A stretch of DNA of 64,000 bases, taken from positions 4,108-68,107 of the forward strand of contig JABJOE010000009.1 in the NCBI GenBank assembly GCA_018664485.1, read 5' to 3'. This document shows positions 1-64,000 of the stretch, piece by piece. The notes beneath the pieces were generated by a model. It ran no database searches and was not told the origin of the DNA. It saw nothing but the letters and a program-made list of their open reading frames with translations. Each line of letters starts with the position of its first letter. Positions within the stretch are counted from its first letter, which is position 1. The DNA is from Candidatus Uhrbacteria bacterium. GTDB lineage: Bacteria; Patescibacteriota; Patescibacteriia; UBA9934. Position numbers and translations under genes: made by a program.

Positions 1-189
1 TGTGTAGAGAGTTTCGTCAGCACACTTAACGATATAGACATACCAGGATTTCATACCAAAACTATAGCATGCTCGATGGGCTAATCTTAAGTTAAGAATA
101 GGTATATATATGTGGTTTCTTGGCTATTTTGAGCCAATTCTAATATAAATACTAATACATAAGTTGTCTACAGGTACTCGACATAGCTA

Positions 190-218
190 TTGACAAATCT
201 TGCGTTTTGGTGTAGTAT
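190..218 (+). promoter_or_regulatory. sigma70-like promoter: TTGACA (190-195), 17-nt spacer, TAGTAT (213-218), upstream of the cold-shock gene and leaving a ~90-nt leader
   Basis: Near-consensus -35 and -10 hexamers with 17-nt spacing read directly from the sequence. A long 5' UTR is typical of csp genes. Confidence 0.55.
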
Positions 219-305
219 AGTGCTGTGCAAACGTAGTCGAAGTGGAGATCCGCGGATTTTCCTACGTCAGGCGAAATTTGCGGCTAATTCACAAATCAAC
301 TACCT

Positions 306-503
306 ATGACTGGTTCAATTAAACGATTGACAGACAAGGGGTTCGGTTTCATCGCTATCGAAGGTGAAGAGAAGGACTTGTTCTTCCACTCATCATCACT
401 AATCGATGTTACATTTGACGAACTTCAGGAAGGTGACGAAGTTACATTTGAGACTGAGGATTCTGACAAGGGTCCACGTGCTACAAATGTGCAACGTGCC
501 TAA
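306..503 (+). CDS. cold-shock protein (CspA family, S1-like cold-shock domain)
   Basis: 65 aa. KGFGFI (RNP1-like) and FFH (RNP2-like) motifs, the size typical of the Csp family. Confidence 0.9.
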   Translation: MTGSIKRLTDKGFGFIAIEGEEKDLFFHSSSLIDVTFDELQEGDEVTFETEDSDKGPRATNVQRA

Positions 504-571
504 ACCTATTTTCAAAGGCCATCCCGTAAAACGGATGGTTTTTGGTTTTTATGTGATAGAGTGTCATCGAT

Positions 572-2386
572 ATGCCGCATCCATTAGTTGAGGGACACAA
601 GATTAAGAAGGCTTACGGTCTTCAGGTTGTGCTAGATGACCTTTCTTTTTTAATTACGGAGAAACAGAAAATAGCTTTGATAGGTCGAAACGGAGCGGGG
701 AAGTCAACACTTTTAAAAATATTGATGGATCAGGAAGAGTCTGATTTTGGAGACGTTAAGTTTTATTCCCAGGCAAGAGTAGGGGTAGTGAAACAGCATG
801 AAGTACTGCCAGACGATATATCTACGCTTGAATACCTTGAAACAAGTAGCCAAAAGCCTGAATGGAAAATCAGAAAGCAAGCGTCTCAGTTTGGGCTTCA
901 AAAAGATCATCTTGATCTGGCTCCGAATCTTCTTTCGGGCGGATATCAGATGCGCGTAAAGCTTGTGTCGATGTTGCTACTTGAACCGAATCTCTTACTA
1001 CTCGATGAGCCGGTAAACTATCTAGACCTACAAACGTTGATCCTGCTTGAAAAGTTCCTACAGAAATATAGCGGTTCTTTTGTTCTGGCGGCACATGACA
1101 GAACTTTTTTGCAGAATACATGTACTCATACTTTCGAGATCGAGCGCGGTAAACTTACAAGCTACAAGGGTACAGTACAGGACTATCTCGCTTTTAAAGC
1201 CGAACAGCTGCAATTTGAGCTGCGTAATAACAAGCGACTTTCACGCGAGATTGCGCATCAGCAGAAGTTCGTAGATCGCTTCCGTTACAAGGCCAGTCTC
1301 GCTTCACGTGCACAAAATAAAATCAAACACATCAGCAAGCTTCGATCCAAGATCTCACATATCGACTCATCCCTTGCAACAACAAAAATCACTATCCCGT
1401 CTCCTCAATTCGTCGCTGGTATTGCGATCCAGGTTGAAGAACTGTCAATTGGTTATGGCGATCATGTAGTTGCTGATGGTATAGGTCTTGAAATTATCAG
1501 AGGTGAGAAGGTGGTTATTGCCGGTGAAAATGGACGAGGCAAATCAACACTACTAAAAACACTAGCTGGTCACATTGAACCGTTATCGGGAAAGCTTAAA
1601 TGGTGGCATAAGGCTGACATTGGATATTACGACCAACACACAGCGGCAACTCTGAAAAGATCTGAATCAGTTTTGGAATACCTTACTCGAATGGCGCCAG
1701 CAAACGCATCGAGTGAGCGCCTGTTGATGATGGCTGGAAATTTTCTGTTCAGAGATGATGATTTAGACAAAAAGACGAGTGTATTAAGTGGAGGAGAACG
1801 TGCAAGACTTTGTCTGGCCGGTGTTTTATTACATGAACATAACGTACTCCTCTTGGACGAACCCACCAACCACCTTGATGTTGAGACAACTGAAGCGCTC
1901 GCGCTCGCGCTAAAAGAGTACAGTGGAACGGTAATTGTTATCTCTCACGCCCGAACATTTATCAATAGTTTGGTTGATAAGGTATTCGAAATCCGAGGCG
2001 GGTCCCTCAGGCGCTATATGGGGCCTTACGAGGAATATGTGGATGATTTGGCGTCATTGATGGAAGAATCGACTATGGATGAGCCTGATGATGCTGACAA
2101 CAGTAAAAAAGGACCATCGTCACAACAAAAGGCAGAAATTCACCGACGGATCAAAGAACATCAAAGACCCCAAGAAAGAGCTGATAAAGCTATAAAATTG
2201 ATAGATAAAGAGAAAAGTGAGATTCATGCCTATTTCTTTGAAAATCCTACTGATTATTCTCCTGTAAAGTCCAGAAGACTCATTGAACTGAACACATTAA
2301 TGGAGGATCATGAGAAAACATGGCTAACTGCGCAGGAAGAAATTGAGGTTCTAAGGTGCCAATCCGAAGGAGAAACCTTGACATAA
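572..2386 (+). CDS. ABC-F family ATPase (two tandem ABC cassettes, no transmembrane domain); translation-factor / ribosome-protection type
   Basis: Two Walker A motifs (GRNGAGKST, GENGRGKST), two LSGG signature motifs, and an inter-domain linker. The C-terminal part is a charged coiled-coil-like extension. Confidence 0.85.
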   Translation: MPHPLVEGHKIKKAYGLQVVLDDLSFLITEKQKIALIGRNGAGKSTLLKILMDQEESDFGDVKFYSQARVGVVKQHEVLPDDISTLEYLETSSQKPEWKIRKQASQFGLQKDHLDLAPNLLSGGYQMRVKLVSMLLLEPNLLLLDEPVNYLDLQTLILLEKFLQKYSGSFVLAAHDRTFLQNTCTHTFEIERGKLTSYKGTVQDYLAFKAEQLQFELRNNKRLSREIAHQQKFVDRFRYKASLASRAQNKIKHISKLRSKISHIDSSLATTKITIPSPQFVAGIAIQVEELSIGYGDHVVADGIGLEIIRGEKVVIAGENGRGKSTLLKTLAGHIEPLSGKLKWWHKADIGYYDQHTAATLKRSESVLEYLTRMAPANASSERLLMMAGNFLFRDDDLDKKTSVLSGGERARLCLAGVLLHEHNVLLLDEPTNHLDVETTEALALALKEYSGTVIVISHARTFINSLVDKVFEIRGGSLRRYMGPYEEYVDDLASLMEESTMDEPDDADNSKKGPSSQQKAEIHRRIKEHQRPQERADKAIKLIDKEKSEIHAYFFENPTDYSPVKSRRLIELNTLMEDHEKTWLTAQEEIEVLRCQSEGETLT

Positions 2387-2424
2387 ATGCTTTTTCACTG
2401 TAGTATTCCGCTCTATTACAGTGA

Positions 2425-2883
2425 ATGAAAAATATGAGCAAATTTGACAGAGATCCAAGAAAAACAAAGAGCCGACCAAAAACATCTTTCAGCGACTACT
2501 CCAATGGTAAAGCTGGACGTTTCGGTGCTGGTAAAAAGACTAGTTACCGATCAAAATGTAGCGGATGTGGAAACGGATGTACCGTTCCATTCAAGCCAAC
2601 AGGACGAAAACCTGTATTGTGTGGTAGCTGTTTCGGAGGAAATAGAGGTCGCGAAAAGCGTGGAGGATTTGATAATAAACGATCATTTGGAGGGTCTCAC
2701 GATAAGCGATCATCTAGCTCAACTTTAAAGTCTGATATTAGTTCGATCAACAGAAAGCTAGACCGGATCATGGAGCTACTTGGTGAAAAGCCTTCTGCAC
2801 CATCAAGACACTCTACACCTTCAAGAACTTCAAGACCATCACGACCGGCAAAATCATCAGACGATTTTAGCTTCGACAACTAA
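2425..2883 (+). CDS. small basic zinc-ribbon protein (CxxC-x17-CxxC) with a Ser/Pro/Arg-rich tail; function unknown
   Basis: Very basic N-terminus, C-S-G-C-G ... C-G-S-C four-Cys ribbon, low-complexity C-terminus. The start could be 2425 or 2434. Confidence 0.5.
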   Translation: MKNMSKFDRDPRKTKSRPKTSFSDYSNGKAGRFGAGKKTSYRSKCSGCGNGCTVPFKPTGRKPVLCGSCFGGNRGREKRGGFDNKRSFGGSHDKRSSSSTLKSDISSINRKLDRIMELLGEKPSAPSRHSTPSRTSRPSRPAKSSDDFSFDN

Positions 2884-2886
2884 AGT

Positions 2887-2919
2887 AAAAAAAGAGGCAC
2901 CCGATTGGGCGCTTCTTTT
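2887..2919. terminator. bidirectional rho-independent terminator shared by convergent genes
   Basis: GC hairpin (gaggcaccc gatt gggcgcttc) flanked by an A-run on one side and a T-run on the other, between the stops at 2883 (+) and 2920 (-). Confidence 0.5.
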
Positions 2920-4377
2920 TTATTTCAGCAATGTTCCTAGGTTGAGCCGACTATCAAATCTGATCTGTTCGACGAACTCTTCCGAGTGACTCACCATAAT
3001 GAGACATCCTTCGTAATCATTCAGCGCTTTTGCAATGATAGGAAGGTGGCGGAAGTTAATATGGTTTGTAGGCTCATCACAAATGAGCAGGTCTGGCTTT
3101 TGAAGAACGAATCTAGCAAAGCTCAGCAATCCTTTCTGACCTTCTGACAATGCTCCAACCGGAGTCTGTAATGCGTCTCCACTTAGAAGGAAACGGCCGG
3201 CAGCGTGTCGGATTGCCTGGTCATCAGCTTCATACATGACAGAACCAAGTGACTTGTATGTAGTTTCTGAAAAGTCTAGTCCCGAGAAATCCTGTTTGTA
3301 ATATCCAACTGTCACACCTTTTGAAATTGCGGCACCTGGATCTTCATTATTTGCTAAATTACGTAGTAAAGTACTTTTACCGATACCGTTTGGTCCAGTA
3401 ACAAGTAAGTGATGCTTTCGGCGAAGTAGGTGTTCAACGTCAACTTCATGAGCCTCATTGTCCTTTATTACCTTAACCTTAGTCAGGCTCACTACAACCT
3501 CTTTAAATGGTGGGGCATCGATTGTAAACGGTGCAATAGTCTTGTCATCACGACGAACACCAACCATATTCTTTTCAGCTTCAGCAATTTCATCCTTCAG
3601 CTTACTCGCAAGCTTACGCATCTTTCCACCCTTGTGGGCGAAGAAGTTTACTTTGTCTTTACGATCTTGAATGGTTTTTAGGAGCTGTGCATTTTTCGCA
3701 CGGTCACGCTCAACCTTTGCAGCGATCTCCTCTACAACGTCAGTATAGTTTCCTTTATATTTCTCGATCTTTCCAGTAAATACGTCCAGGTGCAAAACAC
3801 CTTCCGTAAAGCTATTTAAGAAATCTGCATCATGCGAAATCACCAAAACAGTCTTTGGATACATGATTAGGAACACAGTTAGATGATCAATCCCTTCACG
3901 ATCCAAGTTATTAGTTGGCTCATCAAGTAAAAGAATGTCTGGCTGCTGGATTACAGCATATGCAAGAAGAAGCCGAGCTTGCTGACCACCGGATAGTTCT
4001 CCAACGATTTTATCGTAATCAACTTTGAAGTTTACGACCTCCAGAGCGTCTGCAATGAGTTTGTCTATGTTTCGCGGTACTTCCTCGAAAGCATGCTCAA
4101 AGTACTCACGTACGGTCTGTGTGAGATGCTCACGGGCCATTACCTGCTTTGAAGTAGCGATTGTTGCGCCCTTTGCGAAGTGGATGTTTCCGCGGTCAGG
4201 CTCAAGTTCTCCTGTGATCAATTTAAAAAGGGTACTTTTACCAGCACCATTCTGCCCCATGAGGGTAAACTTGGCATCCTGACGAACAGAAAAATTCGCC
4301 TCATCCATGATGCGATTTTCCTGGGTATATCCGAAAACAACGTCTTCGAACCTGAGAACTACATTTGATTGTGACAT
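2920..4377 (-). CDS. ABC-F family ATPase, second copy (two ABC cassettes, 485 aa)
   Basis: Walker A GQNGAGKST and GPNGIGKST, LSGGQ and LSEGQ signatures, no TM segments. Convergent with the zinc-ribbon gene. Confidence 0.8.
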   Translation of the reverse strand: MSQSNVVLRFEDVVFGYTQENRIMDEANFSVRQDAKFTLMGQNGAGKSTLFKLITGELEPDRGNIHFAKGATIATSKQVMAREHLTQTVREYFEHAFEEVPRNIDKLIADALEVVNFKVDYDKIVGELSGGQQARLLLAYAVIQQPDILLLDEPTNNLDREGIDHLTVFLIMYPKTVLVISHDADFLNSFTEGVLHLDVFTGKIEKYKGNYTDVVEEIAAKVERDRAKNAQLLKTIQDRKDKVNFFAHKGGKMRKLASKLKDEIAEAEKNMVGVRRDDKTIAPFTIDAPPFKEVVVSLTKVKVIKDNEAHEVDVEHLLRRKHHLLVTGPNGIGKSTLLRNLANNEDPGAAISKGVTVGYYKQDFSGLDFSETTYKSLGSVMYEADDQAIRHAAGRFLLSGDALQTPVGALSEGQKGLLSFARFVLQKPDLLICDEPTNHINFRHLPIIAKALNDYEGCLIMVSHSEEFVEQIRFDSRLNLGTLLK

Positions 4378-4457
4378 AAGGCAAGTTTATACCATGATCA
4401 TACAAATAAAGCTAGTATACTGGTATAATGTTGATGATTATACAGTTAAACTGATAC

Positions 4458-5060
4458 ATGATTAAAAGAGGTGAAAAACCTAACGTTGAAATGGGGGCAG
4501 AGGTAGAAGAGGTCGAGGTAATTGATGCGGATCACATTCGCAGCATCATTGAGCAGTTGTCCATATGTACAGTTGGTCAAAACGCGGCAAAGGACCTTGC
4601 TTATGAAGAGTATGATGAGACTGATAAAACAGATGAAGATCATGACAGGCTAAGTGAACGTATACAGGAACTTGGCGGGGAATATTGGACTCTTGCAAAG
4701 AATTTGCGCGAAGAATTGGATAAAGCATTTGCGGCGTTCAAAGAAAGAGAAAAAAGTGACAGCACCCAAGCTCCACAGGGTGACTACCGGGTATGGGTAA
4801 CATATCCTCACAAAACAAAGGGTTCTACAGAGAAAAAAATTGGTATTGGATCAGTAAAAGTATCGGAGAATCAACCTGCCACAATTGGCGAGCTGAAAGC
4901 TAGATCGAGAGGAGCTATCTCTATGGAAGGACTTCATAACAGTTATGCAGAGTTTAATGACGAGGGTTTGGCAGAGGTACAGTATAGGATGGTGGATGGT
5001 GATGAGTCTGAGCTTTTCGACTCTACAACGTGGATTACACGAGGCGGTCAAATAAGATAA
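4458..5060 (+). CDS. hypothetical acidic protein
   Basis: 200-aa ORF with a TATAAT-like -10 upstream. No recognisable motif. Confidence 0.45.
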   Translation: MIKRGEKPNVEMGAEVEEVEVIDADHIRSIIEQLSICTVGQNAAKDLAYEEYDETDKTDEDHDRLSERIQELGGEYWTLAKNLREELDKAFAAFKEREKSDSTQAPQGDYRVWVTYPHKTKGSTEKKIGIGSVKVSENQPATIGELKARSRGAISMEGLHNSYAEFNDEGLAEVQYRMVDGDESELFDSTTWITRGGQIR

Positions 5061-5140
5061 TTTGGTGACTAAAAGAACTCGTATTTTGCGAGTTCTTTTA
5101 TATCCTTGAAATCAAAAAACCCTGCGACTGCCGCAGAGTT

Positions 5141-6418
5141 TTATTTCTTCTTCTGTCGTGGTGAGAACTGTCTTCCACTTCGTCCGCCACCCCCGCTTCT
5201 ACGACCACCTCCACCTCGTCCACTTCGTCGTCCTCGACCGTATCTACTCTTTGACCGGCCTGAAGGAAGTGTTTTTGAGATTGAATCAAGATCTTCACCT
5301 GTGTGTGACTTGATTGGAAGAATCATGTCAATAAGCCGTTGGATAGTTGCGATATCACCTTTCTGATCAGATGTTGCAAACGAAATTGCTTTACCATGCT
5401 TTCCTGCACGACCAGTTCTACCGATACGGTGAACGTAATCATCAGCCTGTTCTGGAAGATCAAAGTTGATAACCAGTGGCAAGTCGTCAATATCAATCCC
5501 ACGCGCTGCGATGTCAGTTGCAACCATTACTCGGAACTTGCGTGTAGCAAATCCCTTCAAAGCCTTCTGTCGCTGTCCCTGCGAGCGGTTAGAGTGAAGT
5601 TCGTCAGCGGTATAACCCATCTTACGAACTCTCTCAGCGATCTTCTTAGCACCATGTTTAGTTCGACTGAATACTAGTACAGACCCCTTGTTCTCCTTCA
5701 AAATTCGCTCAAGTAGGTCAAGCTTTCCTGAACGAGGAACGATAATCATCTCCTGCTCAATAGTATCAACAGTTGTACCAGGGCGAGCAACCTCAACACG
5801 AAGAGGCTTTTTCATATACTGACGAGCGATCTCAGTAATTTCCTTAGGCATCGTTGCCGAGAAAAGCATTGTCTGACGATCGTCAGGAACGAATTCCAAA
5901 ATAGTACGCAGCTGAGGAGCAAATCCCATGTCGAGCATGCGGTCAGCCTCATCCAACACAAGAATACCAACGTTTCTCAAAGAAATAACCTTTGATTCAA
6001 CGTGGTCAATAAGTCGTCCAGGAGTTGCAACGATTACATGTGGTCGTGCTTTTAGCTTTCGAATCTGTGGTCGTGGGTTTGTTCCACCGATAACGAGTGC
6101 CGTACGAAGACCAACCGATCCACCAACCTTTCGAAGAGTCTCTTCAACCTGAACAGCGAGCTCACGAGTAGGCAGTAAAACCAATCCCATCTTCTTTTGC
6201 GTAGATACAATCTGAAGCATTGGGATAGAAAAGGCTAGAGTTTTTCCTGATCCGGTCTGCGCCACACCTACAACGTCCTCTCCGGAAGTTGCAATTGGAA
6301 TAGCTTGATGTTGGATCGGAGTAGGGTGCTTAAAACCAAGCGCAGCGATGCGCTTGAGCAGTCCTGGTGAGATACCAAGTCCCTCGAAACTCTTCTTTTC
6401 AAGTTCGTCTCTAGACAT
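5141..6418 (-). CDS. DEAD-box ATP-dependent RNA helicase with a C-terminal RGG/arginine-glycine-rich tail
   Basis: Q-motif, AQTGSGKT (Walker A), PTRELA, DEAD, SAT and HRIGRTGR motifs. The tail is RGRRSGRGGGGRRSGGGGRSGR. Start chosen at MSRDELEK (ATG at 6416-6418) rather than the longer ORF start at 6490. Confidence 0.9.
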   Translation of the reverse strand: MSRDELEKKSFEGLGISPGLLKRIAALGFKHPTPIQHQAIPIATSGEDVVGVAQTGSGKTLAFSIPMLQIVSTQKKMGLVLLPTRELAVQVEETLRKVGGSVGLRTALVIGGTNPRPQIRKLKARPHVIVATPGRLIDHVESKVISLRNVGILVLDEADRMLDMGFAPQLRTILEFVPDDRQTMLFSATMPKEITEIARQYMKKPLRVEVARPGTTVDTIEQEMIIVPRSGKLDLLERILKENKGSVLVFSRTKHGAKKIAERVRKMGYTADELHSNRSQGQRQKALKGFATRKFRVMVATDIAARGIDIDDLPLVINFDLPEQADDYVHRIGRTGRAGKHGKAISFATSDQKGDIATIQRLIDMILPIKSHTGEDLDSISKTLPSGRSKSRYGRGRRSGRGGGGRRSGGGGRSGRQFSPRQKKK

Positions 6419-6658
6419 GAAGGGGCAAGGATAGCTTAAATTATTCTTTTTGTCAATTATTATTAGTAAATAGAGATCATTTTTGGGCAATAAATATCAA
6501 TCCTGCAGGTCTTTTTGCAATAATTACCCATATTCGTATAGATACTGAAGCCACCACAACATCGGTACTTTTAATTGATTTCGGAATATAAAGTGCGTTT
6601 AGGATTAATTTATGTATGGTTACTTTTTTGTTTTAAAAGAAAGAAGTAAAATGTATGT

Positions 6659-7045
6659 ATGTTAAATATACAAACATCTACTAAACCAGTTAGGTTACTT
6701 TATTTCTGGATTGGAATACTTGCAGCCGTTGCATATCGGGCGATTATTGTGCTCAACTTTTTTGAGCCAATTTGGGTGAAGGTTGCCTGGTACGTTGGTA
6801 CAATTGGGTTCATTTTTTACTTCTGGAGTCGGTATCGCGTAGTAAAACAGTTTTCAAAACTTATACACGAACAAAAGTTGGTCAGTGCGGTAAAAAAGGC
6901 GGGGAACATAACAACAGACCAAAAGCAGGCCCTGTCACATATAATCGAAACTTTGCGAACGACCAAGGCTCAACTCAATTACGAGATCATATTCGTACTA
7001 TCTATTGTAGCGTTAGTGATTGGTGTAGTTTTAGATTTTCTGTAA
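6659..7045 (+). CDS. hypothetical small membrane protein (3 predicted TM helices)
   Basis: Hydrophobic segments. Divergent from the helicase gene. Confidence 0.45.
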   Translation: MLNIQTSTKPVRLLYFWIGILAAVAYRAIIVLNFFEPIWVKVAWYVGTIGFIFYFWSRYRVVKQFSKLIHEQKLVSAVKKAGNITTDQKQALSHIIETLRTTKAQLNYEIIFVLSIVALVIGVVLDFL

Positions 7046-7067
7046 AAGAAGACCATTTATTGTTCAT

Positions 7068-7862
7068 ATGAAATATTTAGCAATCGTGATCCTTATTGGA
7101 AGCGCCGGATGTAATATTCCGCACGAAACATATTTAGACGTAGCAAACGATGACATAGTGGAAAATAGCACCTTCGAGGTCATGGCCTCCGATTTACCTG
7201 ACGACTTCTATGAGATTACGTACGATGATATTGGTGCAATCGTACATTTGGATTCCGATTGTGTACTAAGTGCTGACGATGCAATTGAAACAGCACAGAT
7301 AAATGAAAATAATTTCATAGGTGTATCATCTTGGTTTGCATCCAGCTTCAAAACATTAAACGAGGATCAAATTTTTTATAAAGCTGATTTCATTCGGACT
7401 GATTCTGCATATCATGAAGAGAGCCTGGTGCGTAGATCTTTTATAAAATGTTCTTTTGCGGATATTGGGCAAGGTAGATCGGTTGATACATATCTAAATT
7501 ATTCCCGTGAAGTAGATAACGTCATGATCGGTACCCTTCATGATGATATTACGGTTCAAAATGTAAGGGTCCTCACCGAAATGATACAAGCTTATTTTGT
7601 AGCTGCAGATGGAGACAACCGAGAAGTACTAACGGAAAATGTATTCGAAGATGAATATTTCATAAGTATCAGCTTCAAAAAATATGACCTGGAAGACGTG
7701 AGGTCTGAAGAATGGGGGTCTGGAAACAAAGCCTGTTATTACCTAAGCTACATTAATTCAGAGTTCACAGTCGACAAGTATTCAGGTGCAGTATGGCTCA
7801 GTCAAGCATCGGACGAAGTAGTGGCGCTTGACTGCCTTAAAAACCCGACAACAACCAATTAG
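7068..7862 (+). CDS. hypothetical lipoprotein
   Basis: Signal peptide ending in the lipobox-like IGSAGC. Acidic mature region. Confidence 0.55.
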   Translation: MKYLAIVILIGSAGCNIPHETYLDVANDDIVENSTFEVMASDLPDDFYEITYDDIGAIVHLDSDCVLSADDAIETAQINENNFIGVSSWFASSFKTLNEDQIFYKADFIRTDSAYHEESLVRRSFIKCSFADIGQGRSVDTYLNYSREVDNVMIGTLHDDITVQNVRVLTEMIQAYFVAADGDNREVLTENVFEDEYFISISFKKYDLEDVRSEEWGSGNKACYYLSYINSEFTVDKYSGAVWLSQASDEVVALDCLKNPTTTN

Positions 7863-7894
7863 ACTTTCAACAATATTCTCTGTACGATCACGTC

Positions 7895-8401
7895 ATGAAA
7901 CTTATTATCATCAACGGCCCTTGTGGAGTTGGAAAAAGTACTTTGGCTGAACAAATTCATGCCGATATTCCGCTGTCTTTCCTGATGGATAGTTATGCGC
8001 AGATTCGATGCATTAGTAACTATCAAAATTTTGGCGAAGAACGGTGGGAGATGACTGTAGCTATTGCAAACTCTCTCATTGACTCAATGCTTGGACTTGG
8101 GCGCGACGTGGTTGTAGACATGATGGTCTACTCATCAGAGGTTCTGGACTTCTTCTACGAAATTGCAAAAAGGCATGGCGCGGAAGTTCATGAAATTCTA
8201 CTAACCGCACCTCGAGACATCGTTATTGGTCGTGCTGAAAAAAGAGGTTGGCATGGTGGACTTTTATCACGTGAAAAAGTTGGCTACATTTGGGATAGGC
8301 TAGAAGGTCTAAAAGAGCTGAGAGATAAAGCAAATCTAATTGATACAAACGACAGGGAGGTTTCTGAAATTTATACTGAAGTGAAAGATCTGATAAAATA
8401 G
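7895..8401 (+). CDS. P-loop NTPase / small-molecule or nucleoside kinase-like protein
   Basis: N-terminal IIINGPCGVGKST Walker A, 168 aa, adenylate/chloramphenicol-kinase-like size. Confidence 0.55.
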   Translation: MKLIIINGPCGVGKSTLAEQIHADIPLSFLMDSYAQIRCISNYQNFGEERWEMTVAIANSLIDSMLGLGRDVVVDMMVYSSEVLDFFYEIAKRHGAEVHEILLTAPRDIVIGRAEKRGWHGGLLSREKVGYIWDRLEGLKELRDKANLIDTNDREVSEIYTEVKDLIK

Positions 8402-8947
8402 ATGTATATGATAAAAGGACTTTTCAAGACCTGGAACACTGAACTTCGCTACGGATTGATAATGGTTGGAGCTACATTACTTTGGATGGTCGGCGAGAAC
8501 ATTATGGTATCCGTATTCAACCACCCAGAATGGGGAGAGATTACCGGTTCATTTTCCATCATCATTCCCGTCACGGCGTACTGGATGCTGCTAACGTACT
8601 TGCGTAAACGCGATAAAGCCCTTCAGTGGCAAACGGCAATTCGATCTTGTGCGGTAATGACCCTAGCATTCGCTGTCGTCGGTGCTATCGTTACATACTT
8701 TTACATTTTGTATATTCCACAGCCAATTGAAAGTTACCTTACATATCTACAATCAACCCTAGAGCTAAAAGGTCAAAGTGCTGAGCAGATTTCCTCAACT
8801 GTTTCTGAGATGAGAGAGCTCTTCGCCCCACACTTTCAAGCAACAATTCTATTTCTTAGCTCGTTTGTGACGGGTGCTATCCTTACGTTTGGACTAACTC
8901 TCATACAGCGAAAAAAAGTTACACAGAAAACATCCAGCGAAAAATAA
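8402..8947 (+). CDS. hypothetical membrane protein (about 4 TM helices)
   Basis: Hydrophobic profile. Start abuts the kinase stop. Confidence 0.45.
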   Translation: MYMIKGLFKTWNTELRYGLIMVGATLLWMVGENIMVSVFNHPEWGEITGSFSIIIPVTAYWMLLTYLRKRDKALQWQTAIRSCAVMTLAFAVVGAIVTYFYILYIPQPIESYLTYLQSTLELKGQSAEQISSTVSEMRELFAPHFQATILFLSSFVTGAILTFGLTLIQRKKVTQKTSSEK

Positions 8948-8951
8948 AGCT

Positions 8952-9383
8952 ATGACAAAAGAGCTTCCAATTATAGAAGTCGACGTTGCTGTAGCGTTTG
9001 CAAAACGAGATGGCAAAATTCTACTCATACAGCGAAAAGACACAGAAGGAATTTGGGACAAAAAATGGGAATTTCCAGGAGGGAAGATAGAGGAAGGTGA
9101 GAGTAAAGAGGCCGCCATGATTCGCGAATTGCGCGAAGAAACTGGATTGGAGGTAAAAGAACAAGTATTCCTAGGTAACCATGTTCACGACTGGGTACTG
9201 TCAGAAAAAATCATGCGCGTTGATCTACATATATTTAAATGTGATATGAAAGATGGGGATGTTGAACATGAACAGCATAGCGCCTACCAAACGCACTGGG
9301 TAACACCTAAAGAAGCGGCCACCTACGACTTACTTGAAGCAAACCAATACCTCATAAATAAATTCATGCACGAGCTCACTTAA
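8952..9383 (+). CDS. NUDIX hydrolase (MutT-like)
   Basis: Nudix box GGKIEEGESKEAAMIRELREETGLEV (GX5EX7REUXEEXGU). Confidence 0.8.
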   Translation: MTKELPIIEVDVAVAFAKRDGKILLIQRKDTEGIWDKKWEFPGGKIEEGESKEAAMIRELREETGLEVKEQVFLGNHVHDWVLSEKIMRVDLHIFKCDMKDGDVEHEQHSAYQTHWVTPKEAATYDLLEANQYLINKFMHELT

Positions 9384-9393
9384 TTGCAGACAT

Positions 9394-9594
9394 ATGGACA
9401 ATCTTTTCTTGGGAGAACTATTACAAACAATTGGTGAGCTAGCTCTTGCGTATACGGTTCTACGCGTACACCATGGTGTTATGACAGAGAAGCATATTGA
9501 TAAAAAAGTCATCCTAAGCATGAAAAGTGAACAGTTTATTGGGATGATGGGTGTAATTTTGATTATAATTGGTTTCCTAATTCGATGGATTTAA
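9394..9594 (+). CDS. hypothetical small membrane protein
   Basis: 66-aa ORF with a C-terminal hydrophobic helix. Weak. Confidence 0.3.
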   Translation: MDNLFLGELLQTIGELALAYTVLRVHHGVMTEKHIDKKVILSMKSEQFIGMMGVILIIIGFLIRWI

Positions 9595-9595
9595 T

Positions 9596-10609
9596 ATGAA
9601 GAGATATTTAGCACCATTTCTATTTTTTCTCACAGTATTTTTTGCAATAAATATTGCAGGTATAACTTGGTTTCTCTTGCAGCCAGATTCAGTTGAAATT
9701 TCAGAAAAACCCGAAGAAGTTATAGAGGTGATTGAAGATGTTAAAGAGGAGGCGATAACTCAAGACGACATAAATCAAAATCCTCTCTACACTCACGACA
9801 CATATATTGCGTTTAGCGAAGATGGTTTTGATTGGGAGTTGAGTGATGATCCAATTGCACCACACGCATCCGTTCCTGACATCATCGAACTTAAGGAAGA
9901 TATCGGGGACTTTCAATCAGGCACACTACTTGCATATTACGTTGATGGGCAGATAGGTGAAGATCAGTTGAAAGATACGCAACTAGGTCTCTCGTATTCG
10001 TCTGACAGTGGATCTACATGGACGAGGATTTCTGCTGAGGTTTCATTTGAACTTGAAGGGGGCGTTATCGCAGATCCGTCTTTAGTTGAACTTGAAGATG
10101 GTCGGTTACGATTGTACTTTTATAACTTCGGAGTGACGAAATCTGGTCATCAACCTGCAGAAGCTCACATATTCTACAGCGCAATATCAAACGATGGACT
10201 TACATTCGAAATTGAAGAAGAAGTATTCTATTCAGGAACTGTTGCAACTGACCCTGATGTTATCTTTTATAATGACAAGTGGTACTTGTCGTATGCGGAT
10301 CAAGAATCACAAAGCATGAAAATCGCCACAAGTGACGATCCATGGTCCTTTCAAGTTATAACTGACACACATGAGCTCGGAATTCCAACAATGATAGAAA
10401 TTGATGAGGAACTAGTTCTCTACGGATGTGATGGCGGAATAACTAAACACGTATCAACTGATAACGGTAACAAATTCAATCTTGCCGGAATTGTAGATGG
10501 ACTAGAGTACGAAGGACTGATGTGTGATCCGAGTATATTCGAGCTAAGTGATGGCGGGTATGTAATGGTTCTAAAAACAATTGATTACGAGTTTTTGACC
10601 ATTAAATAG
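9596..10609 (+). CDS. secreted/membrane-anchored beta-propeller-like protein with a BNR/Asp-box motif (possible glycoside hydrolase or sialidase-like fold)
   Basis: N-terminal TM/signal segment. SYSSDSGSTW matches the S-x-D-x-G-x-T-W Asp-box. Confidence 0.5.
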   Translation: MKRYLAPFLFFLTVFFAINIAGITWFLLQPDSVEISEKPEEVIEVIEDVKEEAITQDDINQNPLYTHDTYIAFSEDGFDWELSDDPIAPHASVPDIIELKEDIGDFQSGTLLAYYVDGQIGEDQLKDTQLGLSYSSDSGSTWTRISAEVSFELEGGVIADPSLVELEDGRLRLYFYNFGVTKSGHQPAEAHIFYSAISNDGLTFEIEEEVFYSGTVATDPDVIFYNDKWYLSYADQESQSMKIATSDDPWSFQVITDTHELGIPTMIEIDEELVLYGCDGGITKHVSTDNGNKFNLAGIVDGLEYEGLMCDPSIFELSDGGYVMVLKTIDYEFLTIK

Positions 10610-11270
10610 AGCGACGAGATGCCAACACAACCGTAACTGCCTGCGCAACATTTAAGGACTCCAGCTCCGCATCATGATCCACTTTAAGTGATGGAGCTTC
10701 AGTTGTAAGCTGGATTCCGCTACCTTCAGAGCCGACAATGAGAATTGCCGGTTTTGTTGTTTGTTCTGTGTGGAGAATTGCACCTTCTCGGTTTTCTACA
10801 CGGAAAATTTCGCGGTCTGCCTTTGAAAGGAAAGCGGCAGCTGCAGCGCGCTTCATCTCAATCCAAGGAACTGTAAAAATTGTACCAACACTTGACCGTA
10901 TGACTTTTGCATTGGTCGGGTCAGCACTTTCAATCAAAATCAACGATGCTCCAAATCCAAGACATGCCCGCATTATAGTTCCGACGTTTCCAGGATCCTG
11001 CACACCATCTAAAATGACAATGGTTTTCTTTTCTCGAATTTGTTCAAGAGTAAACGATGGAGATAGGGCAACTCCGGCAATTCCCTGAGGAGACTGCGTG
11101 GTGACCAACTTATCAAAATCGTTTGTATCAGTACGCGTAAAAATAAACTGAACACGATCGTCAGCTGCATCGATAAGATTTTTACCCTCAATCAAACACA
11201 GTCCACTTTCGCGACGACCCTTTTTGCGATGTAATGATCGAATTAGTTTCTCCTGAGCTTTTGTTAACAT
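10602..11270 (-). CDS. SpoU/TrmH-family RNA 2'-O-ribose methyltransferase
   Basis: SPOUT motifs: LDGVQDPGNVGTIMRA and IESADPTNAKVIRSSVG. Confidence 0.8.
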   Translation of the reverse strand: MLTKAQEKLIRSLHRKKGRRESGLCLIEGKNLIDAADDRVQFIFTRTDTNDFDKLVTTQSPQGIAGVALSPSFTLEQIREKKTIVILDGVQDPGNVGTIMRACLGFGASLILIESADPTNAKVIRSSVGTIFTVPWIEMKRAAAAAFLSKADREIFRVENREGAILHTEQTTKPAILIVGSEGSGIQLTTEAPSLKVDHDAELESLNVAQAVTVVLASRRSI

Positions 11271-11341
11271 GTGTTGATGGGAAATAATTATTGGAACTAC
11301 AAACAGTATAGCTACTTAAACCAGATGAAAAAAGCCGCCAT

Positions 11342-11482
11342 TTAGGCAGCCTTTTCCGCTAGTTTTTCTTGCTTTGACAATCGGATAGCCTTTGCTCTAC
11401 GACGTTTTCGTTTTGCAATAACTTCCTTTGCCGCTGCAATTGCGCGCGATTTCTTGCGCTTTTTCTTTGTTCGATGTGGCAT
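11342..11482 (-). CDS. very small, highly basic protein (possibly ribosome-associated, bS21-like?)
   Basis: 46 aa, more than 45% Lys/Arg. Start taken at MPHRTKKK. Confidence 0.35.
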   Translation of the reverse strand: MPHRTKKKRKKSRAIAAAKEVIAKRKRRRAKAIRLSKQEKLAEKAA

Positions 11483-11596
11483 AGTGCGAAAAATATACCT
11501 AAAATTGTTTACATTGTCAATCCTGGACAAGTTCGGCGCCTCGTTTTAAGGTAATCTTAATTAGATATTCGAAAATAAGCTTAATAGCACCGTTTT

Positions 11597-13102
11597 ATGG
11601 AAATTGCCGTAGTTAAAGGGGATATACTCAATACTTCAGCCGAGCTTATTGTAGTCGGCCTATATATGGAGGAGAACTGGGAAAATGACTTTGTTCTGTC
11701 ATTGAATGAATGTGTAGGTGGAAAACTGAAGAAAAAAGCTCAAGCAACAGATTTTAACGGAAAATTGGGAGAGTCTCTCTTTTTCGCTGCTGGACCTGAA
11801 ACGTCATCAGATTACGTGCTCGTAGTTGGTCTTGGAGCACAGAACGAGCTAAACGCATCTTCTATTAGACAGATTACCGGGTCTGTATTTTCAACAGCAT
11901 CAAGGCTCCGTGTAAAAACAGTAGCACTTGAACTTCTGGGAGAAGATAATGATGAGGTAGATGCAAAGATAAACGGTAGAGCAATTGCAGAGGCACTTCT
12001 ACTAGCACGCTACGAATTCAACGCTTACAAAGAAACGAAAAAAACAATCCAGGTTAATGCTGTCACTATCGTTGCAGAAGATGGTCGTGATGCACGAAAA
12101 GCTGAGCGAGGTGTCGAAGAGGCTGTAACTGTCATCGATGGAGTTACTGTTGCACGTGATTTAGTGAATACTCCAGCACAAGACATGAACCCCGAGCGAC
12201 TCGCAGAAAGCGCTGAGCAAATTGCAAAGCTTTCAAATGGTCGAGTGAAGACCCGTGTATACGACCGTGAATGGTGTGCTAAGAAAAAGATGGGTTCTTT
12301 CTTAGCTGTAGCTCAAGGTGCCGACACTGATCCAAAATTCATCCACCTTATTTACAAACCGACAGGTAAACCAAAAGGGAAAGTTGCCTTGGTTGGAAAG
12401 GGGGTTACATTCGATTCAGGAGGACTATCCCTCAAGCCTGGAAAATCAATGGAAACAATGAAGTGCGACATGGCAGGGGCCGCAGCGGTACTCGGAGTAT
12501 TCGCAACACTAGCGCGCACAACTCCGCGAGTCGAAGTTCACGGGATCATTCCTGCAACAGAAAACATGATCAACGGTAAAGCGATTCGTCCAGGAGATGT
12601 TGTTCGTGCGATGAATGGAAAAACAATTGAAATTTTAAACACGGATGCAGAAGGTCGTCTCATTTTGGCCGATGCACTTGGTTACGCGGCAAAGTTGGAC
12701 CCAGACTACACGATTGACCTTGCAACGCTCACAGGAGCTTGTGTGGTGGCTCTGGGGGAAGAAATTTCATCACTTACCGCAAATGACGACGAGTTTGCAC
12801 AGAGCCTTCTAGCAGCTTCATCCACAGCCGGTGAGGAGATGTGGCAAATGCCCCTATACGCACCGTATAGAAAGCTACTTGAGTCAGACATTGCAGACGT
12901 TCGTAACATATCAACCTCTCGTTACGGAGGGTCTATGACAGCAGCACTATTCCTAAATGAATTCGTTGAAGATGGGATGGTGTGGGCGCACATGGACATC
13001 GCAGGACCAGCCTTTGCAGAGCGTCCGATTGGTTCGTTCCTTGGTAAGGGAGGTACGGGTTATGGAGTTCGAACATTGACCGCATGGCTCGCAACGTTAT
13101 AA
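11597..13102 (+). CDS. pepA: leucyl aminopeptidase (M17 family)
   Basis: NTDAEGRL signature and VGKGVTFDSGG motif. 501 aa. Confidence 0.9.
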   Translation: MEIAVVKGDILNTSAELIVVGLYMEENWENDFVLSLNECVGGKLKKKAQATDFNGKLGESLFFAAGPETSSDYVLVVGLGAQNELNASSIRQITGSVFSTASRLRVKTVALELLGEDNDEVDAKINGRAIAEALLLARYEFNAYKETKKTIQVNAVTIVAEDGRDARKAERGVEEAVTVIDGVTVARDLVNTPAQDMNPERLAESAEQIAKLSNGRVKTRVYDREWCAKKKMGSFLAVAQGADTDPKFIHLIYKPTGKPKGKVALVGKGVTFDSGGLSLKPGKSMETMKCDMAGAAAVLGVFATLARTTPRVEVHGIIPATENMINGKAIRPGDVVRAMNGKTIEILNTDAEGRLILADALGYAAKLDPDYTIDLATLTGACVVALGEEISSLTANDDEFAQSLLAASSTAGEEMWQMPLYAPYRKLLESDIADVRNISTSRYGGSMTAALFLNEFVEDGMVWAHMDIAGPAFAERPIGSFLGKGGTGYGVRTLTAWLATL

Positions 13103-13111
13103 TGCAGTCAT

Positions 13112-13348
13112 ATGAAAATTACTGTCTACTCCACACCAACATGTCCGTTCTGCAAACAAGTGAAGGCATTTCTTGATTCACGCAACGTGTCTTATACCGA
13201 TATCGATGTATCAGCGGATCAGGCAAAAGCTCAAGAGATGATTGAGAAATCAAGTCAGATGGGTGTGCCGGTTACAGAGATAGATGGGGAATTAGTTATA
13301 GGTTTCGACAAAAAGAAAATAGAGGAGCTACTTGATAAAGCAAAATAG
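13112..13348 (+). CDS. glutaredoxin-like / NrdH-like small thioredoxin-fold protein
   Basis: CPFC active site. 78 aa. Confidence 0.75.
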   Translation: MKITVYSTPTCPFCKQVKAFLDSRNVSYTDIDVSADQAKAQEMIEKSSQMGVPVTEIDGELVIGFDKKKIEELLDKAK

Positions 13349-13352
13349 ACAT

Positions 13353-13388
13353 AAAAACACCGCGGATTTTCTCAGCGGTGTTTTTATT
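13353..13388. terminator. bidirectional rho-independent terminator
   Basis: aaaacaccgc-ggattttctca-gcggtgtttt perfect hairpin flanked by A and T runs, between convergent genes. Confidence 0.7.
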
Positions 13389-13405
13389 ATGTTCAATTGA
13401 AGTTA

Positions 13406-13930
13406 CTACGCCTTTCCAAGTGTGTCTGACCCTGGAGCCCATTCAACAGGACAAAGCTCCCCAGACTGAAGTGCTGTTATCACTCTCAATGTCTCTTTTA
13501 CTGATCGCCCAACTGATCCGGCAGATACAAGTGCGTAACGAACGACACCTTCATCATCGATAACGAACAGTCCACGTTCTGCGAGTCCTTCTTCTTCGTT
13601 ATATACCTGATACTCCTTTGCTAACTGATGAGTCGTGTCAGCTAGAACCGGGTACTTAACTTCTGGAAGGTCCTTTTCAAACCAAGCCTTGTGAGACCAC
13701 TCTGAATCCGTAGATGCGGCAACGATTTCACATCCAAGTTTTGCGAAGTCTTCCTGATGCTTTGCAAATTCGCGAAGCTCAGTAGGACAAATAAAAGTAA
13801 AGTCGCGTGGATAGAAAAATAATACTGTCCATTTAGACTTATAGTCAGATAAGCTAACCTTAGTGAAGTCTCCACTCTGGTATGCGACGATGTCGCTGAA
13901 ATCTGGTGCTTCTTTTCCGATTGTAATCAT
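13406..13930 (-). CDS. peroxiredoxin (AhpC/TSA/Prx family)
   Basis: FTFICPTE peroxidatic-Cys motif. A second Cys lies near the C-terminus. Confidence 0.85.
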   Translation of the reverse strand: MITIGKEAPDFSDIVAYQSGDFTKVSLSDYKSKWTVLFFYPRDFTFICPTELREFAKHQEDFAKLGCEIVAASTDSEWSHKAWFEKDLPEVKYPVLADTTHQLAKEYQVYNEEEGLAERGLFVIDDEGVVRYALVSAGSVGRSVKETLRVITALQSGELCPVEWAPGSDTLGKA

Positions 13931-14108
13931 ATATAGTAGTGGTTAGTGAGATGCTATTGTATACTATAGCTATCTAAAAATAAATTCGTAGAGTTTAGAT
14001 ATACACTTGCAAACAGGAATCTTCTGTAAAATGCAGGATTTCACTTAATTATATCGATACAACTCAACACTTGTGCAAACAACTTTTTTGCAGTAAACAG
14101 TAAGCAAT

Positions 14109-15230
14109 ATGAATAAAAACAAAACACTTTGGGCAGTAGTTGCAGTTATCATAATCATTGGAGGACTAGTATTTGTTCGGCAATGGAAGATGGATAACAT
14201 AGTAAGCGGACTAGACAATGAGCTTGTTAACGGATTATTGGAGGAACCAGAAACAGTCGGAGGGACGACTTACCTTGTACCTTCTAATTACGTATTTGAT
14301 TCAGGCGCGGATCTACCAGCCTTGACTGATCCAAACTATACAAACGTAACAGACGCAGATAGCTACCTTTCAGATGAGGTGTACGGAATCGATTTGGAAA
14401 TTGAAGGACAACGCCACTTTTACTCCTACCAAATTTTAAATTGGCATGAGGTAGTCAACGAAACGGTAGGTGACTCAGTGATCGCAGTTACACACTGTAC
14501 TTTGTGTGGAGTATCAAGCGTTTTCCAGTCAGAAGATACTTTCGCTCATGCTGGAAAAATTTATAACAACAACGAGCTCCTCGCCGATTCCTCAACCGAT
14601 TCTTACTGGAACCAGATGACGGGAATGGCAATCGTTGGTGAACGAGCCGGTGAAACCCTTGAAAAGGTCGACTACACAATAATGACATGGGGAGACTGGA
14701 AAGACCTTTACCCTCGCGGATCAGTACTATCAAATGAAACGGGGTATGACAGAGACTACGGACGTCATCCATTTGAAAGCTACGACATTGCAGAAATTGT
14801 CTACTTCCCATTGAACCAAATTGAAGAACAGATGAGTGCCAAGTGGGTTGTTGACGGACTTACGTTCAACGATTCAGAGGTTGCATTCGCGCAAGATATC
14901 ATGAAAGGAACGTGGATACTGAACTTCGAAATAGACGAGGTTGCTCTAGTTGCATTCTATGACGTGGAAGAAGAAATCACTCGCATCTTTGAAGCTGGGG
15001 ACTATATCTTCGACTACGACCCAGATTTAGACGTATTTATAGATCAAGATGGAACTTCCTGGTCAGCTGAAGGACTTGCGGCATCGGGCGTTCAAATGAG
15101 CCAAGTAAGCGCCCAACGATCATTCGCTATGTGCTGGTTTGCAAACCACAGCAACTCCGCTATTGCTTTGATCGATCTTCAAGATAAAACAACAGAAACA
15201 CCAGAAGATGAGGAAGGATCAGGAGAATAG
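14109..15230 (+). CDS. hypothetical membrane-anchored extracytoplasmic protein (DUF3179-like, HCTLCG motif)
   Basis: N-terminal TM helix, conserved THCTLCG, acidic C-terminus. Confidence 0.5.
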   Translation: MNKNKTLWAVVAVIIIIGGLVFVRQWKMDNIVSGLDNELVNGLLEEPETVGGTTYLVPSNYVFDSGADLPALTDPNYTNVTDADSYLSDEVYGIDLEIEGQRHFYSYQILNWHEVVNETVGDSVIAVTHCTLCGVSSVFQSEDTFAHAGKIYNNNELLADSSTDSYWNQMTGMAIVGERAGETLEKVDYTIMTWGDWKDLYPRGSVLSNETGYDRDYGRHPFESYDIAEIVYFPLNQIEEQMSAKWVVDGLTFNDSEVAFAQDIMKGTWILNFEIDEVALVAFYDVEEEITRIFEAGDYIFDYDPDLDVFIDQDGTSWSAEGLAASGVQMSQVSAQRSFAMCWFANHSNSAIALIDLQDKTTETPEDEEGSGE

Positions 15231-15903
15231 TTCAGGCGTTCTATACGTAGTAGCTACACCGATCGGAAACTTATCGGATGTTTCGAAGCGCGCGTTAACG
15301 ACTCTAGCTGAAGTAGATTTAATAGCTGCAGAGGACACTCGCGTCACCCGCAAACTTCTAACTGCGTTTTCAATTGAAACACCTACAACATCCCTCCATC
15401 AACACACTTCAAACGCAAAGGAACGGACACTTGTGAAAGACCTGGTAGCCGGCAAGTCTATTGCCGTTGTGAGTGATGCAGGGACCCCGGGAATTTCCGA
15501 CCCAGGGCAACATTTTATTTCCATGGCTATCAATGCTGGAATAGAGATAATTCCGATACCAGGTGCGAGTGCAGTTATAGCTGCGTTGAGCGCATCTGGA
15601 TTCCCTTCAAATAGATACACTTTCGTTGGATTTCCACCCGCAAAGAAGGGAAGAGCTAAATTCTTCACCGAAATAAATGAGTTAAGCCACGCAGTCGTCT
15701 TGTACGAGTCAAAACATAGAATTCTAAAGACGTTAGATGCACTACCACAAGATCGTACTGCAATGATCGGCCGTGAGCTCACAAAAATGCACGAGACCAT
15801 TTACCGTGGCACAATCGCTGAGTTGAAAGAACAAATCGCCGAAAAACTGAAGGGAGAATTTGTTATCGTTCTTGCACCAGACAACTTTAAACTGTTGAAA
15901 TAA
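15208..15903 (+). CDS. rsmI: 16S rRNA (cytidine1402-2'-O)-methyltransferase RsmI (tetrapyrrole-methylase fold)
   Basis: LYVVATPIGNLSD...AAEDTRVTRKLL N-terminal signature. Confidence 0.85.
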   Translation: MRKDQENSSGVLYVVATPIGNLSDVSKRALTTLAEVDLIAAEDTRVTRKLLTAFSIETPTTSLHQHTSNAKERTLVKDLVAGKSIAVVSDAGTPGISDPGQHFISMAINAGIEIIPIPGASAVIAALSASGFPSNRYTFVGFPPAKKGRAKFFTEINELSHAVVLYESKHRILKTLDALPQDRTAMIGRELTKMHETIYRGTIAELKEQIAEKLKGEFVIVLAPDNFKLLK

Positions 15904-15904
15904 T

Positions 15905-17353
15905 ATGAACCGGATTTACATCACAACTTCTATTCCTTACGTAAATGCAGATCCACACATTGGATTTGGTCTTGAGTATGTACAGGTTGATGCTGCAGGT
16001 CGTTACTGGCGCGATAAGTACGGTAACGATAACGTTCGGACTCAAACTGGCTCAGACGAAAATAGTTTGAAGAATGTTCGGGCTGCAGAAGATGCCGGGG
16101 AAGAAGTTGGATCTTTTGTAGAGCGACATGCGGACGAATTCGTAAAACTAGAAAAGACGCTAAACGCAAAGTACGACGGCTTCATTCGAACGCGCGAGGA
16201 CCGACATATTCGCGGCGCCCAGAAACTTTGGTCTATGTGCCGGCCAGAAGATATCTACAAAAAGCCCTACACGGGGCTCTATTGCGTCGGCTGTGAAGCA
16301 TTCTATTTAGAAAAAGACGTTGAAGATAATACTTGTCCAGTTCACAAAAAAGAGTTGGAAACTATTGAAGAAGAGAATTACTTTTTCAAACTATCAAATT
16401 ATCAGGATCAACTACTCGAATTGATAGAGTCAGATAAGCTCCGTATTTTTCCAGAAAATAGAAAGAATGAAATAGTTTCTTTCGTAAAATCTGGTTTGGA
16501 AGATTTTTCTATCTCTCGCTCACAAGAACGTGCGAAGCACTGGGGAGTCAATGTTCCCGGAGACGACAGTCAGGTTATGTACGTATGGTTTGATGCCTTA
16601 AGCAGTTATATAAATGCCCTAGGCTTTGCAGACGATGAGCAGGGATATACTGATTTCTGGGCAGAGAACCAACGACGTGTGCATGTTATCGGAAAAGACA
16701 TTATTCGTTTTCACGCAGTTTACTGGCCTGCAATGTTGATGTCCGCTGGAGTTCCACTACCTACTGAATTATTCGTTCACGGATTCTTCACCATTGAAGG
16801 TGAGAAAATGTCCAAGTCGATCGGAAACGTAATTCAGCCAAAAGAATTGGTTGAGGATTTCGGAGTTGATGCCGTGCGATACTTCTTGCTTCGCGAAATG
16901 CCTTATGCAGACGATGGTGATATATCAAAAGACCGTCTAGAAATCCGTTACGCAGAACTTGCAAACCAACTCGGAAACCTGGTGAGCCGTGTAGCTGCCA
17001 TGACTAATAAGTATTTTGATGGAAAGATCGAGTTGCCAAAAGTAGATTGGCTAAAGCAGGATGCTGATCTGGAAGACTTCATGAGCCACTTCAACTTCAA
17101 GGCATATTTGGATTACACCTTTGAAGCTGTTGCTCGGGCAAATGAACTTATTGAAAAAGAACAACCTTTCAAAACCGTTAAAACAGACCCAGAAGCCGCA
17201 AAGAAGACACTAGCTGACGCATGCGAGATCATCAGATGGGTTGGAACAGCTCTTTTGCCGATAATGCCGGATTCTGCAGCAGAGATTCTTCGTCGATATT
17301 CAAATGATGGTATTCTAGTTGGAGATCCGCTATTCCCTCGACGAGATGTATGA
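15905..17353 (+). CDS. metG: methionyl-tRNA synthetase (class I, short form)
   Basis: HIGH-type motif PHIGF, KMSKS, CxxC...CPVH zinc knuckle. Confidence 0.9.
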   Translation: MNRIYITTSIPYVNADPHIGFGLEYVQVDAAGRYWRDKYGNDNVRTQTGSDENSLKNVRAAEDAGEEVGSFVERHADEFVKLEKTLNAKYDGFIRTREDRHIRGAQKLWSMCRPEDIYKKPYTGLYCVGCEAFYLEKDVEDNTCPVHKKELETIEEENYFFKLSNYQDQLLELIESDKLRIFPENRKNEIVSFVKSGLEDFSISRSQERAKHWGVNVPGDDSQVMYVWFDALSSYINALGFADDEQGYTDFWAENQRRVHVIGKDIIRFHAVYWPAMLMSAGVPLPTELFVHGFFTIEGEKMSKSIGNVIQPKELVEDFGVDAVRYFLLREMPYADDGDISKDRLEIRYAELANQLGNLVSRVAAMTNKYFDGKIELPKVDWLKQDADLEDFMSHFNFKAYLDYTFEAVARANELIEKEQPFKTVKTDPEAAKKTLADACEIIRWVGTALLPIMPDSAAEILRRYSNDGILVGDPLFPRRDV

Positions 17354-17838
17354 CATTCACTATAGCTGATTTATTTCTACTGGCTGTCGCAGCATTCTTT
17401 ATTTTGTCTGGCTTGTACCAGGGATTCATAAAGACTGCAGGCTCACTCGTAGGACTTGTCGGTGGAGTCGTAATAGCGTCACTTGCAATCGACTGGTTGT
17501 CCGGAATAATCAACCTCGCAAATCACTCCGGTTGGACGATAGTTATTTTTATAATAATCATGGGTATCTGCTCCCAGCTAATAGCTTGGGTTTTTGTGTT
17601 AGCGGACAGGGTATGGAAAATAATGTCCATCATCCCATTCGTTGCAGGTATCAACAAACTGGCCGGAGGTATCCTGGGATTCATTGAAGCTGTAGCCGTT
17701 ATCGCAGCCATCGGATACGCTGCTACTACATATCTTTCAGAAGGCGGAGTTCAAGAAGCGATCCTAGGGTCACAAGTAATCGACTGGCTCTCAATTGCAA
17801 TCTCTACTATCACATGGGTTGTTGGGATCTTTCTATGA
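17350..17838 (+). CDS. CvpA-family membrane protein
   Basis: 4 TM helices with CvpA-like N-terminal pattern. Overlaps the metG stop. Confidence 0.55.
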   Translation: MTFTIADLFLLAVAAFFILSGLYQGFIKTAGSLVGLVGGVVIASLAIDWLSGIINLANHSGWTIVIFIIIMGICSQLIAWVFVLADRVWKIMSIIPFVAGINKLAGGILGFIEAVAVIAAIGYAATTYLSEGGVQEAILGSQVIDWLSIAISTITWVVGIFL

Positions 17839-18686
17839 AGTTAATTGACTCACACTGTCACGTTCATTTTCAGGCTTACAAAGACGACATGGATGAGGTC
17901 GTTAAGCGCAGTTTAGACGCCGGCGTTGGGATGATTACGGTAGGTACACAGTCATCTACTAGTAAGACAGCTATTGAACTTGCTGAGAAATACGAGAATG
18001 TCTGGGCTACTATTGGACTACACCCAAACCACCTACATAAGCAGGAATTTTTTGATGAAGACGAACTTCCGCCGGAAGAGAAAGCAACAGGAAAAATTAA
18101 AACACGAGCAGAGGCTTTTGACCCGGAGTATTACAGAACGCTCATTGACCACCCTAAGGTTGTTGCAATCGGTGAATTTGGACTGGATTATTATCGGGTA
18201 CCCGATCATCTTGATCGCGATCAAGTTATTGCAGACCAAGAGGCAAGTTGCGCACAGCAGCTCTCTTTTGCTAGTGAGTTTGATAAACCAGTCGTCATAC
18301 ATTGCCGTGATGCACACGAGGCGCAGTACGAACTACTAAAGGCTGAGATAGAAAAGGGGGGACTCACAAAAAGAGGGGTGATACATTCGTTCACCGGGTC
18401 AGTTGAGGATGCTCGCCGGTACGAAGAGCTTGGCTTTATTTTGGGACTAAACGGTATTTTAACCTTTTCAAAAGAACTTCAGGCTGTTGTAAAAGATATT
18501 CCGCTTGAGCAAATTGTCGTTGAGACCGACGCACCATATCTCACACCTCCACCTTACCGGGGTAAAAGAAATGAACCGGCGTATGTTAAGTTTATCGCAA
18601 AGCTTATTGCAGAACTTCACCATGTCTCTTTTGACGAGGTTGCAGACCTCACAACAAACACAACAAAAACTCTTTTTTCTATATAA
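17835..18686 (+). CDS. tatD: TatD-family metal-dependent hydrolase/DNase
   Basis: LIDSHCHV N-terminal metal-binding motif. GLHP, EIGLD and DAP motifs. Start taken at MKLIDSH. Confidence 0.8.
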   Translation: MKLIDSHCHVHFQAYKDDMDEVVKRSLDAGVGMITVGTQSSTSKTAIELAEKYENVWATIGLHPNHLHKQEFFDEDELPPEEKATGKIKTRAEAFDPEYYRTLIDHPKVVAIGEFGLDYYRVPDHLDRDQVIADQEASCAQQLSFASEFDKPVVIHCRDAHEAQYELLKAEIEKGGLTKRGVIHSFTGSVEDARRYEELGFILGLNGILTFSKELQAVVKDIPLEQIVVETDAPYLTPPPYRGKRNEPAYVKFIAKLIAELHHVSFDEVADLTTNTTKTLFSI

Positions 18687-18706
18687 AACAGAAAGGGGTA
18701 TAACCC

Positions 18707-18735
18707 TTGACTTTTCCTACCAATCTTGATATTTT
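18707..18735 (+). promoter_or_regulatory. strong sigma70-like promoter, copy 1 (TTGACT-17-TATTTT), preceded by the near-palindrome GGGGTATAACCC
   Basis: One of three near-identical promoter modules (18707, 18963, 19257). Confidence 0.5.
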
Positions 18736-18741
18736 TCCGCC

Positions 18742-18950
18742 ATGCAGGTTTCTGGCGGTGCTCTTCGGCCTGAACAGCCGAAGGTTACTCGTTAGAGGGC
18801 ATTGTGTTGAGTGCGCCGTAGTCGTTACGGTTTTGCTCGACTTTAGCTTGATCCTGGAGGGTTTCTCGCTAAAGCAATGTGTCGGGCTTCCGGCCCAACC
18901 TGTAGACCTCCGCCGTCGTTCCTCTCGGGATCGGCGGTGTTTACCTTTAG
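18742..18950 (+). ncRNA. candidate structured ncRNA 1 (~210 nt, identity unknown)
   Basis: No plausible ORF. G+C elevated. At least 6 consecutive hairpins (ccgcca/tggcgg, cttcggc/gccgaag, ccgta/tacgg, ctttagc/gctaaag, gggc/gccc, ccgccg/cggcgg). Ends in a hairpin plus a U-rich tail. Own promoter. Confidence 0.3.
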
Positions 18951-18962
18951 GGCGTATACCCT

Positions 18963-18991
18963 TGACTTCTTCCGGAAGCATTGCTATCTTT
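18963..18991 (+). promoter_or_regulatory. strong sigma70-like promoter, copy 2 (TTGACT-17-TATCTT), preceded by GGGCGTATACCC
   Basis: Near-identical to the promoter at 18707. Confidence 0.5.
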
Positions 18992-18997
18992 TTGTCG

Positions 18998-19205
18998 GAG
19001 CAGATTTTTGATAGTGTCACATAATGACGTCTAGTGTCATTAGAAGCACTACTCGAAGGATATGCAGGCACCCAGTCTTGTCACAGGGTGCGAGCCGCGA
19101 TTGAGGTCAGGGATCTCGAATGCAGCTCATATGCCGGGTAACTCCCATCTGTCTCAGCTTCACCGTCGCTCCTTCTTGGGGCGGCGGTGTACACTTTTCT
19201 ATAAA
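18998..19205 (+). ncRNA. candidate structured ncRNA 2 (~200 nt, identity unknown; contains GAGGUCAGG...GCAGC, faintly reminiscent of SRP RNA domain IV)
   Basis: No ORF. Multiple hairpins. 3' hairpin caccgtcgc/gcggcggtg followed by cacttttct, similar to the 3' end of candidate RNA 1. Confidence 0.3.
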
Positions 19206-19256
19206 ATCTTGTACAACCTCAGCCACCTTTACAATTTCGTATAAAATCTACGCCCA

Positions 19257-19285
19257 TTGACTTTTATGCATATTCAACATATGAT
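19257..19285 (+). promoter_or_regulatory. atp operon promoter (TTGACT-17-TATGAT), third copy of the same promoter module
   Basis: Located 30 nt upstream of the first atp operon gene. Confidence 0.55.
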
Positions 19286-19315
19286 TTTTTCGCATTTTCA
19301 AGGGTTATTCTACCT

Positions 19316-19576
19316 ATGAACAATCAAAATCAAACAGAAAAAAAGAATGACCGAGCTCAATATGGGCTAGCCATCCGAATTGCTGGTGATTTTGGTGTAA
19401 GTATTGCAGTCCCAGCTCTAATCGCGGCTTATCTTGGCCAAAAATTAGATGAGAGACTAGGGACCCAACCTATAGCAATGATCATATTGCTAATACTAGC
19501 GATGGCTTTAACAGCCGTGATCATAGTCCGAAAGGCAGAAACTTATGCAAAAGAATACAACGAACTCAATAACTGA
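19316..19576 (+). CDS. ATP synthase protein I-like small membrane protein (AtpI/AtpZ/AtpR type)
   Basis: 86 aa, two TM helices, immediately upstream of atpB. Confidence 0.55.
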   Translation: MNNQNQTEKKNDRAQYGLAIRIAGDFGVSIAVPALIAAYLGQKLDERLGTQPIAMIILLILAMALTAVIIVRKAETYAKEYNELNN

Positions 19577-20438
19577 ACGAATTGGCCTAGCCTTTTCTGG
19601 AATTCCTCTCGCTGCAGAGCCGTTATTTGAGATCGCTGGACTGACAATCACCAACGCAATGATTAACGCATACATAGCTGTTGCGTTTTTTGTTTTGGTG
19701 GCACTGGTGTCGAGCAGACGTAAAGGGATAGTTCCAAAAGGTATTCACAATGTTATTGAAGCGCTTGTAGAGTTTGCAATGTCAGAGATCCAGAAGGTAA
19801 CAGAAGATAAAAAGAAAACGCGCGTATTCTTGCCGCTCGTTGCAACCATCTTCTTCTTTGTTTTATTTTCAAACTGGCTCGGGCTCATCCCGGGGACTGG
19901 ATCGATCGGTATTTGGGAAATGGTTCACGGACAACTAGAACTCGTACCACTTCTACGCCCTGCAACAAGTGATTTGAACCTAACGCTCGCTATAGCGGTC
20001 ACTGCAATTATCACAACGCATATCGCGGGAGTCGCATACAAAGGTGGATTTATGCACTTCAGTCAGTTCGTAAATATCAGAGGAATCGTTCTAGCTTTCA
20101 AAAAAGGACCAATGGCTGTAGTTATCGCCTTGGTTGAGTTCTTCATCGGGCTAATCGAGATCATCGGAGAATTTGCAAAGACACTTTCGCTTTCACTACG
20201 ACTTTTCGGAAACGTATTTGCTGGTGAAATCCTTCTACATGTGATGTTGAGCTTGCTCGCATACGTACTCCCAGTACCATTCATTTTCATGGAACTCCTT
20301 GTTGGAATAATTCAGGCGACCGTATTTGCAATGTTAACCCTTGCATTCCTTGTTGTTGCCACAATGAGCCATGATCACGGCGATGACCACGAGGAAGATC
20401 ACGCAAAAGACAAAAAATTAGAACCAGAACACGCTTAA
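19545..20438 (+). CDS. atpB: F0F1 ATP synthase subunit a
   Basis: LSLRLFGNVFAGE motif with the essential Arg. Polytopic membrane protein. Confidence 0.9.
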   Translation: MQKNTTNSITERIGLAFSGIPLAAEPLFEIAGLTITNAMINAYIAVAFFVLVALVSSRRKGIVPKGIHNVIEALVEFAMSEIQKVTEDKKKTRVFLPLVATIFFFVLFSNWLGLIPGTGSIGIWEMVHGQLELVPLLRPATSDLNLTLAIAVTAIITTHIAGVAYKGGFMHFSQFVNIRGIVLAFKKGPMAVVIALVEFFIGLIEIIGEFAKTLSLSLRLFGNVFAGEILLHVMLSLLAYVLPVPFIFMELLVGIIQATVFAMLTLAFLVVATMSHDHGDDHEEDHAKDKKLEPEHA

Positions 20439-20524
20439 ACGTCGATGGTTCAGAGCTGTCTGTTTGTCACCATGGCAAGCGCGCAGCTACCAACTATTGA
20501 TTAATAAACTGCTAACTATCTCGT

Positions 20525-20743
20525 ATGGATGCAGAAACAATGACACTTCTTGCCAAGGCTCTTGCCATCGGTGTTGGAAGTATTGCACCAGCGTTTTCAA
20601 TCGGATTCATCGGTATGAAAGCTATGGATGCTATCGGACGCAACCCTGAGGCGGCTGGAAAGCTTTTCGTTCCAATGCTTCTTGGAATGGCTTTTGCTGA
20701 GGCTATTGCGATTTACGCATTGATCATCGCTTTCACACTCTAG
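20525..20743 (+). CDS. atpE: F0F1 ATP synthase subunit c
   Basis: 72-aa hairpin proteolipid with the conserved carboxylate in AFAEAIAIYAL. Confidence 0.9.
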   Translation: MDAETMTLLAKALAIGVGSIAPAFSIGFIGMKAMDAIGRNPEAAGKLFVPMLLGMAFAEAIAIYALIIAFTL

Positions 20744-20843
20744 TCACTTCTGTATTGGCAGCTGCCGGATTACAGGCCTGTTACTTGTGTACCGATATAT
20801 CATCTAACACAATTCACATCTTACCAAGGCGACCGCTAGTATA

Positions 20844-21530
20844 ATGACTCTGAAGATCACTCGGCTCTGTTTCCAAACATACTTTGGAGATAGTTCCGAC
20901 CAACGGTCTTCAGGACTCAATATATTAGATATGAGCGAACCAATTGAAGACATTATCGAACATGACGAAACAGCTGAGGACTCTGACGCATCAGAGACTC
21001 ACGAGGAGATTGCTGTTGACGGAGATAACCCGATTGCCGCTGTAGTGGGACAGTTCGGTTTGAATGTTCAAACTTTTGCAGCACAGCTGATCAACTTCTT
21101 GATCGTGCTGGTAATTTTATGGCGCTTCGTTTACAAGCCTGTCGTAAAACTTCTCGATGAACGACAAGAGAAGATCGAAAAAAGCGTAAAGACTGCTGAG
21201 GAAATTGAAGAGCGCATGACAAAACTCTCAATTGAGCGTGAAGAAATTTTAAATGAAGCTCGAAAGGAAGCTCAAGCTATAGCCGAAAAAGCTCACGAGG
21301 ATTCAAATGGACGGCGTGACGAGATGGTCGCGAGTGCTAAGCGTGAAGTTGAGCGTGTTATTTCAAAAGGTAAAGATCAGCTCGCAACAGAAAAGGCCTC
21401 AATGCTTCGCGAACTTCGCAAGGACGTTGTAGATATCGCTGTAAAAGCAGTCGCGCGTGTTTTGGATGATCAAGTAGATGAAAAGCGTTCAAAGTCGTTA
21501 GCGGAAGAAGTTGTTCGAAAGATGAGTTAA
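20844..21530 (+). CDS. atpF: F0F1 ATP synthase subunit b (with an unusual ~70-aa acidic N-terminal extension; alternative start at 20931)
   Basis: Single TM helix (LINFLIVLVILWRF) followed by a long charged coiled coil. Position in the operon. Confidence 0.75.
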   Translation: MTLKITRLCFQTYFGDSSDQRSSGLNILDMSEPIEDIIEHDETAEDSDASETHEEIAVDGDNPIAAVVGQFGLNVQTFAAQLINFLIVLVILWRFVYKPVVKLLDERQEKIEKSVKTAEEIEERMTKLSIEREEILNEARKEAQAIAEKAHEDSNGRRDEMVASAKREVERVISKGKDQLATEKASMLRELRKDVVDIAVKAVARVLDDQVDEKRSKSLAEEVVRKMS

Positions 21531-21532
21531 CT

Positions 21533-21916
21533 ATGAAGATTGAAGCAATACAACTTGCGCGTATACTCGTGAAAGCAACGGCACATCAAGTGGAAGTACG
21601 TGATGATGTGAAAGCATTTGTTGCATTCCTCGCCGAAAATGACATGCTCGATAAATGGCGCGAGATTGAACTGGCAATTGGCAAGGTATGGAAAGAGGAG
21701 TTCGGTGCCTCATCAATTAAAGTACTAAGTGCACATCCATTGACTCAAGAGGCCCGCAAAATAATCGGAGAGATAGCGCCGGGCGCTGAGCTATCAACCG
21801 CCGTTGACGAAAGACTAATTGGTGGAGCTATCATCCGCATTGACGACAAGCGCATCGACGGATCAATAACCGGTCAGTTGCGCGCACTACGAAAGTCTCT
21901 ACTGGCATCCGTCTAA
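21533..21916 (+). CDS. atpH: F0F1 ATP synthase subunit delta (OSCP), short form (127 aa)
   Basis: C-terminal GGAIIRIDDKRIDGSITGQL delta signature. Position between atpF and atpA. Confidence 0.75.
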   Translation: MKIEAIQLARILVKATAHQVEVRDDVKAFVAFLAENDMLDKWREIELAIGKVWKEEFGASSIKVLSAHPLTQEARKIIGEIAPGAELSTAVDERLIGGAIIRIDDKRIDGSITGQLRALRKSLLASV

Positions 21917-21946
21917 GAGCGCTTAAACTGAAAATGAAAAAACTAT

Positions 21947-23446
21947 ATGGCTAACAAAACAGACATTATATCCGAGCTGCGAAAGCAAGTTGAGGATTTC
22001 AAAACACAAGCAAACGTCGAATCTGTTGGAACTGTTCTGTCAGTTGCAGACGGTGTTGTGCGAATGAGCGGTCTTGCTGATGCAAAATCAATGGAGCTTT
22101 TGGAATTCCCTGGAGGAGTTCTAGGTGTTGCGCTAAATATCGAAGAAGAATCCATCGGAGCTATCATTCTTGGATCATCAGACAAGATTCGGGAAGGAGA
22201 TACAGTTAAGTCAACCGAACGAATCCTTTCAGTTCCTGTGAGTGAGGGAATTATCGGTCGTGTTGTGGATCCACTTGGAGTTGCGATTGATGGAAAGGGA
22301 GCTCTGTCAGCTGACCAGTATCAACCAATCGAGAAAGTAGCACCTGGTGTTATCACACGTGAGCCCGTGTCCGTTCCACTTCATACCGGAATCAAAGCAA
22401 TCGATTCCTTGATCCCAGTTGGACGTGGTCAGCGTGAGTTGATCATTGGAGATCGGCAGACCGGTAAAACAGCTATCGCAATTGATACTATCATCAACCA
22501 GAAAGGTGAGGGTGTTAAATGTATTTATGTTGCTGTCGGTCAGAAAGAGTCAAAAATTGCAACCATCAAGGCGAAACTGGAAGAAGCTGGTGCAATGGAA
22601 TACACAACTATCGTGTTGGCTGGTGCGTCTGATCCAGCATCACTTTCATATATCGCTCCGTACACCGGATGTGCAATCGCTGAGTACTTCATGGACAAAG
22701 GAGAGGATGCGTTAGTTATCTATGATGACCTTTCGAAGCACGCATGGGCGTATCGAGAAATCTCACTACTACTTCGGCGACCACCGGGACGAGAGGCGTA
22801 CCCAGGTGACGTTTTCTACCTTCACTCACGTCTACTTGAGCGCGCTGCACGTTTGAACGACGATAACGGTGGAGGATCAATCACGGCTCTACCGATTATT
22901 GAAACTCAAGGTGGGGACGTATCGGCCTACATCCCAACAAACGTTATTTCAATTACTGACGGTCAGATCTACTTGGAGAGTGACCTCTTCTATAAAGGAC
23001 AGCGACCAGCTCTTAATGTTGGACTATCTGTGTCACGTGTTGGATCAGCTGCCCAGACAAAAGCAATGAAGTCTGTCTCAAAAACTTTGAAAGTTGACCT
23101 GGCTCAGTTCCGAGAGCTCGAGGCATTCGCACAGTTCGCAACCGACCTTGATGAATCTACAAAGAAACAGCTAGATCGCGGAGCGCGAGCGATGCAACTC
23201 ATGAAGCAAAAGCAGTACGCACCTATTTCATTTGATCAGCAGTCAGTTATCATATACGCGCTCAACTCAGGGCTATTGGATGATGTCGACGTTGATCGTA
23301 TCCTTGAATTCGAAGAAAAGTTCCTATACTTCATGCAATCAAGCGGGGCGTCTGTACTTAAAGCAATTCAGGAATCAAAGAAAGTAGAAGAAGCGACTGA
23401 AGAAGAACTTAAGAACTTTATCGCTGAGTTCAAAAAGACGTTTTAA
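21947..23446 (+). CDS. atpA: F0F1 ATP synthase subunit alpha
   Basis: GDRQTGKT Walker A plus alpha-specific motifs. 499 aa. Confidence 0.95.
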
Positions 23447-23465
23447 TAAGTTTGTCTAGAACGGT

Positions 23466-23568
23466 CTCATTTGAGAATAGTTCTAGGCGCAGGGAAGATG
23501 TTGAGAAGCCGTACCAATATGTACGGTGACGAATCATAGGGGCCCTGCAACACCGAAATAATCCAAAT
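23466..23568 (+). repeat. atp-operon intergenic conserved element, copy 1 (atpA-atpG spacer)
   Basis: About 80% identical over ~100 nt to the copy at 24506-24608. Shared blocks AGTTCTAGGCGC, cGTAC..GTACg hairpin with a changed loop, GGGCCC palindrome, GCAAC, CGAAAT, ATCCAAAT. Confidence 0.6.
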
Positions 23569-23584
23569 GAGACTGTTATAGCTT

Positions 23585-24484
23585 ATGGCTGCTAATGCTA
23601 AAGTTGTTAAGCGAAGGATCAAATCTATCGCCAATACGATGAAAATCACAAAGGCGATGGAGCTTGTTGCTGCGTCAAAAATGCGACGCGCGATACAATC
23701 CGTTCTAGGAACGCGCCCATATGCGCAACTTGCATGGCAAACGGTCAACGCTATATCTCGCGCTACAGGCGAAACAACACACCCATTACTTGAAGAGAAA
23801 CCTGATGCCACAAAAACACTTCTAATCCTCTTTACAGCAGACCGCGGTTTAGCCGGAGGGTATAACGTCAACATGATCAAAACTGCGATAAAAGCAGTAA
23901 AAGCGATCGATGACTCAGAAGTAGAAGCGATCTCAGTTGGTAAACGTGGAACAGCGGCACTCGCCAGAAACGAAGTTCCCGTCATCGCAACATTCGAAGA
24001 TCTTTCCAAAAAACCGGTCTTTGAAGACATACTTCCAATCGGAAACATGGTCATCGAAGCATTCATCCGAGGTGACTACAAAAGAGTTGTAGTCGGATAC
24101 ACAGACTTCATCTCCGGCCTCACTCAAAAGCCTCGCACCTTTGAACTTCTGCCACTTGGACAACCAGACGACGCTCTCGGAGACGTTAGCCGCGGAAAGG
24201 ATGAAGCAATTGAGGTTAAAGAGGCAAGTGAATATAAGTTTGAGCCTAATCCGCAAGAAGTACTCAACAGAATACTCGGAAGACTTGTCGAGACAATGCT
24301 ATACCAAGCGTTACTGGAGTCAACAGCATCTGAGCACTCAGCGCGAATGATGGCAATGCGAAATGCAACGGATTCTGCGAAGGACATGCTAGGCGAGCTC
24401 AAGTTTGCCTACAACCGACTGCGACAGGCCAGTATTACACAGGAAATTGCTGAAATTTCAAGCGGTAAGGCCGCACTAGAATAA
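23585..24484 (+). CDS. atpG: F0F1 ATP synthase subunit gamma
   Basis: N-terminal IKRRIKSI-NT-KITKAMELVAASKMRRA signature. Confidence 0.9.
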   Translation: MAANAKVVKRRIKSIANTMKITKAMELVAASKMRRAIQSVLGTRPYAQLAWQTVNAISRATGETTHPLLEEKPDATKTLLILFTADRGLAGGYNVNMIKTAIKAVKAIDDSEVEAISVGKRGTAALARNEVPVIATFEDLSKKPVFEDILPIGNMVIEAFIRGDYKRVVVGYTDFISGLTQKPRTFELLPLGQPDDALGDVSRGKDEAIEVKEASEYKFEPNPQEVLNRILGRLVETMLYQALLESTASEHSARMMAMRNATDSAKDMLGELKFAYNRLRQASITQEIAEISSGKAALE

Positions 24485-24505
24485 TTTACAGAAGAACAGG
24501 ACTGA

Positions 24506-25996
<1,491 letters not shown>

Positions 25997-26097
25997 ACAG
26001 AGTCGCAGCATCTGCGGCCTCCCGACTGCGGTGCTTCCGGCGAAGCCGGACCAGGCTCCGCCTGGCAACTACAACCATTTCTCAACCTATTACATTT

Positions 26098-26544
26098 ATG
26101 TCAAAAATCTCACTAAAAATTGTCACACCAGAACGAATCGTTTTCGAAGATTCGGTTGATTCGATTTCTGCAATGACAGAAAAGGGTGAGATTACAATCC
26201 TTAAAAATCATATTCCTCTAGTGGCACTGCTAAAAGCAGGGGAGATGAGGCTCAAAGATGGCTCTACAAGCTCTCTCCTTGCAGTCTCAACCGGTTTGAT
26301 CGAAGTTCGGCCCGATAACACCGTCATCATCCTTGCAGACACTGCAGAGCGTTCTGACGAGTTGGCTATCGAGGAGATTGAAAAAGCAAAAGAACTTGCA
26401 CAGAAACGACTCGAAGAGGCTCGAGACAAGGGTGACGTCGCCTACGCTGACGCAGTAGCTAACATGGAACGCGAGTTGGCACGTCACAAGGTGGCGCGCA
26501 AAGGAAAGTACCGGGATGTCGGAGGACCTTCACCAATAAAATAA
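26098..26544 (+). CDS. atpC: F0F1 ATP synthase subunit epsilon
   Basis: N-terminal beta-sandwich signature LKIVTPER. C-terminal helical region. Confidence 0.85.
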   Translation: MSKISLKIVTPERIVFEDSVDSISAMTEKGEITILKNHIPLVALLKAGEMRLKDGSTSSLLAVSTGLIEVRPDNTVIILADTAERSDELAIEEIEKAKELAQKRLEEARDKGDVAYADAVANMERELARHKVARKGKYRDVGGPSPIK

Positions 26545-26651
26545 GACAAAAAAACAGTCCGTTTCTCTCCCAAACCCCTCATGAGGCTTGGTTGACAGAT
26601 GGGCTGTTTTTGATTAGCATTTTGTCGTTACGAACACCATGCCGGTAAGTA

Positions 26652-27353
26652 GTGACGAGGAATACGGAAATGTGTACACCAGACCAAGAGGAGGGACCTG
26701 GCCATGGCCGTCATGCTCCAAAGGCCGCAGGAGTAGTTCTTGTTCGGTGCGGAGACTATCGCACGAATGGACCGCATAGTGCGTTCGCTATAAACGAACT
26801 GCTCAAAAATGCAGTTGATGCATTTACGGTCAATCAGACTGGAAGGTCACATACTGCTGGAAGAATCAAACATGACCTACAGGTCATCCCTGGTCCAGCG
26901 CATGTCCTTGCAACTCGCTTTGGCATTCGACGCTACCTGCGTGCACAGCTATGGCTACATGCACAGATGCTGGGACTCCACAGCGTCGGCGATGGGCGGT
27001 GGATCGAAAAGCTGACGTCCTTGTGGCAGATCAAGGCCTACGTCGAGCTTCACGGCCAAGAGACAATAGTACTCGCTACCCACTGGGACTGCGGACGTGA
27101 GGGTGAACACGGACAGGATATGGACACCCACATTGCACATGCCTGGGGCAGCCTGCAAACACTCCGCCGAGCGCTTCCAGAACACAACCTCGCGCTGATG
27201 ATGCTGCACGTTGACGAAGGAAAGATCGTACTTGAAGAAAGTCGTGTATACACTTTCGTACAGGTCGCAGCGTTGATGGACAGAGTACACAGTCGCCACG
27301 CAACAGCGCAACGTCCCAAGACCGAGCAAAGCCGCGCAGAAGCTGCCAAGTAG
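26652..27353 (+). CDS. beta-carbonic-anhydrase-like zinc-binding protein, G+C-rich paralog (CxDxR ... HxxCG); exact start uncertain
   Basis: VLVRCGDYR and IVLATHWDCG align with ALVRCMDFR and IVLMNHTDCG of the next gene. G+C visibly higher than flanks. Long antisense ORFs here are treated as GC artefacts. Confidence 0.4.
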   Translation: MTRNTEMCTPDQEEGPGHGRHAPKAAGVVLVRCGDYRTNGPHSAFAINELLKNAVDAFTVNQTGRSHTAGRIKHDLQVIPGPAHVLATRFGIRRYLRAQLWLHAQMLGLHSVGDGRWIEKLTSLWQIKAYVELHGQETIVLATHWDCGREGEHGQDMDTHIAHAWGSLQTLRRALPEHNLALMMLHVDEGKIVLEESRVYTFVQVAALMDRVHSRHATAQRPKTEQSRAEAAK

Positions 27354-27463
27354 CGGCACTGAGCACAACTCCGACGACCGCCGCCCCAAGTCTTGGGTAG
27401 CGGTCGTTTTGCATCTGTACAAAAAATGATATTTTCTCTAGAATCTTTATAAATACTCAATAT

Positions 27464-27590
27464 CTACAACCTACTAGCTACAAGCTATTTTCTACAACCT
27501 AGTACCTAACACCTAAGACCTACCAGCTATTTACTACAAGCTACAACCTAGTACCTAATCCCTACCAGCTAATTTCTATAACCTAACACC
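27464..27590 (+). repeat. degenerate tandem repeat / minisatellite built from CTACAA(C/G)CTA, GTACCTAA, CCTACCAGCTAWTT units
   Basis: Read directly. Low-complexity CT/A-rich repeats immediately upstream of 27592. A 17-mer, cctagtacctaacacct, recurs with 1 mismatch at 38577-38593. Confidence 0.6.
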
Positions 27591-27591
27591 T

Positions 27592-28005
27592 ATGTCACAT
27601 ACCTGCTCCGCAGCGCTTGTTCGTTGCATGGATTTCCGACTCGAGTCTGCCATTGAGGAATACATGGCAAATAACAAACTCACAAACGACACAGACGTCA
27701 TATCAATTGCCGGTGCTGCAAAAGATGTAAACGATCAGAGCATGGGTGGAGCAGTCGCAGGTCAGCTCGCACTTTCAAAGAAATTGCACGACATCAACAC
27801 CATAGTTCTAATGAACCACACAGACTGCGGAGGCTACGGTGGACGATCAGCATTTGAAAGTCGAGAAGCCGAATGGCAGAACCATGTAGACGCTCTAAAC
27901 GGAGCAGCGGCTATACTAAAGGCAACATATCCAGACGTCACAATAAAAAAAACAATAGCTGATATTAACGACGACGGATCAATAGAAATCAAAGAAGTGG
28001 CTTAA
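27592..28005 (+). CDS. beta-carbonic-anhydrase-like zinc-binding protein (short, 137 aa)
   Basis: RCMDFR (CxDxR), VISIAGAA, HTDCGG (HxxCG) with beta-CA-like spacing. Identification tentative. Confidence 0.45.
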   Translation: MSHTCSAALVRCMDFRLESAIEEYMANNKLTNDTDVISIAGAAKDVNDQSMGGAVAGQLALSKKLHDINTIVLMNHTDCGGYGGRSAFESREAEWQNHVDALNGAAAILKATYPDVTIKKTIADINDDGSIEIKEVA

Positions 28006-28067
28006 AGTAAAAAGTTAGAAAAGCGGGCAAATGTCCGTTTTTCTATTTGTGCTAAAATAGCGTAACT

Positions 28068-31001
28068 ATGCCAGACAAACTTCTATTTGGATTAAACGAA
28101 GAGCAACTCGAAGCCGTCACATACGACGGTGGGCCGTTGATGATTATCGCAGGTGCCGGTACCGGAAAAACAACCGTAATCACTCAGAGAATCTCTTGGC
28201 TTATTGAACAGGGAAGAGCGAAGCCAGACGAAGTATTGGCACTAACCTTTACAGAGAAGGCGGCAACCGAAATGGAAGAGCGTGTTGATCAGCTACTGCC
28301 AATTGGATATGTAGATCTTTGGATTTCAACATTCCATGCTTTTTGCGAACGGGTCCTTCGACAACATGCACTTGAGATCGGACTACCAGATCAATTCCTT
28401 CTTCTCGATGAGATTAGTGCGTATCTGATGATTCGTCGTGAACTTGAACGGTTCGAACTCGACTACTATCAACCACGCGGAAACCCAACACGATTCCTTC
28501 GCTCAATGCTTAAGCACATCTCTCGCCTAAAGGACGAGCTCATTACTCCAGACGATTACGCCGCACTCGCAGCAGAAAAGCTCGCAAATAAAAAACCGGA
28601 CAAAGATGCTACCGACAAAGAAAACGAAGAGCAGTTAGCCGAGATTGCAAAGCTCGGTGAACTTGCAAATGCATACCGCGTATACCAAGACATTCTCCTT
28701 GAGCAGAATGCTTTGGACTTTTCTGACCTTATTTCATACACAATCGAGCTTTTCCGAAAACGACCAGATATTCTCAAGCAATATCAGGAACAGTTCAAAT
28801 ATATTCTGGTTGATGAGTTTCAAGATACAAACATGGCGCAATACGCGCTCGTAAAGCTACTCATTTCATCACCTGACAACATCACAGTGGTTGGAGACGA
28901 TGATCAATCAATCTATAAATTCCGAGGGGCGTCACTTTCAAATATCATGCAGTTCCGCGCTGACTTTCCGGATTCAAAGCGCGTAGTGCTTACAAAAAAC
29001 TATCGTAGTGGAAAGAATATTCTCGATGCTGCGTACAAGATGATTCAGCAAAACAATCCAAACCGGCTTGAGGATCGCGAAGGGCTAAACAAGGAGCTTA
29101 CAGCGCATCAGGAACACGAAGGGTACGTTGAACACATTCATTGTGATACTCATCACGACGAAGTACAGGGCGTCATGGAAAAAATCGTTTCACTCAAAAA
29201 AGACGACGACACGCGATGGTCCGACTTTGTTATCTTAGTTCGTGCCAATGACAACGCAACACCGTTTTTAACGTCCCTTGAACACGCCGGCATTCCATAC
29301 CGTTTCATGGCAATGTCAGGGCTCTACACAAAGCCAATTATCATCGACGGTCTTGCATTCCTGCGTATTATCGACCAGCACCACGATGGACCATCCATGT
29401 TTAGGATTTTGAGCCACCCAACTCTTGGTGTTGGGGAGAACGACCTTGCAAATATCACAATGCACGCTCGCAAAAAGGGAATTTCGTTGTTTCAGGCTTT
29501 GGTTTCCACTCCAGACATTTCAGATGAAGGAAAGAAACGAATTGATGAATTACTAGAATCACTTGGAAGCCTGGAGACAGAGGCACGCCGACGACCCGCA
29601 AGCGAACTATTCGTAAGTGTGATGAAGCAAACTGGCCTCCTTGCAGGAATTCGTGAACTGCCAGAGCCTGCACAGGTCGAGCAGTTTGAGTTCCTACAGC
29701 AGTTCTTCGCTCGAATTAAAGCATTTGAAAAGACTGCAACAGACCCTCATGTACACCATTTCTTGGAAATTTTCGACCATGAATCTCAGGCGGGGGAAGC
29801 TGGAAAATTATCAACTGATATTGAAGCCGGCCCTGACGTTGTAAACATCATGACCGTTCATGCTTCAAAGGGATTAGAGTTCCGCTTTGTTTTCCTCGTA
29901 AACCTGGTAGAGCAACGATTCCCGTCACAACGACGCGCTGACCCAATCAAAATCCCTGAAGAACTTGTAAAAGAAATTCAAAATGAAGAAGGGAATCCAC
30001 ACATTGAAGAAGAGCGACGACTTTTCTACGTTGCCATGACCCGTGCGAAAGAAGGTCTTTTCATGTTCAGTGCAGAAGATTACGGAGGTGTACGTAAGCG
30101 AAAACCATCACGATTCATTCAGGACGCTAATCTAGAACCACAAAGACGAACAGGAAATGTGCAAAGGCTTGGTGAGGAGATGGATGTAGAGGTGAAAGCT
30201 GGAAACAATATTCCATCATTCAAACCAGGGACGATGTCGTTCACTCAACTAGCGGCATTTTCAAGCTGTCCACTGCAGTACAAATTTGCTCATATCCTTC
30301 ACGTTCCAGTATTTGGTCGTTACCAGATGAGTTTTGGAAAAACGATGCACAACTCACTACAGCATTTCATGGAGCGCGTAGTTGCAGCCCAGCAGAAATC
30401 AGAGGAGACTTCAGGTGCAGACACAGAAACACCAATCGAATTTCCAAGCCTCAACATTCTAAAAGAGATATACGAAGCCAACTGGATTGACGAATGGTAC
30501 CCAGATGACGATATTCGCGAAGAGTACCGACAGAATGGACTTGATTCGCTTACAGCATTTCACACAGATCTCAACGCTCGCAAACCCAAGGTCTCAATGA
30601 TTGAAAAAGGCTTTACATTGAAAATTGGAGAAGTGACAGTAAAAGGACGTATAGACCGTATCGACGAAATTGAAGATGGCTTTGAAATCGTTGACTATAA
30701 AACTGGGTCACCAAAGGCTTTGGAGAAGATTGGTTGGCAAGAAAAACGTCAGCTGGTTCTCTATGCACTAGCTGCAGAGCGATGTTTCGATCCGCCACTA
30801 AAAATCACAAAACTTACGTACCATTATCTCGAGGACAACTCACTCGTGACATTCGAACCAAAACAAAAAGATATTGAAAAGCTTCAACAGGAAGTATTAG
30901 GTACGGTTGCTCGCATGAAAGAGTCTGATTTTAAGGCAACGCCGGGATGGAATTGTAAATTCTGTGACTTCCGAGATATTTGTGAATTTAGAGCTGGTTA
31001 A
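28068..31001 (+). CDS. UvrD/PcrA/AddA-type SF1 helicase fused to a C-terminal PD-(D/E)xK RecB/Cas4-like nuclease domain with a Cys cluster
   Basis: N-terminal AGAGTGKTTVIT Walker A, UvrD motifs (TFH, VDEFQDTN). C-terminal DxK-like region and NCKFCDF..IC Cys motif. Confidence 0.85.
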   Translation: MPDKLLFGLNEEQLEAVTYDGGPLMIIAGAGTGKTTVITQRISWLIEQGRAKPDEVLALTFTEKAATEMEERVDQLLPIGYVDLWISTFHAFCERVLRQHALEIGLPDQFLLLDEISAYLMIRRELERFELDYYQPRGNPTRFLRSMLKHISRLKDELITPDDYAALAAEKLANKKPDKDATDKENEEQLAEIAKLGELANAYRVYQDILLEQNALDFSDLISYTIELFRKRPDILKQYQEQFKYILVDEFQDTNMAQYALVKLLISSPDNITVVGDDDQSIYKFRGASLSNIMQFRADFPDSKRVVLTKNYRSGKNILDAAYKMIQQNNPNRLEDREGLNKELTAHQEHEGYVEHIHCDTHHDEVQGVMEKIVSLKKDDDTRWSDFVILVRANDNATPFLTSLEHAGIPYRFMAMSGLYTKPIIIDGLAFLRIIDQHHDGPSMFRILSHPTLGVGENDLANITMHARKKGISLFQALVSTPDISDEGKKRIDELLESLGSLETEARRRPASELFVSVMKQTGLLAGIRELPEPAQVEQFEFLQQFFARIKAFEKTATDPHVHHFLEIFDHESQAGEAGKLSTDIEAGPDVVNIMTVHASKGLEFRFVFLVNLVEQRFPSQRRADPIKIPEELVKEIQNEEGNPHIEEERRLFYVAMTRAKEGLFMFSAEDYGGVRKRKPSRFIQDANLEPQRRTGNVQRLGEEMDVEVKAGNNIPSFKPGTMSFTQLAAFSSCPLQYKFAHILHVPVFGRYQMSFGKTMHNSLQHFMERVVAAQQKSEETSGADTETPIEFPSLNILKEIYEANWIDEWYPDDDIREEYRQNGLDSLTAFHTDLNARKPKVSMIEKGFTLKIGEVTVKGRIDRIDEIEDGFEIVDYKTGSPKALEKIGWQEKRQLVLYALAAERCFDPPLKITKLTYHYLEDNSLVTFEPKQKDIEKLQQEVLGTVARMKESDFKATPGWNCKFCDFRDICEFRAG

Positions 31002-31002
31002 C

Positions 31003-31404
31003 ATGAATGATTTCGGCAAAAACAAATGGCAAAAGTGGAAACGCCCAAAAAAAGCTAATCGACCGTTTAAAAAACGACCGGATAGCATCAACTTTTTGGT
31101 TGGTGGAGCTTTGAAGCGGCATGGAATAGGGCCTCAGGTTCAAGCTGCGATGATTGTAAAGCGTGCAAACGAGGTCTTAGACAGAATTATCGAAGAACGA
31201 TTTCGATCCGATGTTCGCGTAATATCGTTTCAGCGCACCGAACTTCACGTTGCCTGCCGTCACGCACCAGCACGCCACGTAATCGACAGCGTAAGGGTGC
31301 AAATTAGCGAGGAGATGACAGTTCATTTTCCATCAATTACAATCAATAGAATCTTCTGCAAGGTAGACCCACACATGCTCGACAGCAAAAGTGAAATTTC
31401 ATAA
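31003..31404 (+). CDS. DUF721-like protein (DciA-like fold?)
   Basis: Start ATG 1 nt after the helicase stop. Pattern VKRANEVLDRII...RVISFQRTELHVACRHAPARHVI resembles DUF721. Confidence 0.45.
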   Translation: MNDFGKNKWQKWKRPKKANRPFKKRPDSINFLVGGALKRHGIGPQVQAAMIVKRANEVLDRIIEERFRSDVRVISFQRTELHVACRHAPARHVIDSVRVQISEEMTVHFPSITINRIFCKVDPHMLDSKSEIS

Positions 31405-31458
31405 ACAGAAACCTGCACTTACAAGATTCAAATCCATTTCTCGTGATACAATATCACT

Positions 31459-31842
31459 ATGAGCGTACGACATTACATCCTATTTCTTCTTTACGGAACA
31501 GCTATCTCTTGGTGCGCTTGGTTGATTACGCTTTTCAGCATCGATCCGGCAACAGCGAGTACGATAGGGCAGGCCGCTTTTCACCTCACACTATTTACGG
31601 CAATCACCGGAACTGTGAGCTCGGTAAGTACAATGGTGCGTGTACGTCGAAAAACTCAATACAAACTTGAAGATCTCGTAAAAATCTCCCTACGACAAGG
31701 GCTCTTTATTGCCATTTTGCTCGAACTTACACTACTTTTAATGCACAATAGCTGGCTTACTTGGTGGTCAGCGATACTTATCATTTTACTTATTGGCTTA
31801 CTTGAGTCGATTTTCCTAAGTTTATCGCACAAACCGGCTTGA
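31459..31842 (+). CDS. hypothetical membrane protein (4 TM)
   Basis: Hydrophobic profile. Confidence 0.45.
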   Translation: MSVRHYILFLLYGTAISWCAWLITLFSIDPATASTIGQAAFHLTLFTAITGTVSSVSTMVRVRRKTQYKLEDLVKISLRQGLFIAILLELTLLLMHNSWLTWWSAILIILLIGLLESIFLSLSHKPA

Positions 31843-31990
31843 TACTACGATCAACATAAACTAAGATAAGGTCTCCGGGATATAAAGTAACCGAAGGCCC
31901 TTATATTTTGTGGGCATTCAGATAAAGTGGTGCGAGGCATTAGAGTTTGAGATATTTAGACAGTGAATACATGAAAGTTTACGGCAGATT

Positions 31991-33043
31991 ATGTTGAACA
32001 AATTTTTTGGTCGGTTCTCAGAAGATATCGGTATTGATCTAGGTACGGCCAATACATTGCTTTTTGTTAAAGGAAAAGGTGTGGTCGTGAATGAACCTTC
32101 GATCGTAGCTATCAACACACGGTCAAATCAGATCGTAGCTGTAGGACATAGCGCGAAGGACATGCTTGGAAAAACACCTCCTCACATCATTACAACAAAG
32201 CCTCTCACAAAAGGTGTCATCTCTGACTTTGAGGTGACAGAAAAGATGCTTAAATTCTTCTTCGACAAAATTCACGAAGATGCATTCACGGTGGTGCCCC
32301 GTCCACGAGTTGTGATCGGTGTACCGCTCGATGTCACGGAAGTAGAACGAAAAGCTGTCGAGGATGCCGCAATCAGTTCGGGTGCGAGAGAAGTTTTTCT
32401 TATCGAGGAACCAATGGCCGCAGCAATCGGTGCGCGCCTTCCAATTTCTGAATCTGTAGGATCAATGGTCGTAGACATCGGAGGTGGAACAACGGAAATT
32501 GCCGTCATCTCACTCAACGGTGTTGTTACATGGAAGTCACTTACAGTTGCCGGTGAAGAAATGACCAAAAACATCATCCAATATACTCGAGACGTTTTCA
32601 ATCTTCTGATTGGAGAAAAGGTTGCAGAGGCAGTAAAGTGCCGTATTGGTAGTGCAATTGAGATGGATGAGGTAATGGATTTCCAAATGCGTGGACGAGA
32701 TCTTCTCACAGGACTTCCAAAACAGGTCCTTATAAACGACGGTCAGGTTCGTGAAGCTCTACTAAAATCTATCCGCAATATTACAGAAAACATCAAGCTG
32801 ACACTCGAGGTTACGCCACCGGAACTTGTGGCAGATATCTACGAACGTGGAATCGTTCTATGCGGCGGAGGATCTCTCCTAAAGGGTATCGCTCGCTTGA
32901 TCGAAAAGCAGACCGGTGTTCCCGTTAGACTTGCAGAGGATCCGCTTACAACTGTAGTGCGTGGAACCGGTGTGCTTCTAGAAGATCCTGAGTTACTAAA
33001 GGAAATTACCCTACCATCTACGTCTGATGAAGGCTACTCATAG
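31991..33043 (+). CDS. mreB: rod shape-determining protein MreB (actin homolog)
   Basis: DIGIDLGTANTL phosphate-1 motif, DIGGGTTE phosphate-2, LCGGGS adenosine motif. Confidence 0.9.
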   Translation: MLNKFFGRFSEDIGIDLGTANTLLFVKGKGVVVNEPSIVAINTRSNQIVAVGHSAKDMLGKTPPHIITTKPLTKGVISDFEVTEKMLKFFFDKIHEDAFTVVPRPRVVIGVPLDVTEVERKAVEDAAISSGAREVFLIEEPMAAAIGARLPISESVGSMVVDIGGGTTEIAVISLNGVVTWKSLTVAGEEMTKNIIQYTRDVFNLLIGEKVAEAVKCRIGSAIEMDEVMDFQMRGRDLLTGLPKQVLINDGQVREALLKSIRNITENIKLTLEVTPPELVADIYERGIVLCGGGSLLKGIARLIEKQTGVPVRLAEDPLTTVVRGTGVLLEDPELLKEITLPSTSDEGYS

Positions 33044-33067
33044 GGCACAAAACTAAACACAAAAACC

Positions 33068-33880
33068 ATGGCACTCTCACTCAAAAATCTTTCTAAAAAT
33101 TCCCAAGCCGCCCTCCAAGCGATTGGCCTATTTCTCCTGATCACCATCGGCATCTTGCTGATCATTTTTTTTACACCAGCGGTTGAAGGAACTCAGAAAG
33201 TACAGTCAGGATTCTATTCGTTCAGCCAAACAATATCGAGCTGGACTGCGGATACATTTTTTGACCGAGAGACTCTTCGAGGTGAACACAAATATTATCA
33301 AGACCTAGCATCGCTTCACACACATGAGGAGGCATACATAAACGAGCTGGAGCAAAGTGTGGCCCAATTAGAAGCGGCACTCAAGTACGAAGAGACAATT
33401 GGATACACAACAACTATCGCTCGCGTCCTGTCCCGCTCCATAAATAAGGAAAGAGAGCTGCTTATCGACAAGGGAATTTTGGACGGAATCATTGTTGGTC
33501 AAGCGGTTGTCGTAGGTGACGGGCATCTAGTTGGAGAAATCATCGATCTCAACGATCGCACTGCAACTGTCAGACTTCTTCAAGACAAAGATAGCTCAAT
33601 CGCCGCAGCCATACTCGGATCCGACAAGACTATTGGACTAATCGAGGGGCGGGAAGGGTATCTTCTTTCAATGCAGTTCATACCTCAAGATGAGCGAATC
33701 GACGTACACGATGTAGCAGTAACGTCAGGTCTTGATGAGCTTATTCCAAGTGGACTTGTAATCGGGGTTGTAAGCGAATTAATCACAAACGACGCCGCGG
33801 CATTCCAGGAGGCTCGTATTGAGCAGATTATCCAAGAAAACGACTTCTCATACGTGACAGTCATGCAGATACCGCTATGA
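33068..33880 (+). CDS. mreC: rod shape-determining protein MreC
   Basis: N-terminal TM, coiled coil, C-terminal beta domain. Position after mreB. Confidence 0.65.
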   Translation: MALSLKNLSKNSQAALQAIGLFLLITIGILLIIFFTPAVEGTQKVQSGFYSFSQTISSWTADTFFDRETLRGEHKYYQDLASLHTHEEAYINELEQSVAQLEAALKYEETIGYTTTIARVLSRSINKERELLIDKGILDGIIVGQAVVVGDGHLVGEIIDLNDRTATVRLLQDKDSSIAAAILGSDKTIGLIEGREGYLLSMQFIPQDERIDVHDVAVTSGLDELIPSGLVIGVVSELITNDAAAFQEARIEQIIQENDFSYVTVMQIPL

Positions 33881-34362
33881 ACGTAGTCTCAACTGTAATT
33901 GTAGCTCTGTTGTTTTTAGTAAGTTTGTTTTTCCAAACTACAATAGTTCAGGCTTTTGACATCCCGCTTGGGGCAACACCGATTCATCTCGCAATCGGGT
34001 TTTTACTACTTCACCGTGGTCGGATAGAGCTTGGAAGTGCATGGATTGCAATCACTCCCATTATCGCTATATGGGTTGGACACATTCCAGGAGCCTGGTG
34101 GGCATACATTTTAATTGCAATAACAGGTCCGATACTAGTTAAACGAATCTTTGCTAAACGATCGCTACTTGCATTGATGGGCCTCAGCTGGTCACTCTAT
34201 TTAATATTCATGATAGCGAGCTACTCGACATTCGCCGAGCCCGTAACCATGACCTGGATCGGATTTATAATGTTAACCATTTCCTTGATATTTATCGCAT
34301 ATTTGGAACGCTACGTGCAACGCTTCAGCAAACGTTTCATTCTAGTTCGCCGCAAGCACTAA
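33877..34362 (+). CDS. mreD: MreD-like polytopic membrane protein
   Basis: 5 TM helices. Overlaps the mreC stop and precedes PBP2. Confidence 0.5.
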   Translation: MNVVSTVIVALLFLVSLFFQTTIVQAFDIPLGATPIHLAIGFLLLHRGRIELGSAWIAITPIIAIWVGHIPGAWWAYILIAITGPILVKRIFAKRSLLALMGLSWSLYLIFMIASYSTFAEPVTMTWIGFIMLTISLIFIAYLERYVQRFSKRFILVRRKH

Positions 34363-34407
34363 TATCGTTTGCAGACCAAATAACGCCAGAAATTACGAAA
34401 GAATAAT

Positions 34408-36330
34408 ATGGTTCTGAAGTCTAACAACCCATTCCCGGAGCTCGACGGAAGCGAGACTCCTTTTGCGGTTGATAGACGTGATGATATTTTCTTTGAAGAA
34501 GTAATGGCAGAATACCCAGAAGCATCAACACAGTCAGCTCGGTCATTCGTAGGCTCTGTAATTGATGCAAAACGATTTAAAATAGCGATGGGAATACTCA
34601 TCGCTCTAGCCTTTATGTTCCTTGGTAAAACCGGGATGATGCAAATAGTGCACGGGGAAGAATACCGTACTCTAGCTGAAGAAAATCGAATCTACCGGCA
34701 AGTTCTCCCTACAAAGCGTGGTGTTATATATGATCGAAATGGTGTCATTCTTGCTGAAAATATTCCAACTTTCCAAATTATCACAGCACTCTCAGCACTT
34801 CCTGCAGATGCATATGAACGTCAGCAGGCCTTAGGAGCGCTTGCAACGCTGATCGAGGAAGATCAACGTGAATGGATGGTAGCTCTCGACAGTATCACCG
34901 ATGAAGATGAACCAATTCTCCTTGCAAAAGACGTCGGGTACGAAATGGCAATGTATCTTGCAACACATAAAGAGAACTTTCCATGGATGCAGCTTGAAAT
35001 CGGATCCAAACGTGAATACATCACAGACGGTATTCCATCTCTGTCACATATTATTGGATACACAGGAATCATCAACGAAGACGAGTACGACGTAATCTCG
35101 CACGATGAATACCGACAATTCGACCATATAGGTAAGCTTGGCCTTGAATCTGAATATGAAACGATGTTACGCGGAACATATGGTGAGTCTTATCTAGAAG
35201 TTGATGCCTTCGGTGGAATCGAGCGCATTATTTCAAAAGAGGATCCAGTTGATGGGGAAGCGCTTCACCTTACGATTGACGCAGCACTTCAGGCCCAGAT
35301 TGAGCAAGTTCTCAAAGCAAGGCTCGACGGTACAGTAGCGTCACGAGCATCAGTCGTTGTAATGGATCCAAACAACGGTGACATTTTGTCTCTTGTATCG
35401 TGGCCAGCATTCGACTCAAATGAATTTACAGACGGAATTAATGAGGAAACTTATGAGTCATATATAACCGATGAAGATCGACCGCTGTTTTCGCGTGCAA
35501 CAGCTGGAGATTATCCATCTGGATCAACTATAAAAATGGCACATGCAGCTGCCGCACTCATGGAGGGAGTTATAAACGACTCAACATCATTTATATCGAC
35601 CGGTGGAATTAGTATTGGCATATGGTTCTTTCCAGACTGGCGAGCTGGCGGTCACGGAGTTACAAATATCTACCATGCCATTGCAGATTCTGTTAATACA
35701 TTCTTCTACATGATCGGTGGAGGTGATGAAACATTCAAAGGGTTAGGGATCGATAAAATGATGGAGTACGATGCGAGGATGGGATTCGGCTCCAAAACAG
35801 GAATCGACCTTCCAACAGAGGCAGACGGATTCTTGCCGTCACGTGAATGGAAATGGGAAGCGAAGGGTGAGCAGTGGTATATCGGTGACACATACCACGT
35901 AGCAATCGGGCAGGGTGACTTTTTAGCAACGCCACTACAGGTAAACGGAGCGACAGCAATGTTTGCAAACGGTGGGGAATTAGTGCGCCCGCGACTATGG
36001 GAAGATCGTGAAATAGAAAAAGAACGTGCTGTCGGGCTCGATATAGCTATAATCATTCAAAATGCAATGCGGCAAACCGTAACAGAGGGATCGGCGCAAA
36101 TGCTTGGATCAGCCCCGGTAACTGTCGCCGGAAAAACTGGTACGGCTCAATGGTCTTCCATTAACCCGCCACATTCTTGGTTCACCGGCTTTGCACCTTT
36201 TGATGAACCGGAACTTGCGATCACTGTGCTTATTGAGGAAGGAGGAGACGACTATTTAGCAGTTCCAATTACGTACGATATTTTAAACTGGTACTTCGCA
36301 GACCGTTTCCCAGATACTACAGATCAATAG
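34408..36330 (+). CDS. mrdA: penicillin-binding protein 2 (class B transpeptidase)
   Basis: SGSTIK (SxxK), SxN-like motif and KTGTAQ (KTG) motifs. N-terminal TM and dimerisation domain. Confidence 0.85.
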   Translation: MVLKSNNPFPELDGSETPFAVDRRDDIFFEEVMAEYPEASTQSARSFVGSVIDAKRFKIAMGILIALAFMFLGKTGMMQIVHGEEYRTLAEENRIYRQVLPTKRGVIYDRNGVILAENIPTFQIITALSALPADAYERQQALGALATLIEEDQREWMVALDSITDEDEPILLAKDVGYEMAMYLATHKENFPWMQLEIGSKREYITDGIPSLSHIIGYTGIINEDEYDVISHDEYRQFDHIGKLGLESEYETMLRGTYGESYLEVDAFGGIERIISKEDPVDGEALHLTIDAALQAQIEQVLKARLDGTVASRASVVVMDPNNGDILSLVSWPAFDSNEFTDGINEETYESYITDEDRPLFSRATAGDYPSGSTIKMAHAAAALMEGVINDSTSFISTGGISIGIWFFPDWRAGGHGVTNIYHAIADSVNTFFYMIGGGDETFKGLGIDKMMEYDARMGFGSKTGIDLPTEADGFLPSREWKWEAKGEQWYIGDTYHVAIGQGDFLATPLQVNGATAMFANGGELVRPRLWEDREIEKERAVGLDIAIIIQNAMRQTVTEGSAQMLGSAPVTVAGKTGTAQWSSINPPHSWFTGFAPFDEPELAITVLIEEGGDDYLAVPITYDILNWYFADRFPDTTDQ

Positions 36331-36466
36331 AATACTGTTGACCATAACGTTGACATAATGCAAATACTGCAGTATGCTACTTCTATTGTCGCAGAAAAGC
36401 GGGAATAATTTTTTCTGCAAAAATTTAAGCTTTATTGGCTGAAATAGCCAAAATTTACGACTTACT

Positions 36467-36928
36467 ATGAACGACCTTCAGTATATCTCTCCACAAGGAC
36501 TCGCCGACTTAAAAGTAGAAGTTCAAGAGAGAAAGACAAAAACTCGACGAGAAATCGCTGATAAGATTGGTCAGGCAAAAGAGCTTGGTGATCTTTCAGA
36601 GAATTTTGAATATCACGACGCAAAGCAATTGCAGGCTGATAACGAATCACGCATTATTGTTATTGAAAATCTTTTACGCAACGTTGTCGTTGTTGAAAAG
36701 AAAACTGGTGCAACGTGCGTTGCTATCGGAACAGGTTTTACAGTTTCAATTGGTGACGCCGAAAAAACATTTGAAATTGTTGGTGCGTCCGAAGCTGATC
36801 CACTAAGTGGAAAGATCAGTAATGAATCACCACTTGGAAACAAATTCCTTGGATCATGTATTGGAGACAAGGTAGAAATGGAAACTCCCGGTGGAGTTAT
36901 GACCTACGAGGTAAAAGCAATTGACTAA
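36467..36928 (+). CDS. greA: transcription elongation factor GreA
   Basis: N-terminal coiled coil with GDLSENFEYHDAK. C-terminal FKBP-like domain. Confidence 0.85.
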   Translation: MNDLQYISPQGLADLKVEVQERKTKTRREIADKIGQAKELGDLSENFEYHDAKQLQADNESRIIVIENLLRNVVVVEKKTGATCVAIGTGFTVSIGDAEKTFEIVGASEADPLSGKISNESPLGNKFLGSCIGDKVEMETPGGVMTYEVKAID

Positions 36929-36952
36929 GTTTTCTACATTTTAAAAGCACAT

Positions 36953-36985
36953 CACCCCCGACCTGGCGTTTTCCAGGCGGGGGTG
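36953..36985. terminator. GC-rich hairpin terminator (cacccccgacctggcg tttt ccaggcgggggtg), bidirectional for greA (+) and the minus-strand islet gene
   Basis: Perfect long inverted repeat. On the minus strand it is followed by TGCTTTTAAAA. Confidence 0.65.
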
Positions 36986-37001
36986 TTGACGTTTGTAGTC
37001 C

Positions 37002-37667
37002 TCAGCTCTCACTGGGCTTGTAAGGGATGAACGATTCGCCGGTAATAGCAGGTGCTACTCCCGATGGCACGCTGAACGTATATCTAAATACATCACCAGG
37101 TTTGCAGATCGCGGGCGCTGCGCCCTTGAATGGAAAACCAATGAACGGTGCCATACCGACTCCAATTACGTGGCGGTCGCCCGTGGGAAAATCTCTAGAC
37201 AGAACTTTGAATTTGTATTTTCCTACAGGACCAAGGAGTACATCATGCATCCAGACAAGTAGTTGGAGTTGGTAGAATGTAGAATTTCGCCACACCTTCC
37301 CCCAAACCTGCATTCCCGGATCCTGCATAGATGCAACAGCCTTCATTGCCTCATCGAAACTCTTGCGCCCGCTCGGCCACCACGACTCATGGTGGTATCC
37401 AAGTGCTGCAACTTCGCGTGGAACAACCCTCACGCCAAGCTCATCATTCGCCAGCTCTGCAAGTAGACCAGTAGCATTGAGAGCAGACTCATCATGAGTC
37501 ACGAAGAGCCGACCGTCCCATGGGTCTCCACTCACTTTGATCAGAGGAAGTACTTCATTTAGAGACGCATCGCGCACCGCGCTTGCGCTCAAGCCAGCGT
37601 CGTTATCCATGCCGCAGCAAATCAGATGAAAGTTGACTTCCAGGCGCCTCTCATTCGGATCAATCAT
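37002..37667 (-). CDS. hypothetical protein, tandem paralog A (unknown family; FHLIxC, GDxWDGRL, HHVIGxG, C-terminal PYKPSES)
   Basis: 221 aa, G+C-rich. GGGAGGT SD 7 nt before the ATG. About 35-40% identical to the upstream paralog. Confidence 0.5.
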   Translation of the reverse strand: MIDPNERRLEVNFHLICCGMDNDAGLSASAVRDASLNEVLPLIKVSGDPWDGRLFVTHDESALNATGLLAELANDELGVRVVPREVAALGYHHESWWPSGRKSFDEAMKAVASMQDPGMQVWGKVWRNSTFYQLQLLVWMHDVLLGPVGKYKFKVLSRDFPTGDRHVIGVGMAPFIGFPFKGAAPAICKPGDVFRYTFSVPSGVAPAITGESFIPYKPSES

Positions 37668-37746
37668 TTAGACCTCCCGGCCTTGCTATGGGGAATCTAA
37701 ACTTACCTAATACACGCTTCTATCGTCAAATCACTTTAACGCACAT

Positions 37747-37777
37747 CACCCCCGACCTGGCGTTCCAGGCGGGGGTG
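37747..37777 (-). terminator. duplicated copy of the GC-rich hairpin terminator, 3' of paralog B
   Basis: Near-identical at nucleotide level to 36953-36985, including the last 6 codons of the preceding gene. Confidence 0.6.
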
Positions 37778-37794
37778 TTTGACGTTTGCAGGCC

Positions 37795-38439
37795 TCAGCT
37801 CTCACTGGGCACGTAGGGCGTGAATGTGCAGCTAACCAGTTTTGGCGGACCTTCTTTTGGTACATGGAAGAAGTAGCTGAACATAGATCCAGGCTCAACA
37901 ATGGCGGGCACATCAGAAGGGCTGCCATACGGCATGCCAATCATAGGGGAGTGGCCAAGACCAATCACATGATGATTTCTTGTACGATCAGCGAACCGCA
38001 TACCAACCATCACGGAATGCATCCAGGTCAAGACACGATGTCGGTAGAAACTGGCAGCCATCCACGACTGATGCCATGCCATAAAGGACTGTGGCGTTAC
38101 CATGAATTCTCTGACAAGCCCAATGTAGTCAGGGCCAGCATTACCATCCCAAATTGTGGGGTGGTAAAATCCGATCGCTCCAGTGGAGACCTGCTCACAG
38201 AACTGATCACGATCTCCGTCAACAACTGCCGCAATACTATCCGCAGCAGCGACAGGTGAACTGTCAACGTTCACATGGAGACGTCCATCCCATGCATCTC
38301 CAGGCCTCCTTATCAGAGGAAGAATCTTATCGCTGAACATGCAGCTCGCCCTAAGGGCGCCATTTTCACCACCAGGGCCCTCCGCACAAACAATGAGGTG
38401 AAAAGAAACCTTCAGGCACCCGCCTTTCTTACAAGCCAT
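37795..38439 (-). CDS. hypothetical protein, tandem paralog B (same unknown family; C-terminal PYVPSES)
   Basis: Start taken at MACKKGG (ATG at 38437-38439) with a GGAGGT SD. This aligns with the start of paralog A. The ORF as listed extends to 38499. Confidence 0.5.
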   Translation of the reverse strand: MACKKGGCLKVSFHLIVCAEGPGGENGALRASCMFSDKILPLIRRPGDAWDGRLHVNVDSSPVAAADSIAAVVDGDRDQFCEQVSTGAIGFYHPTIWDGNAGPDYIGLVREFMVTPQSFMAWHQSWMAASFYRHRVLTWMHSVMVGMRFADRTRNHHVIGLGHSPMIGMPYGSPSDVPAIVEPGSMFSYFFHVPKEGPPKLVSCTFTPYVPSES

Positions 38440-38576
38440 TCTAGACCTCCAGGTTTTGAGAATGGATCTGAATTTACCCAAAAAAACCTTGATTGTCAAG
38501 CAAAACTGGTGTAGACTTTGTCTATCAACCTTACAAGGTTGCAGGTTTTAAGTACTAGGTTTTAGCGCCAATACCT

Positions 38577-38593
38577 AACCCCTAGTACCTGAC
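38577..38593 (+). repeat. 17-mer cctagtacctgacacct, second occurrence of the motif found in the 27464-27590 repeat
   Basis: 1 mismatch to 27504-27520. Lies between the G+C-rich islet and lysS. Confidence 0.5.
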
Positions 38594-38668
38594 ACCTTTT
38601 ATATATTTTGAGTAAGTCTGGCAAAATCCGACCAGAATCCACCTAGGAAAAGTACAATAAAACCAACT

Positions 38669-40174
38669 ATGATTGATGAAGAACGAGTTCGTCGCGATCG
38701 CCTGCAAGCAATCCGCGACACCAAAGTAAATCCATACCCAGCCCAATCTCACCGCACTCATCTCGCAGAAGAGGTGCTGTCAACGTTTGAGGACCTTGAA
38801 GCATCCCAAAATGAGGTTACACTTGCTGGACGTATTCGTGCTCTTCGAAAGCATGGAGGAATTGCTTTTGTTGTTCTTCAAGATGCATCTTCTGAAATTC
38901 AGGTCGTTCTACACAAAGACACGATGGGTGAGGATGCCTACAATACTTTTCACACACAGGCAGACCTAGGTGACTTTTATGAGTTCAGCGGCCCTGTAAT
39001 GGTCACAAAGAAAGGTCAGCAGTCACTCAGTGCTAAAACAACTCGTATTCTCACAAAGGCGCTACTTCCACTTCCTGAAAAATTCCACGGTCTCAACGAC
39101 ATTGAAACTCGATACAGACAACGTTATCTCGACCTTCTTGCAAATCCAGAGGTAATTGCATCTGCAAAATCTCGCGCAAAAATGGTTGCGGCAATGCGTG
39201 GACTTCTAGAACAAGAATCTTTCCTTGAAGTTGAAACTCCAATTTTACAACCAATCCCAGGTGGAGCTAATGCAAAACCTTTCATTACACACCACGAAGC
39301 TCTACACGCAGATTTCTACCTTCGTATCGCACCCGAGCTTTACCTTAAGCGTTTGGTCGTTGGTGGATTTGAAAAAGTATACGAGTTCGCACGATGTTTC
39401 CGTAACGAAGGAATCAGCCCGCAGCACAACCCAGAATTCACACAGATCGAAGCTTATTGGGCTTACGCAACAATTGAGATGCTCATGGATCACCTTGAGC
39501 GACTGCTGCGCGCAGCCTGCAAAGCAGTAACTGGTGGAAAAGAATCTGTAGAACTTGAAGGACACACACTTTCCTTCGTAGATATTCCACGACAAACATT
39601 CCAAAGTATTATTCTAGAACACAGTGGAATCGATTTGGATGAAGTTACAGAAGAGGACGATTTACGAAAAATAATGGACGACAAAGGTATTCAAACTAAA
39701 GGAGTAGTCGGATACGGGGAACTGGTTGACTATCTATATAAACACGGAGCCCGACCGAAAATCATTGGTCCAGTTTTTGTTACCGACTATCCAGCTGCAA
39801 TGAAACCGCTTGCGAAACGTCGCGACAACAATCCTCACTACAGCGCCTCCGCTCAGATGGTTATTCTTGGGATGGAAATGTTCAACTCGTTTAATGAGTT
39901 AAACGATCCAATCGAACAGGAAGATCGTTTCCGTGAGCAAGAAGGTTTGCGAGAGCGGGGAAGTGAAGACGGAATGCGTATTGATGACGACTACGTTACT
40001 GCTCTTAAACACGGAATGCCACCAACTGCCGGATACGGAATTGGAATCGATCGGTTGGCAGCGCTTTTGACACAATCTACAAATATTAAAGAAGTTATTT
40101 TGTTCCCAACTCTAAAACCACGTAGCAACGATGCCGGTGGAGAGTCGGAATCTGAGAGCCCATCTGGGGAATAG
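38669..40174 (+). CDS. lysS: lysyl-tRNA synthetase (class II)
   Basis: N-terminal OB anticodon-binding domain. Class II motifs 1-3 (e.g. FRNEG, GIGIDRL). Confidence 0.9.
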   Translation: MIDEERVRRDRLQAIRDTKVNPYPAQSHRTHLAEEVLSTFEDLEASQNEVTLAGRIRALRKHGGIAFVVLQDASSEIQVVLHKDTMGEDAYNTFHTQADLGDFYEFSGPVMVTKKGQQSLSAKTTRILTKALLPLPEKFHGLNDIETRYRQRYLDLLANPEVIASAKSRAKMVAAMRGLLEQESFLEVETPILQPIPGGANAKPFITHHEALHADFYLRIAPELYLKRLVVGGFEKVYEFARCFRNEGISPQHNPEFTQIEAYWAYATIEMLMDHLERLLRAACKAVTGGKESVELEGHTLSFVDIPRQTFQSIILEHSGIDLDEVTEEDDLRKIMDDKGIQTKGVVGYGELVDYLYKHGARPKIIGPVFVTDYPAAMKPLAKRRDNNPHYSASAQMVILGMEMFNSFNELNDPIEQEDRFREQEGLRERGSEDGMRIDDDYVTALKHGMPPTAGYGIGIDRLAALLTQSTNIKEVILFPTLKPRSNDAGGESESESPSGE

Positions 40175-40341
40175 GTATATTATTCTTAAGATGGGCTAAC
40201 ACCAAGCATATGCCCTGAAGTGAATGTTTGATAGAAATTTTCTAAAACTCATTTCCTCAGGCCAAAAAATACTTCTATGAATATGAAATCCATTTACAAA
40301 AATATCTGTCTGAAAGATAGATCGAACATCTACTTCAGGGT

Positions 40342-40752
40342 ATGAAATCAGTAGCTGTATTTGGAGCATTTGACATTCTACACCCTGGTCACAAAGCCTT
40401 TCTTAATCAGGCAGCGGCGCTCGGAGATAAATTAACCGTCTACCTTGCGCTTGATGAGATAATTGTCGAGCTTAAGGGCCGCGAACCAGTCCAAGAGTTC
40501 AAAGTGCGTAAGGCAGCACTTGAGGCGCTTACAGACGTTGATGAAGTTCAAAAAGGGGACCATGTACTTGGTAATTATCGAGGCATTTCAATTTCGCAGC
40601 CAGATGCCATCGTTCTCGGATACGATCAGGGAGAACTCGAGAAAGATCTCAAGCGATGGATGAAAAAGTTTCGTATTGAAATTCCAATTATACACACAGA
40701 ATCTTTTCACCCTGAAACATATAAAACCAGCAAACTCAGAGAAAATATATGA
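40342..40752 (+). CDS. cytidylyltransferase-like nucleotidyltransferase (HxGH family; RibL/TagD/PPAT-like)
   Basis: AVFGAFDILHPGH nucleotidyltransferase signature. 136 aa. Confidence 0.6.
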   Translation: MKSVAVFGAFDILHPGHKAFLNQAAALGDKLTVYLALDEIIVELKGREPVQEFKVRKAALEALTDVDEVQKGDHVLGNYRGISISQPDAIVLGYDQGELEKDLKRWMKKFRIEIPIIHTESFHPETYKTSKLRENI

Positions 40753-42011
40753 TTGACATCAAACAACTCCGAGAAAATCCAAAACATTTCTTGGAATCTG
40801 CAAAAAACAAAAACGTAGAAATTAACATTGATCGCATTTTAGAGCTTGATCAAACAGTTCGAGCCCTAAAACAATCATTCGAACAGATCGCAGCACAGAA
40901 AAACGATGCTTCAAAAAAGATTCCTCAAGCAAGCGAAGATGAACGCAAGGAATTAATTGAAGACATGCGTCGCATCGATAGAAAAGCTGATGACCTTAAA
41001 ACTGAATTGACACCACAGGCAGAAGAATTAGATGAGTTACTTCACAAAATTCCGAACCCAGCGCTTGAAGGCGTAAAAATCTCACCAACTGAAGATGACA
41101 ATGAAGTCATTAAAACCGTCGGAGAAAAACCAGAATTTGATTTCCAAGTAAAAGATCACGTAGAACTTGGTGAAGCGCTCGGAATCATTGACATGGAACG
41201 TGCTGCAAAGGCGTCAGGTGCTAGATTTGCGTATCTAAAAGGGGACGCGGCTCTACTTCACTTCGCGCTAATCCAGTATGCACTACAAACACTCAGCAAG
41301 CATGGATTCATACCTGTAGTGCCGCCGACCTTAGTTGGAGCCCGCGCAATGCGTGCAATGGGGTATTTGGAGCATGGTGGACATGACGAAATCTACTACC
41401 TGGCAAAGGACAACCAATACCTTACGGGTACATCTGAGCAGTCAATCGGTGCTATGCACATGGATGAAGTGCTAAAAAATGAAGAGCTACCACTGCGCTA
41501 TGCCGGTATCTCAACATGCTACCGACGTGAAGCTGGATCTTACGGAAAAGATACAAAAGGATTAATACGCGTTCACCAGTTCGATAAAGTTGAAATGTTT
41601 AGTTTCAGCACTCCGGAGACCTCTCAAGCAGAACATGAGTTGATTCTGACTATCGAAGAAGAGCTCATGCAAGGGCTCGGACTTCATTATCAGGTAATCC
41701 AAATGGTTACGGGAGATCTAGGACTGCCGGCTGCAAAGAAATACGATATAGAAACCTGGATTCCATCACAAGACACATTCCGAGAAACCCACTCAACAAG
41801 TACATGTACAGACTTCCAGGCTAGACGTTTGAACACCCGATTCAAAGATGGTGAAGGTTCAATGCAATTCGTTCACACTGTAAACGGAACAGCATTTGCT
41901 ATTGGCCGAACCATGGTTGCAATTATTGAAAACTATCAGCAAGAAGACGGATCTGTTGCCGTTCCTGAGGTTCTTCGACCATGGGTTGGTAAAGATGTAA
42001 TTACCGCCTAA
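40749..42011 (+). CDS. serS: seryl-tRNA synthetase
   Basis: N-terminal coiled-coil arm. Class II motifs, including FRREAGS-like and GSGLA(V/I)GRT. Confidence 0.9.
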   Translation: MIDIKQLRENPKHFLESAKNKNVEINIDRILELDQTVRALKQSFEQIAAQKNDASKKIPQASEDERKELIEDMRRIDRKADDLKTELTPQAEELDELLHKIPNPALEGVKISPTEDDNEVIKTVGEKPEFDFQVKDHVELGEALGIIDMERAAKASGARFAYLKGDAALLHFALIQYALQTLSKHGFIPVVPPTLVGARAMRAMGYLEHGGHDEIYYLAKDNQYLTGTSEQSIGAMHMDEVLKNEELPLRYAGISTCYRREAGSYGKDTKGLIRVHQFDKVEMFSFSTPETSQAEHELILTIEEELMQGLGLHYQVIQMVTGDLGLPAAKKYDIETWIPSQDTFRETHSTSTCTDFQARRLNTRFKDGEGSMQFVHTVNGTAFAIGRTMVAIIENYQQEDGSVAVPEVLRPWVGKDVITA

Positions 42012-42012
42012 T

Positions 42013-43149
42013 ATGCATCCCGCGAAATCGTGGATACAAATTGATGCACGTGCATACGCGCAAAATCTGCGCACCATTGAGTCACGCCTGAAGCCAGGTG
42101 TGACTCTTTGCGCTATCGTAAAAGCTAACGCTTATGGACACGATATCGCAACAATGGTTCGGCTCGCGAAAGCTAGCGGGGTAGATCACTTCGGAGTTGA
42201 CTCAATTGACGAGGCAATAATAGTGCGTAATACCGCGCCCGATGCAACAATATTCGTTCTTGGCTACACGGTCGCAGAGCGGATGCCAGATATCATCACA
42301 CATAATCTCATCCAAACAATTTACGATGAGCAAACTGTAAAGAATCTCGCAGATGCAGCGCTGGCACAACAGTCAACAGCACAACTGAATATTAAAATTG
42401 AAACTGGAACTCAACGACAAGGAGTGGGGGACAGGAATCTAAAATCACTACTCGCAGAAATTGAAAGACAAACCTCTGCAGTTAATCTGGTTAGCGTCTC
42501 ATCTCACTTCTCAAGTTCGGAAGATCTATCAAAGGAACAAGTAGTTGAAGATCAAAATGCCATTTTCAGCAAAGCGCTAGAAGAAATTCAACGTTTCGGC
42601 TTCACACCAAAATACAAACACATATCTTGCTCCGCATCCACACTCTTGTATCCAAGCGCACACCACAACCTGGTGCGCATTGGGATCGCTCAGTACGGTC
42701 TCTGGCCGTCTGTGGAGCTTCGTCGTGAGCTTTTATCAAGCACCGAGCTTACGCCGGTCCTGTCATGGAAAGCACGTATAGCACAGGTGAAAGACATAAA
42801 ATCCGGAACTCCTGTCGGGTATGGCCAGTCATTCGTCAGTGACCGTCCGCTTCGTATTGCAGTGATCCCAGTTGGTTACTACGACGGCTACCCGCGATCC
42901 TTAAAAAATAAAGCCTACATGCTCGTCAAAGGTCAAAAGTGCAATGTTATTGGAAACATCTGCATGAATATGTGTATGATTGATGTGTCTGCAGTCGCTG
43001 ACGTTAAACGTGACGACATAGCTACATTAGTTGGTCGAGATGGACTTAATCAGATAACCTTAGATGACCTAGCCACCTTTACTTCAACAATCAATTACGA
43101 ATCAGTAACCACCATAAAATCACATCTACCACGTATAGTCGTGAACTAA
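42013..43149 (+). CDS. alr: alanine racemase
   Basis: AIVKANAYGHD PLP-lysine motif. 378 aa. Confidence 0.85.
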   Translation: MHPAKSWIQIDARAYAQNLRTIESRLKPGVTLCAIVKANAYGHDIATMVRLAKASGVDHFGVDSIDEAIIVRNTAPDATIFVLGYTVAERMPDIITHNLIQTIYDEQTVKNLADAALAQQSTAQLNIKIETGTQRQGVGDRNLKSLLAEIERQTSAVNLVSVSSHFSSSEDLSKEQVVEDQNAIFSKALEEIQRFGFTPKYKHISCSASTLLYPSAHHNLVRIGIAQYGLWPSVELRRELLSSTELTPVLSWKARIAQVKDIKSGTPVGYGQSFVSDRPLRIAVIPVGYYDGYPRSLKNKAYMLVKGQKCNVIGNICMNMCMIDVSAVADVKRDDIATLVGRDGLNQITLDDLATFTSTINYESVTTIKSHLPRIVVN

Positions 43150-43155
43150 TACCGC

Positions 43156-44040
43156 ATGAAACGACGTAATTTCCTCAAAAAGCACCATGCACGCCGATAC
43201 ACATCGGACCGTTTTCGCAATCCATATTTTTCAGGTAAAAAAATAGTTCCGTGGACAAAACGCGTACTTCGTTTACTTGTCGTGCTCGCCGTTATAATCG
43301 GAATTCCTTGGCTTACCGTGATATTGCCATGGTTCTATATTGACTCCGTAGCAGTTGAAGGGTCTATAACATTGCAGCCAAATCAAATTGAATCGTTTGC
43401 GTGGGATCATCTCAACGAAAAGAGATGGGACGTTGTGCCACAACATCATATCTGGCTTCTCAACGAAGACGCACTTCGCAACGATATACTTAGCCAATTT
43501 GCATTAGATGACGCTACAGTCACGCGTGACGGCCGGTCCTTAAGCATTGTGGTAAACGAGCGTATTACTTCTCTTATTTGGGCACATGGGGAAGAACTCT
43601 ATTTCGTTGATCAAAGTGGGTTTATAGTCCGTGCGCTTAACGAAGAAGAAATTAACGATGTACGAGCACTGCTTTATGGCGAAGGTGAGCGGATAAACAT
43701 CATTCAGACGGATGAAATCTTCGTGGTCTTTGAGCAGGGTGGGGAAGTAGTGTCGCAAAACCAACAAGTACTCACAGAGAACGCTGTTGAAGTACTTTCT
43801 GTGGTGAATCAAGACATTGGTAACTATTTAATTACAATTGAAAGTATCAGTATCGATACAGCTTTGACCGACTGGGTAGCGCTTAACACACGTGGTGGTC
43901 CAGATATTTACGTAGACTTAAATGGTGACGGTAATGATCAGCTACATAACCTGGAGGTCATCTTGGACGAATATAAAAGCAACCTAGAGGGAATTGAGTA
44001 CATCGATCTGCGCTTTGGGAACCGTGTTTTTGTTAAATAG
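43156..44040 (+). CDS. FtsQ/DivIB-like cell-division protein (cytoplasmic basic N-terminus, single TM, POTRA-like region)
   Basis: Topology, and the POTRA-like pattern SIVVNERITSLIWAHGEELYFVDQSGFIV. Confidence 0.5.
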   Translation: MKRRNFLKKHHARRYTSDRFRNPYFSGKKIVPWTKRVLRLLVVLAVIIGIPWLTVILPWFYIDSVAVEGSITLQPNQIESFAWDHLNEKRWDVVPQHHIWLLNEDALRNDILSQFALDDATVTRDGRSLSIVVNERITSLIWAHGEELYFVDQSGFIVRALNEEEINDVRALLYGEGERINIIQTDEIFVVFEQGGEVVSQNQQVLTENAVEVLSVVNQDIGNYLITIESISIDTALTDWVALNTRGGPDIYVDLNGDGNDQLHNLEVILDEYKSNLEGIEYIDLRFGNRVFVK

Positions 44041-44404
44041 AATAGGTAGGTATATATAGTTATTATTTGAATATCTAAGTGTCGTACAATATATCTTATA
44101 CGACACCACAGTATATTTCACCATGAGGGGTAGGTCATCTACAACCTTTAAACAGTCGAATACTTGGCTAAAGTTAGTCAAAAAAAGACCCTTATAGGAT
44201 CTGCTAACTCCTTATAATAGTTTTTAAAAGTTGTCATGAGCCTAGCTGTATCTGTACCTATATATGAGCCTGCGCCTATCCATCTATATCTCTCTGCAAC
44301 CACGCAGATCTCCGCCCCTTCTCTTTCACACCCCCTCTCACACATGTGTCGTAAAACGAAAAAGATCCAACCCACCTTCTAGCGATCAGATCTCTTAATT
44401 ACTT

Positions 44405-45583
44405 TTACTGAAGATATAGAAGCGGATCAACAGGAATACCGTTCTTACGGAGCTCCATATGAAGATGTGGACCCGTTGATAACCCCGTATTACCCGAATA
44501 CCCTATTATCTGTCCACGTGAGACAAACTGGTCGGTTGTAACGTTAATGCTTGAGAGATGGGCGTACAGCGTTGCGTAACCGTCAGCATGGATCACCATC
44601 ACATAGTTACCATAAGACCGTCCGGTACGCGCCCAGGCAACATAACCAGGTGCAGCTGACTCAATCGGAGTACCTGAAGGAACTGCAATGTCCAAACCGC
44701 CGTGTTCAAACAGGTGACGGAATGGATACGATGGGTCGTGGAAGATTGCAGTGATAATTCCATTCACTGGCCAGGTGAAAATAGTAGCGTCTCCAAGCTC
44801 ATCCAAGCTTGAGATCTTCCCTTCCAAGTCAGTATGCAACTGAGCTAACTGAGAACTGATATAAGCCTGCTCCTGACGAAGTTCGCTCATTAGCACCCGA
44901 TACTGTGACTCAGAAGCCTCAGTACTCGCAATTAGCACCTCTTTAGCCTCAGCGCTATGTTCAAGTTGAATCAACTGCATTTCCATTTCATCTTGTAGTA
45001 CAAGCAGCTCATCTAGGTTTTCTTCTTGATCAAGCTTATTGTCGGAAAGTCGTTGCTTAGTAGCGTGGGTTTCACCGAGCGTTGTGTTCATCTCGGCGTT
45101 AACACTCTCCAAACGTTCTACAACGGAAAACAACTCGTTGAAATCCTCAGAGCCGAACAAGACTTCGATGAAACCGATTCCGTCGTTTTTGTTTAGCTCA
45201 AAGATCATCTCCTCTAAAATCTCGCGCTGGTACGCAACATTCGCCTCCTGTTCCCGTATAGCTTCTTCTAAAATCGCTATTTCTAATTGCTTTGTTTCTG
45301 CCTGAGCTTCCGTTGACTGAATGTCTAAATCAAGAAGAGCTGTTTCGTTCTCGATTAGTGCAATGTCGGCAGACAATGATGCAGACTGATTGGAATAGTA
45401 ATTAATCTTATCCCGAATTTCATCAATCTTACTATTTATTGCATCCACCTGAGCTTCACGTGCATCGATCTCACCCTGCAACTCATTTACATCGCTTAAT
45501 GCAGCATCTTCTGCAATTACAAAACCTGAGAATGTAAATATTCCCACAAATGCAATTAGCGTTAAGTAAAATCCCCTCTTCAC
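44405..45583 (-). CDS. M23/LytM-family metallopeptidase with a long N-terminal coiled coil (EnvC-like)
   Basis: Signal/TM N-terminus, heptad-rich region. C-terminal HxxxD...GNTGxSTGPHLH M23 motifs. Confidence 0.8.
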   Translation of the reverse strand: MKRGFYLTLIAFVGIFTFSGFVIAEDAALSDVNELQGEIDAREAQVDAINSKIDEIRDKINYYSNQSASLSADIALIENETALLDLDIQSTEAQAETKQLEIAILEEAIREQEANVAYQREILEEMIFELNKNDGIGFIEVLFGSEDFNELFSVVERLESVNAEMNTTLGETHATKQRLSDNKLDQEENLDELLVLQDEMEMQLIQLEHSAEAKEVLIASTEASESQYRVLMSELRQEQAYISSQLAQLHTDLEGKISSLDELGDATIFTWPVNGIITAIFHDPSYPFRHLFEHGGLDIAVPSGTPIESAAPGYVAWARTGRSYGNYVMVIHADGYATLYAHLSSINVTTDQFVSRGQIIGYSGNTGLSTGPHLHMELRKNGIPVDPLLYLQ

Positions 45584-45623
45584 TCAATCAGTATACCAAA
45601 CTTAAAGTTAGACGTCAGGACTA

Positions 45624-45839
45624 TTGCAATTAGCCTTTTTATATGATAAAAACTCTGCGAATTCCAACTACGGAGACATCTTGGAACTCATCACGTACAC
45701 TGATTCACATGTCCAATTCTGGACGCTGATAGTGCTTGCGGCCTTCTTTATCCTCGGGCTCACAGCCTTTGGTGCACTATGGCCTGACATTGTCAGAGGA
45801 TTCAACGAGCGAAACCGCTCGCCCACCAACCCCGAGTAA
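45624..45839 (+). CDS. hypothetical small membrane protein (in a G+C-enriched islet)
   Basis: 71-aa ORF with one TM helix. Weak. Confidence 0.3.
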   Translation: MQLAFLYDKNSANSNYGDILELITYTDSHVQFWTLIVLAAFFILGLTAFGALWPDIVRGFNERNRSPTNPE

Positions 45840-45841
45840 CG

Positions 45842-46084
45842 ATGACCGTACTGATTGTGAAAGTTTGTATCGGGCTCGCCGTACTTCTCGCCATCGCTCT
45901 TGTGACCGGTGTGGCAGACATACCTTTCGAGTACTATGACAGATGGATGGAAGAGCGAAAAAAGGAAAAGCCTGCGGTCAAGCGAGCGCCCGGCACATTC
46001 CTACCGCTGTTGCTGGTAATTGGTACCGGCGCAACCCTGTTCTTCATCTGCTTGCTCCTGATGAGCTCTCTCTCCACCCCTTGA
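45842..46084 (+). CDS. hypothetical small membrane protein (2 TM; G+C-enriched islet)
   Basis: 80-aa ORF starting 2 nt after the previous stop. A hairpin plus T-run terminator lies at about 46205-46245. Confidence 0.35.
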   Translation: MTVLIVKVCIGLAVLLAIALVTGVADIPFEYYDRWMEERKKEKPAVKRAPGTFLPLLLVIGTGATLFFICLLLMSSLSTP

Positions 46085-46239
46085 GGATGATGATCCCAGA
46101 CCCACTACTTCTACTTGTCACTATTTGGCTCGCAACCGAACTAGCGGCGGTAATCCAGAATAGTGCCCTCCGGTAAAACAACCTACAAGCGTACAACCAT
46201 GTACCGTCAGCGCCACCGCGGCCCTGGCGGTGTTGATTT

Positions 46240-47703
46240 TTATAAAACCGCTATCGCCTGATCTATTCTCTTTAAAGACTCTTCACGACCGAGTACCCAT
46301 AAAAACTCAAATGGACTCGCCGACTTTTGCAAACCAGAAAGTGCAATGCGCAACGGCCACAAAACATTACCGTTTGAAAGTTCATTCTTCTCAATATACG
46401 CCTTAATTCGATCTTCAACGTAAGATAGATTTTCATAAATATCATCCGGAGCGCCAGCGATCTCCGCGCGCACACCCTCAAGCTGCACCTTGGCATCAGC
46501 GGCGTCGGACTTCTTCCATGTAATTGTCTCAGCGTCCGGAGCGTCATAACCGGTGTACGGAACGATGGCCTCTGCAAACTCAGTTAGTCGGTGAATACGT
46601 TCACGCTCAACAAACAAAGCCCGCATGATCATAGGATCGTCAACATCAACCTCTACGAATGGTCGCGCAGCCTCAGCGACCTCGTCCAATCCAAGCTCCT
46701 TCAAATACTGCTGATTCATCCAATCCAACTTTTCAATATTCATCACAGCCCCACTCTTTTTAACCTTTGACAGATCAAACATATCGATGAGTTCTTGCAA
46801 TGTGTACACTTCCCTGTCGCCAGTCGGATTAAACCCGAGAGTTCCAACAAAGTTAATTAGTGCAGCCGGCAGATAACCTTTTTCTAGATAATCCTCAACA
46901 GCAACATCACCCTGACGTTTTGAAAGTTTTGTTTTGTCAGCATTCAAGAGCAAAGGAACGTGTGCAAAGGTTGGCACATCAAATCCAAGCATATTCATCA
47001 AAATCACATGTTTCGGCGTAGACGGAATCCACTCCTCACCGCGAAGCACATGCGAGATTGCCATCAAATTATCATCAACCACTACAGCCATGTGATAAGT
47101 AGGAAATCCGTCAGACTTCATCAAAACCTGATCATCAAGATCACTATTATTCACACTCACAGTTCCACGGACAACATCCTCAAATACTGTCTGCCCTTCC
47201 GGAACCTTCATTCGGATCACATGAGCCTCACCGTCAGCCAAACGCTTCGTAACCTCATCCTGCCCAAGCGCCAAGCAAGCACGATCGTACTTCGGTGTTT
47301 GTTTCGTTGCTCGCTGCTCTTCACGCATCTCAGTCAACCGTTCCCGACTACAAAAACACGGATACGCATCACCCTGACCTAAAAGAGTCTCTACATAAGG
47401 TCGATAAATATCTAAACGCTCCGACTGAATATAAGGCCCGACATCACCCTTTTGCGTAAGCGAACCATCATCCTGCAAAAACGGTCCTTCATCGTGGAGA
47501 ATTCCGAGTTTTGAAAATGTTGCAAGAAGGCTCTCTGTTGCACCTTCAACCAATCGCTCCTGATCTGTGTCTTCGATTCGAATAATGAACTTCCCACCAG
47601 TCTGCTTGGACAAAAAATAATCGAACAAAGATGTACGAAGTGTTCCAATGTGCATGTAACCAGTTGGGCTTGGTGCGATGCGTGTTCGGGCAGGTGTAGT
47701 CAT
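46240..47703 (-). CDS. gltX: glutamyl-tRNA synthetase
   Basis: PSPTGYMHIG (HIGH) and KLSKR motifs. Confidence 0.9.
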   Translation of the reverse strand: MTTPARTRIAPSPTGYMHIGTLRTSLFDYFLSKQTGGKFIIRIEDTDQERLVEGATESLLATFSKLGILHDEGPFLQDDGSLTQKGDVGPYIQSERLDIYRPYVETLLGQGDAYPCFCSRERLTEMREEQRATKQTPKYDRACLALGQDEVTKRLADGEAHVIRMKVPEGQTVFEDVVRGTVSVNNSDLDDQVLMKSDGFPTYHMAVVVDDNLMAISHVLRGEEWIPSTPKHVILMNMLGFDVPTFAHVPLLLNADKTKLSKRQGDVAVEDYLEKGYLPAALINFVGTLGFNPTGDREVYTLQELIDMFDLSKVKKSGAVMNIEKLDWMNQQYLKELGLDEVAEAARPFVEVDVDDPMIMRALFVERERIHRLTEFAEAIVPYTGYDAPDAETITWKKSDAADAKVQLEGVRAEIAGAPDDIYENLSYVEDRIKAYIEKNELSNGNVLWPLRIALSGLQKSASPFEFLWVLGREESLKRIDQAIAVL

Positions 47704-47706
47704 ATT

Positions 47707-48522
47707 CTATTTATTGATCAACTGACGAATTACTTCTGGAAAAACATTTTTTATTGCTTTTTTGAGTCTCTTTCCCCGATACGCCGTGACCGCTACAACC
47801 ACCGGAAAGATAATGCTTGCACGGATGATCCTACCAGCTCTGCGTGGTTCAATCAACATGCGCCAAATGAACTCTAACCCCACTTTACGCATCCACTTAG
47901 GGCCACGTATCTTCTTACCGGAGATCATTTCAAATGCACCTCCAACACCTATTGCAATCTTTACAGTTGAAAATTGTGACAGGTACCGCTCTATAAATGC
48001 ATCCTGTTTTCGCTGACCAAAAGCTACAGCGATAACGTCTGGTTCAAGGCGTTCAATCACAGTTTCGATTGCCCTTTCGATTGTTACACGTCCATTTTCA
48101 AACTCAACCTTACCTGGATCGATTCCGTGAACGTCCAAACCCTCATACTTGCCGGCCAACTTTTTAGCGGCGACATCTGCTGACCCTGGATCTCCACCGA
48201 GTAGAAGAAGTCGTTTACCATTCTCTTTACACAGTCTCGCAAGCAACTCAACGCTATCAACACCCGTGTGGCGATGTGCAAGATGTCCATCCGTTAAAGC
48301 CGCCGTTGCATAACGTAATCCAACTCCATCAGGCAATGAAAGATCCGCTCCGTTTATTCTTCCTCGAAAAACCGAATCGTTCATCGACAATAGAAGCATC
48401 TCCGGATTTGGAGTGACAACAATTTTACTCTTTCCTGTCTCAAGCCAATCTGAAAATGTTTCCACCAATTCTGTGGTGGCAAGATCATCAATACGAACAT
48501 TTAGAATTGAGTGACTTTGCAT
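47707..48522 (-). CDS. WecB/TagA/CpsF-family glycosyltransferase
   Basis: VVTPNPEM...DGVGL family signature. Confidence 0.8.
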   Translation of the reverse strand: MQSHSILNVRIDDLATTELVETFSDWLETGKSKIVVTPNPEMLLLSMNDSVFRGRINGADLSLPDGVGLRYATAALTDGHLAHRHTGVDSVELLARLCKENGKRLLLLGGDPGSADVAAKKLAGKYEGLDVHGIDPGKVEFENGRVTIERAIETVIERLEPDVIAVAFGQRKQDAFIERYLSQFSTVKIAIGVGGAFEMISGKKIRGPKWMRKVGLEFIWRMLIEPRRAGRIIRASIIFPVVVAVTAYRGKRLKKAIKNVFPEVIRQLINK

Positions 48523-48936
48523 CTACTTTTTACGCCAAATAAATATTGCAGCAGCAGCACCTACAAGATCGTTTACAAAATCCATCATAGTGTCTGGAAG
48601 ATCTGGCTGTCGAAGGGCGTCTGATGGCAAAACGAGATCAAGCAACCATTCATGAAGTTCCCAAACGATTCCAATTAATGAAACGAACCCGAGCACCATC
48701 GCGGGAACTAGCCACCACTTCAAATGTCGCTCAAGGGCACCTTTGAAAGTAACGTCTTCTATCCCCTCATGCCATATAGCGAGTGCCAAGGCACCCATAG
48801 CAAACCCCCCACCTACATGCATCGGAATGTCATACCAACTAATCAGATCGTATAGTCCAAAAAACAGACCAACAGCATGAGCTAGCAGAACAATTCCTAT
48901 AATTAACCAGGCTTTTTTCATTGTCATATGGCTCAA
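48523..48936 (-). CDS. hypothetical membrane protein (4 TM)
   Basis: Hydrophobic profile. Start of the membrane-protein / tagA / gltX operon. Confidence 0.45.
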   Translation of the reverse strand: MSHMTMKKAWLIIGIVLLAHAVGLFFGLYDLISWYDIPMHVGGGFAMGALALAIWHEGIEDVTFKGALERHLKWWLVPAMVLGFVSLIGIVWELHEWLLDLVLPSDALRQPDLPDTMMDFVNDLVGAAAAIFIWRKK

Positions 48937-49015
48937 GTCTACGTCAAAATACCAGCACTTACAATCCTTGTTTACTCTCCAATACTTGACAATTGCGCTA
49001 ATTTATGATAAAAAG

Positions 49016-49528
49016 ATGCGCACCCCAGGAGACAAAATGACCCCGACCTTACCACAAGTGTTCACCGGGATTGGATTCGCCCTTTTGCTGATGGGATGTT
49101 TCGGCATCATCGCCACCATCCTGATTGACGGGATCTTTCTGGTACCTGAGCGGAATAAGATCCTCAGCAGAGTGCGCCGACAAGTAATCGAATCGTCGAA
49201 AGCAAGCGACATGAGCTACGCTATATCAAGACTGCAAGCAGCTCTTGGTTGGATGTCTGACAATGACTTCGATGAGGCGTTCCCCGGCTACTACAGACAT
49301 CTGAAGAAGTGTCACGACTACCTCTCTCCGCGTATCAAGGACGTACCCATCAAGCAGAAGGTCCACCTGATGCACAACCAGCGAGAGCTTGAAAACAACT
49401 GCAACTGGGTGGTGCCGCAGAAGATGTACACCCATCGCGTGAAGTACGCGGACATCCTACACAGTATCGTTTTCTGGTCATCGCTTATCGTGTCCGCGCT
49501 TGGTCTTTTCGTTCTGATCGTGACCTGA
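49016..49528 (+). CDS. hypothetical membrane protein, tandem paralog 1 (MRTPGD... family)
   Basis: Start at the conserved ATGCGCACCCCAGGAGA. N-terminal TM and a C-terminal TM. Own TTGACA promoter at 48986. Confidence 0.5.
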   Translation: MRTPGDKMTPTLPQVFTGIGFALLLMGCFGIIATILIDGIFLVPERNKILSRVRRQVIESSKASDMSYAISRLQAALGWMSDNDFDEAFPGYYRHLKKCHDYLSPRIKDVPIKQKVHLMHNQRELENNCNWVVPQKMYTHRVKYADILHSIVFWSSLIVSALGLFVLIVT

Positions 49529-49660
49529 CCCTCTGAGCACAATGTATCTGCTCCTCGCCCTCCTCTCGCCTCGTCGAGCTGGAGGGTTGACTGCATCATA
49601 TTTTAATCGATTATTTAACGCATCCATTGCTTGACAATTCAGCTAATGAGTGCTAAAAAG

Positions 49661-50176
49661 ATGCGCACCCCAGGAGATATCATCACCCACGACGCAGAAC
49701 TTCTTTTGCTTACCGGAACCATCCTCAGCCTCATTGGAGTAATCGCATTCTTGATCTGCATCATTTTGCACATCTTGTATCTTGATCCCGAACTCAAGCT
49801 TATTGACAGAGAGGTCCTTAAGCCGATCCAGGAAGCGGCTGATGCGAGTGACATCCGCTTTGCCATTGAAAGCCTCGATGCAGTACGTGAGTGGATGACG
49901 CTCAACGGGTTCAGCGAGAGTTTTGGAGGCCTCTTCAAGCACCTTAATGGTCGGAGAGACTTCCTTGCCCATAAGACGATGGCTCAACCGCTTTATCCAC
50001 TCAAGATTCTGGCTGTCAACAAAAGCTCAATCGAGAGCCACATGAACTGGCTGCTCGTTGTAAGAATCTCTCTACATCGCGTGCGTGTACCTGGCTTCAT
50101 CTGCCTATTCAATTTGATCATACTTGGCCTCACTACGTTCCCAGGCATCTTCTTCATTGTTGAAGCCTTGCGATAA
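49661..50176 (+). CDS. hypothetical membrane protein, tandem paralog 2 (MRTPGD... family)
   Basis: Same conserved start context, promoter (TTGACA 49631-49636) and 3' hairpin (ccctcc..ctcgcctcgtcgagctggaggg) as paralog 1. Confidence 0.5.
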   Translation: MRTPGDIITHDAELLLLTGTILSLIGVIAFLICIILHILYLDPELKLIDREVLKPIQEAADASDIRFAIESLDAVREWMTLNGFSESFGGLFKHLNGRRDFLAHKTMAQPLYPLKILAVNKSSIESHMNWLLVVRISLHRVRVPGFICLFNLIILGLTTFPGIFFIVEALR

Positions 50177-50270
50177 AGATGGGCCGATTCGCCAAACAGA
50201 CGTCCAGACACACCTCGCCCTCCACCTCGCCTCGTCGAGCTGGAGGGTTGACTGCATCTGGACAAGTTTC

Positions 50271-50312
50271 TTGACAAACCACTAATTAGCACTCTACAAT
50301 GGAGACTGCTAA
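50271..50312 (+). promoter_or_regulatory. clpB promoter (TTGACA-17-TACAAT) overlapped by a CIRCE-type inverted repeat TTAGCACTC-N9-GACTGCTAA (HrcA operator)
   Basis: CIRCE consensus TTAGCACTC-N9-GAGTGCTAA matched with 1 mismatch at 50286-50312. Confidence 0.65.
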
Positions 50313-50564
50313 GTGGCGCATCTCAACTCTGAAGCTAAGATATTCTACGAATCCATGACAGAGATGTCTTGCGAATCTACGGCATAGGTGTCCTGAAGAA
50401 CAATTTACCTTACAAAATCATACAGCTCACTAAAATGAGCGTAGGAATTTGGATGAGATATCGTTGAAAACTGAGTACTGAAATGAGGCGTACTAAAAAG
50501 TACGGCGAATAAGGCACAGAAGTTTGAAACGATAGATCGCCAAATAGCAAACGAACTGCATATT

Positions 50565-53198
50565 ATGTTGCCAAATAACTTTACTTCCAAGTCCCAAGAA
50601 GCAATTCAAATTGCACAAATGCTAGCCAACGAAAATGGTCAGCAAGCAGTTGAACCAATCCATCTTCTTGCAGCACTCGCCCATCAAGAGGATGGAATCG
50701 TTGTTACAATTTTTAAAAAGATGGGTACGCCAATTGCTGAGATGCGTACCAATATCAACCATATAATCGAATCACTTCCTAAAAACTTTGGCTTTGGGCA
50801 GTCTGGTATGGGACAGGTTCTACTAAGTCCGATGCTTGCAAAGGTCCTTCAAGTGGCATCAAACACTGCAAAGGATTTTGGCGACGATTACATTTCAACA
50901 GAACACCTCCTGCTTGGACTAATTTCAAACAGGCAAATCAAAAAGTTCCTGGAAACAAACAATGTAAACGAAGAACGAACATTGGAAACCCTAAAAGAAG
51001 TTCGTGGAAACCAAAAAGTAGACTCAGCGGACCCTGAAGCAAAATTCCAAGCGCTTGAAAAATATTCCATAAACCTTACAGACTTTGCTCGTGAAGGAAA
51101 GATGGATCCAATCATCGGTCGTGATGAAGAGATCCGCCGCATCATGCAAGTCCTTGTCCGTCGTACCAAAAACAACCCAGTACTAGTTGGAGAAGCTGGA
51201 GTTGGAAAAACTGCTATTGCTGAAGGCCTCGCACAGCGAATCGTCGCAGGTGACGTGCCTGAGATGCTAAAAGATACAGAGATCATTTCACTCGACCTCG
51301 GAGCGCTCGTTGCCGGTACTAAATTCCGTGGTGAATTCGAAGAACGGCTAAAGGCTGTTATCAAAGAAATTGAACGAGCTAACGGTCGGATGATTTTATT
51401 TATTGATGAGCTACATACTTTAGTGGGAGCCGGAAAAGGTGATGAGTCCCCTATGGATGCGTCTAACATGCTCAAACCTGCCCTTGCGCGTGGAGAGCTC
51501 CGCGTCGTAGGTGCGACAACTCTAAAGGAATACCAAAAATATATTGAAAAAGACGCAGCTCTGGAACGTCGCTTCCAGCCTGTAATGGTTCAGGAACCAA
51601 CCCGAGACGACACTGTGGCGATTCTGCGTGGTATTAAGGAGAAGTACGAAATCCACCATGGTGTTCGTATTACTGATGCCGCAATTATCGCATCCGTTGA
51701 CTTATCAACTCGCTATATCACTGAGCGTAACTTGCCAGACAAAGCGATTGATCTTATTGATGAATCAGCCGCTGCCCTTCGAATGCAGATTGATTCTATG
51801 CCAGAAGATCTCGACCGCATGAAGCGCGAAGAGATTCGCTTGGAGGTTGAGCGTCAGTCCCTGCTAAAGGAAAAAGATAAGAAGTCTAAAACTCGTCTTA
51901 AAGAGATCGAAAAATCTATTGCTGATATTAAGGAAGAATCTGTAGGTCTTGAATTACGATGGAAGAACGAAAAAGGTCTTATTGGAAAGATCCGTGTTCT
52001 AAAAGATGAAATAGATAAGCTTACGAACGAGTCTGAAATTGAAGAACGTAAAGGTGATCTTGAAAAGGTTGCTGAGATTCGTTATTCGGTTATTCCAAAG
52101 AAACGTGATGATTTACTTAAGGCCCAGACTGAACTTCGAGAATTCCAAGAAGATCGTGGTCTACTTACAGAAGAAATCGGTGAGGAGGAAGTAGCTGCCG
52201 CAGTTGCACGATGGACACAGATCCCGGTATCCAAAATGCTGAAGAGTGAAATGGAAAAGCTCGCACAAATGGAAGAGAATTTGAAAACTCAAGTCATAGG
52301 CCAGGGTGAAGCGATCACGGCGGTAAGTAATGCCCTTCGGCGTTCACGTGCCGGTATCTCTGAGGAAAAACGACCGATCGGTTCATTTATATTCCTAGGG
52401 CCAACCGGTGTTGGAAAGACTGAACTTGCAAAGGCTCTTGCCGGATTCCTGTTCGATGATGAAGACGCTCTCGTTCGTGTCGACATGTCTGAGTACATGG
52501 AGAAGCATAGTGTGAGCAAAATGATCGGATCTCCTCCAGGATATGTTGGTCATGACGAATCAGGACAGCTTACAGAGAAAATCCGCCGCCGCCCCTACTC
52601 TGTTGTTCTATTTGATGAGATTGAAAAGGGTCACCCTGATGTGTTCAATATGTTACTGCAGGTTCTTGACGACGGTCATCTCACAGATGCGAAAGGACGC
52701 AAGGTAAACTTCAAGAACACAATTATTATCATGACTTCAAACGTTGGATCAGACATGATTCTAAACTCCGGTAAACATGGTGACATCGGATTTGGAGGTG
52801 ATGAAGAGATTAAAGAGCATGACGGTATTAAGAATAAGGTGATGGGGCAATTGCGCGAGCAGTTCCGACCGGAGTTCCTTAACCGTATTGATGACATTAT
52901 CTTCTTCCACGCGCTTACGAAGGAAAATATATCTGAGATTGTTCAGTTGCAGATCGACATCGTTGCAAAGCGATTGCAGGAGCAGCGCCACATTCAATTA
53001 AAGGTTAATGCTAAGACGCGACGATTCTTGGCTGAACGTGGGTTTGACCCGCAGTACGGTGCACGTCCGCTAAAGCGTATTATCCAGTCTGAAATCCTCG
53101 ACCCTCTTGCGATGAAGATTGTGAAGAATGAGGTGCCAGACGAAGCGAATGTCACAATCGATGTCGTGAAAGACAAGGTAAACGTGACAGTGAAATAG
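50565..53198 (+). CDS. clpB: ClpB disaggregase chaperone (AAA+, two NBDs and a middle coiled-coil domain)
   Basis: Clp N-domain. GEAGVGKT and GPTGVGKT Walker A motifs, long M-domain. 877 aa. Confidence 0.95.
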
Positions 53199-53199
53199 T

Positions 53200-53514
53200 A
53201 TGATGAAGAAATTACTTGATACAGATGGAGATGGAGACGTTGATATAGACGATTTAAAAGGTAGCTCATCTAAAGTAGCAGACGACGTACGCGAGCGAAC
53301 CATAGGCTACTTAACTGCTGCGTTTGGGCTTGTAGCCGGGCTTGCTTGGAATGATGCTATAAAGGGTTTTATCGAAGTCTACTACCCTCTTGCGCAAGAT
53401 TCGGTACTCGCAAAGTTCATATATGCTATAGCAATTACGCTTATAGTAGTTGGAATGACTACTGTGCTCATAAAGCTCTCGAAGAAACCCGAAAGCTCCG
53501 AGAAAGATAAGTAA
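53200..53514 (+). CDS. hypothetical small membrane protein with an acidic DTDGDGDVDIDD N-terminus
   Basis: 104 aa, two TM helices. Start 1 nt after the clpB stop. Confidence 0.45.
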   Translation: MMKKLLDTDGDGDVDIDDLKGSSSKVADDVRERTIGYLTAAFGLVAGLAWNDAIKGFIEVYYPLAQDSVLAKFIYAIAITLIVVGMTTVLIKLSKKPESSEKDK

Positions 53515-53697
53515 TCAATATATAAAAGAAACAATGCGTCCCAGCGGGCGTATTGTTTTTATTCAGAACGAGAAATATGCAACCCGGTTGCGTATTTATT
53601 ATTTACTTCAGAAAAGCTAAAAGTGGCTAGATAGCGAAACGCGTCCGACCCAGAGGATCAGACGCGTAGAAGCTGTTGTAGGTTGTAGCGGTGAAGC

Positions 53698-54255
53698 TCA
53701 GTCGTTGTCGATCCGGAGCTCACCATTCCGCTCCTTCCAGTCACCATCATCGATAACCTCGTCTTCCCACATCACCATGGTGGTTTCCGCCACGGCGTTG
53801 TCATCCACGAACAGGCTGGAAGCCGGTCCACCACCAATGGTGATGCTTCCGGTGCATTCTGCGTCAAAATGACTGGGAATGCTCGGAATGTAGACGATCG
53901 CCGAAAGGCCATCGGTGTAGATGTAGGGAGCAGCGGGAACGATGTCGCCATCGCTGTCCTCAACGAGGCAGCTCAGGTTCATCTGTGTGATCTCGTAGTT
54001 CGGATCCGTCATCGCTTCCTCGGCGTAGACGTTCATGATCTCGATCATGAGACCATCCTCCTGTATGGGAGCGCCGACCATGTTGCCGTTGCCGATCTCA
54101 GCGCAGATGTTGATGTTCGTGCCGCCGTTGCCGATCTCGATGAAGTCACCGAGACAGACCTTGGCGCCGAAGCTCGCATCCGACAAGTCGCATCCGCTGA
54201 GGGACAAGAACGAGACGATGGCGGCACCGGACATGAGGATCTTCTGAATGTTCAT
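53698..54255 (-). CDS. hypothetical secreted lipoprotein (G+C-rich islet)
   Basis: Start at MNIQK with an AAGGAGA SD. Signal peptide with LSLSGC lipobox. Gly/Asn-rich. Confidence 0.5.
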   Translation of the reverse strand: MNIQKILMSGAAIVSFLSLSGCDLSDASFGAKVCLGDFIEIGNGGTNINICAEIGNGNMVGAPIQEDGLMIEIMNVYAEEAMTDPNYEITQMNLSCLVEDSDGDIVPAAPYIYTDGLSAIVYIPSIPSHFDAECTGSITIGGGPASSLFVDDNAVAETTMVMWEDEVIDDGDWKERNGELRIDND

Positions 54256-54330
54256 GGGGTCTCCTTGCCTCAAATGAGGACTTAGTTTGGGGTAGGTTTC
54301 AGCGGCGCTGAATCACGTCGGATCTTTCAA

Positions 54331-54373
54331 TCACGCCGCTATGAGAATCATTCCACTCTCATAACCTCGCGAT
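54331..54373 (-). promoter_or_regulatory. conserved 43-nt 5' element containing the palindrome TATGAGA-N10-TCTCATA, copy 1
   Basis: Identical to 55015-55057. Lies about 75 nt upstream of the lipoprotein gene start. Confidence 0.55.
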
Positions 54374-54479
54374 GTTGTAAATCCGGTAAGAGGACCATCA
54401 ATGATCCGCTTGCAGGATCCCCTCGAAGCTATAAGCGCCAAGGGTCGGTGAATAGTATTCTTAGGGCCCTATACGGCCA

Positions 54480-54971
54480 CTAGTCCATCTCGATACCTTC
54501 GTAGATGGCAAAGTAGTCTCGGTCCTCGAGGTCGCACGTCTTGATGTATCCGTGGTATTTCTTGCGGATCTCTTTACACCTTGACCTAGTCACGTCCACC
54601 AAGTGATCGATAACGTCGTCGACGTCATCTTCGAGCTGATCATATCCGCCCGTGCTAGGGACGAAAATCGGCTCAACCGGTCCATTAGGATGATGTCCGT
54701 CAGGAATCTGTATGTAGGCGCCGTCGCGATAGTCGAAGTATTCCCGATCGTATGCGTCGTATCGGTACTCAGAATAGTCCCGATCGTACGTATCATAATC
54801 TACCACGAGATAGAAGCCTCTCTCTTGCTCAAACGCGATACCAATGCCGTATTCCGTGACTCCGCAAGCGGATTCGGACTCGTTCTTGAGTTGAAGTTGG
54901 GAGATATATGCACCTGCGCCTGCGATAATGAGGGCGAGAAGTGCGAGGATATTTGTAATGGTCTTGAGCAT
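54480..54971 (-). CDS. hypothetical secreted protein with a Tyr/Asp/Arg-rich repeat (YDTYDRDYSEYRYDAYDREYFDYRDGAY)
   Basis: Cleavable signal peptide. Low-complexity YD(R)(D/E)Y repeats. G+C-rich. Confidence 0.5.
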   Translation of the reverse strand: MLKTITNILALLALIIAGAGAYISQLQLKNESESACGVTEYGIGIAFEQERGFYLVVDYDTYDRDYSEYRYDAYDREYFDYRDGAYIQIPDGHHPNGPVEPIFVPSTGGYDQLEDDVDDVIDHLVDVTRSRCKEIRKKYHGYIKTCDLEDRDYFAIYEGIEMD

Positions 54972-55014
54972 GGTCTATCCGTATGCTGGGGGTGTGGGAA
55001 GAAGCGTACGTTTT

Positions 55015-55057
55015 CACGCCGCTATGAGAATCATTCCACTCTCATAACCTCGCGATA
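55015..55057 (-). promoter_or_regulatory. conserved 43-nt palindrome-containing 5' element, copy 2
   Basis: Exact duplicate of 54331-54373. About 40 nt upstream of the 54971 start. Confidence 0.55.
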
Positions 55058-55375
55058 TACAGAAAATTCGATCCTGTATAGAGAGATCGAACATATACAG
55101 GGCATGCCCTGGGACCATTTCGTTAGTCCAGAAGTTTCTTTCTCACATTCAGATCTATGTAGATTGAATCTGTGAATGAATCTCCTTACGTCTCTCTCTT
55201 CACTTGTATCTTACACGAGTCATAATAGCACAAAAATGACGTCTTGTCAAGCCCAAACCGTAGTTTATTAGCCAATCTTAGCCACTTATTTTGTTCATTT
55301 TAATCTTACAAAACATCCAAAAACACCTCTGGAAAACCTCATTTCAGCTATAGAAAATATGTTATACTTCCCACT

Positions 55376-56725
55376 ATGAAACCTCTACTTATAGCTTTAT
55401 TATTCCTTTTGCCAGTCCCCGCCCTGGCTTTCAACCCAGATTACCTTATTTCCGATTGGGAATTGGAAGATCCTTTCGCATTGGACTTCAATCAAATCCA
55501 ACATTACCTCAATCGAGGTTATTTGGGGGACTACAAAACTACAGACTGGGAAGGCGACGTCGCATACGCTACCGACATCGTATGGACGGCAGCACAAACC
55601 TATTCGTTGAACCCAAAATTTATCCTCGTACTTCTTCAAAAGGAACAGAGCCTGGTTGAAGACGACGACCCAACTCAGAACCAACTAGACTGGGCTACAG
55701 GGTACGCCGTGTGTGACAGCTGCAGTAAAGATGACCCGGCAATCCAGAGATGGAAGGGATTTGGAAAACAAGTGAACTCTGCCTCCGCACAATTCCGCGA
55801 AGGATATCTTGCCGACATTGAAAACGTAGGATCAACCCAAGGTAAATACGGACCAGACATCGAAGTAGAGATCGATGGAACTACAGTCACGCCATCGAAT
55901 GCCGCAACGGCAGCACTCTACGCATATACCCCTCACCTGCACGGAAACGAAAACTTTGTAAAAATCTGGGACCGCTGGTTCTCACAACAGTACCCAAGTG
56001 GAAGTCTCCTCCAAGGTGATGGCGAAAGCGGCGTGTACTACATCGAGTTTGGCTACAAGCGAGCAATACATAGCTGGAGCGCTTTGCAGTCTCGATTCGA
56101 CGCAGACCTTATCATCACAGTGAACCCAAACATCCTTGAAAACTATCCAGACGGTGCCCCGATTGATTTCCCGAACTATTCCCTTCTCCAAGATGAGGAC
56201 GGAACAATCTACCTTCTTGTAGACGACACTCTTCGGCCAGTCGATAGCTTGGACACATTCCACTCATTCGGATTCGTTGAGGATGAACTTACTGATATTG
56301 ATAACGACGACCTTGTTTATTTCGAGATTGGTGAAACGATTACTGAAGCTTCAAAGAGTCCTGAAGGTGAAATCCTACAGCTCTCAACAAACGGTGCCCT
56401 GTTTTTCATCCAAGACGGACAAAGACATATCCTACTTGATGAAGCGTTGATTGATATGCGATTCTCAGGAACAAGCGTTCGTGAAGTATTACCAATGGAA
56501 GTTGAGCAATATACTGAAGGTGACGCAGTTATCATTCCTGAAGGTCATCTTGTAAAGTCCATCGAGGATCCAACTGTATACGTGATTTCTGAAACAGAAC
56601 GACTTCCGATTGGTTCTGAATCAGCTTTCACTACCTATGGTTGGTCATGGGATGATATCGAAACTGTAAACGCATCATTACTCAAACAGCATCGAATTGG
56701 TGATGCTATCGAAGTCTCAGAATAG
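55376..56725 (+). CDS. hypothetical secreted protein (signal peptide; acidic)
   Basis: MKPLLIALLFLLPVPALA signal peptide. 449 aa. No recognised motif. Confidence 0.5.
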   Translation: MKPLLIALLFLLPVPALAFNPDYLISDWELEDPFALDFNQIQHYLNRGYLGDYKTTDWEGDVAYATDIVWTAAQTYSLNPKFILVLLQKEQSLVEDDDPTQNQLDWATGYAVCDSCSKDDPAIQRWKGFGKQVNSASAQFREGYLADIENVGSTQGKYGPDIEVEIDGTTVTPSNAATAALYAYTPHLHGNENFVKIWDRWFSQQYPSGSLLQGDGESGVYYIEFGYKRAIHSWSALQSRFDADLIITVNPNILENYPDGAPIDFPNYSLLQDEDGTIYLLVDDTLRPVDSLDTFHSFGFVEDELTDIDNDDLVYFEIGETITEASKSPEGEILQLSTNGALFFIQDGQRHILLDEALIDMRFSGTSVREVLPMEVEQYTEGDAVIIPEGHLVKSIEDPTVYVISETERLPIGSESAFTTYGWSWDDIETVNASLLKQHRIGDAIEVSE

Positions 56726-56739
56726 ATCAGACATTACTT

Positions 56740-57531
56740 ATGCTTGTCTTCTCAGCCCTTGTACCAAATTCCCCTCTCCTGCTGCCATCAATCAGCAAGG
56801 AAGGTTCAGCGACCACTGCAAAAACCGGTGAAGCACTGGATACTCTCGCAGATGAACTCTATGCAACGCATCCGGAGGTTATCGTTCTTATAAGCGAACA
56901 TCCAACAATCTACAAAAACTCTTTTTCTATCAACGTTGCTGACCCTTATACATTTAATCTAAATGAATTTGGGAACCTAGGTTTTGAGATGAAGCTACAT
57001 CCAAACATTGAATTGATCGATCGACTGCAAAGATCTCTACGTGGTAGCGACTTCTCATTCACACTTACTACTGACGAATCGCTCAACTACGCAGCTGCAG
57101 TCCCACTTCAGCGACTTACAAAGAACCTTCCAAACGTTCAACTGGTTCCAATATGTTTCAGTGAACTTGAAGCTAAAGACCACTTTCAATTTGGTCAGGC
57201 AATCAAGGACTCGATAATGAATAGTTCAAAACGTATTGCTGTGATCGCAGCTGGAGATATGTCGCATGCACTTTCGTCAGATGCGCCTGCCGGGCTCACA
57301 AAAGAAGGTGAGCAATTTGACGCAACGGTACAGGAACTACTTTCTCAAAAAAATACATCAGGGCTCATTAGCCTATCACCCGAACTCGTCGCAAAAGCGC
57401 ACGAACGTTCATACCGACCACTCCTGATATTGATGGGAATGCTCGATAGAATTTCATACACGCCGGACATCCTAAGCTACGAATCGCCAGTCGGAGTCGG
57501 ATATTTAACAGCAGAATTCAGACTAACTTAA
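56740..57531 (+). CDS. LigB/Memo-like (class III extradiol dioxygenase fold / AmmeMemoRadiSam protein B-like) protein
   Basis: Pattern VIVLISEHPT ... RIAVIAAGDMSHAL ... resembles LigB-family metal-site segments. Tentative. Confidence 0.35.
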   Translation: MLVFSALVPNSPLLLPSISKEGSATTAKTGEALDTLADELYATHPEVIVLISEHPTIYKNSFSINVADPYTFNLNEFGNLGFEMKLHPNIELIDRLQRSLRGSDFSFTLTTDESLNYAAAVPLQRLTKNLPNVQLVPICFSELEAKDHFQFGQAIKDSIMNSSKRIAVIAAGDMSHALSSDAPAGLTKEGEQFDATVQELLSQKNTSGLISLSPELVAKAHERSYRPLLILMGMLDRISYTPDILSYESPVGVGYLTAEFRLT

Positions 57532-57549
57532 AGGGGGCCAGAATTTCGA

Positions 57550-59295
57550 ATGTTTGCAGAGGTTTATCCCGTAACAAGAATGCCACGTAGGTTTGGTGTT
57601 TTTGATTATACTTGTGACGCCAGCGTTCAAGCTGGTGATTTGGTTTGGATACCCCTCCGCGGACGTAGTGTACTTGGAGTCGTGCGCGTTGTAAAATCAA
57701 CCGCTGGAACCACAAAACGACTGTCGGCCATTGAACGCGTAATGCTGAACAAGTTTTTTACACCTGACGATATCACTCGAATAGAATCCATCGCCACAGA
57801 CATAGTTCAGTCTCCGTCAACACTGTTTTTCCAGGCCCTAATGGGTATAAGTAAGGAACCATCGAAGTACATTACTCCAACGACAACACAGAAAGCATCT
57901 ATCTCAAAAGACATCGTTGAACAAATCAAAACATTCACAGAAGAGAAAGCTTCTTTTATACAAGGTTCAATTGAAACATGTATAGCCCTCGCTTATCAGT
58001 ACGCATCCAAATTAGATGGGCAGATGATCATAGTTGCTCCGCATGAAAAGGATGCTCACTCTATAGCGTCGCTTCTGCCAAAGAATAAACGAGTTGCAAC
58101 ATTGCACGGAAAGATCCCGCATAATCAAAGATCCTCAATTATTCGCTCATGGAGAAATGGAGAGATAGATATTCTAGTTGGAACAAAGCAAGCGACACTT
58201 TTGCCGGCCAATAATCTATCTGTCGGAATTCTGTACAACCCAACACACCATGACCACGTATCATACGATCGTAACCCTCGTTTTGATGCAAAAGTAGCCC
58301 TGACACTTCTCTGCGTGCAACATAAAGCCGAACAGATCTCCTGCGGGCCAACACCACAGATACAAATCGAACCAACACCGGCGGTATACGCAAAGACAGA
58401 TATCAAAGTAATCGATTTATCAGCACAGGATGAAAAAACAGGTATTCCCTTTTTGTCAGAGACATTAAAGCAAGCAATAGACGGCGCACACAACGACAAC
58501 AAGCAAGCTATCGTTTTATATAACCGCAAAGGTTACGCCGCCAGACTCCGATGTAAAGATTGTGGTCATGTTCCATTTTGTGGGTCTTGTGGTGGGATTC
58601 CAAAAATGCGCAAAGACGATCTTGCATGCCCCGTTTGCCACACCGAAATGTGGATTCCAGAGAAGTGCCCGTCTTGCAATGGTGCGAATCTAAAACCTCG
58701 TGGAATCGGAAACAATCGACTTCGCGAAAAATGGCAAGAAGCATTCCCCGGCAAAACAATTGCTACGGTCGACAAAAAGGATCATGCAATTCTTAATGCT
58801 GATATCTTACTTGTTACAGAATATTTCTTCTCGACCATTCACAGTGCTTTTATGCGTTATAATGTTGGAGTTGTAGCAGACGCTTGCTCCGACCTTCACA
58901 TGGACAATACTGCAGATGCCGGCTTGCAAATGGCGTCTCGAATTCACCGGCTCTCCATGTTCGCCAAAATGCAAAAAGTAAATCCTATAGTTCAAACATG
59001 GACTCCGACACTCATCAAGCCAATGGTCAACCTTCAGCGCTTCTACACACAAGAAAGGGATACAAGGCAGACATACAACCTACCCCCCTTCAAAAAACAC
59101 ATCAAAATAACCTGCAAAAAGGAAATTCCGGAAGAATTAGTAGCCCTTCGAACATACGCAGAAGCTGATGAAGAAATCGATCTTTATGAAATCAACAGTG
59201 GCCTCGAGCTCTTGACATCGGTGGAAAAATACGGCAAACTACTACCTTACTTGCAACAACTGCCAGACCATTGCATACTTCAAATTACATTATGA
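57550..59295 (+). CDS. priA: primosomal protein N' (PriA) homolog with a conserved 3'-DNA-binding N-domain and Cys4-Cys4 zinc region but degenerate Walker A/B
   Basis: N-terminal FAEVYPVTRMPRRFGVFDY...GDLVWIPLRGRSVLGVV. CKDCGHVPFCGSCGG...CPVCH...CPSC zinc module. Walker A position reads QGSIETC and Walker B reads NPTHHD. Confidence 0.65.
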   Translation: MFAEVYPVTRMPRRFGVFDYTCDASVQAGDLVWIPLRGRSVLGVVRVVKSTAGTTKRLSAIERVMLNKFFTPDDITRIESIATDIVQSPSTLFFQALMGISKEPSKYITPTTTQKASISKDIVEQIKTFTEEKASFIQGSIETCIALAYQYASKLDGQMIIVAPHEKDAHSIASLLPKNKRVATLHGKIPHNQRSSIIRSWRNGEIDILVGTKQATLLPANNLSVGILYNPTHHDHVSYDRNPRFDAKVALTLLCVQHKAEQISCGPTPQIQIEPTPAVYAKTDIKVIDLSAQDEKTGIPFLSETLKQAIDGAHNDNKQAIVLYNRKGYAARLRCKDCGHVPFCGSCGGIPKMRKDDLACPVCHTEMWIPEKCPSCNGANLKPRGIGNNRLREKWQEAFPGKTIATVDKKDHAILNADILLVTEYFFSTIHSAFMRYNVGVVADACSDLHMDNTADAGLQMASRIHRLSMFAKMQKVNPIVQTWTPTLIKPMVNLQRFYTQERDTRQTYNLPPFKKHIKITCKKEIPEELVALRTYAEADEEIDLYEINSGLELLTSVEKYGKLLPYLQQLPDHCILQITL

Positions 59296-59777
59296 GCAGC
59301 CTTCCATTAGTACAAGTCCCTGCAGATTCACTGCGAACAAAATCACGCGAAATCACGCGTGAGGAATTGACGTCTGCAAAAATCCAGACCCTGATTGATG
59401 ATATGGCTGAAACTATGGATGTCGAGGGTGGAGTTGGACTTGCAGCGCCACAGATCGGTGAGCATCTACGAATAATTGTTGTGGCTCGAAAGACAGGTAC
59501 CGAGGCATATATCAATCCTGAAATCACACAGCGATCTTTACGTAAGATGAAAAGTGAAGAAGCTTGCCTTTCGATTCCAGGAGTTGTCGGGATTGTTCAG
59601 CGACACAAAGTGGTCAGCATAAAGGCGCTCGACAGAAACGGAGCCGAAGTGCTAATTCCAGACCTCGGCGGATTTATGTCTGTCGTTTTCCAACACGAGA
59701 TTGATCACTTGGACGGAATACTTTTCATTGATCGAGCGAAAAAGATTTCTCACGCAAAAGGTGACGTACTCGTATGA
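59292..59777 (+). CDS. def: peptide deformylase
   Basis: GVGLAAPQIG, EACLSIPG and QHEIDHLDG motifs. ATG overlaps the priA stop (ATGA). Confidence 0.85.
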   Translation: MSSLPLVQVPADSLRTKSREITREELTSAKIQTLIDDMAETMDVEGGVGLAAPQIGEHLRIIVVARKTGTEAYINPEITQRSLRKMKSEEACLSIPGVVGIVQRHKVVSIKALDRNGAEVLIPDLGGFMSVVFQHEIDHLDGILFIDRAKKISHAKGDVLV

Positions 59778-60655
59778 AGATAGCATTTTTCGGTACTCCA
59801 GAATTTTCAGTTCCATTTCTTACGGCCCTCGATAACGACGAGGATCTTATTGTATCTACGGTCATTTGCCAGCCAGACAAACCCGTTGGACGAAAGAAAG
59901 TTCTTACAGCTCCAGCTACAAAACAATACGCGCTTGAACACAATATAAAAGTTTTGCAGCCAGCAAGCTTGAAGAAAGATCCAATTGAACTGGATGCCGA
60001 TCTGTTTATTGTGGTCGCTTACGGAAAAATCATTCCACAAAATATTCTAGACATTCCAAAGCACGGGACTGTTAACGTTCATCCATCTCTATTACCAAAG
60101 TACCGAGGGCCATCACCAATGCAGGCCGCAATTGCTAACCTCGATCGTGAAACCGGGGTAAGTATTATGCTACTGGATGCAAAGATGGATCATGGACCAC
60201 TGCTAGCGCAAGAAACGATCAAGCTCGATGGCACTGAGACATATCCTGATTTACAGCATAAAGTTCATGCCCTTGCACCAGGGTTACTCGTTGATACAGT
60301 TAAAGCGCATACCTCAGGGTCGATCACCCCGAAAGAGCAAGATCATGATGCAGCGACAATCTGTAAATTATTGAGTCGCGATGACGGAAAGGTTGACTGG
60401 AACGATTCTGCAGAAGTGATTGATGCCAAGCGCCGCGCGTACACACCATGGCCAGGCGTATCAATGACATGGGACGAAAAAACTTTCAAAATTCACAACA
60501 CATCTATTTCTGATAAAAAACTTCCGGTCGGTGGACACTTGACTGAAGAAAATCGATTGTTTTTTGGTACTTCAACAACAGCTTTAGAGATTTTAGAAAT
60601 TCAACCAGAAGGAAAACAACGGATGAAAACAGAAGATTTTTTGCGAGGAAAATAG
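59774..60655 (+). CDS. fmt: methionyl-tRNA formyltransferase
   Basis: N-terminal formyltransferase fold with HPSLLP(K)YRG motif. Overlaps the def stop. Confidence 0.9.
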   Translation: MKIAFFGTPEFSVPFLTALDNDEDLIVSTVICQPDKPVGRKKVLTAPATKQYALEHNIKVLQPASLKKDPIELDADLFIVVAYGKIIPQNILDIPKHGTVNVHPSLLPKYRGPSPMQAAIANLDRETGVSIMLLDAKMDHGPLLAQETIKLDGTETYPDLQHKVHALAPGLLVDTVKAHTSGSITPKEQDHDAATICKLLSRDDGKVDWNDSAEVIDAKRRAYTPWPGVSMTWDEKTFKIHNTSISDKKLPVGGHLTEENRLFFGTSTTALEILEIQPEGKQRMKTEDFLRGK

Positions 60656-60841
60656 GTTTGACGCGCTAAACCAGCCTACAAGTCAACCTGCTCGGCTTGG
60701 ACCTCGCCTGCTCTGGCGGGGTCTTGCTGCATCTAGATATTATTTATTACTATATTGGCGCAGCTATGCTTGACAATAAGGTTAAAATGACCTATATTAT
60801 CGGGTCCTCTAAACCTTTCAACTCACAAATAAAGGAGGAAC

Positions 60842-61120
60842 TTGCTCGATAAGCATGAATACGAATCAATGAGAATAGCGAGAGACACCATGATTCTTGG
60901 TGGATCTATCGCAATCGACGGCGTACTAGCGGGCAAACTCGTTACATACACTTTCGAACGCTGTAACGACCTAGCTCTCATTCGTCTCACCTACAAACCT
61001 ACAACAGGAGAAAACAAATTCATCGAAGTGCATGACCCAAGAGTCACAAGTCACTGCACCATCAGAAGCCACGGCGTGGGAGTCACCATCGAGTTCCTCG
61101 CCTCGCTACCGCGGACCTAA
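60842..61120 (+). CDS. hypothetical small protein (TTG start 5 nt after AAAGGAGG)
   Basis: 92-aa ORF with a strong SD and a promoter-like TTGACA...TATATT upstream. No recognisable motif. Confidence 0.35.
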   Translation: MLDKHEYESMRIARDTMILGGSIAIDGVLAGKLVTYTFERCNDLALIRLTYKPTTGENKFIEVHDPRVTSHCTIRSHGVGVTIEFLASLPRT

Positions 61121-61275
61121 GCGCCGCCGTCTATGACCTCACCTTAACCGGGTGGGGTCGTATCATTTTATGCTTATGACAAAATGTCGCTTCTTGAAGT
61201 TGAAAATATTTGTGGCGATCGTACCAAAAATTTACAAGCACAACGACCACCCAGAGTATGGATGGTCGTTTACGA

Positions 61276-63159
61276 TTAGCTAGACAAGTCGATCCCCTGC
61301 TTAACTGCAATACTTCTGAAAGTTGCAGAGATAGGCCAAAGATCCTCAAACTTGTCAGCAATAGCCTCAACCTGCGATTCACCTGCACCCAGGCCCTTAA
61401 CAGGCCTAAGTACAACGAATTTGTCGCAGCGTTTCCGAACGGTCGAGAAGTCATGGGCGATAAAGACCGCACTCATCAACGTCGTCAATTCCTTGTCGAG
61501 GCCGACGTACAATTCTTCTTCCGTATGACTATCGAGATGACATGTGGCCTCATCGGCAATGAAGACTGTTGGAGACTTCATTACAGCCGCAGCGATCATC
61601 ACACGTTGTTGCTGACCGCCAGAAAGCTTAATGCCCCCTTCCCCAACTTCCGTTTTCAGACCATCACGTGCGAAGTCAATCTGAAGATTCTCCATCAAGG
61701 CATGAATCCTCGCATCATCCGTCTGCTCAGCTACTTTTGCCGGCAATCCGTAAGTGAGGTTGTAGCGTAGAGTTCCGTCAAAAACTGCAGGCTCCTGCGG
61801 CACATGGCCAAGTCGGTTAAGCCATGAAGAAAGCTGAATATCGCGAAGGTCATGGCCGTTCACACGAATCACACCACTACTTGGGTCCATCTCACGGAGT
61901 AACAGCTTAGTAAGGGTAGACTTTCCAGACCCTGACTTTCCAAGCAATGCAACCTTTCTACCAGGTTCAATAGTGAAGCTGACATCTCGAAGGACTTCGA
62001 CGTCTCCGTAGGAATACGAAACCGAATCAAAATCAATATGAATCGGTTCGTCGTCACTAAGCACTACCGGACTATCGACGTCCTTTATGTCTGACTCGAT
62101 CTCCAGTGCCGCTTGCAGAGATGCAATTGATGGAAAGTTCCAGTTCAGTTGATGTTCAACCTCACTAAGCCTCCATAGATAGTCACGAATAAGTCCAGAC
62201 CACGTGAAGATCGGATACAGAATACCGATTTCCCAATGACCGTTGTAGACCATCCATGCACCATATATTAGAACTATCACAACAAAGATCGTTGTGATGA
62301 ATCCACGAGCGACTCCATGAGTCCCGTAACGAACCCAGAATGGGAAGTCGATACCGAGAATATCCGTGAACCACTGTGACATCTTTGCCAATTCTTCATC
62401 TTCTTTCGCGCTTGCCTTAACTCGGCGAATCTGTTTCCACCTTTCACGCATGTAGCGATTGAAGGCACGGAATTTGGCATCAAGAGGCGTACAGACCTCA
62501 ATGATTATCCGGTTCAGATACAATGACCAAATCATGTGTATCACCACCGACACCGTCATCACCGCTCCGGCAACGGGACTGATAATCCAGAGGAAGACCA
62601 TGCTGAGAACGAATCCCAGAACAACCTCGACTCCGTTGTACATGAGGATCGATTGAGACTCAGATACTTTTCCGAGTCCTTTCTCCATGTTCGATGAGCT
62701 GAGCAAATCATGATGTTCGGCATGTTGACCAAGTGATTTCGAGAAGAATAGCTCCGTCACACGATGTTGGCGACGAGACATATTGAATCCGAAAACACGC
62801 TCTCGGCACACTACACGAAGTACGGAAACTCCGCGTCTCGCAATCTCCGCCATGACATAGGCTGCGATACCCGTGACAATAAGTCTCAAGTCATGCCCCA
62901 CCAATCCGTCAAACACATACCTGATGAACCAGTCCATGCTGAACTGGAAGGTCATAATGATGACGAGTGCCACCACTAGGCGCTTCACCCACTTGCGGGC
63001 AGGTGCATCGATGAGCTCATCCCACACCCAGCGGTACACACCGATGCTTTCACCGATGGTACTGAAGTACTCACGCCAGTTTTTTGCGATCTTACGATCT
63101 GCTTCCGGGTCGTAGATAGGCATATCTGCTCCTTTCTTGTTGAAGTAGTTTTCTGACAA
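61276..63159 (-). CDS. ABC exporter, fused permease-ATPase (MsbA/ABCB type)
   Basis: 6 TM helices followed by GKSGSGKST Walker A, LSGGQQQR signature and a Walker B. Confidence 0.85.
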   Translation of the reverse strand: MSENYFNKKGADMPIYDPEADRKIAKNWREYFSTIGESIGVYRWVWDELIDAPARKWVKRLVVALVIIMTFQFSMDWFIRYVFDGLVGHDLRLIVTGIAAYVMAEIARRGVSVLRVVCRERVFGFNMSRRQHRVTELFFSKSLGQHAEHHDLLSSSNMEKGLGKVSESQSILMYNGVEVVLGFVLSMVFLWIISPVAGAVMTVSVVIHMIWSLYLNRIIIEVCTPLDAKFRAFNRYMRERWKQIRRVKASAKEDEELAKMSQWFTDILGIDFPFWVRYGTHGVARGFITTIFVVIVLIYGAWMVYNGHWEIGILYPIFTWSGLIRDYLWRLSEVEHQLNWNFPSIASLQAALEIESDIKDVDSPVVLSDDEPIHIDFDSVSYSYGDVEVLRDVSFTIEPGRKVALLGKSGSGKSTLTKLLLREMDPSSGVIRVNGHDLRDIQLSSWLNRLGHVPQEPAVFDGTLRYNLTYGLPAKVAEQTDDARIHALMENLQIDFARDGLKTEVGEGGIKLSGGQQQRVMIAAAVMKSPTVFIADEATCHLDSHTEEELYVGLDKELTTLMSAVFIAHDFSTVRKRCDKFVVLRPVKGLGAGESQVEAIADKFEDLWPISATFRSIAVKQGIDLSS

Positions 63160-63246
63160 CTGTTAGCTGTATTTGATGAGATGTTGGTTCATCGCGAACC
63201 CCACAGATCACTAATACAGCAGCAGAGTTGAAAACTGGTGAATTAA

Positions 63247-63276
63247 GAGACCTCCCGCTTATTAGCGGGAGGTCTC
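63247..63276 (-). terminator. perfect 12-bp hairpin gagacctcccgc-ttatta-gcgggaggtctc, terminator of the upstream minus-strand gene
   Basis: Inverted repeat read directly, followed on the minus strand by a T-containing tract. Confidence 0.55.
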
Positions 63277-63455
63277 AACCGTCAAATGTTGTTAGCATTT
63301 AAAAATTATTCATCTCACGCTTATGCGAAAAAAGGTTAGCCTGTGCATCGCCGTCAAAAACATTGGCAACACAAAGAACTGGTACGGCGTTTACCGCTCC
63401 GAAGTTAGGTTTTTTGTCCTGCCTAATGATAATCATAGAAATAATTCGGTCGCAA

Positions 63456-64000
63456 TTATTTTGCGAGATCAGAAGTTACCACAGCTTTAATTTGCCTGTC
63501 AAGTATTCGACTTCCACGCAGTCTTCCTTCAATAACCTTTCCCCAACCCCGCGTGTCTAGAAACGGCAAAACGAACAACATCCACATAACTCCAATTGGA
63601 TGGTTCAAGTAAGGAGAAAATGTATGAGCTACAAACAAAGCAAATACACTACTTGCGAGTCCAATTACAAGCCATGATTGACTGTGTTTTGAAGCGTGAT
63701 AACGAGCGGATAGTACTAAAATGGCAAAATATACTGCAAAGGCAATAATTCCCAAGAGTCCCATCTTTAACCAAATATCATGCCAACCCCATTCAAATCG
63801 GTATGTTGTGTATTCCCCACCGGTCTCATCAATAATACGTGGATCTGAAGATTCATACGTAATAGTAGCCCCGAACCCTTGCCCAACCAGAGGACTTTGC
63901 GAGATAGACTGCATCAAAGGGTCCAAAAGCGCCCAACGACTTACTACAGCCTCACCACGGCCTGTCTGTGAAGATGTCTCGTAAAAAGATGCATCTGTTA
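63456..64000 (-). CDS. O-antigen ligase/polymerase-like membrane protein, C-terminal part (5' end beyond the window)
   Basis: Reading frame stays open to the window edge. GQGFG ... HDIWLKMGLLG resembles the Wzy_C/WaaL conserved loop. Confidence 0.45.
   Translation of the reverse strand, partial: TDASFYETSSQTGRGEAVVSRWALLDPLMQSISQSPLVGQGFGATITYESSDPRIIDETGGEYTTYRFEWGWHDIWLKMGLLGIIAFAVYFAILVLSARYHASKHSQSWLVIGLASSVFALFVAHTFSPYLNHPIGVMWMLFVLPFLDTRGWGKVIEGRLRGSRILDRQIKAVVTSDLAK

What the first reader, a model, noticed from the sequence alone, without database searches (positions are those of the whole stretch)
18690..19290. Two ~200-nt hairpin-rich RNA candidates, each behind a copy of the strong atp-operon promoter module
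The 630-bp gap between tatD and the atp operon has no credible ORF but contains three copies of one promoter (TTGACT, 17 nt, TAT-type -10). Copies 1 and 2 additionally carry an upstream near-palindrome GGG(G/C)TATA(A/C)CCC. Behind copies 1 and 2 lie G+C-enriched stretches of about 200 nt, each made of successive perfect hairpins and ending in a similar GC hairpin (ccgccg...cggcggtg / caccgtcgc...gcggcggtg) plus a U-rich tail. Copy 3 drives atpI-like/atpB. This arrangement suggests two abundant, independently transcribed small RNAs co-regulated with ATP synthase. They could be highly divergent 6S, SRP (RNA 2 contains GAGGUCAGG...GCAGC), tmRNA or RNase P fragments, or an undescribed RNA family. 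I could not match either to a known consensus by eye.
Basis: seen in the sequence. Interest (0 to 1): 0.6.

Follow-up and report, generated by a model that had tools for sequence, protein, structure and literature searches.

The report
Two paralogous orphan structured RNA genes
The spacer between tatD and the ATP-synthase operon of this uncultivated Patescibacteria (Uhrbacteria-like) genome holds a head-to-tail duplicated 255-bp unit, each copy with its own promoter-like and terminator-like signals around a roughly 200-nt RNA that folds into the same four-way junction, matches no known RNA family and is absent from the nearest relatives.

Summary
The 629-bp tatD-atpI gap has no credible ORF and three TTGACT-17-TATxxT promoter-like sites. 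It also has two G+C-enriched stretches that fold far better than shuffles (z -4.5 and -5.5, + strand).

The two stretches are paralogues: a 255-bp unit (hairpin, promoter, RNA, GC hairpin) duplicated in tandem. A covariance model of RNA1 alone finds RNA2 over its full length (E about 2e-5). The shared helices carry 10-11 compensatory double changes. The two independently predicted folds are far more alike than shuffles (0 of 300).

Rfam gives nothing, so 6S, SRP, tmRNA, RNase P and tRNA are all rejected. I found no homologue in 0.59 Mb from 89 Patescibacteria atp loci, in phages or in plasmids. Six relatives with 69-85% AtpB identity have an empty spacer. Three others hold unrelated structured RNAs or a tRNA operon there.

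The third promoter is the ancestral atp promoter. I found no convincing antiterminator, so a riboswitch or leader role is not favoured.

My best reading is two lineage-specific, independently transcribed stable structured RNAs of unknown function. Expression, abundance and co-regulation with atp are untested. Interest is modest.

The parts
18694..18708 (+). Near-palindrome AGGGGTATAACCCTT that abuts and overlaps the -35 of promoter 1. It probably doubles as the tatD terminator hairpin.
   Evidence: (flagged terminator-like on both strands). A hairpin abuts the -35 in the same way in L008 and L217.
18707..18735 (+). Promoter 1: TTGACT, 17 nt, TATTTT, with TG at 18727-18728 (extended -10).
   Evidence: Consensus match only.
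18742..18948 (+). RNA1 (about 207 nt; ends inferred). P1 18743-18750 with 18897-18904; P2 18751-18796; P3 (stem plus two inner hairpins) 18797-18882; P4 18884-18896; linker 18905-18910; GC hairpin 18911-18939; interrupted U tract 18940-18948.
   Evidence: MFE -87.6, z -4.54; model R1; pair counts.
18949..18963 (+). Near-palindrome AGGGCGTATACCCTT abutting the -35 of promoter 2. It is the duplicated copy of 18694-18708.
   Evidence: units 18694-18948 and 18949-19203 are both 255 nt.
18962..18990 (+). Promoter 2: TTGACT, 17 nt, TATCTT, with TG before the -10.
18997..19202 (+). RNA2 (about 206 nt; ends inferred). P1 18998-19005 with 19147-19155; P2 19006-19058; P3 region 19059-19135 (optional base helix AUAUG 19060-19064 with CAUAU 19128-19132; inner hairpins 19068-19091 and 19092-19128); P4 19136-19146; linker 19156-19160; GC hairpin 19161-19189; tail 19190-19202.
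   Evidence: MFE -84.4, z -5.50; R1 hit, 25.5 bits, E 2.2e-5, full length; RNA1-like P3 costs only 2.4 kcal/mol.
19257..19285 (+). Promoter 3: TTGACT, 17 nt, TATGAT. This is the ancestral atp-operon promoter. It is followed by the conserved leader TTTTCGCATTTTCAAGG and the atpI-like start at 19316.
   Evidence: alignment with the atp promoters of L007, L008, L091, L092, L093, L215 and L217.
19316..19576 (+). atpI-like gene (86 aa), the first gene of the atp operon. It is context, not part of the RNAs.
   Evidence: PF09527, E 1.7e-10; gene calls on public contigs.

Best explanation
The gap holds two tandem paralogous genes for small structured non-coding RNAs of an undescribed, lineage-restricted family.

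Shown by computation: a 255-bp unit was duplicated head to tail. Each unit consists of a hairpin abutting the -35, an extended -10 sigma-70-type promoter, an RNA body and a GC-rich 3' hairpin. The predicted 5' end of each RNA falls exactly at the closing helix P1. P1 closes a four-way junction formed by P2 (a long hairpin), P3 (a stem carrying two hairpins) and P4 (a short hairpin). A 5-6-nt linker and the 3' hairpin follow.

Inferred: each unit is transcribed on its own and mostly ends at its own hairpin. The atp operon is driven by the third, ancestral promoter.

Inferred with low confidence: the RNAs are almost fully paired. Between the two copies the junction helices are kept while the peripheral hairpins have diverged freely. 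There is no conserved single-stranded seed and no antiterminator. I therefore think a stable protein-binding or structural RNA is more likely than a seed-pairing regulator or an atp leader.

The spacer seems to be a slot for independently transcribed stable-RNA genes in this clade.
For: Folding: both RNAs fold well on the + strand (z -4.5 and -5.5, 0 of 200 shuffles as good), and better than on the - strand. G+C is enriched by about 10 points over the flanks.

Duplication: the whole-unit alignment scores z 8.6 against shuffles, with both units exactly 255 nt. The promoter and terminal-hairpin repeats are spaced 255 and 250 nt apart.

Shared structure: a covariance model built from RNA1 alone finds RNA2 end to end (25.5 bits; E 2.2e-5 in 325 kb of search space) and nothing else. 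On that alignment 95.9% of cells pair, against 34-43% when partners are slid. Ten pairs changed on both sides, against 0-2 when slid. RNAalifold on the same alignment predicts 46 shared pairs, 11 of them compensatory.

Independent check: the tree-edit distance between the two separately predicted MFE folds is 87, against 165 +/- 21 for dinucleotide shuffles of RNA2 (0 of 300 as low).

Signals: the TSS positions expected from the -10 elements coincide with the first base of P1 in both units.

Not coding: no Pfam hit and no called gene in the gap.

Atp promoter: the third promoter is orthologous to the atp promoter across relatives.

Same spacer elsewhere: L217 has a hairpin-abutted promoter, tRNA-Cys, a tRNA-like gene and a terminator, also about 255 nt. 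L008 has one roughly 255-nt structured unit (z -4.1). L093 has structured elements with z -6.6 and -4.6.

No switch: blocking the 3' arm of the terminal hairpin leaves the RNA1 domain unchanged and gives only a 3.8 kcal/mol alternative in RNA2.
Against: - There is no expression evidence of any kind. Promoters, start sites and 3' ends are consensus-based inferences.
- The U tracts after the terminal hairpins are interrupted, and the terminator scan did not call them. Read-through is therefore possible.
- No homologue was found outside this organism.
- Six relatives with 69-85% AtpB identity have an empty spacer, so the RNAs are dispensable on short evolutionary scales.
- Four public contigs of the organism are 100% identical across the spacer, so there is no population variation to test.
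- Covariation rests on only two sequences. The alignment was fitted to the structure, and two unrelated hairpins aligned on each other would also count as 'compensatory'.
- The roughly 130-nt middle of the two units is not alignable by sequence (z -0.27).
- RNA1 is not exceptional in a window-wide GC-corrected MFE scan.
- The functional class is a guess.
Confidence: 0.55

Rival explanations
1. Cis-acting leaders or attenuators of the atp operon. Promoters 1 and 2 add transcription that is largely stopped at the two hairpins. Regulated read-through, by a ligand, a protein or the transcription rate acting on the four-way junctions, would then tune ATP-synthase expression on top of promoter 3.
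For: The units share strand and orientation with atp and lie immediately upstream of it. A multi-branch domain closed by P1, followed within 5-6 nt by a terminator-like hairpin, is the classical layout of a riboswitch aptamer plus expression platform. The U tracts are imperfect, so partial read-through is plausible. Structured elements recur upstream of the atp promoter in L008 and L093, where the upstream gene differs.
Against: No antiterminator exists for RNA1 and only a weak one for RNA2. A full consensus promoter, orthologous to the atp promoter of relatives, lies downstream of both units. The presumed 'aptamers' share no conserved core sequence with each other or with L008 and L093. Most relatives do without any such element. 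No riboswitch family matches.
Confidence: 0.15
2. Non-functional or selfish DNA. A recently inserted or duplicated promoter-terminator cassette may surround decaying sequence, for example a degraded tRNA operon like that of L217, foreign higher-G+C DNA, or a small non-autonomous mobile element. Its hairpins would then be leftovers and not a selected RNA fold.
For: Presence varies among close relatives: 0, 1 or 2 units. G+C is about 10 points above the genome. The middle of the units is unalignable. Short direct repeats that include the last tatD codons flank the block in the window (about 18669-18690 and 19190-19209) and in L008 (2376-2391 and 2683-2698). The RNA ends resemble the T arm and 3' end of the L217 tRNA-like gene (seen by eye).
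Against: Both copies keep the same architecture although their sequences have diverged, with compensatory changes and a highly significant similarity of independently predicted folds. Both keep intact promoter geometry. No other copy exists in the 64-kb window or in 0.59 Mb of related loci, and nothing matches in phages, plasmids or viral contigs. The right-hand 'direct repeat' is also present upstream of the atp promoter in relatives that lack units (L091, L007), so it is not a clean target-site duplication.
Confidence: 0.22
3. Highly divergent members of a housekeeping RNA family (6S, SRP, tmRNA, RNase P) or intron-containing or expanded tRNAs.
For: The size of about 200 nt, the strong promoters and the G+C enrichment fit such RNAs. 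The string GAGGUCAGG...GCAGC recalls SRP domain IV. Other Patescibacteria carry tRNA genes in this spacer, and intron-containing tRNA genes missed by standard tools are reported in Patescibacteria (PMC13011429, abstract seen).
Against: No Rfam family reaches its gathering score in the whole window, and none of these families appears even at E<=10 in a 1-kb search. ARAGORN finds no tRNA or tmRNA, even when introns of up to 300 nt are allowed. Only a reduced-threshold run gives one implausible minus-strand hit. The predicted folds are branched four-way junctions, not the 6S rod with a central bubble. A housekeeping RNA would not be missing from the same locus without a trace in relatives, nor be unalignable at 85% AtpB identity. 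The units are too short for a tRNA plus a group I intron.
Confidence: 0.03
4. Small protein-coding genes, including type I toxin-like peptides.
For: Several ORFs of 35-130 aa overlap the units. RNA1 begins with AUG at the predicted start site, which would give a 17-codon leaderless frame (read from the sequence). Tandem duplication and patchy distribution are typical of type I toxin loci (general knowledge).
Against: No ORF has a Pfam hit. None was called on three public contigs. The long ORFs run through promoters and terminal hairpins. No frame is shared between the two units, and none of the peptides is hydrophobic (read from the translations).
Confidence: 0.03

Closest known systems
Tandem paralogous bacterial sRNA genes such as OmrA/OmrB (E. 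coli) or PrrF1/PrrF2 (Pseudomonas); recalled from general knowledge, not tested here
   Same: Two adjacent same-strand genes, each with its own promoter and terminator, arose by duplication. The 5' and 3' ends are conserved and the middle has diverged.
   Different: Those RNAs are about 80-120 nt with an accessible conserved seed and depend on Hfq. RNA1 and RNA2 are about 200 nt and almost fully paired. They form four-way junctions whose conserved 5' end is buried in P1. There is no sequence or Rfam relationship.
Stable RNA-polymerase-binding RNAs: 6S RNA (RF00013) and mycobacterial Ms1 (PMC4191392, abstract seen)
   Same: Size class (about 180-300 nt), high predicted stability, G+C enrichment and a plausible strong promoter. 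Some genomes carry two paralogues (general knowledge, not tested here).
   Different: There is no 6S hit even at E<=10. The predicted fold is a branched junction, not a rod with a central bubble. The RNAs are not conserved in relatives.
Transcription-terminating riboswitches (aptamer closed by P1, followed by a terminator)
   Same: A multi-helix junction is closed by P1, followed after 5-6 nt by a GC-rich hairpin, upstream of and on the same strand as an operon.
   Different: There is no antiterminator, no conserved ligand-binding core and no family match. A complete promoter lies between the units and the operon. The units are absent from most relatives.
tRNA operon in the same spacer of relative L217 (tRNA-Cys plus a tRNA-like gene with a 3-nt anticodon loop)
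   Same: Same genomic slot and same cassette logic: a hairpin abutting the -35, a promoter, about 160 nt of stable RNA, then a terminator. The cassette length is the same, about 255 nt.
   Different: RNA1 and RNA2 are not tRNAs. They form one large four-way junction without tRNA linker lengths or D- and T-loop signatures.

Membership tests
6S RNA (RF00013) | Score at or above the Rfam gathering threshold | tested here: not met
   No hit at gathering in the window and none at E<=10 in 18500-19500.
6S RNA (RF00013) | Rod-like fold with a large central bubble | tested here: not met
   The MFE and centroid folds of both RNAs are branched four-way junctions. This is a prediction only.
Bacterial SRP RNA (RF00169 / RF01854) | Domain IV (helix 8) with conserved internal loops and a GNRA loop; score at or above gathering | tested here: not met
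   No hit. GAGGUCAGG...GCAGC lies in a plain hairpin with an AGG loop.
tmRNA (RF00023) | tRNA-like domain plus tag reading frame | tested here: not met
   ARAGORN tmRNA search negative, also at a reduced threshold. Rfam negative.
RNase P RNA (RF00010 / RF00011) | Conserved P4 and CR-I to CR-V core; score at or above gathering | tested here: not met
   No hit. Each unit is also about half the usual length.
tRNA, including intron-containing tRNA | Cloverleaf with D- and T-loop signatures, detected by ARAGORN or the Rfam tRNA model | tested here: not met
   No tRNA in the window. With introns allowed there is still none; one minus-strand hit appears only at an 80% threshold.
Riboswitch with terminator expression platform | Junction closed by P1 directly upstream of a terminator hairpin | tested here: met
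   The match is in topology only.
Riboswitch with terminator expression platform | Mutually exclusive antiterminator pairing | tested here: not met
   With the 3' arm blocked, the RNA1 fold is unchanged. RNA2 gains only 3.8 kcal/mol from a 5-bp alternative.
Riboswitch with terminator expression platform | Aptamer core conserved across taxa | tested here: not met
   No homologue in 89 related loci. The unit middles are unalignable.
Independent sRNA gene (sigma-70 promoter plus intrinsic terminator) | -35 and -10 hexamers with 16-18 nt spacing | tested here: met
   9 of 12 matches plus TG for promoters 1 and 2; 10 of 12 for promoter 3. Consensus match only.
Independent sRNA gene (sigma-70 promoter plus intrinsic terminator) | GC-rich hairpin followed by a U tract | tested here: inconclusive
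   Stable 12-bp hairpins are predicted, but the U tracts are interrupted and the scan did not call them.
Independent sRNA gene (sigma-70 promoter plus intrinsic terminator) | A discrete transcript is detected | not testable with these tools
   No transcriptome data are accessible.
Conserved structured RNA family (Rfam-style evidence) | Helices supported by covariation across homologues | tested here: inconclusive
   Only two paralogues are available. They show 10-11 compensatory pairs and 95.9% pairing, and their folds are significantly similar. However, n = 2 and the alignment was fitted to the model.
MITE-like or other non-autonomous mobile element | Multiple dispersed copies and clean target-site duplications | tested here: not met
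   No other copy in the window or related loci. The flanking repeat is also present at sites without units.

The most novel reading that the evidence does not exclude
RNA1 and RNA2, the L008 unit and the L093 four-way junction could be members of one fast-evolving, clade-specific class of junction RNAs. Such RNAs would be repeatedly born or replaced in a 'stable-RNA slot' just upstream of the ATP-synthase promoter in Uhrbacteria-like Patescibacteria. They might derive from the tRNA genes that occupy this slot in other lineages, and might act as a new ribonucleoprotein component or as regulators tied to ATP-synthase expression.
Probability: 0.1. Interest if true: 0.65.

Novelty: new member of a known kind. 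Interest (0 to 1): 0.36.

Why it matters
Little appears to be published on non-coding RNAs of Patescibacteria beyond rRNA, tRNA and introns; four literature searches here found nothing relevant. These organisms have tiny genomes with little spare DNA, so 500 bp kept as two paralogous, compensatorily maintained folds is a reasonable lead for a new RNA.

The practical value is limited. The family is so far confined to one organism, has no partner protein or target, and cannot be tested without transcriptomes. The more general point may be more useful: the spacer upstream of the atp promoter acts as a variable slot for stable-RNA genes across this clade. That can be checked by anyone with the genomes.

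Tried and rejected
1. Known RNA families: Rfam on the whole window at gathering, and on 1 kb at E<=10, gave nothing usable.
2. tRNA and tmRNA: ARAGORN, also with introns allowed and at reduced thresholds, gave nothing credible.
3. Sequence homologues: blastn (word size 7) and nhmmer against 90 loci plus the window found only identical copies from the same organism. Phages, plasmids and viral contigs gave nothing.
4. Structure-aware homologues: models R1 and R2 found nothing beyond RNA1 and RNA2 in 0.59 Mb, even with filters off on the best candidate loci.
5. Metagenome scan: the pattern CCGTCGNTCCTN{6,10}CGGCGGTG was too loose.
6. Population variation: four public contigs are 100% identical over 641 nt.
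7. Coding potential: no Pfam hit for five gap ORFs.
8. Antiterminator search: negative for RNA1 and weak for RNA2.
9. Trans targets: the longest complementary matches elsewhere in the window are 12-14 nt. That is at chance level by my rough estimate for the 12-mer, or just another terminator stem for the 14-mer.
10. Target-site-duplication idea: the right-hand repeat is part of the ancestral atp upstream region in relatives without units, so it was not pursued.
11. Hairpin-plus-TTGAC as a genome-wide motif: not enriched (4 of 75 and 1 of 55 TTGAC sites, against 50 of 2000 random positions).
12. Literature: four full-text searches found no description of such RNAs in Patescibacteria.

Full report
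CONTEXT. The window comes from an uncultivated Patescibacteria genome. The closest named AtpB relatives are 'Patescibacteria group' and 'Candidatus Uhrbacteria' MAGs. The local gene order is metG, cvpA-like, tatD (ends 18686), a 629-bp gap, an atpI-like gene (19316-19576, PF09527), atpB and the rest of the atp operon. Identical copies of the locus occur on several public metagenome contigs.

- Three promoter-like sites with identical geometry are present: TTGACT, 17 nt, TATTTT / TATCTT / TATGAT at 18707, 18962 and 19257. The first two have a TG extended -10. Such matches are not rare in general. What is notable is that the three share CC(C/A)TTGACTT(T/C)T and sit on one strand at 255- and 295-nt spacing.
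- Near-palindromes abut the first two -35 boxes.
- The two bodies have 0.53-0.58 G+C against about 0.45 for the window.
- They fold with z -4.5 and -5.5 on the + strand, and less well on the - strand.
- Both end in similar GC hairpins, 71% identical over 41 nt. The U tracts are interrupted and the terminator scan did not call them.
- In a window-wide GC-corrected scan, RNA2 is among the ten best of 2554 windows. RNA1 is not in the top 25.
- The ORFs in the gap have no Pfam hit and were not called on public contigs.

WHAT IT IS: A DUPLICATED UNIT.
Units 18694-18948 and 18949-19203 are both 255 nt. They align with z 8.6 against shuffles. The signal comes from the first 60 nt or so (hairpin, promoter, 5' strand of P1) and the last 65 nt or so (P4, 3' strand of P1, linker, terminal hairpin). 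The middle 130 nt or so is not alignable by sequence (z -0.27).

The folds nevertheless correspond.
- A covariance model built from RNA1 alone finds RNA2 end to end at 25.5 bits, E 2.2e-5 in 325 kb of search space, and finds nothing else.
- On the resulting alignment the shared helices are P1, both parts of P2, the base of P3, P4 and the terminal hairpin. They pair in 95.9% of cells, against 34-43% when partners are slid. Ten pairs changed on both sides, against 0-2 when slid.
- RNAalifold on the same alignment predicts 46 common pairs, 11 of them compensatory.
- That alignment is fitted to the model, so I added an alignment-free check. The tree-edit distance between the two separately predicted MFE structures is 87, against 165 +/- 21 for dinucleotide shuffles of RNA2 (0 of 300 as low).
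- The RNA1-like P3 base helix costs RNA2 only 2.4 kcal/mol relative to its MFE.

The common architecture is as follows. The transcript starts at P1. P1 closes a four-way junction of P2 (long hairpin), P3 (stem with two hairpins) and P4 (short hairpin). A 5-6-nt linker and a 12-bp GC hairpin follow.

KNOWN FAMILIES ARE EXCLUDED. Rfam 15 gives no match at gathering anywhere in the 64 kb. At E<=10 in a 1-kb search the only hit is a 14-bit chance match on the minus strand. ARAGORN finds no tRNA or tmRNA, even with introns allowed.

RELATIVES. I retrieved the atp locus from 80 GTDB species representatives and from the contigs of the closest AtpB homologues. No sequence or structure homologue of RNA1 or RNA2 exists in this 0.59 Mb.

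State of the spacer upstream of atp in the closest relatives:
- Empty or under 110 nt: L007 (85% AtpB identity), L012 and L091 (72%), L214 and L216 (77-78%), L219 (69%).
- L008 (86%): one roughly 255-nt unit of unrelated sequence. It has the same layout (hairpin abutting a TTGAC box, multi-branch domain closed by a 9-bp stem, 3-nt linker, GC hairpin and U tract; z -4.1) and a CCGUCG..UCC motif in the hairpin arm like RNA1 and RNA2.
- L093 (72%): a 125-nt four-way junction (z -6.6) and a second structured element with a terminator (z -4.6) upstream of the atp promoter. Here the upstream gene was not identified; its fragment has no Pfam entry on record.
- L217 (69%): a hairpin-abutted TTGACA-17-TATATT promoter driving tRNA-Cys plus a tRNA-like gene with a 3-nt anticodon loop, then a terminator. 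This cassette is also about 255 nt.
- More distant Patescibacteria: tRNA-Thr(CGU) upstream of atp.

The third promoter and its leader align with the atp promoters of seven relatives. It is therefore the ancestral atp promoter, and units 1 and 2 lie upstream of it. I read the spacer as a variable slot for independently transcribed stable-RNA genes. This supports taking the promoter and hairpin signals of units 1 and 2 at face value.

MECHANISM.
Shown: duplication, a shared fold, and the absence of any known family.
Inferred: independent transcription from promoters 1 and 2, ending at the GC hairpins.

I tested the riboswitch or attenuator alternative that the layout suggests. Blocking the 3' arm of the hairpin does not change the RNA1 fold at all, and offers RNA2 only a 5-bp alternative worth 3.8 kcal/mol. 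A full promoter also separates the units from atp. I therefore rank that reading second.

A search for trans targets in the window gave only chance-level complementarity or another terminator stem.

Between the paralogues the junction helices are kept and the peripheral hairpins are free. No conserved single-stranded segment exists. My best guess is a stable protein-binding or structural RNA. This is a guess.

The main rival is that the units are dispensable, recently acquired or decaying DNA. Their patchy distribution, raised G+C and flanking short repeats fit that view. The maintained common fold and intact promoters argue against it. The right-hand repeat also occurs at sites without units.

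LIMITS.
- There is no expression data.
- Only two sequences are available for covariation.
- The organism's population is clonal at this locus.
- My single metagenome pattern scan was wasted on a pattern that was too loose.

VERDICT. This is a genuine and reasonably well supported pair of paralogous, orphan structured RNA candidates. It is a new family of a known kind, a lineage-specific bacterial small RNA. It is not a divergent housekeeping RNA and is probably not an atp riboswitch. The interest is modest.

Noticed in passing
whole window 1-64000: Not a single Rfam family at gathering score and no tRNA in 64 kb. Several other intergenic spots fold unusually well in the GC-corrected scan, for example 63101-63350 (+), 55001-55200 (-), 40151-40350 (+) and 50151-50400 (-).
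   Followed up: partly
window 49565-49597 and 50226-50258: A perfect 33-nt direct repeat, CTCGCCTCGTCGAGCTGGAGGGTTGACTGCATC (a hairpin directly followed by TTGACT), flanks the ORF at 49631-50176. It looks like another duplicated hairpin-plus-promoter-like module.
   Followed up: partly
window 54331-54373 and 55014-55056: A perfect 43-nt direct repeat, TCACGCCGCTATGAGAATCATTCCACTCTCATAACCTCGCGAT, at 683-nt spacing. It contains an inverted repeat, GAGAATCATTCCACTCTC.
   Followed up: no
window 27459-27592: An intergenic tandem array (period 42, 2.7 copies, 79% matches; sub-periods of 7 and 14) of CTACAAC / CTACCAGCT-type units lies after a terminator at 27373-27408.
   Followed up: no
window 63241-63270: A perfect 13-bp palindromic hairpin, GAGACCTCCCGCTTATTAGCGGGAGGTCTC, lies in the gap between two minus-strand ORFs (61276-63159 and 63456-63998). 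It is the strongest fold signal in the window.
   Followed up: no
window 18669-18690 vs 19190-19209; L008 2376-2391 vs 2683-2698: Short direct repeats that include the last tatD codons flank the inserted unit or units: ACTCTTTTTTCTATATAAAAC vs ACACTTTTCTATAAAATC in the window, and GCTTTTCCAAATATAG vs GCTTTTCCAAAAAACG in L008. The right-hand copy also exists upstream of the atp promoter in relatives without units, so this is probably not a target-site duplication. It could mediate gain or loss of units.
   Followed up: partly
window 18743-18750, 18897-18925, 18998-19005, 19147-19175 vs L217 1869-1898: The ends of RNA1 and RNA2 (GCAG(G/A)UUU ... A(C/U)CUGU ... CCGUCG(U/C)UCC) resemble the T arm plus 3' end of the L217 tRNA-like gene (GCAGGUUUAACCCCUGCCGUCGGCUCCA), which sits in the same spacer. 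This could hint at a tRNA-derived origin or be chance. It was seen by eye and not tested statistically.
   Followed up: no
L217 1828-1895: A tRNA-like gene scores 54 bits on the Rfam tRNA model but has only a 3-nt 'anticodon loop' (CCUGC-CGG-GCAGG). ARAGORN misses it. It lies next to tRNA-Cys(GCA) under one promoter.
   Followed up: partly
L217 about 2040-2150: Between the tRNA terminator and the atp promoter there are four successive short hairpins. Their loops share an A/U-rich motif (AAUAUAAA, AAUAUAAA, AGUAUUAAC, CUUAUAAA), reminiscent of protein-sponge RNAs with repeated loop motifs (read from the sequence).
   Followed up: no
L093 464-588 and 796-925: Two strongly structured elements lie upstream of the atp promoter of a relative with 72% AtpB identity: a 125-nt four-way junction closed by a 12-bp stem (z -6.6) and a domain plus terminator (z -4.6). 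Neither has an Rfam match.
   Followed up: partly
L020, L026, L031, L034, L037, L039, L047: tRNA-Thr(CGU) lies upstream of the atp operon in seven more distant Patescibacteria lineages, about 350-780 nt upstream in five and farther (about 0.9 and 1.6 kb) in L047 and L039. Four of them also carry tRNA-Gly(CCC) further upstream. L037 additionally carries tRNA fragments and a run of N.
   Followed up: partly
window 18700-18710 vs 19298-19308: An 11-nt perfect inverted match, ATAACCCTTGA / TCAAGGGTTAT, links the palindrome and -35 of promoter 1 with the ribosome-binding region of atpI. It may be a shared operator half-site or chance (pair I2).
   Followed up: no

What the first reader, a model, noticed from the sequence alone, without database searches (positions are those of the whole stretch)
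26650..55100. Mosaic of short G+C-rich cassettes (foreign-looking islets) inserted between housekeeping genes
At least five segments are visibly G+C-enriched against the ~40% background: 26.65-27.42, 36.95-38.52, 45.70-46.26, 48.97-50.27 and 53.6-55.1 kb. Long spurious antisense ORFs appear only there, which is a typical G+C-bias signature. Each segment is a compact, self-contained unit with a sigma70-like promoter, a strong SD, one or two small genes and a GC hairpin terminator. Three of them are tandem paralog pairs or carry exactly duplicated regulatory DNA. The products are small secreted, lipo- or membrane proteins, or metal-binding proteins of unknown function. Together this looks like repeated acquisition and duplication of accessory cassettes. 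One possible source is a higher-G+C partner or host organism; another is an unrecognised mobile-element mechanism. No integrase or transposase is present. Two flanks share a CTAGTACCT(A/G)ACACCT motif, at 27504 and 38577.
Basis: partly seen in the sequence, partly recalled or inferred. Interest (0 to 1): 0.65.

Follow-up and report, generated by a model that had tools for sequence, protein, structure and literature searches.

The report
Resident GC-rich fast-evolving small genes
Five small gene islets in this ultra-small marine bacterium really are much richer in G+C than their surroundings, but they are old resident genes kept at the same chromosomal spots in related species, so they are not foreign DNA and some unknown gene-specific force keeps them G+C-rich.

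Summary
All eight islet genes have third-codon-position GC (GC3) of 0.50-0.76. The 52 other genes of the window have GC3 0.30-0.45 (z = 3-11). Window G+C is 44.8%, not about 40%.

In a sister genome (85-90% identical housekeeping proteins, GC3 about 0.55), islets 1, 2, 4 and 5a sit at the same positions. They are homologous there, or in the case of islet 1 the same length at the same position. They are even more extreme there (GC3 0.83-0.98).

- Islet 1 is an old tandem paralog of the neighbouring Pro_CA_2 gene. It is GC3-elevated in three genomes.
- The islet 5a lipoprotein family has six members in the whole protein universe searched. All have GC3 0.76-0.98 against flanks of 0.31-0.55.
- The elevation stops at the ends of the coding sequence.
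- Islet promoters are as conserved as housekeeping genes, while islet proteins are only 23-55% identical.
- Neutral sites between the two genomes are near saturation.
- The population is clonal.

I conclude these are resident, fast-evolving accessory genes under a persistent, gene-delimited GC-favouring process of unknown nature. Islets 2, 4 and probably 5 were tandemly duplicated in this lineage. Islets 3 and 5b are lineage-specific.

The parts
26545..27446 (+). Islet 1. The gene I1 runs 26670-27353 (227 aa; alternative GTG start at 26652). It is a degenerate Pro_CA_2-like paralog with GC 0.55 and GC3 0.52. Its promoter is TTGACA 26592 - N17 - TAGCAT 26620. A terminator hairpin lies at 27373-27411.
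   Evidence: GC3 z = 3.8. Pfam Pro_CA_2 E = 0.0018, below the cutoff. Paralogy to the 27592-28005 gene. A 227-aa gene sits at the same position in the sister genome with GC3 0.90. A recognised Pro_CA_2 paralog sits at the same position in the L012-type genome with GC3 0.55. The promoter core is conserved with the sister genome.
27592..28005 (+). Resident Pro_CA_2 gene (137 aa) of normal composition (GC3 0.41). It is the conserved partner of I1.
   Evidence: Pfam PF20393 E = 5.7e-14. It is 82% identical to the sister-genome ortholog.
36929..38530 (-). Islet 2. It holds the tandem paralogs I2a 37002-37667 (221 aa) and I2b 37795-38439 (214 aa; alternative TTG start at 38499). They are degenerate histidine-phosphatase-like proteins with GC3 0.50. 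Duplicated terminator hairpins lie at 36941-37031 and 37735-37824. The I2b promoter lies at 38499-38471.
   Evidence: The single ortholog in the sister genome (L013 9222-9911 = L182 17047-17736) has GC3 0.83 and matches Pfam His_Phos_1 at E = 1.1e-7. The 5' flank is 74% identical to the sister genome and the CDS 43%. The islet is absent from L012 and L011.
45584..46239 (+). Islet 3. It holds I3 45842-46084 (80 aa, two transmembrane segments, GC3 0.63) and an upstream 71-aa membrane ORF at 45624-45839 (GC3 0.58). A terminator lies at 46214-46232. The islet is specific to the window lineage.
   Evidence: The M23 peptidase gene and gltX are contiguous in the sister genome, in L012 and in L169.
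48937..50262 (+). Islet 4. It holds the tandem paralogs I4a 49037-49528 (163 aa; alternative TTG start at 48968) and I4b 49661-50176 (alternative starts at 49631 and 49646). They are two-transmembrane-segment proteins with GC3 0.68 and 0.59. A repeated promoter/leader lies at 48978-49043 and 49623-49688. An exact 33-nt 3' repeat lies at 49565-49597 and 50226-50258.
   Evidence: The single ortholog in the sister genome (L013 19537-20085) has GC3 0.96. The family is limited to these genomes. A GC3 0.73 two-transmembrane-segment ORF sits in the same gap in L012.
53600..55260 (-). Islet 5. I5a 53698-54255 (185 aa) is a lipoprotein with an Ig-like beta-sandwich domain and GC3 0.76. I5b 54480-54971 (163 aa) has a signal anchor and GC3 0.60. 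An exact 43-nt hairpin repeat lies in both leaders (54331-54373 and 55014-55056). The promoter is TTGACA-17-TATTAT at 55250-55222.
   Evidence: I5a family members and their contexts. Structure and fold. I5b has no relative in any locus examined.
27459..27591 (+). Array of about 19 heptads (CTAnnnn) that forms the leader of the Pro_CA_2 gene. It is not an islet boundary element.
38540..38597 (.). Short, divergently arranged heptads of the same type.

Best explanation
The islets are resident, vertically inherited accessory genes specific to a small clade of marine and groundwater Uhrbacteria-like Patescibacteria. They are not imported DNA.

At least one, I1, arose by tandem duplication of a resident gene. 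I2 is a decayed histidine-phosphatase homolog. I4, I5a, I5b and I3 are small envelope proteins. Each is an ordinary transcription unit with its own conserved promoter, Shine-Dalgarno site and hairpin terminator. In the window lineage I2, I4 and probably I5 were tandemly duplicated.

Their proteins evolve close to the neutral rate. Their coding sequences are nevertheless held at a GC content far above the genome's own synonymous-site equilibrium. That requires a persistent GC-favouring process that is delimited by the gene and whose strength is gene-specific.

My most likely mechanism (inferred, not shown) is a substitution process biased from A/T towards G/C (weak-to-strong). It would be of the biased-repair or biased-gene-conversion type and would act within these transcription units. 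Such a process would raise GC3, pull GC1 and GC2 upward, and accelerate protein divergence all at once.

Shown: synteny, homology, composition, coding-sequence-limited boundaries, promoter conservation, saturation of neutral sites, clonality.

Inferred: that the composition is an equilibrium maintained by a continuing force, and the nature of that force.
For: Synteny from atp to fmt is conserved in all relatives.

GC3 of each islet gene, window against sister genome:
- I1: 0.52 against 0.90
- I2: 0.50 against 0.83-0.87
- I4: 0.59-0.68 against 0.96
- I5a: 0.76 against 0.97
- Housekeeping genes: 0.39 against 0.55

The rank order of the four islets is the same in both genomes.

GC3 of the six I5a-family members, with flanks in brackets:
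- window 0.76 (0.39)
- sister genome 0.97 (0.55)
- L169 0.85 (0.31)
- L172 0.82 (0.48)
- L191 0.88
- L192 0.87 (0.38-0.45)

Five of the six are seen next to clpB, DUF5654 or the h449 gene.

The I1 position holds a Pro_CA_2 paralog with GC3 0.55, against 0.27-0.39 for its neighbours, in the 38%-GC L012-type genome.

Four-fold degenerate sites of seven housekeeping genes are 35% identical between the window and the sister genome, where chance is 25%. Their GC is 0.28 and 0.49. There has therefore been time to reach equilibrium, yet the islets sit far above it.

Among 31 housekeeping genes, conservation (57-95% identity) does not predict GC3 (rho -0.20 and +0.17, not significant). The islet genes are therefore a discrete class.

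The codon shift affects every codon family, including AAG, GAG and CAG. It is therefore compositional and not translational selection.

The GC rise is confined to the coding sequence plus the terminator hairpin. Ends of neighbouring genes and the spacer between two GC-rich genes are at background.

I1 and I2 promoter/leader cores are 74-85% identical between species, like housekeeping coding DNA (72-79%). Islet coding sequences are 40-43% identical.

I5a identities roughly follow the species relationships.
Against: - No direct evidence exists for any weak-to-strong-biased process. Substitutions cannot be polarised because the islet sequences are saturated.
- A recombination-tract process would be expected to spill into the synonymous sites of neighbouring genes. 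It does not.
- The population is clonal. Eighteen contigs from several samples differ from the window by 1 SNP in 24.5 kb of flank and 1 in 10.9 kb of islet. There is therefore little heteroduplex for conversion to act on today.
- Bacterial mutation is generally biased towards A/T (established knowledge; restated in PMC11293555).
- I3 and I5b have no relatives at all. L089 has an unrelated GC3 0.78 gene at the islet 5 position. Both facts fit cassette turnover better than pure vertical descent.
- Only 64 kb of the 986-kb genome was visible.
Confidence: 0.45

Rival explanations
1. Selection on the nucleotide composition of these particular coding sequences or mRNAs. Examples would be GC-ending codons that throttle or time translation with a minimal tRNA set, or GC-rich, 5'-hairpin-protected, long-lived mRNAs.
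For: The elevation is delimited by the coding sequence. It persists across saturated divergence and is largely independent of the background. The rank order of islets is conserved between genomes. Promoters and leaders are conserved, so expression matters. The I5 leaders carry a strong conserved hairpin.
Against: - Synonymous sites would have to be under stronger selection than most amino-acid sites of the same proteins, which are only 23-55% identical.
- That is hard to achieve in a clonal population.
- G/C-ending codons are not rare in the sister genome, yet GC3 there is 0.83-0.98.
- The shift covers all codon families uniformly.
- GC1 and GC2 are also raised in I1 and I2.
- No shared function: the products are a mix of cytosolic enzyme relics and envelope proteins.
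Confidence: 0.2
2. Recurrent replacement of the coding cassette by divergent alleles from a clade-wide (or unsampled mobile) GC-rich gene pool. Homologous recombination would occur in the conserved promoter and terminator arms. The low protein identity would then reflect deep allele coalescence, not fast evolution.
For: - Compositional boundaries are sharp and coincide with conserved flanks.
- In the tandem copies the non-coding flanks are 80-100% identical and the coding sequence about 45%.
- Presence/absence varies: I2 is absent in L012 and L011, I4 in L169, and I3 and I5b everywhere else.
- Unrelated GC-rich genes occupy the same gap in L089, L012 and L172.
- I5a is as similar to the more distant L192 copy (56%) as to the sister copy (55%), while DUF5654 is 59% against 75%.
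Against: - No pool was found. There are five clusters in 1.84 billion representative proteins for I5a, and two genomes for I2 and I4.
- Nothing in viral, phage or plasmid data.
- No shared att-like motif among islets.
- I1 descends from a resident tandem pair.
- No allelic variation in the sampled population.
- A donor with about 70% GC and the same gene order is not known.
Confidence: 0.2
3. One reading: independent horizontal acquisitions from a higher-G+C organism (host or partner, for example Actinobacteria) or by an unrecognised mobile element, not yet ameliorated.
For: The composition is atypical. In the sister genome the codon usage looks like that of a roughly 70%-GC organism. I3 and I5b are unique to this lineage.
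Against: - Four islets are at the same positions in the sister genome, and two families are found in more distant relatives.
- There are no homologs outside the clade.
- No mobility genes, tRNA or direct repeats are present.
- Neutral sites are saturated between the genomes, so an ancestral import would have ameliorated.
- The genuine accessory insertion in the sister genome (CDPS) is AT-rich, not GC-rich.
Confidence: 0.05
4. Ongoing targeted hypermutation of these genes, by a diversity-generating retroelement or another locus-specific mutator.
For: Protein divergence is very fast while the flanks stay conserved. A is the most depleted base at third codon positions in I2a/b and I5a. Diversity-generating retroelements are reported to be common in this radiation (from my own knowledge).
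Against: - Islet sequences are 100% identical across about 18 contigs from different samples.
- There is no template/variable repeat pair in the window.
- Divergence does not exceed what saturated neutral sites allow.
- Whole genes are affected, not a C-terminal variable region.
Confidence: 0.03

Closest known systems
Compositional genomic islands from horizontal gene transfer
   Same: Short segments of atypical base composition holding accessory genes of unknown function between housekeeping genes. Compositional island predictors would flag them. Compositional island prediction (IslandViewer) is how islands were called in Patescibacteria in PMC12455944.
   Different: They lie at the same positions in related species, and all but I1 are demonstrably homologous there. 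They are GC-rich where such islands are usually AT-rich. They have no mobility genes, tRNA or att repeats, and no donors. The composition is more extreme in the GC-richer sister genome. Boundaries are at the coding-sequence ends.
Borrelia vls antigenic-variation locus
   Same: A surface lipoprotein locus held at about 49% G+C in a genome of about 28.6%, conserved across species. It is thought to be maintained because of, or for, gene conversion (PMC11499132).
   Different: The vls locus has a strong coding-strand GC skew (about 0.52), G-runs, and arrays of about 90%-identical silent cassettes. Here the coding-sequence GC skew is -0.14 to +0.11, paralogs are only 33-35% identical, there are no silent arrays, and two of the families are cytosolic enzyme relics.
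GC-biased gene conversion hot spots and localised GC-biased substitution clusters in eukaryotes (human accelerated regions; the gerbil Pdx1 region, PMC6573468, title and abstract only)
   Same: The same combination of locally raised GC, especially at third codon positions, with radically accelerated protein divergence in otherwise ordinary genes.
   Different: Those depend on meiotic recombination hot spots and extend over regions, not exact coding sequences. In bacteria only a weak genome-wide association between recombination and GC3 has been reported (Lassalle et al. 2015, from my own knowledge). Nothing gene-specific of this size is known to me.
Bacterial species-specific orphan genes
   Same: Short, lineage-restricted, fast-evolving genes that gene callers handle poorly. 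The antisense strand was called for two sister-genome orthologs.
   Different: Across thousands of species, orphans match their genome's GC and GC3. Rapid divergence is expected to add A/T (PMC11293555). Here they exceed the genome's GC3 by 0.1-0.5.

Membership tests
Horizontally acquired genomic island | Atypical base composition or codon usage relative to the host genome | tested here: met
   GC3 z = 3.1-10.6. All codon families are shifted.
Horizontally acquired genomic island | Absent from, or patchy in, close relatives at that position | tested here: not met
   I1, I2, I4 and I5a are present at the same positions in the sister genome. The I1 and I5a families are also present in more distant relatives. 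Only I3 and I5b are lineage-specific.
Horizontally acquired genomic island | Mobility signatures: integrase or transposase, flanking tRNA, direct repeats | tested here: not met
   No tRNA. No inter-islet or flanking repeats beyond the tandem duplications. No PHROG hits.
Horizontally acquired genomic island | Closest homologs in another taxon (the donor) | tested here: not met
   the families are confined to this clade; nothing in viral, phage or plasmid data.
Integron gene cassettes | An intI integrase and attC sites bounding promoter-less cassettes | tested here: not met
   There is no shared imperfect inverted repeat among the islets. The cassettes have their own promoters. The islets are dispersed, not arrayed.
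Diversity-generating retroelement target | A template/variable repeat pair with adenine-specific differences, and variability within the population | tested here: not met
   No such repeat pair in the window. The islets are 100% identical across samples. A reverse transcriptase outside the window was not searched for.
vls-like gene-conversion locus | High G+C together with a strong coding-strand GC skew and arrays of near-identical silent cassettes | tested here: not met
   High G+C is present. GC skew is about 0, and the only paralogs are 33-35% identical.
GC-biased gene conversion hot spot | Excess of A/T-to-G/C (weak-to-strong) substitutions, and a locally raised recombination rate | not testable with these tools
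   The sequences are saturated and the population is clonal. Genomes at 90-97% ANI or deep population data are needed.
GC-biased gene conversion hot spot | Regional effect that spills into neighbouring neutral sites | tested here: not met
   The ends of neighbouring genes and the spacers are at background GC.
Pfam Pro_CA_2 (PF20393), for I1 | Profile score above the gathering threshold, with the C-x-D-x-R and H-x-x-C zinc motifs | tested here: inconclusive
   I1 scores 18.9 bits against a cutoff of 30. The motifs VRCGDYR and THWDCG are retained in the window copy and partly lost in the sister copy. The gene at the same position in L186 is a recognised Pro_CA_2.
Pfam His_Phos_1 (PF00300), for I2 | Profile match and a catalytic RHG motif | tested here: not met
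   The sister ortholog passes (32.2 bits against a cutoff of 21.7) and has LMRHGD. The window copies give no hit and read FHLICCG and FHLIVCAEG. They are relatives of the family but probably not active phosphatases. The structure model is too poor to use (pLDDT 48.7).

The most novel reading that the evidence does not exclude
A gene-specific, heritable GC drive operates in bacteria. A handful of small genes in this Patescibacteria clade would be subject to a locus-restricted substitution process biased from A/T to G/C (biased repair or conversion, or a transcription-unit-coupled mutational bias). It would push GC3 to 0.8-0.98 regardless of genomic background and drive near-neutral-rate protein turnover. 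This would be a prokaryotic counterpart of eukaryotic biased-gene-conversion hot spots, and it would mimic horizontally acquired islands.
Probability: 0.3. Interest if true: 0.85.

Novelty: new variant of a known kind. Interest (0 to 1): 0.62.

Why it matters
Compositional outliers in bacterial genomes are routinely read as horizontal transfer, including in Patescibacteria. Here the same small genes are outliers in at least three to six related genomes whose backgrounds range from GC3 0.3 to 0.55. They lie at conserved positions and have conserved promoters, so composition alone gives the wrong answer.

If the elevation is an equilibrium, these genes are a natural experiment on the open question of what sets bacterial GC content: selection, biased conversion or mutation. 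Resident genes a few hundred bases apart experience opposite net pressures.

It also has practical consequences. Gene callers trained on the host genome pick the wrong strand in these islets, and short-read assemblies break at the tandem copies.

Tried and rejected
- Structured RNA as the cause of the GC-richness. There were no Rfam hits in the window at gathering thresholds, nor at E <= 1 in the two ORF-less GC-rich stretches, and no tRNA or tmRNA. Three-base periodicity and cross-species protein alignments show the islets are coding.
- A concatenated query (I2b + I4b) to the word-indexed protein search returned nothing, not even the proteins themselves. This was uninformative and wasted one search.
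- Phage or defence origin. No PHROG or PADLOC hits, and no relatives in IMG/VR, INPHARED or PLSDB.
- Translational selection. Rejected because AAG, GAG and CAG and all four-fold codon families shift together, and atp, greA and clpB have low GC3.
- A general rule that less constrained genes are more GC-rich. Rejected because there is no correlation among 31 housekeeping genes and ordinary intergenic DNA has GC 0.29-0.39.
- Ongoing hypermutation or strain hypervariability. Rejected by clonality.
- The CTAGTACCTRACACCT motif as an insertion site. Rejected because it is part of heptad arrays in the leaders of housekeeping genes.
- The metagenome scan with ClpB gave only one useful relative, L089. 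The L011-type genome has different gene order upstream of uvrD and says nothing about I1.
- Assembly artefact. Rejected because independent assemblies from several samples agree at 100% identity and relatives show the same pattern.


Full report
**What the window is.** The window is part of a 986-kb contig of a marine "Candidatus Uhrbacteria" (Patescibacteria) population. The same proteins occur in an NCBI genome bin (locus tags HON52_) and in many short contigs from oxygen-minimum-zone-type samples. The finding spans a run of housekeeping genes:
- the atp operon and uvrD
- mreBCD, pbp2 and greA
- lysS, serS and alr
- an M23 peptidase gene, gltX and a wecG-type gene
- clpB, and on towards priA, def and fmt

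There is no Rfam family, tRNA or tmRNA in the window.

**Check of the observation.** Window G+C is 44.8%, not about 40%. The five segments have G+C of 0.50-0.55, against 0.442 +/- 0.029 for non-islet 500-nt windows.

The signal is much sharper at third codon positions. The eight islet genes have GC3 of 0.50-0.76. All 52 other genes lie between 0.30 and 0.45, giving z = 3.1-10.6. Spacers inside the islets are also GC-rich (0.46-0.535, against 0.29-0.39 for ordinary spacers).

- Non-genic ORFs of at least 80 aa are 2.4 times denser in the islets but are not exclusive to them.
- I2a/I2b and I4a/I4b are tandem paralogs at 33-35% identity.
- I1 is a remote paralog of the neighbouring Pro_CA_2 gene.
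- I5a and I5b are unrelated in sequence but share an exact 43-nt leader hairpin.
It belongs to 7-nt periodic arrays in the leaders of the housekeeping genes at 27592 and 38669.

**The synteny test.** One scan of species-representative genomes with LysS gave three relatives with conserved gene order:

| Relative | LysS identity | G+C |
|---|---|---|
| L013 | 85% | 51% |
| L012 | 67% | 38% |
| L011 | 60% | 50% |

Further contexts were recovered through exact-protein look-ups.

In the L013-type sister genome four islets are present at the same positions:
- A 227-aa gene lies between atpC and the Pro_CA_2 gene.
- One I2 homolog lies between greA and lysS. It matches Pfam His_Phos_1 at E = 1e-7 and has an intact RHG motif.
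- One I4 homolog lies between the DUF2238 gene and clpB.
- One I5a ortholog (about 50-55% identical) lies between DUF5654 and the h449 gene, again on the strand opposite to clpB.

These genes are more extreme there: GC3 is 0.90, 0.83-0.87, 0.96 and 0.97, against about 0.55 for housekeeping genes. The rank order I5a > I4 > I1 > I2 is the same in both genomes.

In the 38%-GC L012-type genome the I1 position holds a recognised second Pro_CA_2 gene. Its GC3 is 0.55, against 0.27-0.39 around it. The I4 gap in that genome holds a 77-aa membrane ORF with GC3 0.73.

I3 and I5b have no counterpart anywhere. I2 is absent from L012 and L011, and I4 from L169.

**Who else has these proteins.**
- An exhaustive HMMER search of 1.84 billion representative proteins with I5a found only five clusters, each tiny.
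- Every member whose DNA could be read is a small lipoprotein gene with GC3 0.82-0.97 in a background of 0.31-0.55. Wherever flanks are visible it lies next to clpB, DUF5654 or the h449 gene.
- The I4 and I2 families are confined to the window genome and the sister genome, within the sensitivity of the word index.
- There are no PHROG or PADLOC matches, and no relatives in IMG/VR, INPHARED or PLSDB.

Its stated refutation, orthologous islets with the same bias in relatives, is met for four of the five islets.

**Why the composition must be maintained.** Between the window genome and the sister genome, four-fold degenerate sites of seven housekeeping genes are 35% identical, where chance is 25%. 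Neutral sites are therefore close to saturation. Their GC is 0.28 and 0.49. An ancestral import would have ameliorated to those values. A gene evolving without constraint should also drift there, or towards A/T as usually expected (PMC11293555).

Instead the islet coding sequences sit far above those values in every lineage.
- They are a discrete class. Among 31 housekeeping genes (57-95% identity) conservation does not predict GC3.
- The codon shift is general: AAG, GAG, CAG and all four-fold families move together, with C3 > G3. Ordinary translational selection is therefore excluded.
- The rise is confined to the coding sequence and the terminator hairpin. The ends of neighbouring genes, the promoters and the spacer between two GC-rich genes in L172 are at background.
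- I1 and I2 promoter/leader cores are 74-85% identical between the two species, as conserved as housekeeping coding DNA (72-79%). Islet coding sequences are 40-43% identical, and the proteins are only 23-55% identical (I1 24% in a global alignment, without significant BLAST similarity).
- The same contrast holds inside the window. The I4 tandem units are 80-100% identical in their roughly 70-nt 5' and 45-nt 3' flanks, and about 45% identical in between.
- The islets are not hypervariable today. Eighteen contigs from several samples match the window with one SNP in 10.9 kb of islet and one in 24.5 kb of flank.

**What the genes are.**
- I1 is a decayed beta-carbonic-anhydrase-like (Pro_CA_2) paralog. 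The C-x-D-x-R and H-x-x-C motifs are kept in the window copy.
- I2a and I2b are relatives of a histidine-phosphatase-fold protein that have lost the RHG motif. The structure model is unusable.
- I4a, I4b and I3 are small two-transmembrane-segment proteins.
- I5b has an N-terminal signal anchor and an acidic Tyr/Asp-rich region.

None of these products has a demonstrated function.

**Explanation.** I am confident (about 0.8) that these are resident, vertically inherited, fast-evolving accessory genes, with lineage-specific tandem duplications. I am equally confident that their GC-richness is a maintained state and not a leftover of transfer.

The force itself is not identified.
- I rank a process biased from A/T to G/C (weak-to-strong) first, at about 0.35. 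It would be of the biased-repair or biased-gene-conversion type, or a mutational bias coupled to the transcription unit. It alone explains the raised GC3, the raised GC1 and GC2 in I1 and I2, and the protein turnover together. It has precedents in eukaryotic hot spots and, loosely, in the GC-rich Borrelia vls locus (PMC11499132). The sharp coding-sequence boundaries and the clonal population count against a recombination-tract version.
- Selection on mRNA or codon composition (0.2) fits the boundaries. It would require synonymous sites to be better protected than amino-acid sites.
- Recurrent cassette replacement from an unsampled GC-rich pool through the conserved promoter and terminator arms (0.2) fits the boundaries and the presence/absence pattern. 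It also fits the unrelated GC3 0.78 gene at the islet 5 position in L089. No pool was found, however, and I1 is clearly home-grown.

**Limits.**
- Only 64 kb of this genome could be read, and about 20-kb stretches of the relatives.
- One protein search was wasted on a concatenated query.
- The word-indexed searches have limited sensitivity.
- Substitutions cannot be polarised at this divergence.
- No expression data were available.

Noticed in passing
window 27459-27591 (also 38540-38597): About 19 consecutive 7-nt units (CTAnnnn; TRF periods 7, 14 and 42) run right up to the ATG of the Pro_CA_2 gene, with no Shine-Dalgarno site. A short, divergently oriented set lies in a roughly 150-nt insertion upstream of lysS. 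Relatives carry different short repeats in the same leader (TTCTAAC x2 in L182, TAATCAC x3 in L186).
   Followed up: partly
window 23447-23584 and 24485-24625: The atpA-atpG and atpG-atpD spacers each hold a roughly 135-nt element. The two copies are 73% identical and fold into the same long hairpin with apparently compensatory changes. In the sister genome these spacers are 2-8 nt, so the elements are lineage-specific insertions inside the atp operon. No Rfam match.
   Followed up: partly
window 25997-26097: The atpD-atpC spacer (101 nt) has G+C 0.584 and two GC-rich hairpins. The corresponding spacer is 2 nt in the sister genome.
   Followed up: no
window 18690-19310: A 620-nt stretch between a TatD-like gene and the atp operon has G+C of about 0.50 and no convincing ORF. 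It folds far better than shuffles on the + strand (z = -6.4, 20 shuffles) and contains a repeated ACCCTTGACTT motif. No Rfam hit even at E <= 1. It is a possible novel structured RNA or a sixth, non-coding islet.
   Followed up: partly
window 50271-50564: The clpB promoter (TTGACA at 50271, TACAAT ending at 50300) overlaps a CIRCE heat-shock operator (TTAGCACTC-N9-GACTGCTAA, 50286-50312). The operator is conserved in L013, L012 and L169. Only the window lineage has a roughly 260-nt AT-rich leader between it and the clpB start.
   Followed up: partly
window 61276-63159 (-) and 60842-61120: A 627-aa ABC transporter has moderately raised GC3 (0.52, z = 3.7). Its partial ortholog in L172 has GC3 0.565 against a local background of about 0.48. 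An adjacent 92-aa ORF has GC3 0.54. This may be a milder case of the same phenomenon, outside the reported range.
   Followed up: partly
L169 7780-8330: Next to the I5a homolog lies a roughly 550-nt stretch with G+C 0.50-0.63 in a 41%-GC genome. It has no ORF above 90 aa and no Rfam hit at E <= 1. It may be an RNA, a decayed gene, or GC-richness without coding.
   Followed up: partly
L184 4966-5619 and 8919-9449 (sister genome): The public gene calls for the I5a and I4 orthologs are on the antisense strand, with an artefactual GC1 of 0.92-0.94. The homology-supported frames are on the other strand. GC3-rich islets evidently mislead gene callers.
   Followed up: yes
L182 10998-11702 (= L013 3173-3877): The sister genome carries a cyclodipeptide synthase gene (Pfam CDPS, E = 9e-11) with GC3 0.38 against 0.55. 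It is absent from the window. This is an ordinary AT-rich accessory insertion, opposite in sign to the islets. An HD-domain gene and a PaaX-like gene are also extra there.
   Followed up: partly
L089 2792-3160 (-): In a relative with 74% ClpB identity, a 122-aa ORF with GC3 0.78 (background 0.40-0.47) lies directly after clpB on the opposite strand. It has no detectable similarity to I5a or I5b and no Pfam hit.
   Followed up: partly
window 54331-54373 and 55014-55056: The exact 43-nt repeat folds into an interrupted 17-bp hairpin in the 5' leaders of I5b and I5a. The leader folds have z = -2.7 and -4.1. It is not found in any of the 192 fetched loci.
   Followed up: partly
window 37757-37874: Six independent short-read contigs end within this 120-nt stretch at the I2a/I2b junction. 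Presumably the duplicated terminator sequences break assemblies there.
   Followed up: no
L172 9800-10000: Upstream of the I5a homolog there is a run of AAGTCAA repeats followed by the inverted GACTTT repeats. This is another short-period repeat array in an islet leader.
   Followed up: no

What the first reader, a model, noticed from the sequence alone, without database searches (positions are those of the whole stretch)
26652..28005. Tandem beta-carbonic-anhydrase-like paralogs of contrasting composition downstream of the atp operon
Gene B (27592-28005, native-like G+C) and gene A (26652-27353, clearly G+C-rich, with a ~60-aa insertion) share CxDxR and HxxCG zinc-ligand motifs and a similar D(D/E)G..E..E C-terminus. 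This pattern is best explained as a minimal beta-class carbonic-anhydrase-like fold; it is much shorter than canonical beta-CAs. One copy looks native and one xenologous, sitting side by side and separated by a CT/A-rich minisatellite. The position right after the atp operon could hint at a pH or bicarbonate link, but that is speculative.
Basis: partly seen in the sequence, partly recalled or inferred. Interest (0 to 1): 0.5.

Follow-up and report, generated by a model that had tools for sequence, protein, structure and literature searches.

The report
Tandem minimal beta-carbonic-anhydrase-like genes after atp operon
Two neighbouring genes after the ATP-synthase operon of an uncultured Patescibacteria-type bacterium both encode very small zinc enzymes of the beta-carbonic-anhydrase type: one is a conserved member of a catalogued but untested family, and the other is a fast-changing, G+C-rich relative in a slot that holds a different version even in the closest relatives.

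Summary
Gene B (27592-28005, 137 aa) is a clear member of Pfam PF20393 Pro_CA_2. Its confident model matches only beta-class carbonic anhydrases, and it keeps the CxDxR and HxxCG zinc motifs.

Gene A is best read as 26670-27353 (227 aa). It is a real but very divergent paralog, below the Pfam cut-off, with the same motifs plus insertions and tails. Its subfamily matches the B family at 97.8% hhalign probability.

A is the G+C-richest 700 bp of the window (54.7% against 45.7% for B).

The one-off xenolog reading is only partly right.
- The order atpC, A-like gene, B, helicase is conserved in relatives.
- The upstream paralog is G+C-richer than B in all 23 non-redundant tandem loci.
- The closest relatives (B 81-82% identical) carry a different A subtype (about 20% identity) between flanks that align up to the start codon and from the last four codons onward.
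- A-type genes carry strong Shine-Dalgarno sites in a genome that otherwise lacks them. B-type genes never do.
- B lies within 4 kb downstream of atpC in 44 of the 84 non-redundant loci examined.

Enzyme activity is untested. I rate this a new variant of a known kind, of moderate interest.

The parts
26098..26544 (+). atpC (F1 epsilon subunit), last gene of the atp operon and left conserved flank of the slot
   Evidence: ORF. It is 84-89% identical in protein to atpC of L001/L002, which is called with PF02823 there. DNA similarity to relatives runs up to 26543.
26592..26620 (+). Promoter-like site for gene A (TTGACA, 17 nt, TAGCAT)
   Evidence: Consensus scan, 10 of 12 matches. Both hexamers are conserved in L001 and L002. 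This is a consensus match plus conservation; transcription was not measured.
26657..26661 (+). Shine-Dalgarno motif GAGGA, 8 nt before the ATG of gene A
   Evidence: It aligns with AGGAGG in L001/L002. Only 9 of 50 long ORFs in the window have any SD-like motif.
26670..27353 (+). Gene A: divergent beta-carbonic-anhydrase-like paralog of the 'alpha' subtype, 227 aa (233 aa if read from GTG 26652). It has CGDYR and HWDCGREG motifs, internal insertions and a C-terminal helical tail.
   Evidence: GC 0.547.
27372..27411 (+). Hairpin plus T-run after gene A (CGACCGC...GCGGTCG TTTT), a likely intrinsic terminator and the right conserved flank
   Evidence: Read from the sequence. It matches L001 in both orientations by blastn and aligns with L001/L002 together with the last four codons of A. 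The simple terminator scan did not list it.
27416..27444 (+). Promoter-like site for gene B (TGTACA, 17 nt, TAGAAT)
   Evidence: Consensus scan, 9 of 12 matches. L002 has TTGACT-17-TATTAT at the equivalent place.
27459..27591 (+). G-poor (C/T/A-rich) minisatellite forming most of the 5' leader of gene B. It has a 42-bp unit in 2.7 copies and two exact copies of CTACAACCTAGTACCTAA.
   Evidence: The RNA is predicted to be unstructured (MFE -7.9 kcal/mol, z = +0.57). Relatives have shorter G-poor leaders without this array.
27592..28005 (+). Gene B: canonical Pro_CA_2 (PF20393) minimal beta-carbonic-anhydrase-like protein, 137 aa, with no Shine-Dalgarno motif
28016..28045 (+). Terminator-like hairpin (13-bp stem) followed by a T-run after gene B
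28068..31001 (+). UvrD/AddB-like helicase-nuclease gene, conserved right-hand neighbour of gene B (context)
   Evidence: ORF. Homologs follow B in 36 of the fetched loci and are called with UvrD-helicase and PDDEXK_1 domains.

Best explanation
Gene B is a minimal (137 aa) beta-class carbonic-anhydrase-type zinc enzyme of the Pro_CA_2 family. This family is a conserved companion of the F-type ATP-synthase operon in Patescibacteria.

Its likely chemistry is that of beta-CAs. A zinc ion held by Cys12, His76 and Cys79, with the Asp14-Arg16 dyad, activates water for reversible hydration of CO2 to bicarbonate plus a proton. It may act on a related small molecule such as COS or CS2. The fold and the motifs are shown here. 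The activity is inferred.

Gene A is an old paralog of B that sits in a variable slot between atpC and B. It has its own promoter, Shine-Dalgarno site and terminator, and it keeps the complete zinc and dyad motif set. It therefore probably still binds zinc, either as an isozyme or as a partner subunit of B, since beta-CAs work as dimers. That last point is inference only.

The slot holds at least four very divergent subtypes of such paralogs in different lineages. The window's copy is of a different subtype from those of its closest relatives, although the flanks are orthologous up to the start codon and from the last four codons onward. The coding cassette was therefore replaced. The route was either homologous recombination through the conserved flanks or sorting-out of an ancestral array of paralogs. 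It did not simply diverge in place.

The raised G+C and the Shine-Dalgarno site are properties of this class of cassette genes, not marks of a single recent import.
For: B belongs to the family and has the fold.
- Pfam Pro_CA_2 scores 52.8 bits against a cut-off of 30.
- About 100 homologs were found, all PF20393; those that carry a source name are called carbonic anhydrase or hypothetical protein, mostly in Patescibacteria MAG records.
- Invariant residues across 36 members include C12, D14, R16, H76, D78, C79 and G80.
- The family profile hits beta-CA Rv1284 (E 1e-4), COS hydrolase, Cab and CS2 hydrolase, with the motifs aligned.
- The model has pLDDT 95.3. The 39 Foldseek PDB hits with E <= 0.001 are all beta-CAs.

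A is a real coding paralog.
- A keeps C, D, R, H, D, C and G in register with B.
- Seven true remote relatives among 1.84 billion representatives share CGDxR, PGP and (T/S)H(W/F)DCGREG.
- hhalign of the A subfamily against the B family gives 97.8%, E 8.7e-13.
- Nine of the eleven A-type genes with an intact upstream sequence have a Shine-Dalgarno-like motif.

The slot is conserved and its content variable.
- Synteny holds in L001, L002, L005, L008, L018, L020, L089 and others.
- Window against L001/L002: B is 81-82% identical and atpC 84-89%. The A proteins give only 16-17 BLASTP bits.
- The window's A scores 39-80 bits against alpha-subtype genes of genomes whose B is 48-61% identical.
- DNA alignment stops at the ATG and resumes at GCTGCCAAGTAG plus the hairpin.

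Composition. The upstream paralog is G+C-richer than B in 23 of 23 non-redundant tandem loci. GC3 examples are 0.90 against 0.54, 0.84 against 0.49 and 0.65 against 0.31.

atp link. atpC lies upstream on the same strand within 4 kb in 44 of the 84 non-redundant loci examined, and the gap is under 200 bp in 17 of them.
Against: - No enzymatic, metal-binding or expression data exist for any member. No paper on PF20393 was found in the held library.
- B scores below the threshold of the classical beta-CA model PF00484: 17.3 bits against 25.7.
- B has extra invariant residues (H3, C5, K44, H66, Y82, E94) that classical beta-CAs do not explain, so the substrate could differ.
- A's structural model is only moderate (pLDDT 69). 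It was built from an alignment dominated by B-type sequences, so its beta-CA fold match is partly circular.
- The beta subtype in relatives has lost the Asp-Arg dyad (C-V-E-P-G), so slot paralogs are not uniformly catalytic.
- In this window atpC, A and B look like separate transcription units, which weakens an operon-based functional link.
- The 23-of-23 count is not phylogenetically independent.
- Nothing here explains why the cassette genes stay G+C-rich.
Confidence: 0.6

Rival explanations
1. Gene A is a single recent horizontal acquisition (xenolog) from a G+C-rich donor that happened to land next to the native gene B.
For: A is the G+C-richest segment of the window, at z = 3.0. It has a Shine-Dalgarno site in a genome where only 9 of 50 long ORFs have one. 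It is unrelated in subtype to the slot gene of the nearest relatives.
Against: The slot already holds a beta-CA-like paralog in every close relative. A's promoter, SD region, last four codons and terminator are orthologous with L001/L002. All seven true homologs of A among 1.84 billion representatives are weak (29-38% identity). Two of the five looked up lie in Patescibacteria-type atp/Pro_CA_2 contexts; the context of the others is short or uninformative. Upstream paralogs are G+C-rich in 23 of 23 lineages, so G+C excess does not mark a recent event.
Confidence: 0.15
2. The A genes of all lineages are strict orthologs that diverged in place. Under very relaxed or diversifying selection, close relatives are simply no longer alignable.
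For: The flanks are conserved right up to the CDS. Synonymous sites between these genomes are near saturation: coding DNA is 71-79% identical at 81-90% protein identity. A weakly constrained protein could therefore reach about 20% identity. Within a subtype, A identity is always much lower than B identity.
Against: The window's A is clearly more similar to alpha-subtype genes of distant genomes (39-80 bits where B is 48-61% identical) than to the A of L001/L002 (16-17 bits where B is 81-82% identical). The beta and gamma subtypes show the same patchy distribution. A clock-like divergence in place cannot give that pattern.
Confidence: 0.12
3. The A region is not a protein gene. It is a G+C-rich non-coding element, such as a structured RNA, or a decaying pseudogene, and its long ORF is a by-product of composition.
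For: Gene callers chose the opposite strand in L001 and L005. Long antisense ORFs exist in the window too. Only two A-type proteins are present in the 5.8-billion-protein collection.
Against: No Rfam family matches the region, either at E <= 10 locally or at gathering score window-wide. The + strand ORF is kept at about 165-260 aa in all lineages, with zinc-ligand motifs in register. Profile-level homology to Pro_CA_2 is significant. A conserved Shine-Dalgarno site, ATG and terminator flank the ORF.
Confidence: 0.04
4. A and B have the beta-CA fold but are not carbonic anhydrases. They act on another small substrate (COS or CS2 hydrolase-like), or they serve as zinc or redox sensors or as accessory or assembly factors of the ATP synthase.
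For: COS hydrolase and CS2 hydrolase are among the sequence and fold hits. B has additional invariant His and Cys residues at the N-terminus (H3, C5) and other family-specific invariants. B is tightly linked to atpC in many genomes. B falls below the PF00484 threshold.
Against: The full beta-CA catalytic set (Cys, Asp, Arg, His, Cys-Gly) is invariant. The best fold matches are bona fide carbonic anhydrases. COS and CS2 hydrolases differ from CAs mainly by access-tunnel features in regions that this minimal protein lacks; that statement rests on my own knowledge, not on a test here.
Confidence: 0.25

Closest known systems
Pfam PF20393 Pro_CA_2 ('Putative carbonic anhydrase')
   Same: B is a full-length member (52.8 bits, profile positions 4-112 of 125). 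All of its roughly 100 homologs carry this domain.
   Different: A and its whole alpha subfamily score 14.7-27.3 bits or nothing, below the 30-bit cut-off. They also carry insertions, an N-terminal extension and a C-terminal helical tail. The family has no experimental characterisation that I could find.
'Cab'-type beta-class carbonic anhydrase of Methanobacterium thermoautotrophicum (PDB 1G5C) and M. tuberculosis Rv1284 (PDB 1YLK)
   Different: Cab and Rv1284 are 163-172 aa and B is 137 aa. Sequence identity is only 10-21%. B fails the PF00484 gathering score and has family-specific invariant residues (H3, C5, K44, H66, Y82, E94).
Duplicated or degenerate beta-CA modules: Porphyridium purpureum tandem-repeat beta-CA (1DDZ) and carboxysomal CsoSCA (8THM)
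   Different: In those systems the two modules are fused in one polypeptide and form a pseudo-dimer. Here A and B are separate genes with separate promoters and terminators, and no A-B interaction has been tested. The statements on how CsoSCA and the Porphyridium enzyme are built rest on my own knowledge.
DabA of the DAB bicarbonate-accumulating complex (a beta-CA-like protein coupled to a cation-translocating membrane subunit)
   Same: It is only a conceptual parallel: a beta-CA-like zinc protein genetically linked to an ion-translocating membrane machine, here the F1Fo ATP synthase.
   Different: No sequence or fold comparison with DabA was made here. DabA is far larger and needs DabB. This comparison rests on my own knowledge and is a lead, not a test.

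Membership tests
Pro_CA_2 (PF20393) | Whole-protein score at or above the Pfam gathering cut-off of 30 bits | tested here: met
   Gene B scores 52.8 bits, E 5.7e-14.
Pro_CA_2 (PF20393) | The same cut-off applied to gene A | tested here: not met
   Gene A scores 18.9 bits, E 0.0018. Its relatives P0103-P0110 score 27.3 bits or less. Homology to the family is nevertheless supported by hhalign at 97.8%, E 8.7e-13, so A is a relative outside the curated boundary.
Beta-class carbonic anhydrase (PF00484 Pro_CA) | Zinc ligands Cys, His and Cys in the motifs CxDxR and HxxCG | tested here: met
   B has C12, H76 and C79. A has CGDYR and HWDCG. These residues are invariant in 36 B-type sequences and across the A-plus-B alignment. 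They align with the ligand motifs of Rv1284.
Beta-class carbonic anhydrase (PF00484 Pro_CA) | Asp-Arg dyad next to the first Cys | tested here: met
   B has D14 and R16, which are invariant. The window's A has D and R in CGDYR. The dyad is lost in the beta subtype of relatives L001, L002 and L018 (C-V-E-P-G).
Beta-class carbonic anhydrase (PF00484 Pro_CA) | Alpha/beta fold of the beta-CA type | tested here: met
Beta-class carbonic anhydrase (PF00484 Pro_CA) | Score at or above the PF00484 gathering cut-off of 25.7 bits | tested here: not met
   B scores 17.3 bits, E 0.006. A has no hit.
Beta-class carbonic anhydrase (PF00484 Pro_CA) | Zinc-dependent reversible CO2 hydration activity | not testable with these tools
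   This needs an enzyme assay or genetic complementation. No published data were found.
Beta-class carbonic anhydrase (PF00484 Pro_CA) | A dimer as the basic functional unit (homodimer, or an A-B heterodimer) | not tested
Known anti-phage defence or phage gene families (considered because of the hypervariable cassette behaviour) | Match to a PADLOC or PHROG profile | tested here: not met
   There are no PADLOC hits, and no PHROG or NCBIfam hit below E 0.02, for A, B or relatives.

The most novel reading that the evidence does not exclude
The gap between atpC and Pro_CA_2 may be a dedicated cassette-exchange site. In it, ancient and mutually very divergent beta-CA-like genes of at least four subtypes are swapped within and between Patescibacteria lineages, with breakpoints at the start codon and at the last four codons. 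These cassette genes, together with a few other G+C-rich genes in the same genome, would form a separate class: translated through Shine-Dalgarno pairing in an otherwise Shine-Dalgarno-free genome, and kept G+C-rich by recombination-linked biased repair or by selection. This would point to a conflict-driven or condition-specific role for a carbonic-anhydrase-like protein attached to the ATP synthase locus, rather than housekeeping CO2/bicarbonate chemistry.
Probability: 0.15. Interest if true: 0.75.

Novelty: new variant of a known kind. Interest (0 to 1): 0.5.

Why it matters
Patescibacteria (candidate phyla radiation) have tiny genomes and poorly understood energy metabolism. Three points follow from this locus.

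First, a 137-aa beta-carbonic-anhydrase-type protein follows the ATP-synthase operon in about half of the species-level genomes that carry it. This is a concrete, testable lead on how these cells couple proton pumping, pH control and CO2/bicarbonate.

Second, if B is active it would be, as far as I know, one of the smallest beta-class carbonic anhydrases. That would be useful for defining the minimal catalytic unit.

Third, the upstream slot shows an unusual evolutionary pattern. Its flanks are conserved to the codon, its coding sequence is replaced, it is persistently G+C-rich, and it carries a Shine-Dalgarno site in a genome that does not otherwise use them. Gene callers often call the wrong strand there, so this subfamily is nearly absent from protein databases.

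Tried and rejected
1. A structured RNA in the G+C-rich A region. Rfam found nothing relevant at E <= 10 in 26400-28100, and nothing at gathering score in the whole window. Rejected.

2. A as an ORFan or spurious ORF. The word-indexed searches found only A itself and one relative. The exhaustive phmmer search found seven true remote relatives, so this is rejected. P0107 in that list is a low-complexity false positive.

3. Defence, phage or NCBI family membership for A, B and relatives. Nothing was found.

4. Silent donor copies of A elsewhere in the window, as in antigenic-variation systems. blastn and profile scans of all six frames found none within these 64 kb. The rest of the genome is not available.

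5. An integron attC-like site at the hairpin after A. By eye there are no RYYYAAC/GTTRRRY ends and no integrase nearby. I treat it as an ordinary terminator.

6. A relationship between A/B and the window's other G+C-rich genes (37002-38499 and 53698-54255). Profile scans found none.

7. The leader minisatellite as a structured RNA. It is predicted to be unstructured (z = +0.57).

8. Literature on PF20393/Pro_CA_2, or on carbonic anhydrase in Patescibacteria or the candidate phyla radiation. Nothing specific is in the held library.

9. The global pairwise identities with free end gaps gave unreliable values on short overlaps (for example 42% and 55%). I replaced them with the BLASTP bit scores.
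Full report
**1. What is in the sequence**

The window carries atpG (23585-24484), atpD (24626-25996) and atpC (26098-26544). After them come ORF A (26652-27353), a 238-bp spacer, ORF B (27592-28005) and a UvrD/AddB-like helicase gene (28068-31001), all on the + strand.

The more likely start of A is ATG 26670. It has GAGGA 8 nt upstream, and it matches a 227-aa protein called independently on an ENA contig. That 893-bp contig equals window 26513-27405 with one mismatch, so the G+C-rich segment and its left junction are not an assembly artefact.

A contains C-G-D-Y-R and H-W-D-C-G. B contains C12-M-D-F-R16 and H76-T-D-C79-G.

Pairwise BLASTP of A against B gives E 1e-4 over the HxxCG half and E 4e-4 over the CxDxR segment.

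**2. Composition**

| Measure | A | B |
|---|---|---|
| GC | 0.547 | 0.457 |
| GC1 | 0.675 | 0.558 |
| GC2 | 0.44 | 0.399 |
| GC3 | 0.526 | 0.413 |

B is indistinguishable from the atp and helicase genes. Against 60 long ORFs of the window (mean GC 0.452, sd 0.032), A lies at z = 3.0. The 700 bp from 26700 are the G+C-richest of the whole 64 kb.

**3. The spacer between A and B**

The spacer has four parts.
- A hairpin plus T-run at about 27372-27411.
- A promoter-like site, TGTACA-17-TAGAAT, at 27416-27444.
- A G-depleted repeat array with a 42-bp unit in 2.7 copies and 79% matches. It has 8 G in 132 nt and is the most G-poor stretch of the window. As RNA it is predicted to be unstructured (z = +0.57).
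- The ATG of B, which follows directly with no Shine-Dalgarno motif.

There are two small corrections: the start of A, and the extra length of A. The extra length is about 20 aa at the N-terminus, about 40 aa internal and about 35 aa at the C-terminus, not one ~60-aa insertion.

**4. Gene B**

- B matches Pfam PF20393 Pro_CA_2 ('Putative carbonic anhydrase') at 52.8 bits against a cut-off of 30. It matches the classical beta-CA model PF00484 only at 17.3 bits against a cut-off of 25.7.
- About 100 homologs were found, all carrying PF20393. Those that carry a source name are called carbonic anhydrase or hypothetical protein, mostly in Patescibacteria MAG records (Uhrbacteria and Parcubacteria among them).
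- Many database entries start at Met13 and so lose the first zinc ligand. The invariant N-terminus MSHTCS shows that the full 136-137-aa form is right.
- Invariant positions across 36 members are M1, H3, C5, C12, D14, F15, R16, D35, A40, G41, K44, S62, H66, H76, D78, C79, G80, Y82 and E94.
- A profile of the family hits solved beta-CAs: Rv1284 (E 1.1e-4), COS hydrolase, Cab and CS2 hydrolase. The two motifs are in register.
- The AlphaFold model is very confident (pLDDT 95.3, pTM 0.89). Its 39 Foldseek PDB matches with E <= 0.001 are all beta-class carbonic anhydrases, led by Cab 1g5c (E 8e-6, TM 0.61-0.66).

B is therefore a minimal beta-CA-fold protein with the full catalytic residue set. 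This is shown. Its activity is inferred.

**5. Gene A**

- A scores only 18.9 bits on Pro_CA_2. The word-indexed database of 5.8 billion proteins returned only A itself.
- An exhaustive phmmer search of 1.84 billion cluster representatives found seven true remote relatives at E 2.6e-12 to 3e-4 and 29-38% identity. They share CGDxR, an FD...PGP motif and (T/S)H(W/F)DCGREG. All of them fall below the Pfam cut-off.
- The profile of this 'alpha' subfamily matches the B family with hhalign probability 97.8%, E 8.7e-13, over 125 columns.
- The model of A is moderate (pLDDT 69). The core reaches 85-92 and the inserted region 51-110 is poor.
- Caveat: the input alignment for the A model consisted mostly of B-type sequences.
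- No Rfam family matches the region.

A is therefore a genuine, very divergent paralog that keeps Cys, Asp, Arg, His, Cys and Gly.

**6. Relatives show that the pair and the slot are conserved**

Contigs carrying B homologs of 74-82% identity (L001, L002 which equals L007, and L005) have the same order: atp operon, a gene of 223-236 aa, Pro_CA_2, helicase.

Gene callers picked the antisense strand in L001 and L005. The + strand nevertheless holds an ORF with Cys and His...Cys in register.

Profile scans of 119 fetched loci found an adjacent second Pro_CA_2-like ORF in about 30 non-redundant loci, upstream of B in 23 of them. These ORFs fall into several groups.
- Alpha: the window, L020, L087-L093.
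- Beta, with GCVEPG...HxxCAGR: L001, L002, L018, L096, L097.
- Gamma, with CGDPRGS...HTxCGA: L005, L008.
- A 'delta'-like group, with CxDG...HxPCG: L024, L037, L043, L070, L073.
- Near-canonical duplicates: L047.
- Two-module fusions: L030, L032, L045, L064, L065.

hhalign of the beta subtype against the B family gives 82% (E 1e-5). The gamma subtype gives 40%.

**7. The cassette was replaced, not just diverged**

Between the window and L001/L002, protein identities are as follows.

| Protein | Identity to L001/L002 |
|---|---|
| AtpD | 90% |
| AtpC | 84-89% |
| B | 81-82% |
| Helicase | 78-81% |
| A | 16-17 BLASTP bits only |

The window's A scores 39-80 bits against alpha-subtype genes from genomes whose B is only 48-61% identical. 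The beta and gamma subtypes are likewise scattered across the B similarity groups. Divergence in place cannot produce that pattern.

At the DNA level, similarity to L001/L002 behaves as follows.
- It runs through atpC.
- It reappears in a 60-nt stretch holding the TTGACA and TAGCAT/TAGTAT hexamers and the Shine-Dalgarno site.
- It stops at the ATG.
- It resumes at the last four codons (GCTGCCAAGTAG, '...AAK stop') and the terminator hairpin.

Two routes fit these facts. One is homologous recombination through the conserved flanks. The other is loss of all but one member of an ancestral array of paralogs that shared similar flanks. I cannot separate them with this sample. Within each subtype, A divergence roughly tracks B divergence, which fits old paralogy as well as exchange.

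No silent copy of A exists elsewhere in the 64 kb.

**8. G+C richness and ribosome-binding sites are class properties**

In all 23 non-redundant loci with an upstream paralog, that paralog is G+C-richer than the downstream B, and in all but one (L020) G+C-richer than the locus.

| Locus | GC3 of upstream paralog | GC3 of B |
|---|---|---|
| L002 | 0.90 | 0.54 |
| L001 | 0.84 | 0.49 |
| L005 | 0.73 | 0.46 |
| L018 | 0.65 | 0.31 |
| L089 | 0.55 | 0.37 |
| L091 | 0.52 | 0.24 |

- The excess sits largely at third positions, so amino-acid usage alone does not explain it.
- Second copies that lie downstream of B show no such trend.
- The only A-type gene that is less G+C-rich than its locus is a truncated copy away from any B, in a 60% G+C contig (L093).
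- The window's genome is essentially free of Shine-Dalgarno motifs: 9 of 50 long ORFs under a lenient pattern.
- A and the three other G+C-richest ORFs all have strong ones.
- In relatives, nine of the eleven A-type genes with an intact upstream sequence have AGGAGG-like or weaker GGAG-type sites, and none of nine B-type genes does.
- B-type leaders are G-poor and unstructured. The window's minisatellite is an expansion of such a leader.

I have no demonstrated cause for the persistent G+C excess. Candidates are recombination-linked GC-biased repair at a hot spot, repeated exchange among lineages of differing G+C, or selection on the mRNA.

**9. The atp link**

Of the 84 non-redundant loci examined, 44 have atpC upstream of B on the same strand within 4 kb. 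The helicase follows B in 36 of the fetched loci.

| Gap between atpC and B | Loci (of 44) |
|---|---|
| Under 200 bp (B is in effect the last gene of the operon) | 17 |
| 200-500 bp | 2 |
| 500-1300 bp (one-gene slot) | 15 |
| Over 1300 bp | 10 |

The one-gene gaps are nearly always G+C-richer than the locus. In one case (L014) the slot holds an unrelated G+C-rich membrane-protein gene.

In this window the scans suggest separate promoters and terminators for A and B, so co-transcription with atp is not implied here.

One functional reading is that a carbonic anhydrase supplies or buffers protons and bicarbonate for an ATPase that may run in reverse in these fermentative cells. This is inference from general knowledge, not shown.

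**10. Comparison with what is known, and verdict**

- B is a member of a catalogued but uncharacterised family. I found no paper on it.
- A belongs to a relative subfamily outside the Pfam boundary.
- The closest solved relatives are Cab-type and Rv1284-type beta-CAs.
- No defence, phage or NCBI family matches.

The beta-CA-like reading is supported. The 'one native, one xenologous' reading is partly supported and needs reframing as a conserved, replaceable, compositionally distinct cassette slot.

Novelty: new variant of a known kind. Interest: moderate (0.5). The fold assignment is ordinary. The codon-precise cassette replacement, the persistent G+C excess, the Shine-Dalgarno contrast and the ATP-synthase linkage are unexplained and testable.

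Noticed in passing
window 37002-37667 (-) and 37795-38499 (-): A second tandem pair of paralogs (221 and about 214-234 aa) shares FHLIxC...LPLIxxxGDxWDGRL. They have no Pfam hit and are G+C-rich for this genome (0.52 and 0.51, z about 2). Both have strong Shine-Dalgarno motifs (GGGAGG, GGAGG) in a genome that otherwise lacks them. They are not related to A or B by profile scan.
   Followed up: partly
window 53698-54273 (-): This is the G+C-richest ORF of the window (GC 0.565, GC3 0.76, z3 = 4.4). It has an AAGGAG Shine-Dalgarno motif and a lipoprotein-like N-terminus (…LSLSGC). It has no Pfam hit.
   Followed up: partly
whole window (50 long ORFs): The genome is nearly devoid of Shine-Dalgarno motifs: 9 of 50 ORFs under a lenient pattern and about 5 of 50 under a strict one. 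Four of the strict cases are the four G+C-richest ORFs. This suggests two classes of genes with different translation-initiation signals.
   Followed up: partly
window 38548-38592 and 27498-27558: The motif CCTAGTACYTAA from the A-B minisatellite also occurs as an inverted pair in the intergenic region upstream of the G+C-rich gene 37795-38499 (-). There are 4 matches in the window against 0.29 expected. It may be a dispersed repeat or an operator-like site.
   Followed up: partly
L001 5079-5966, L005 5175-5870 and other relatives: Public gene calls in the slot are on the wrong (antisense) strand in several relatives. Many B-type proteins are truncated to Met13 and so lose the first zinc ligand. 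As a result the A-type subfamily is almost absent from protein databases.
   Followed up: yes
L089 4434-10436 (and L090): In one lineage the space between the A-type gene and Pro_CA_2 has grown to about 4.4 kb. It holds a cupin gene, a Ser/Thr protein kinase gene and three unknown genes. A further unknown 150-aa gene sits between atpC and the A-type gene. The whole atpC-B interval therefore behaves as an insertion hot spot.
   Followed up: no
L030, L032, L045, L064, L065 (upstream ORFs of 269-315 aa): In these loci the upstream gene is a fusion of a degenerate N-terminal and a canonical C-terminal Pro_CA_2-like module. This gives three beta-CA-like modules in a row before the helicase gene.
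   Followed up: no
L007, L010, L018 and other GTDB records: Several of the closest genome records are titled 'uncultured Gammaproteobacteria bacterium', yet they carry the Patescibacteria-type atp, Pro_CA_2, helicase locus. The taxonomic labels of these TPA assemblies look unreliable.
   Followed up: no
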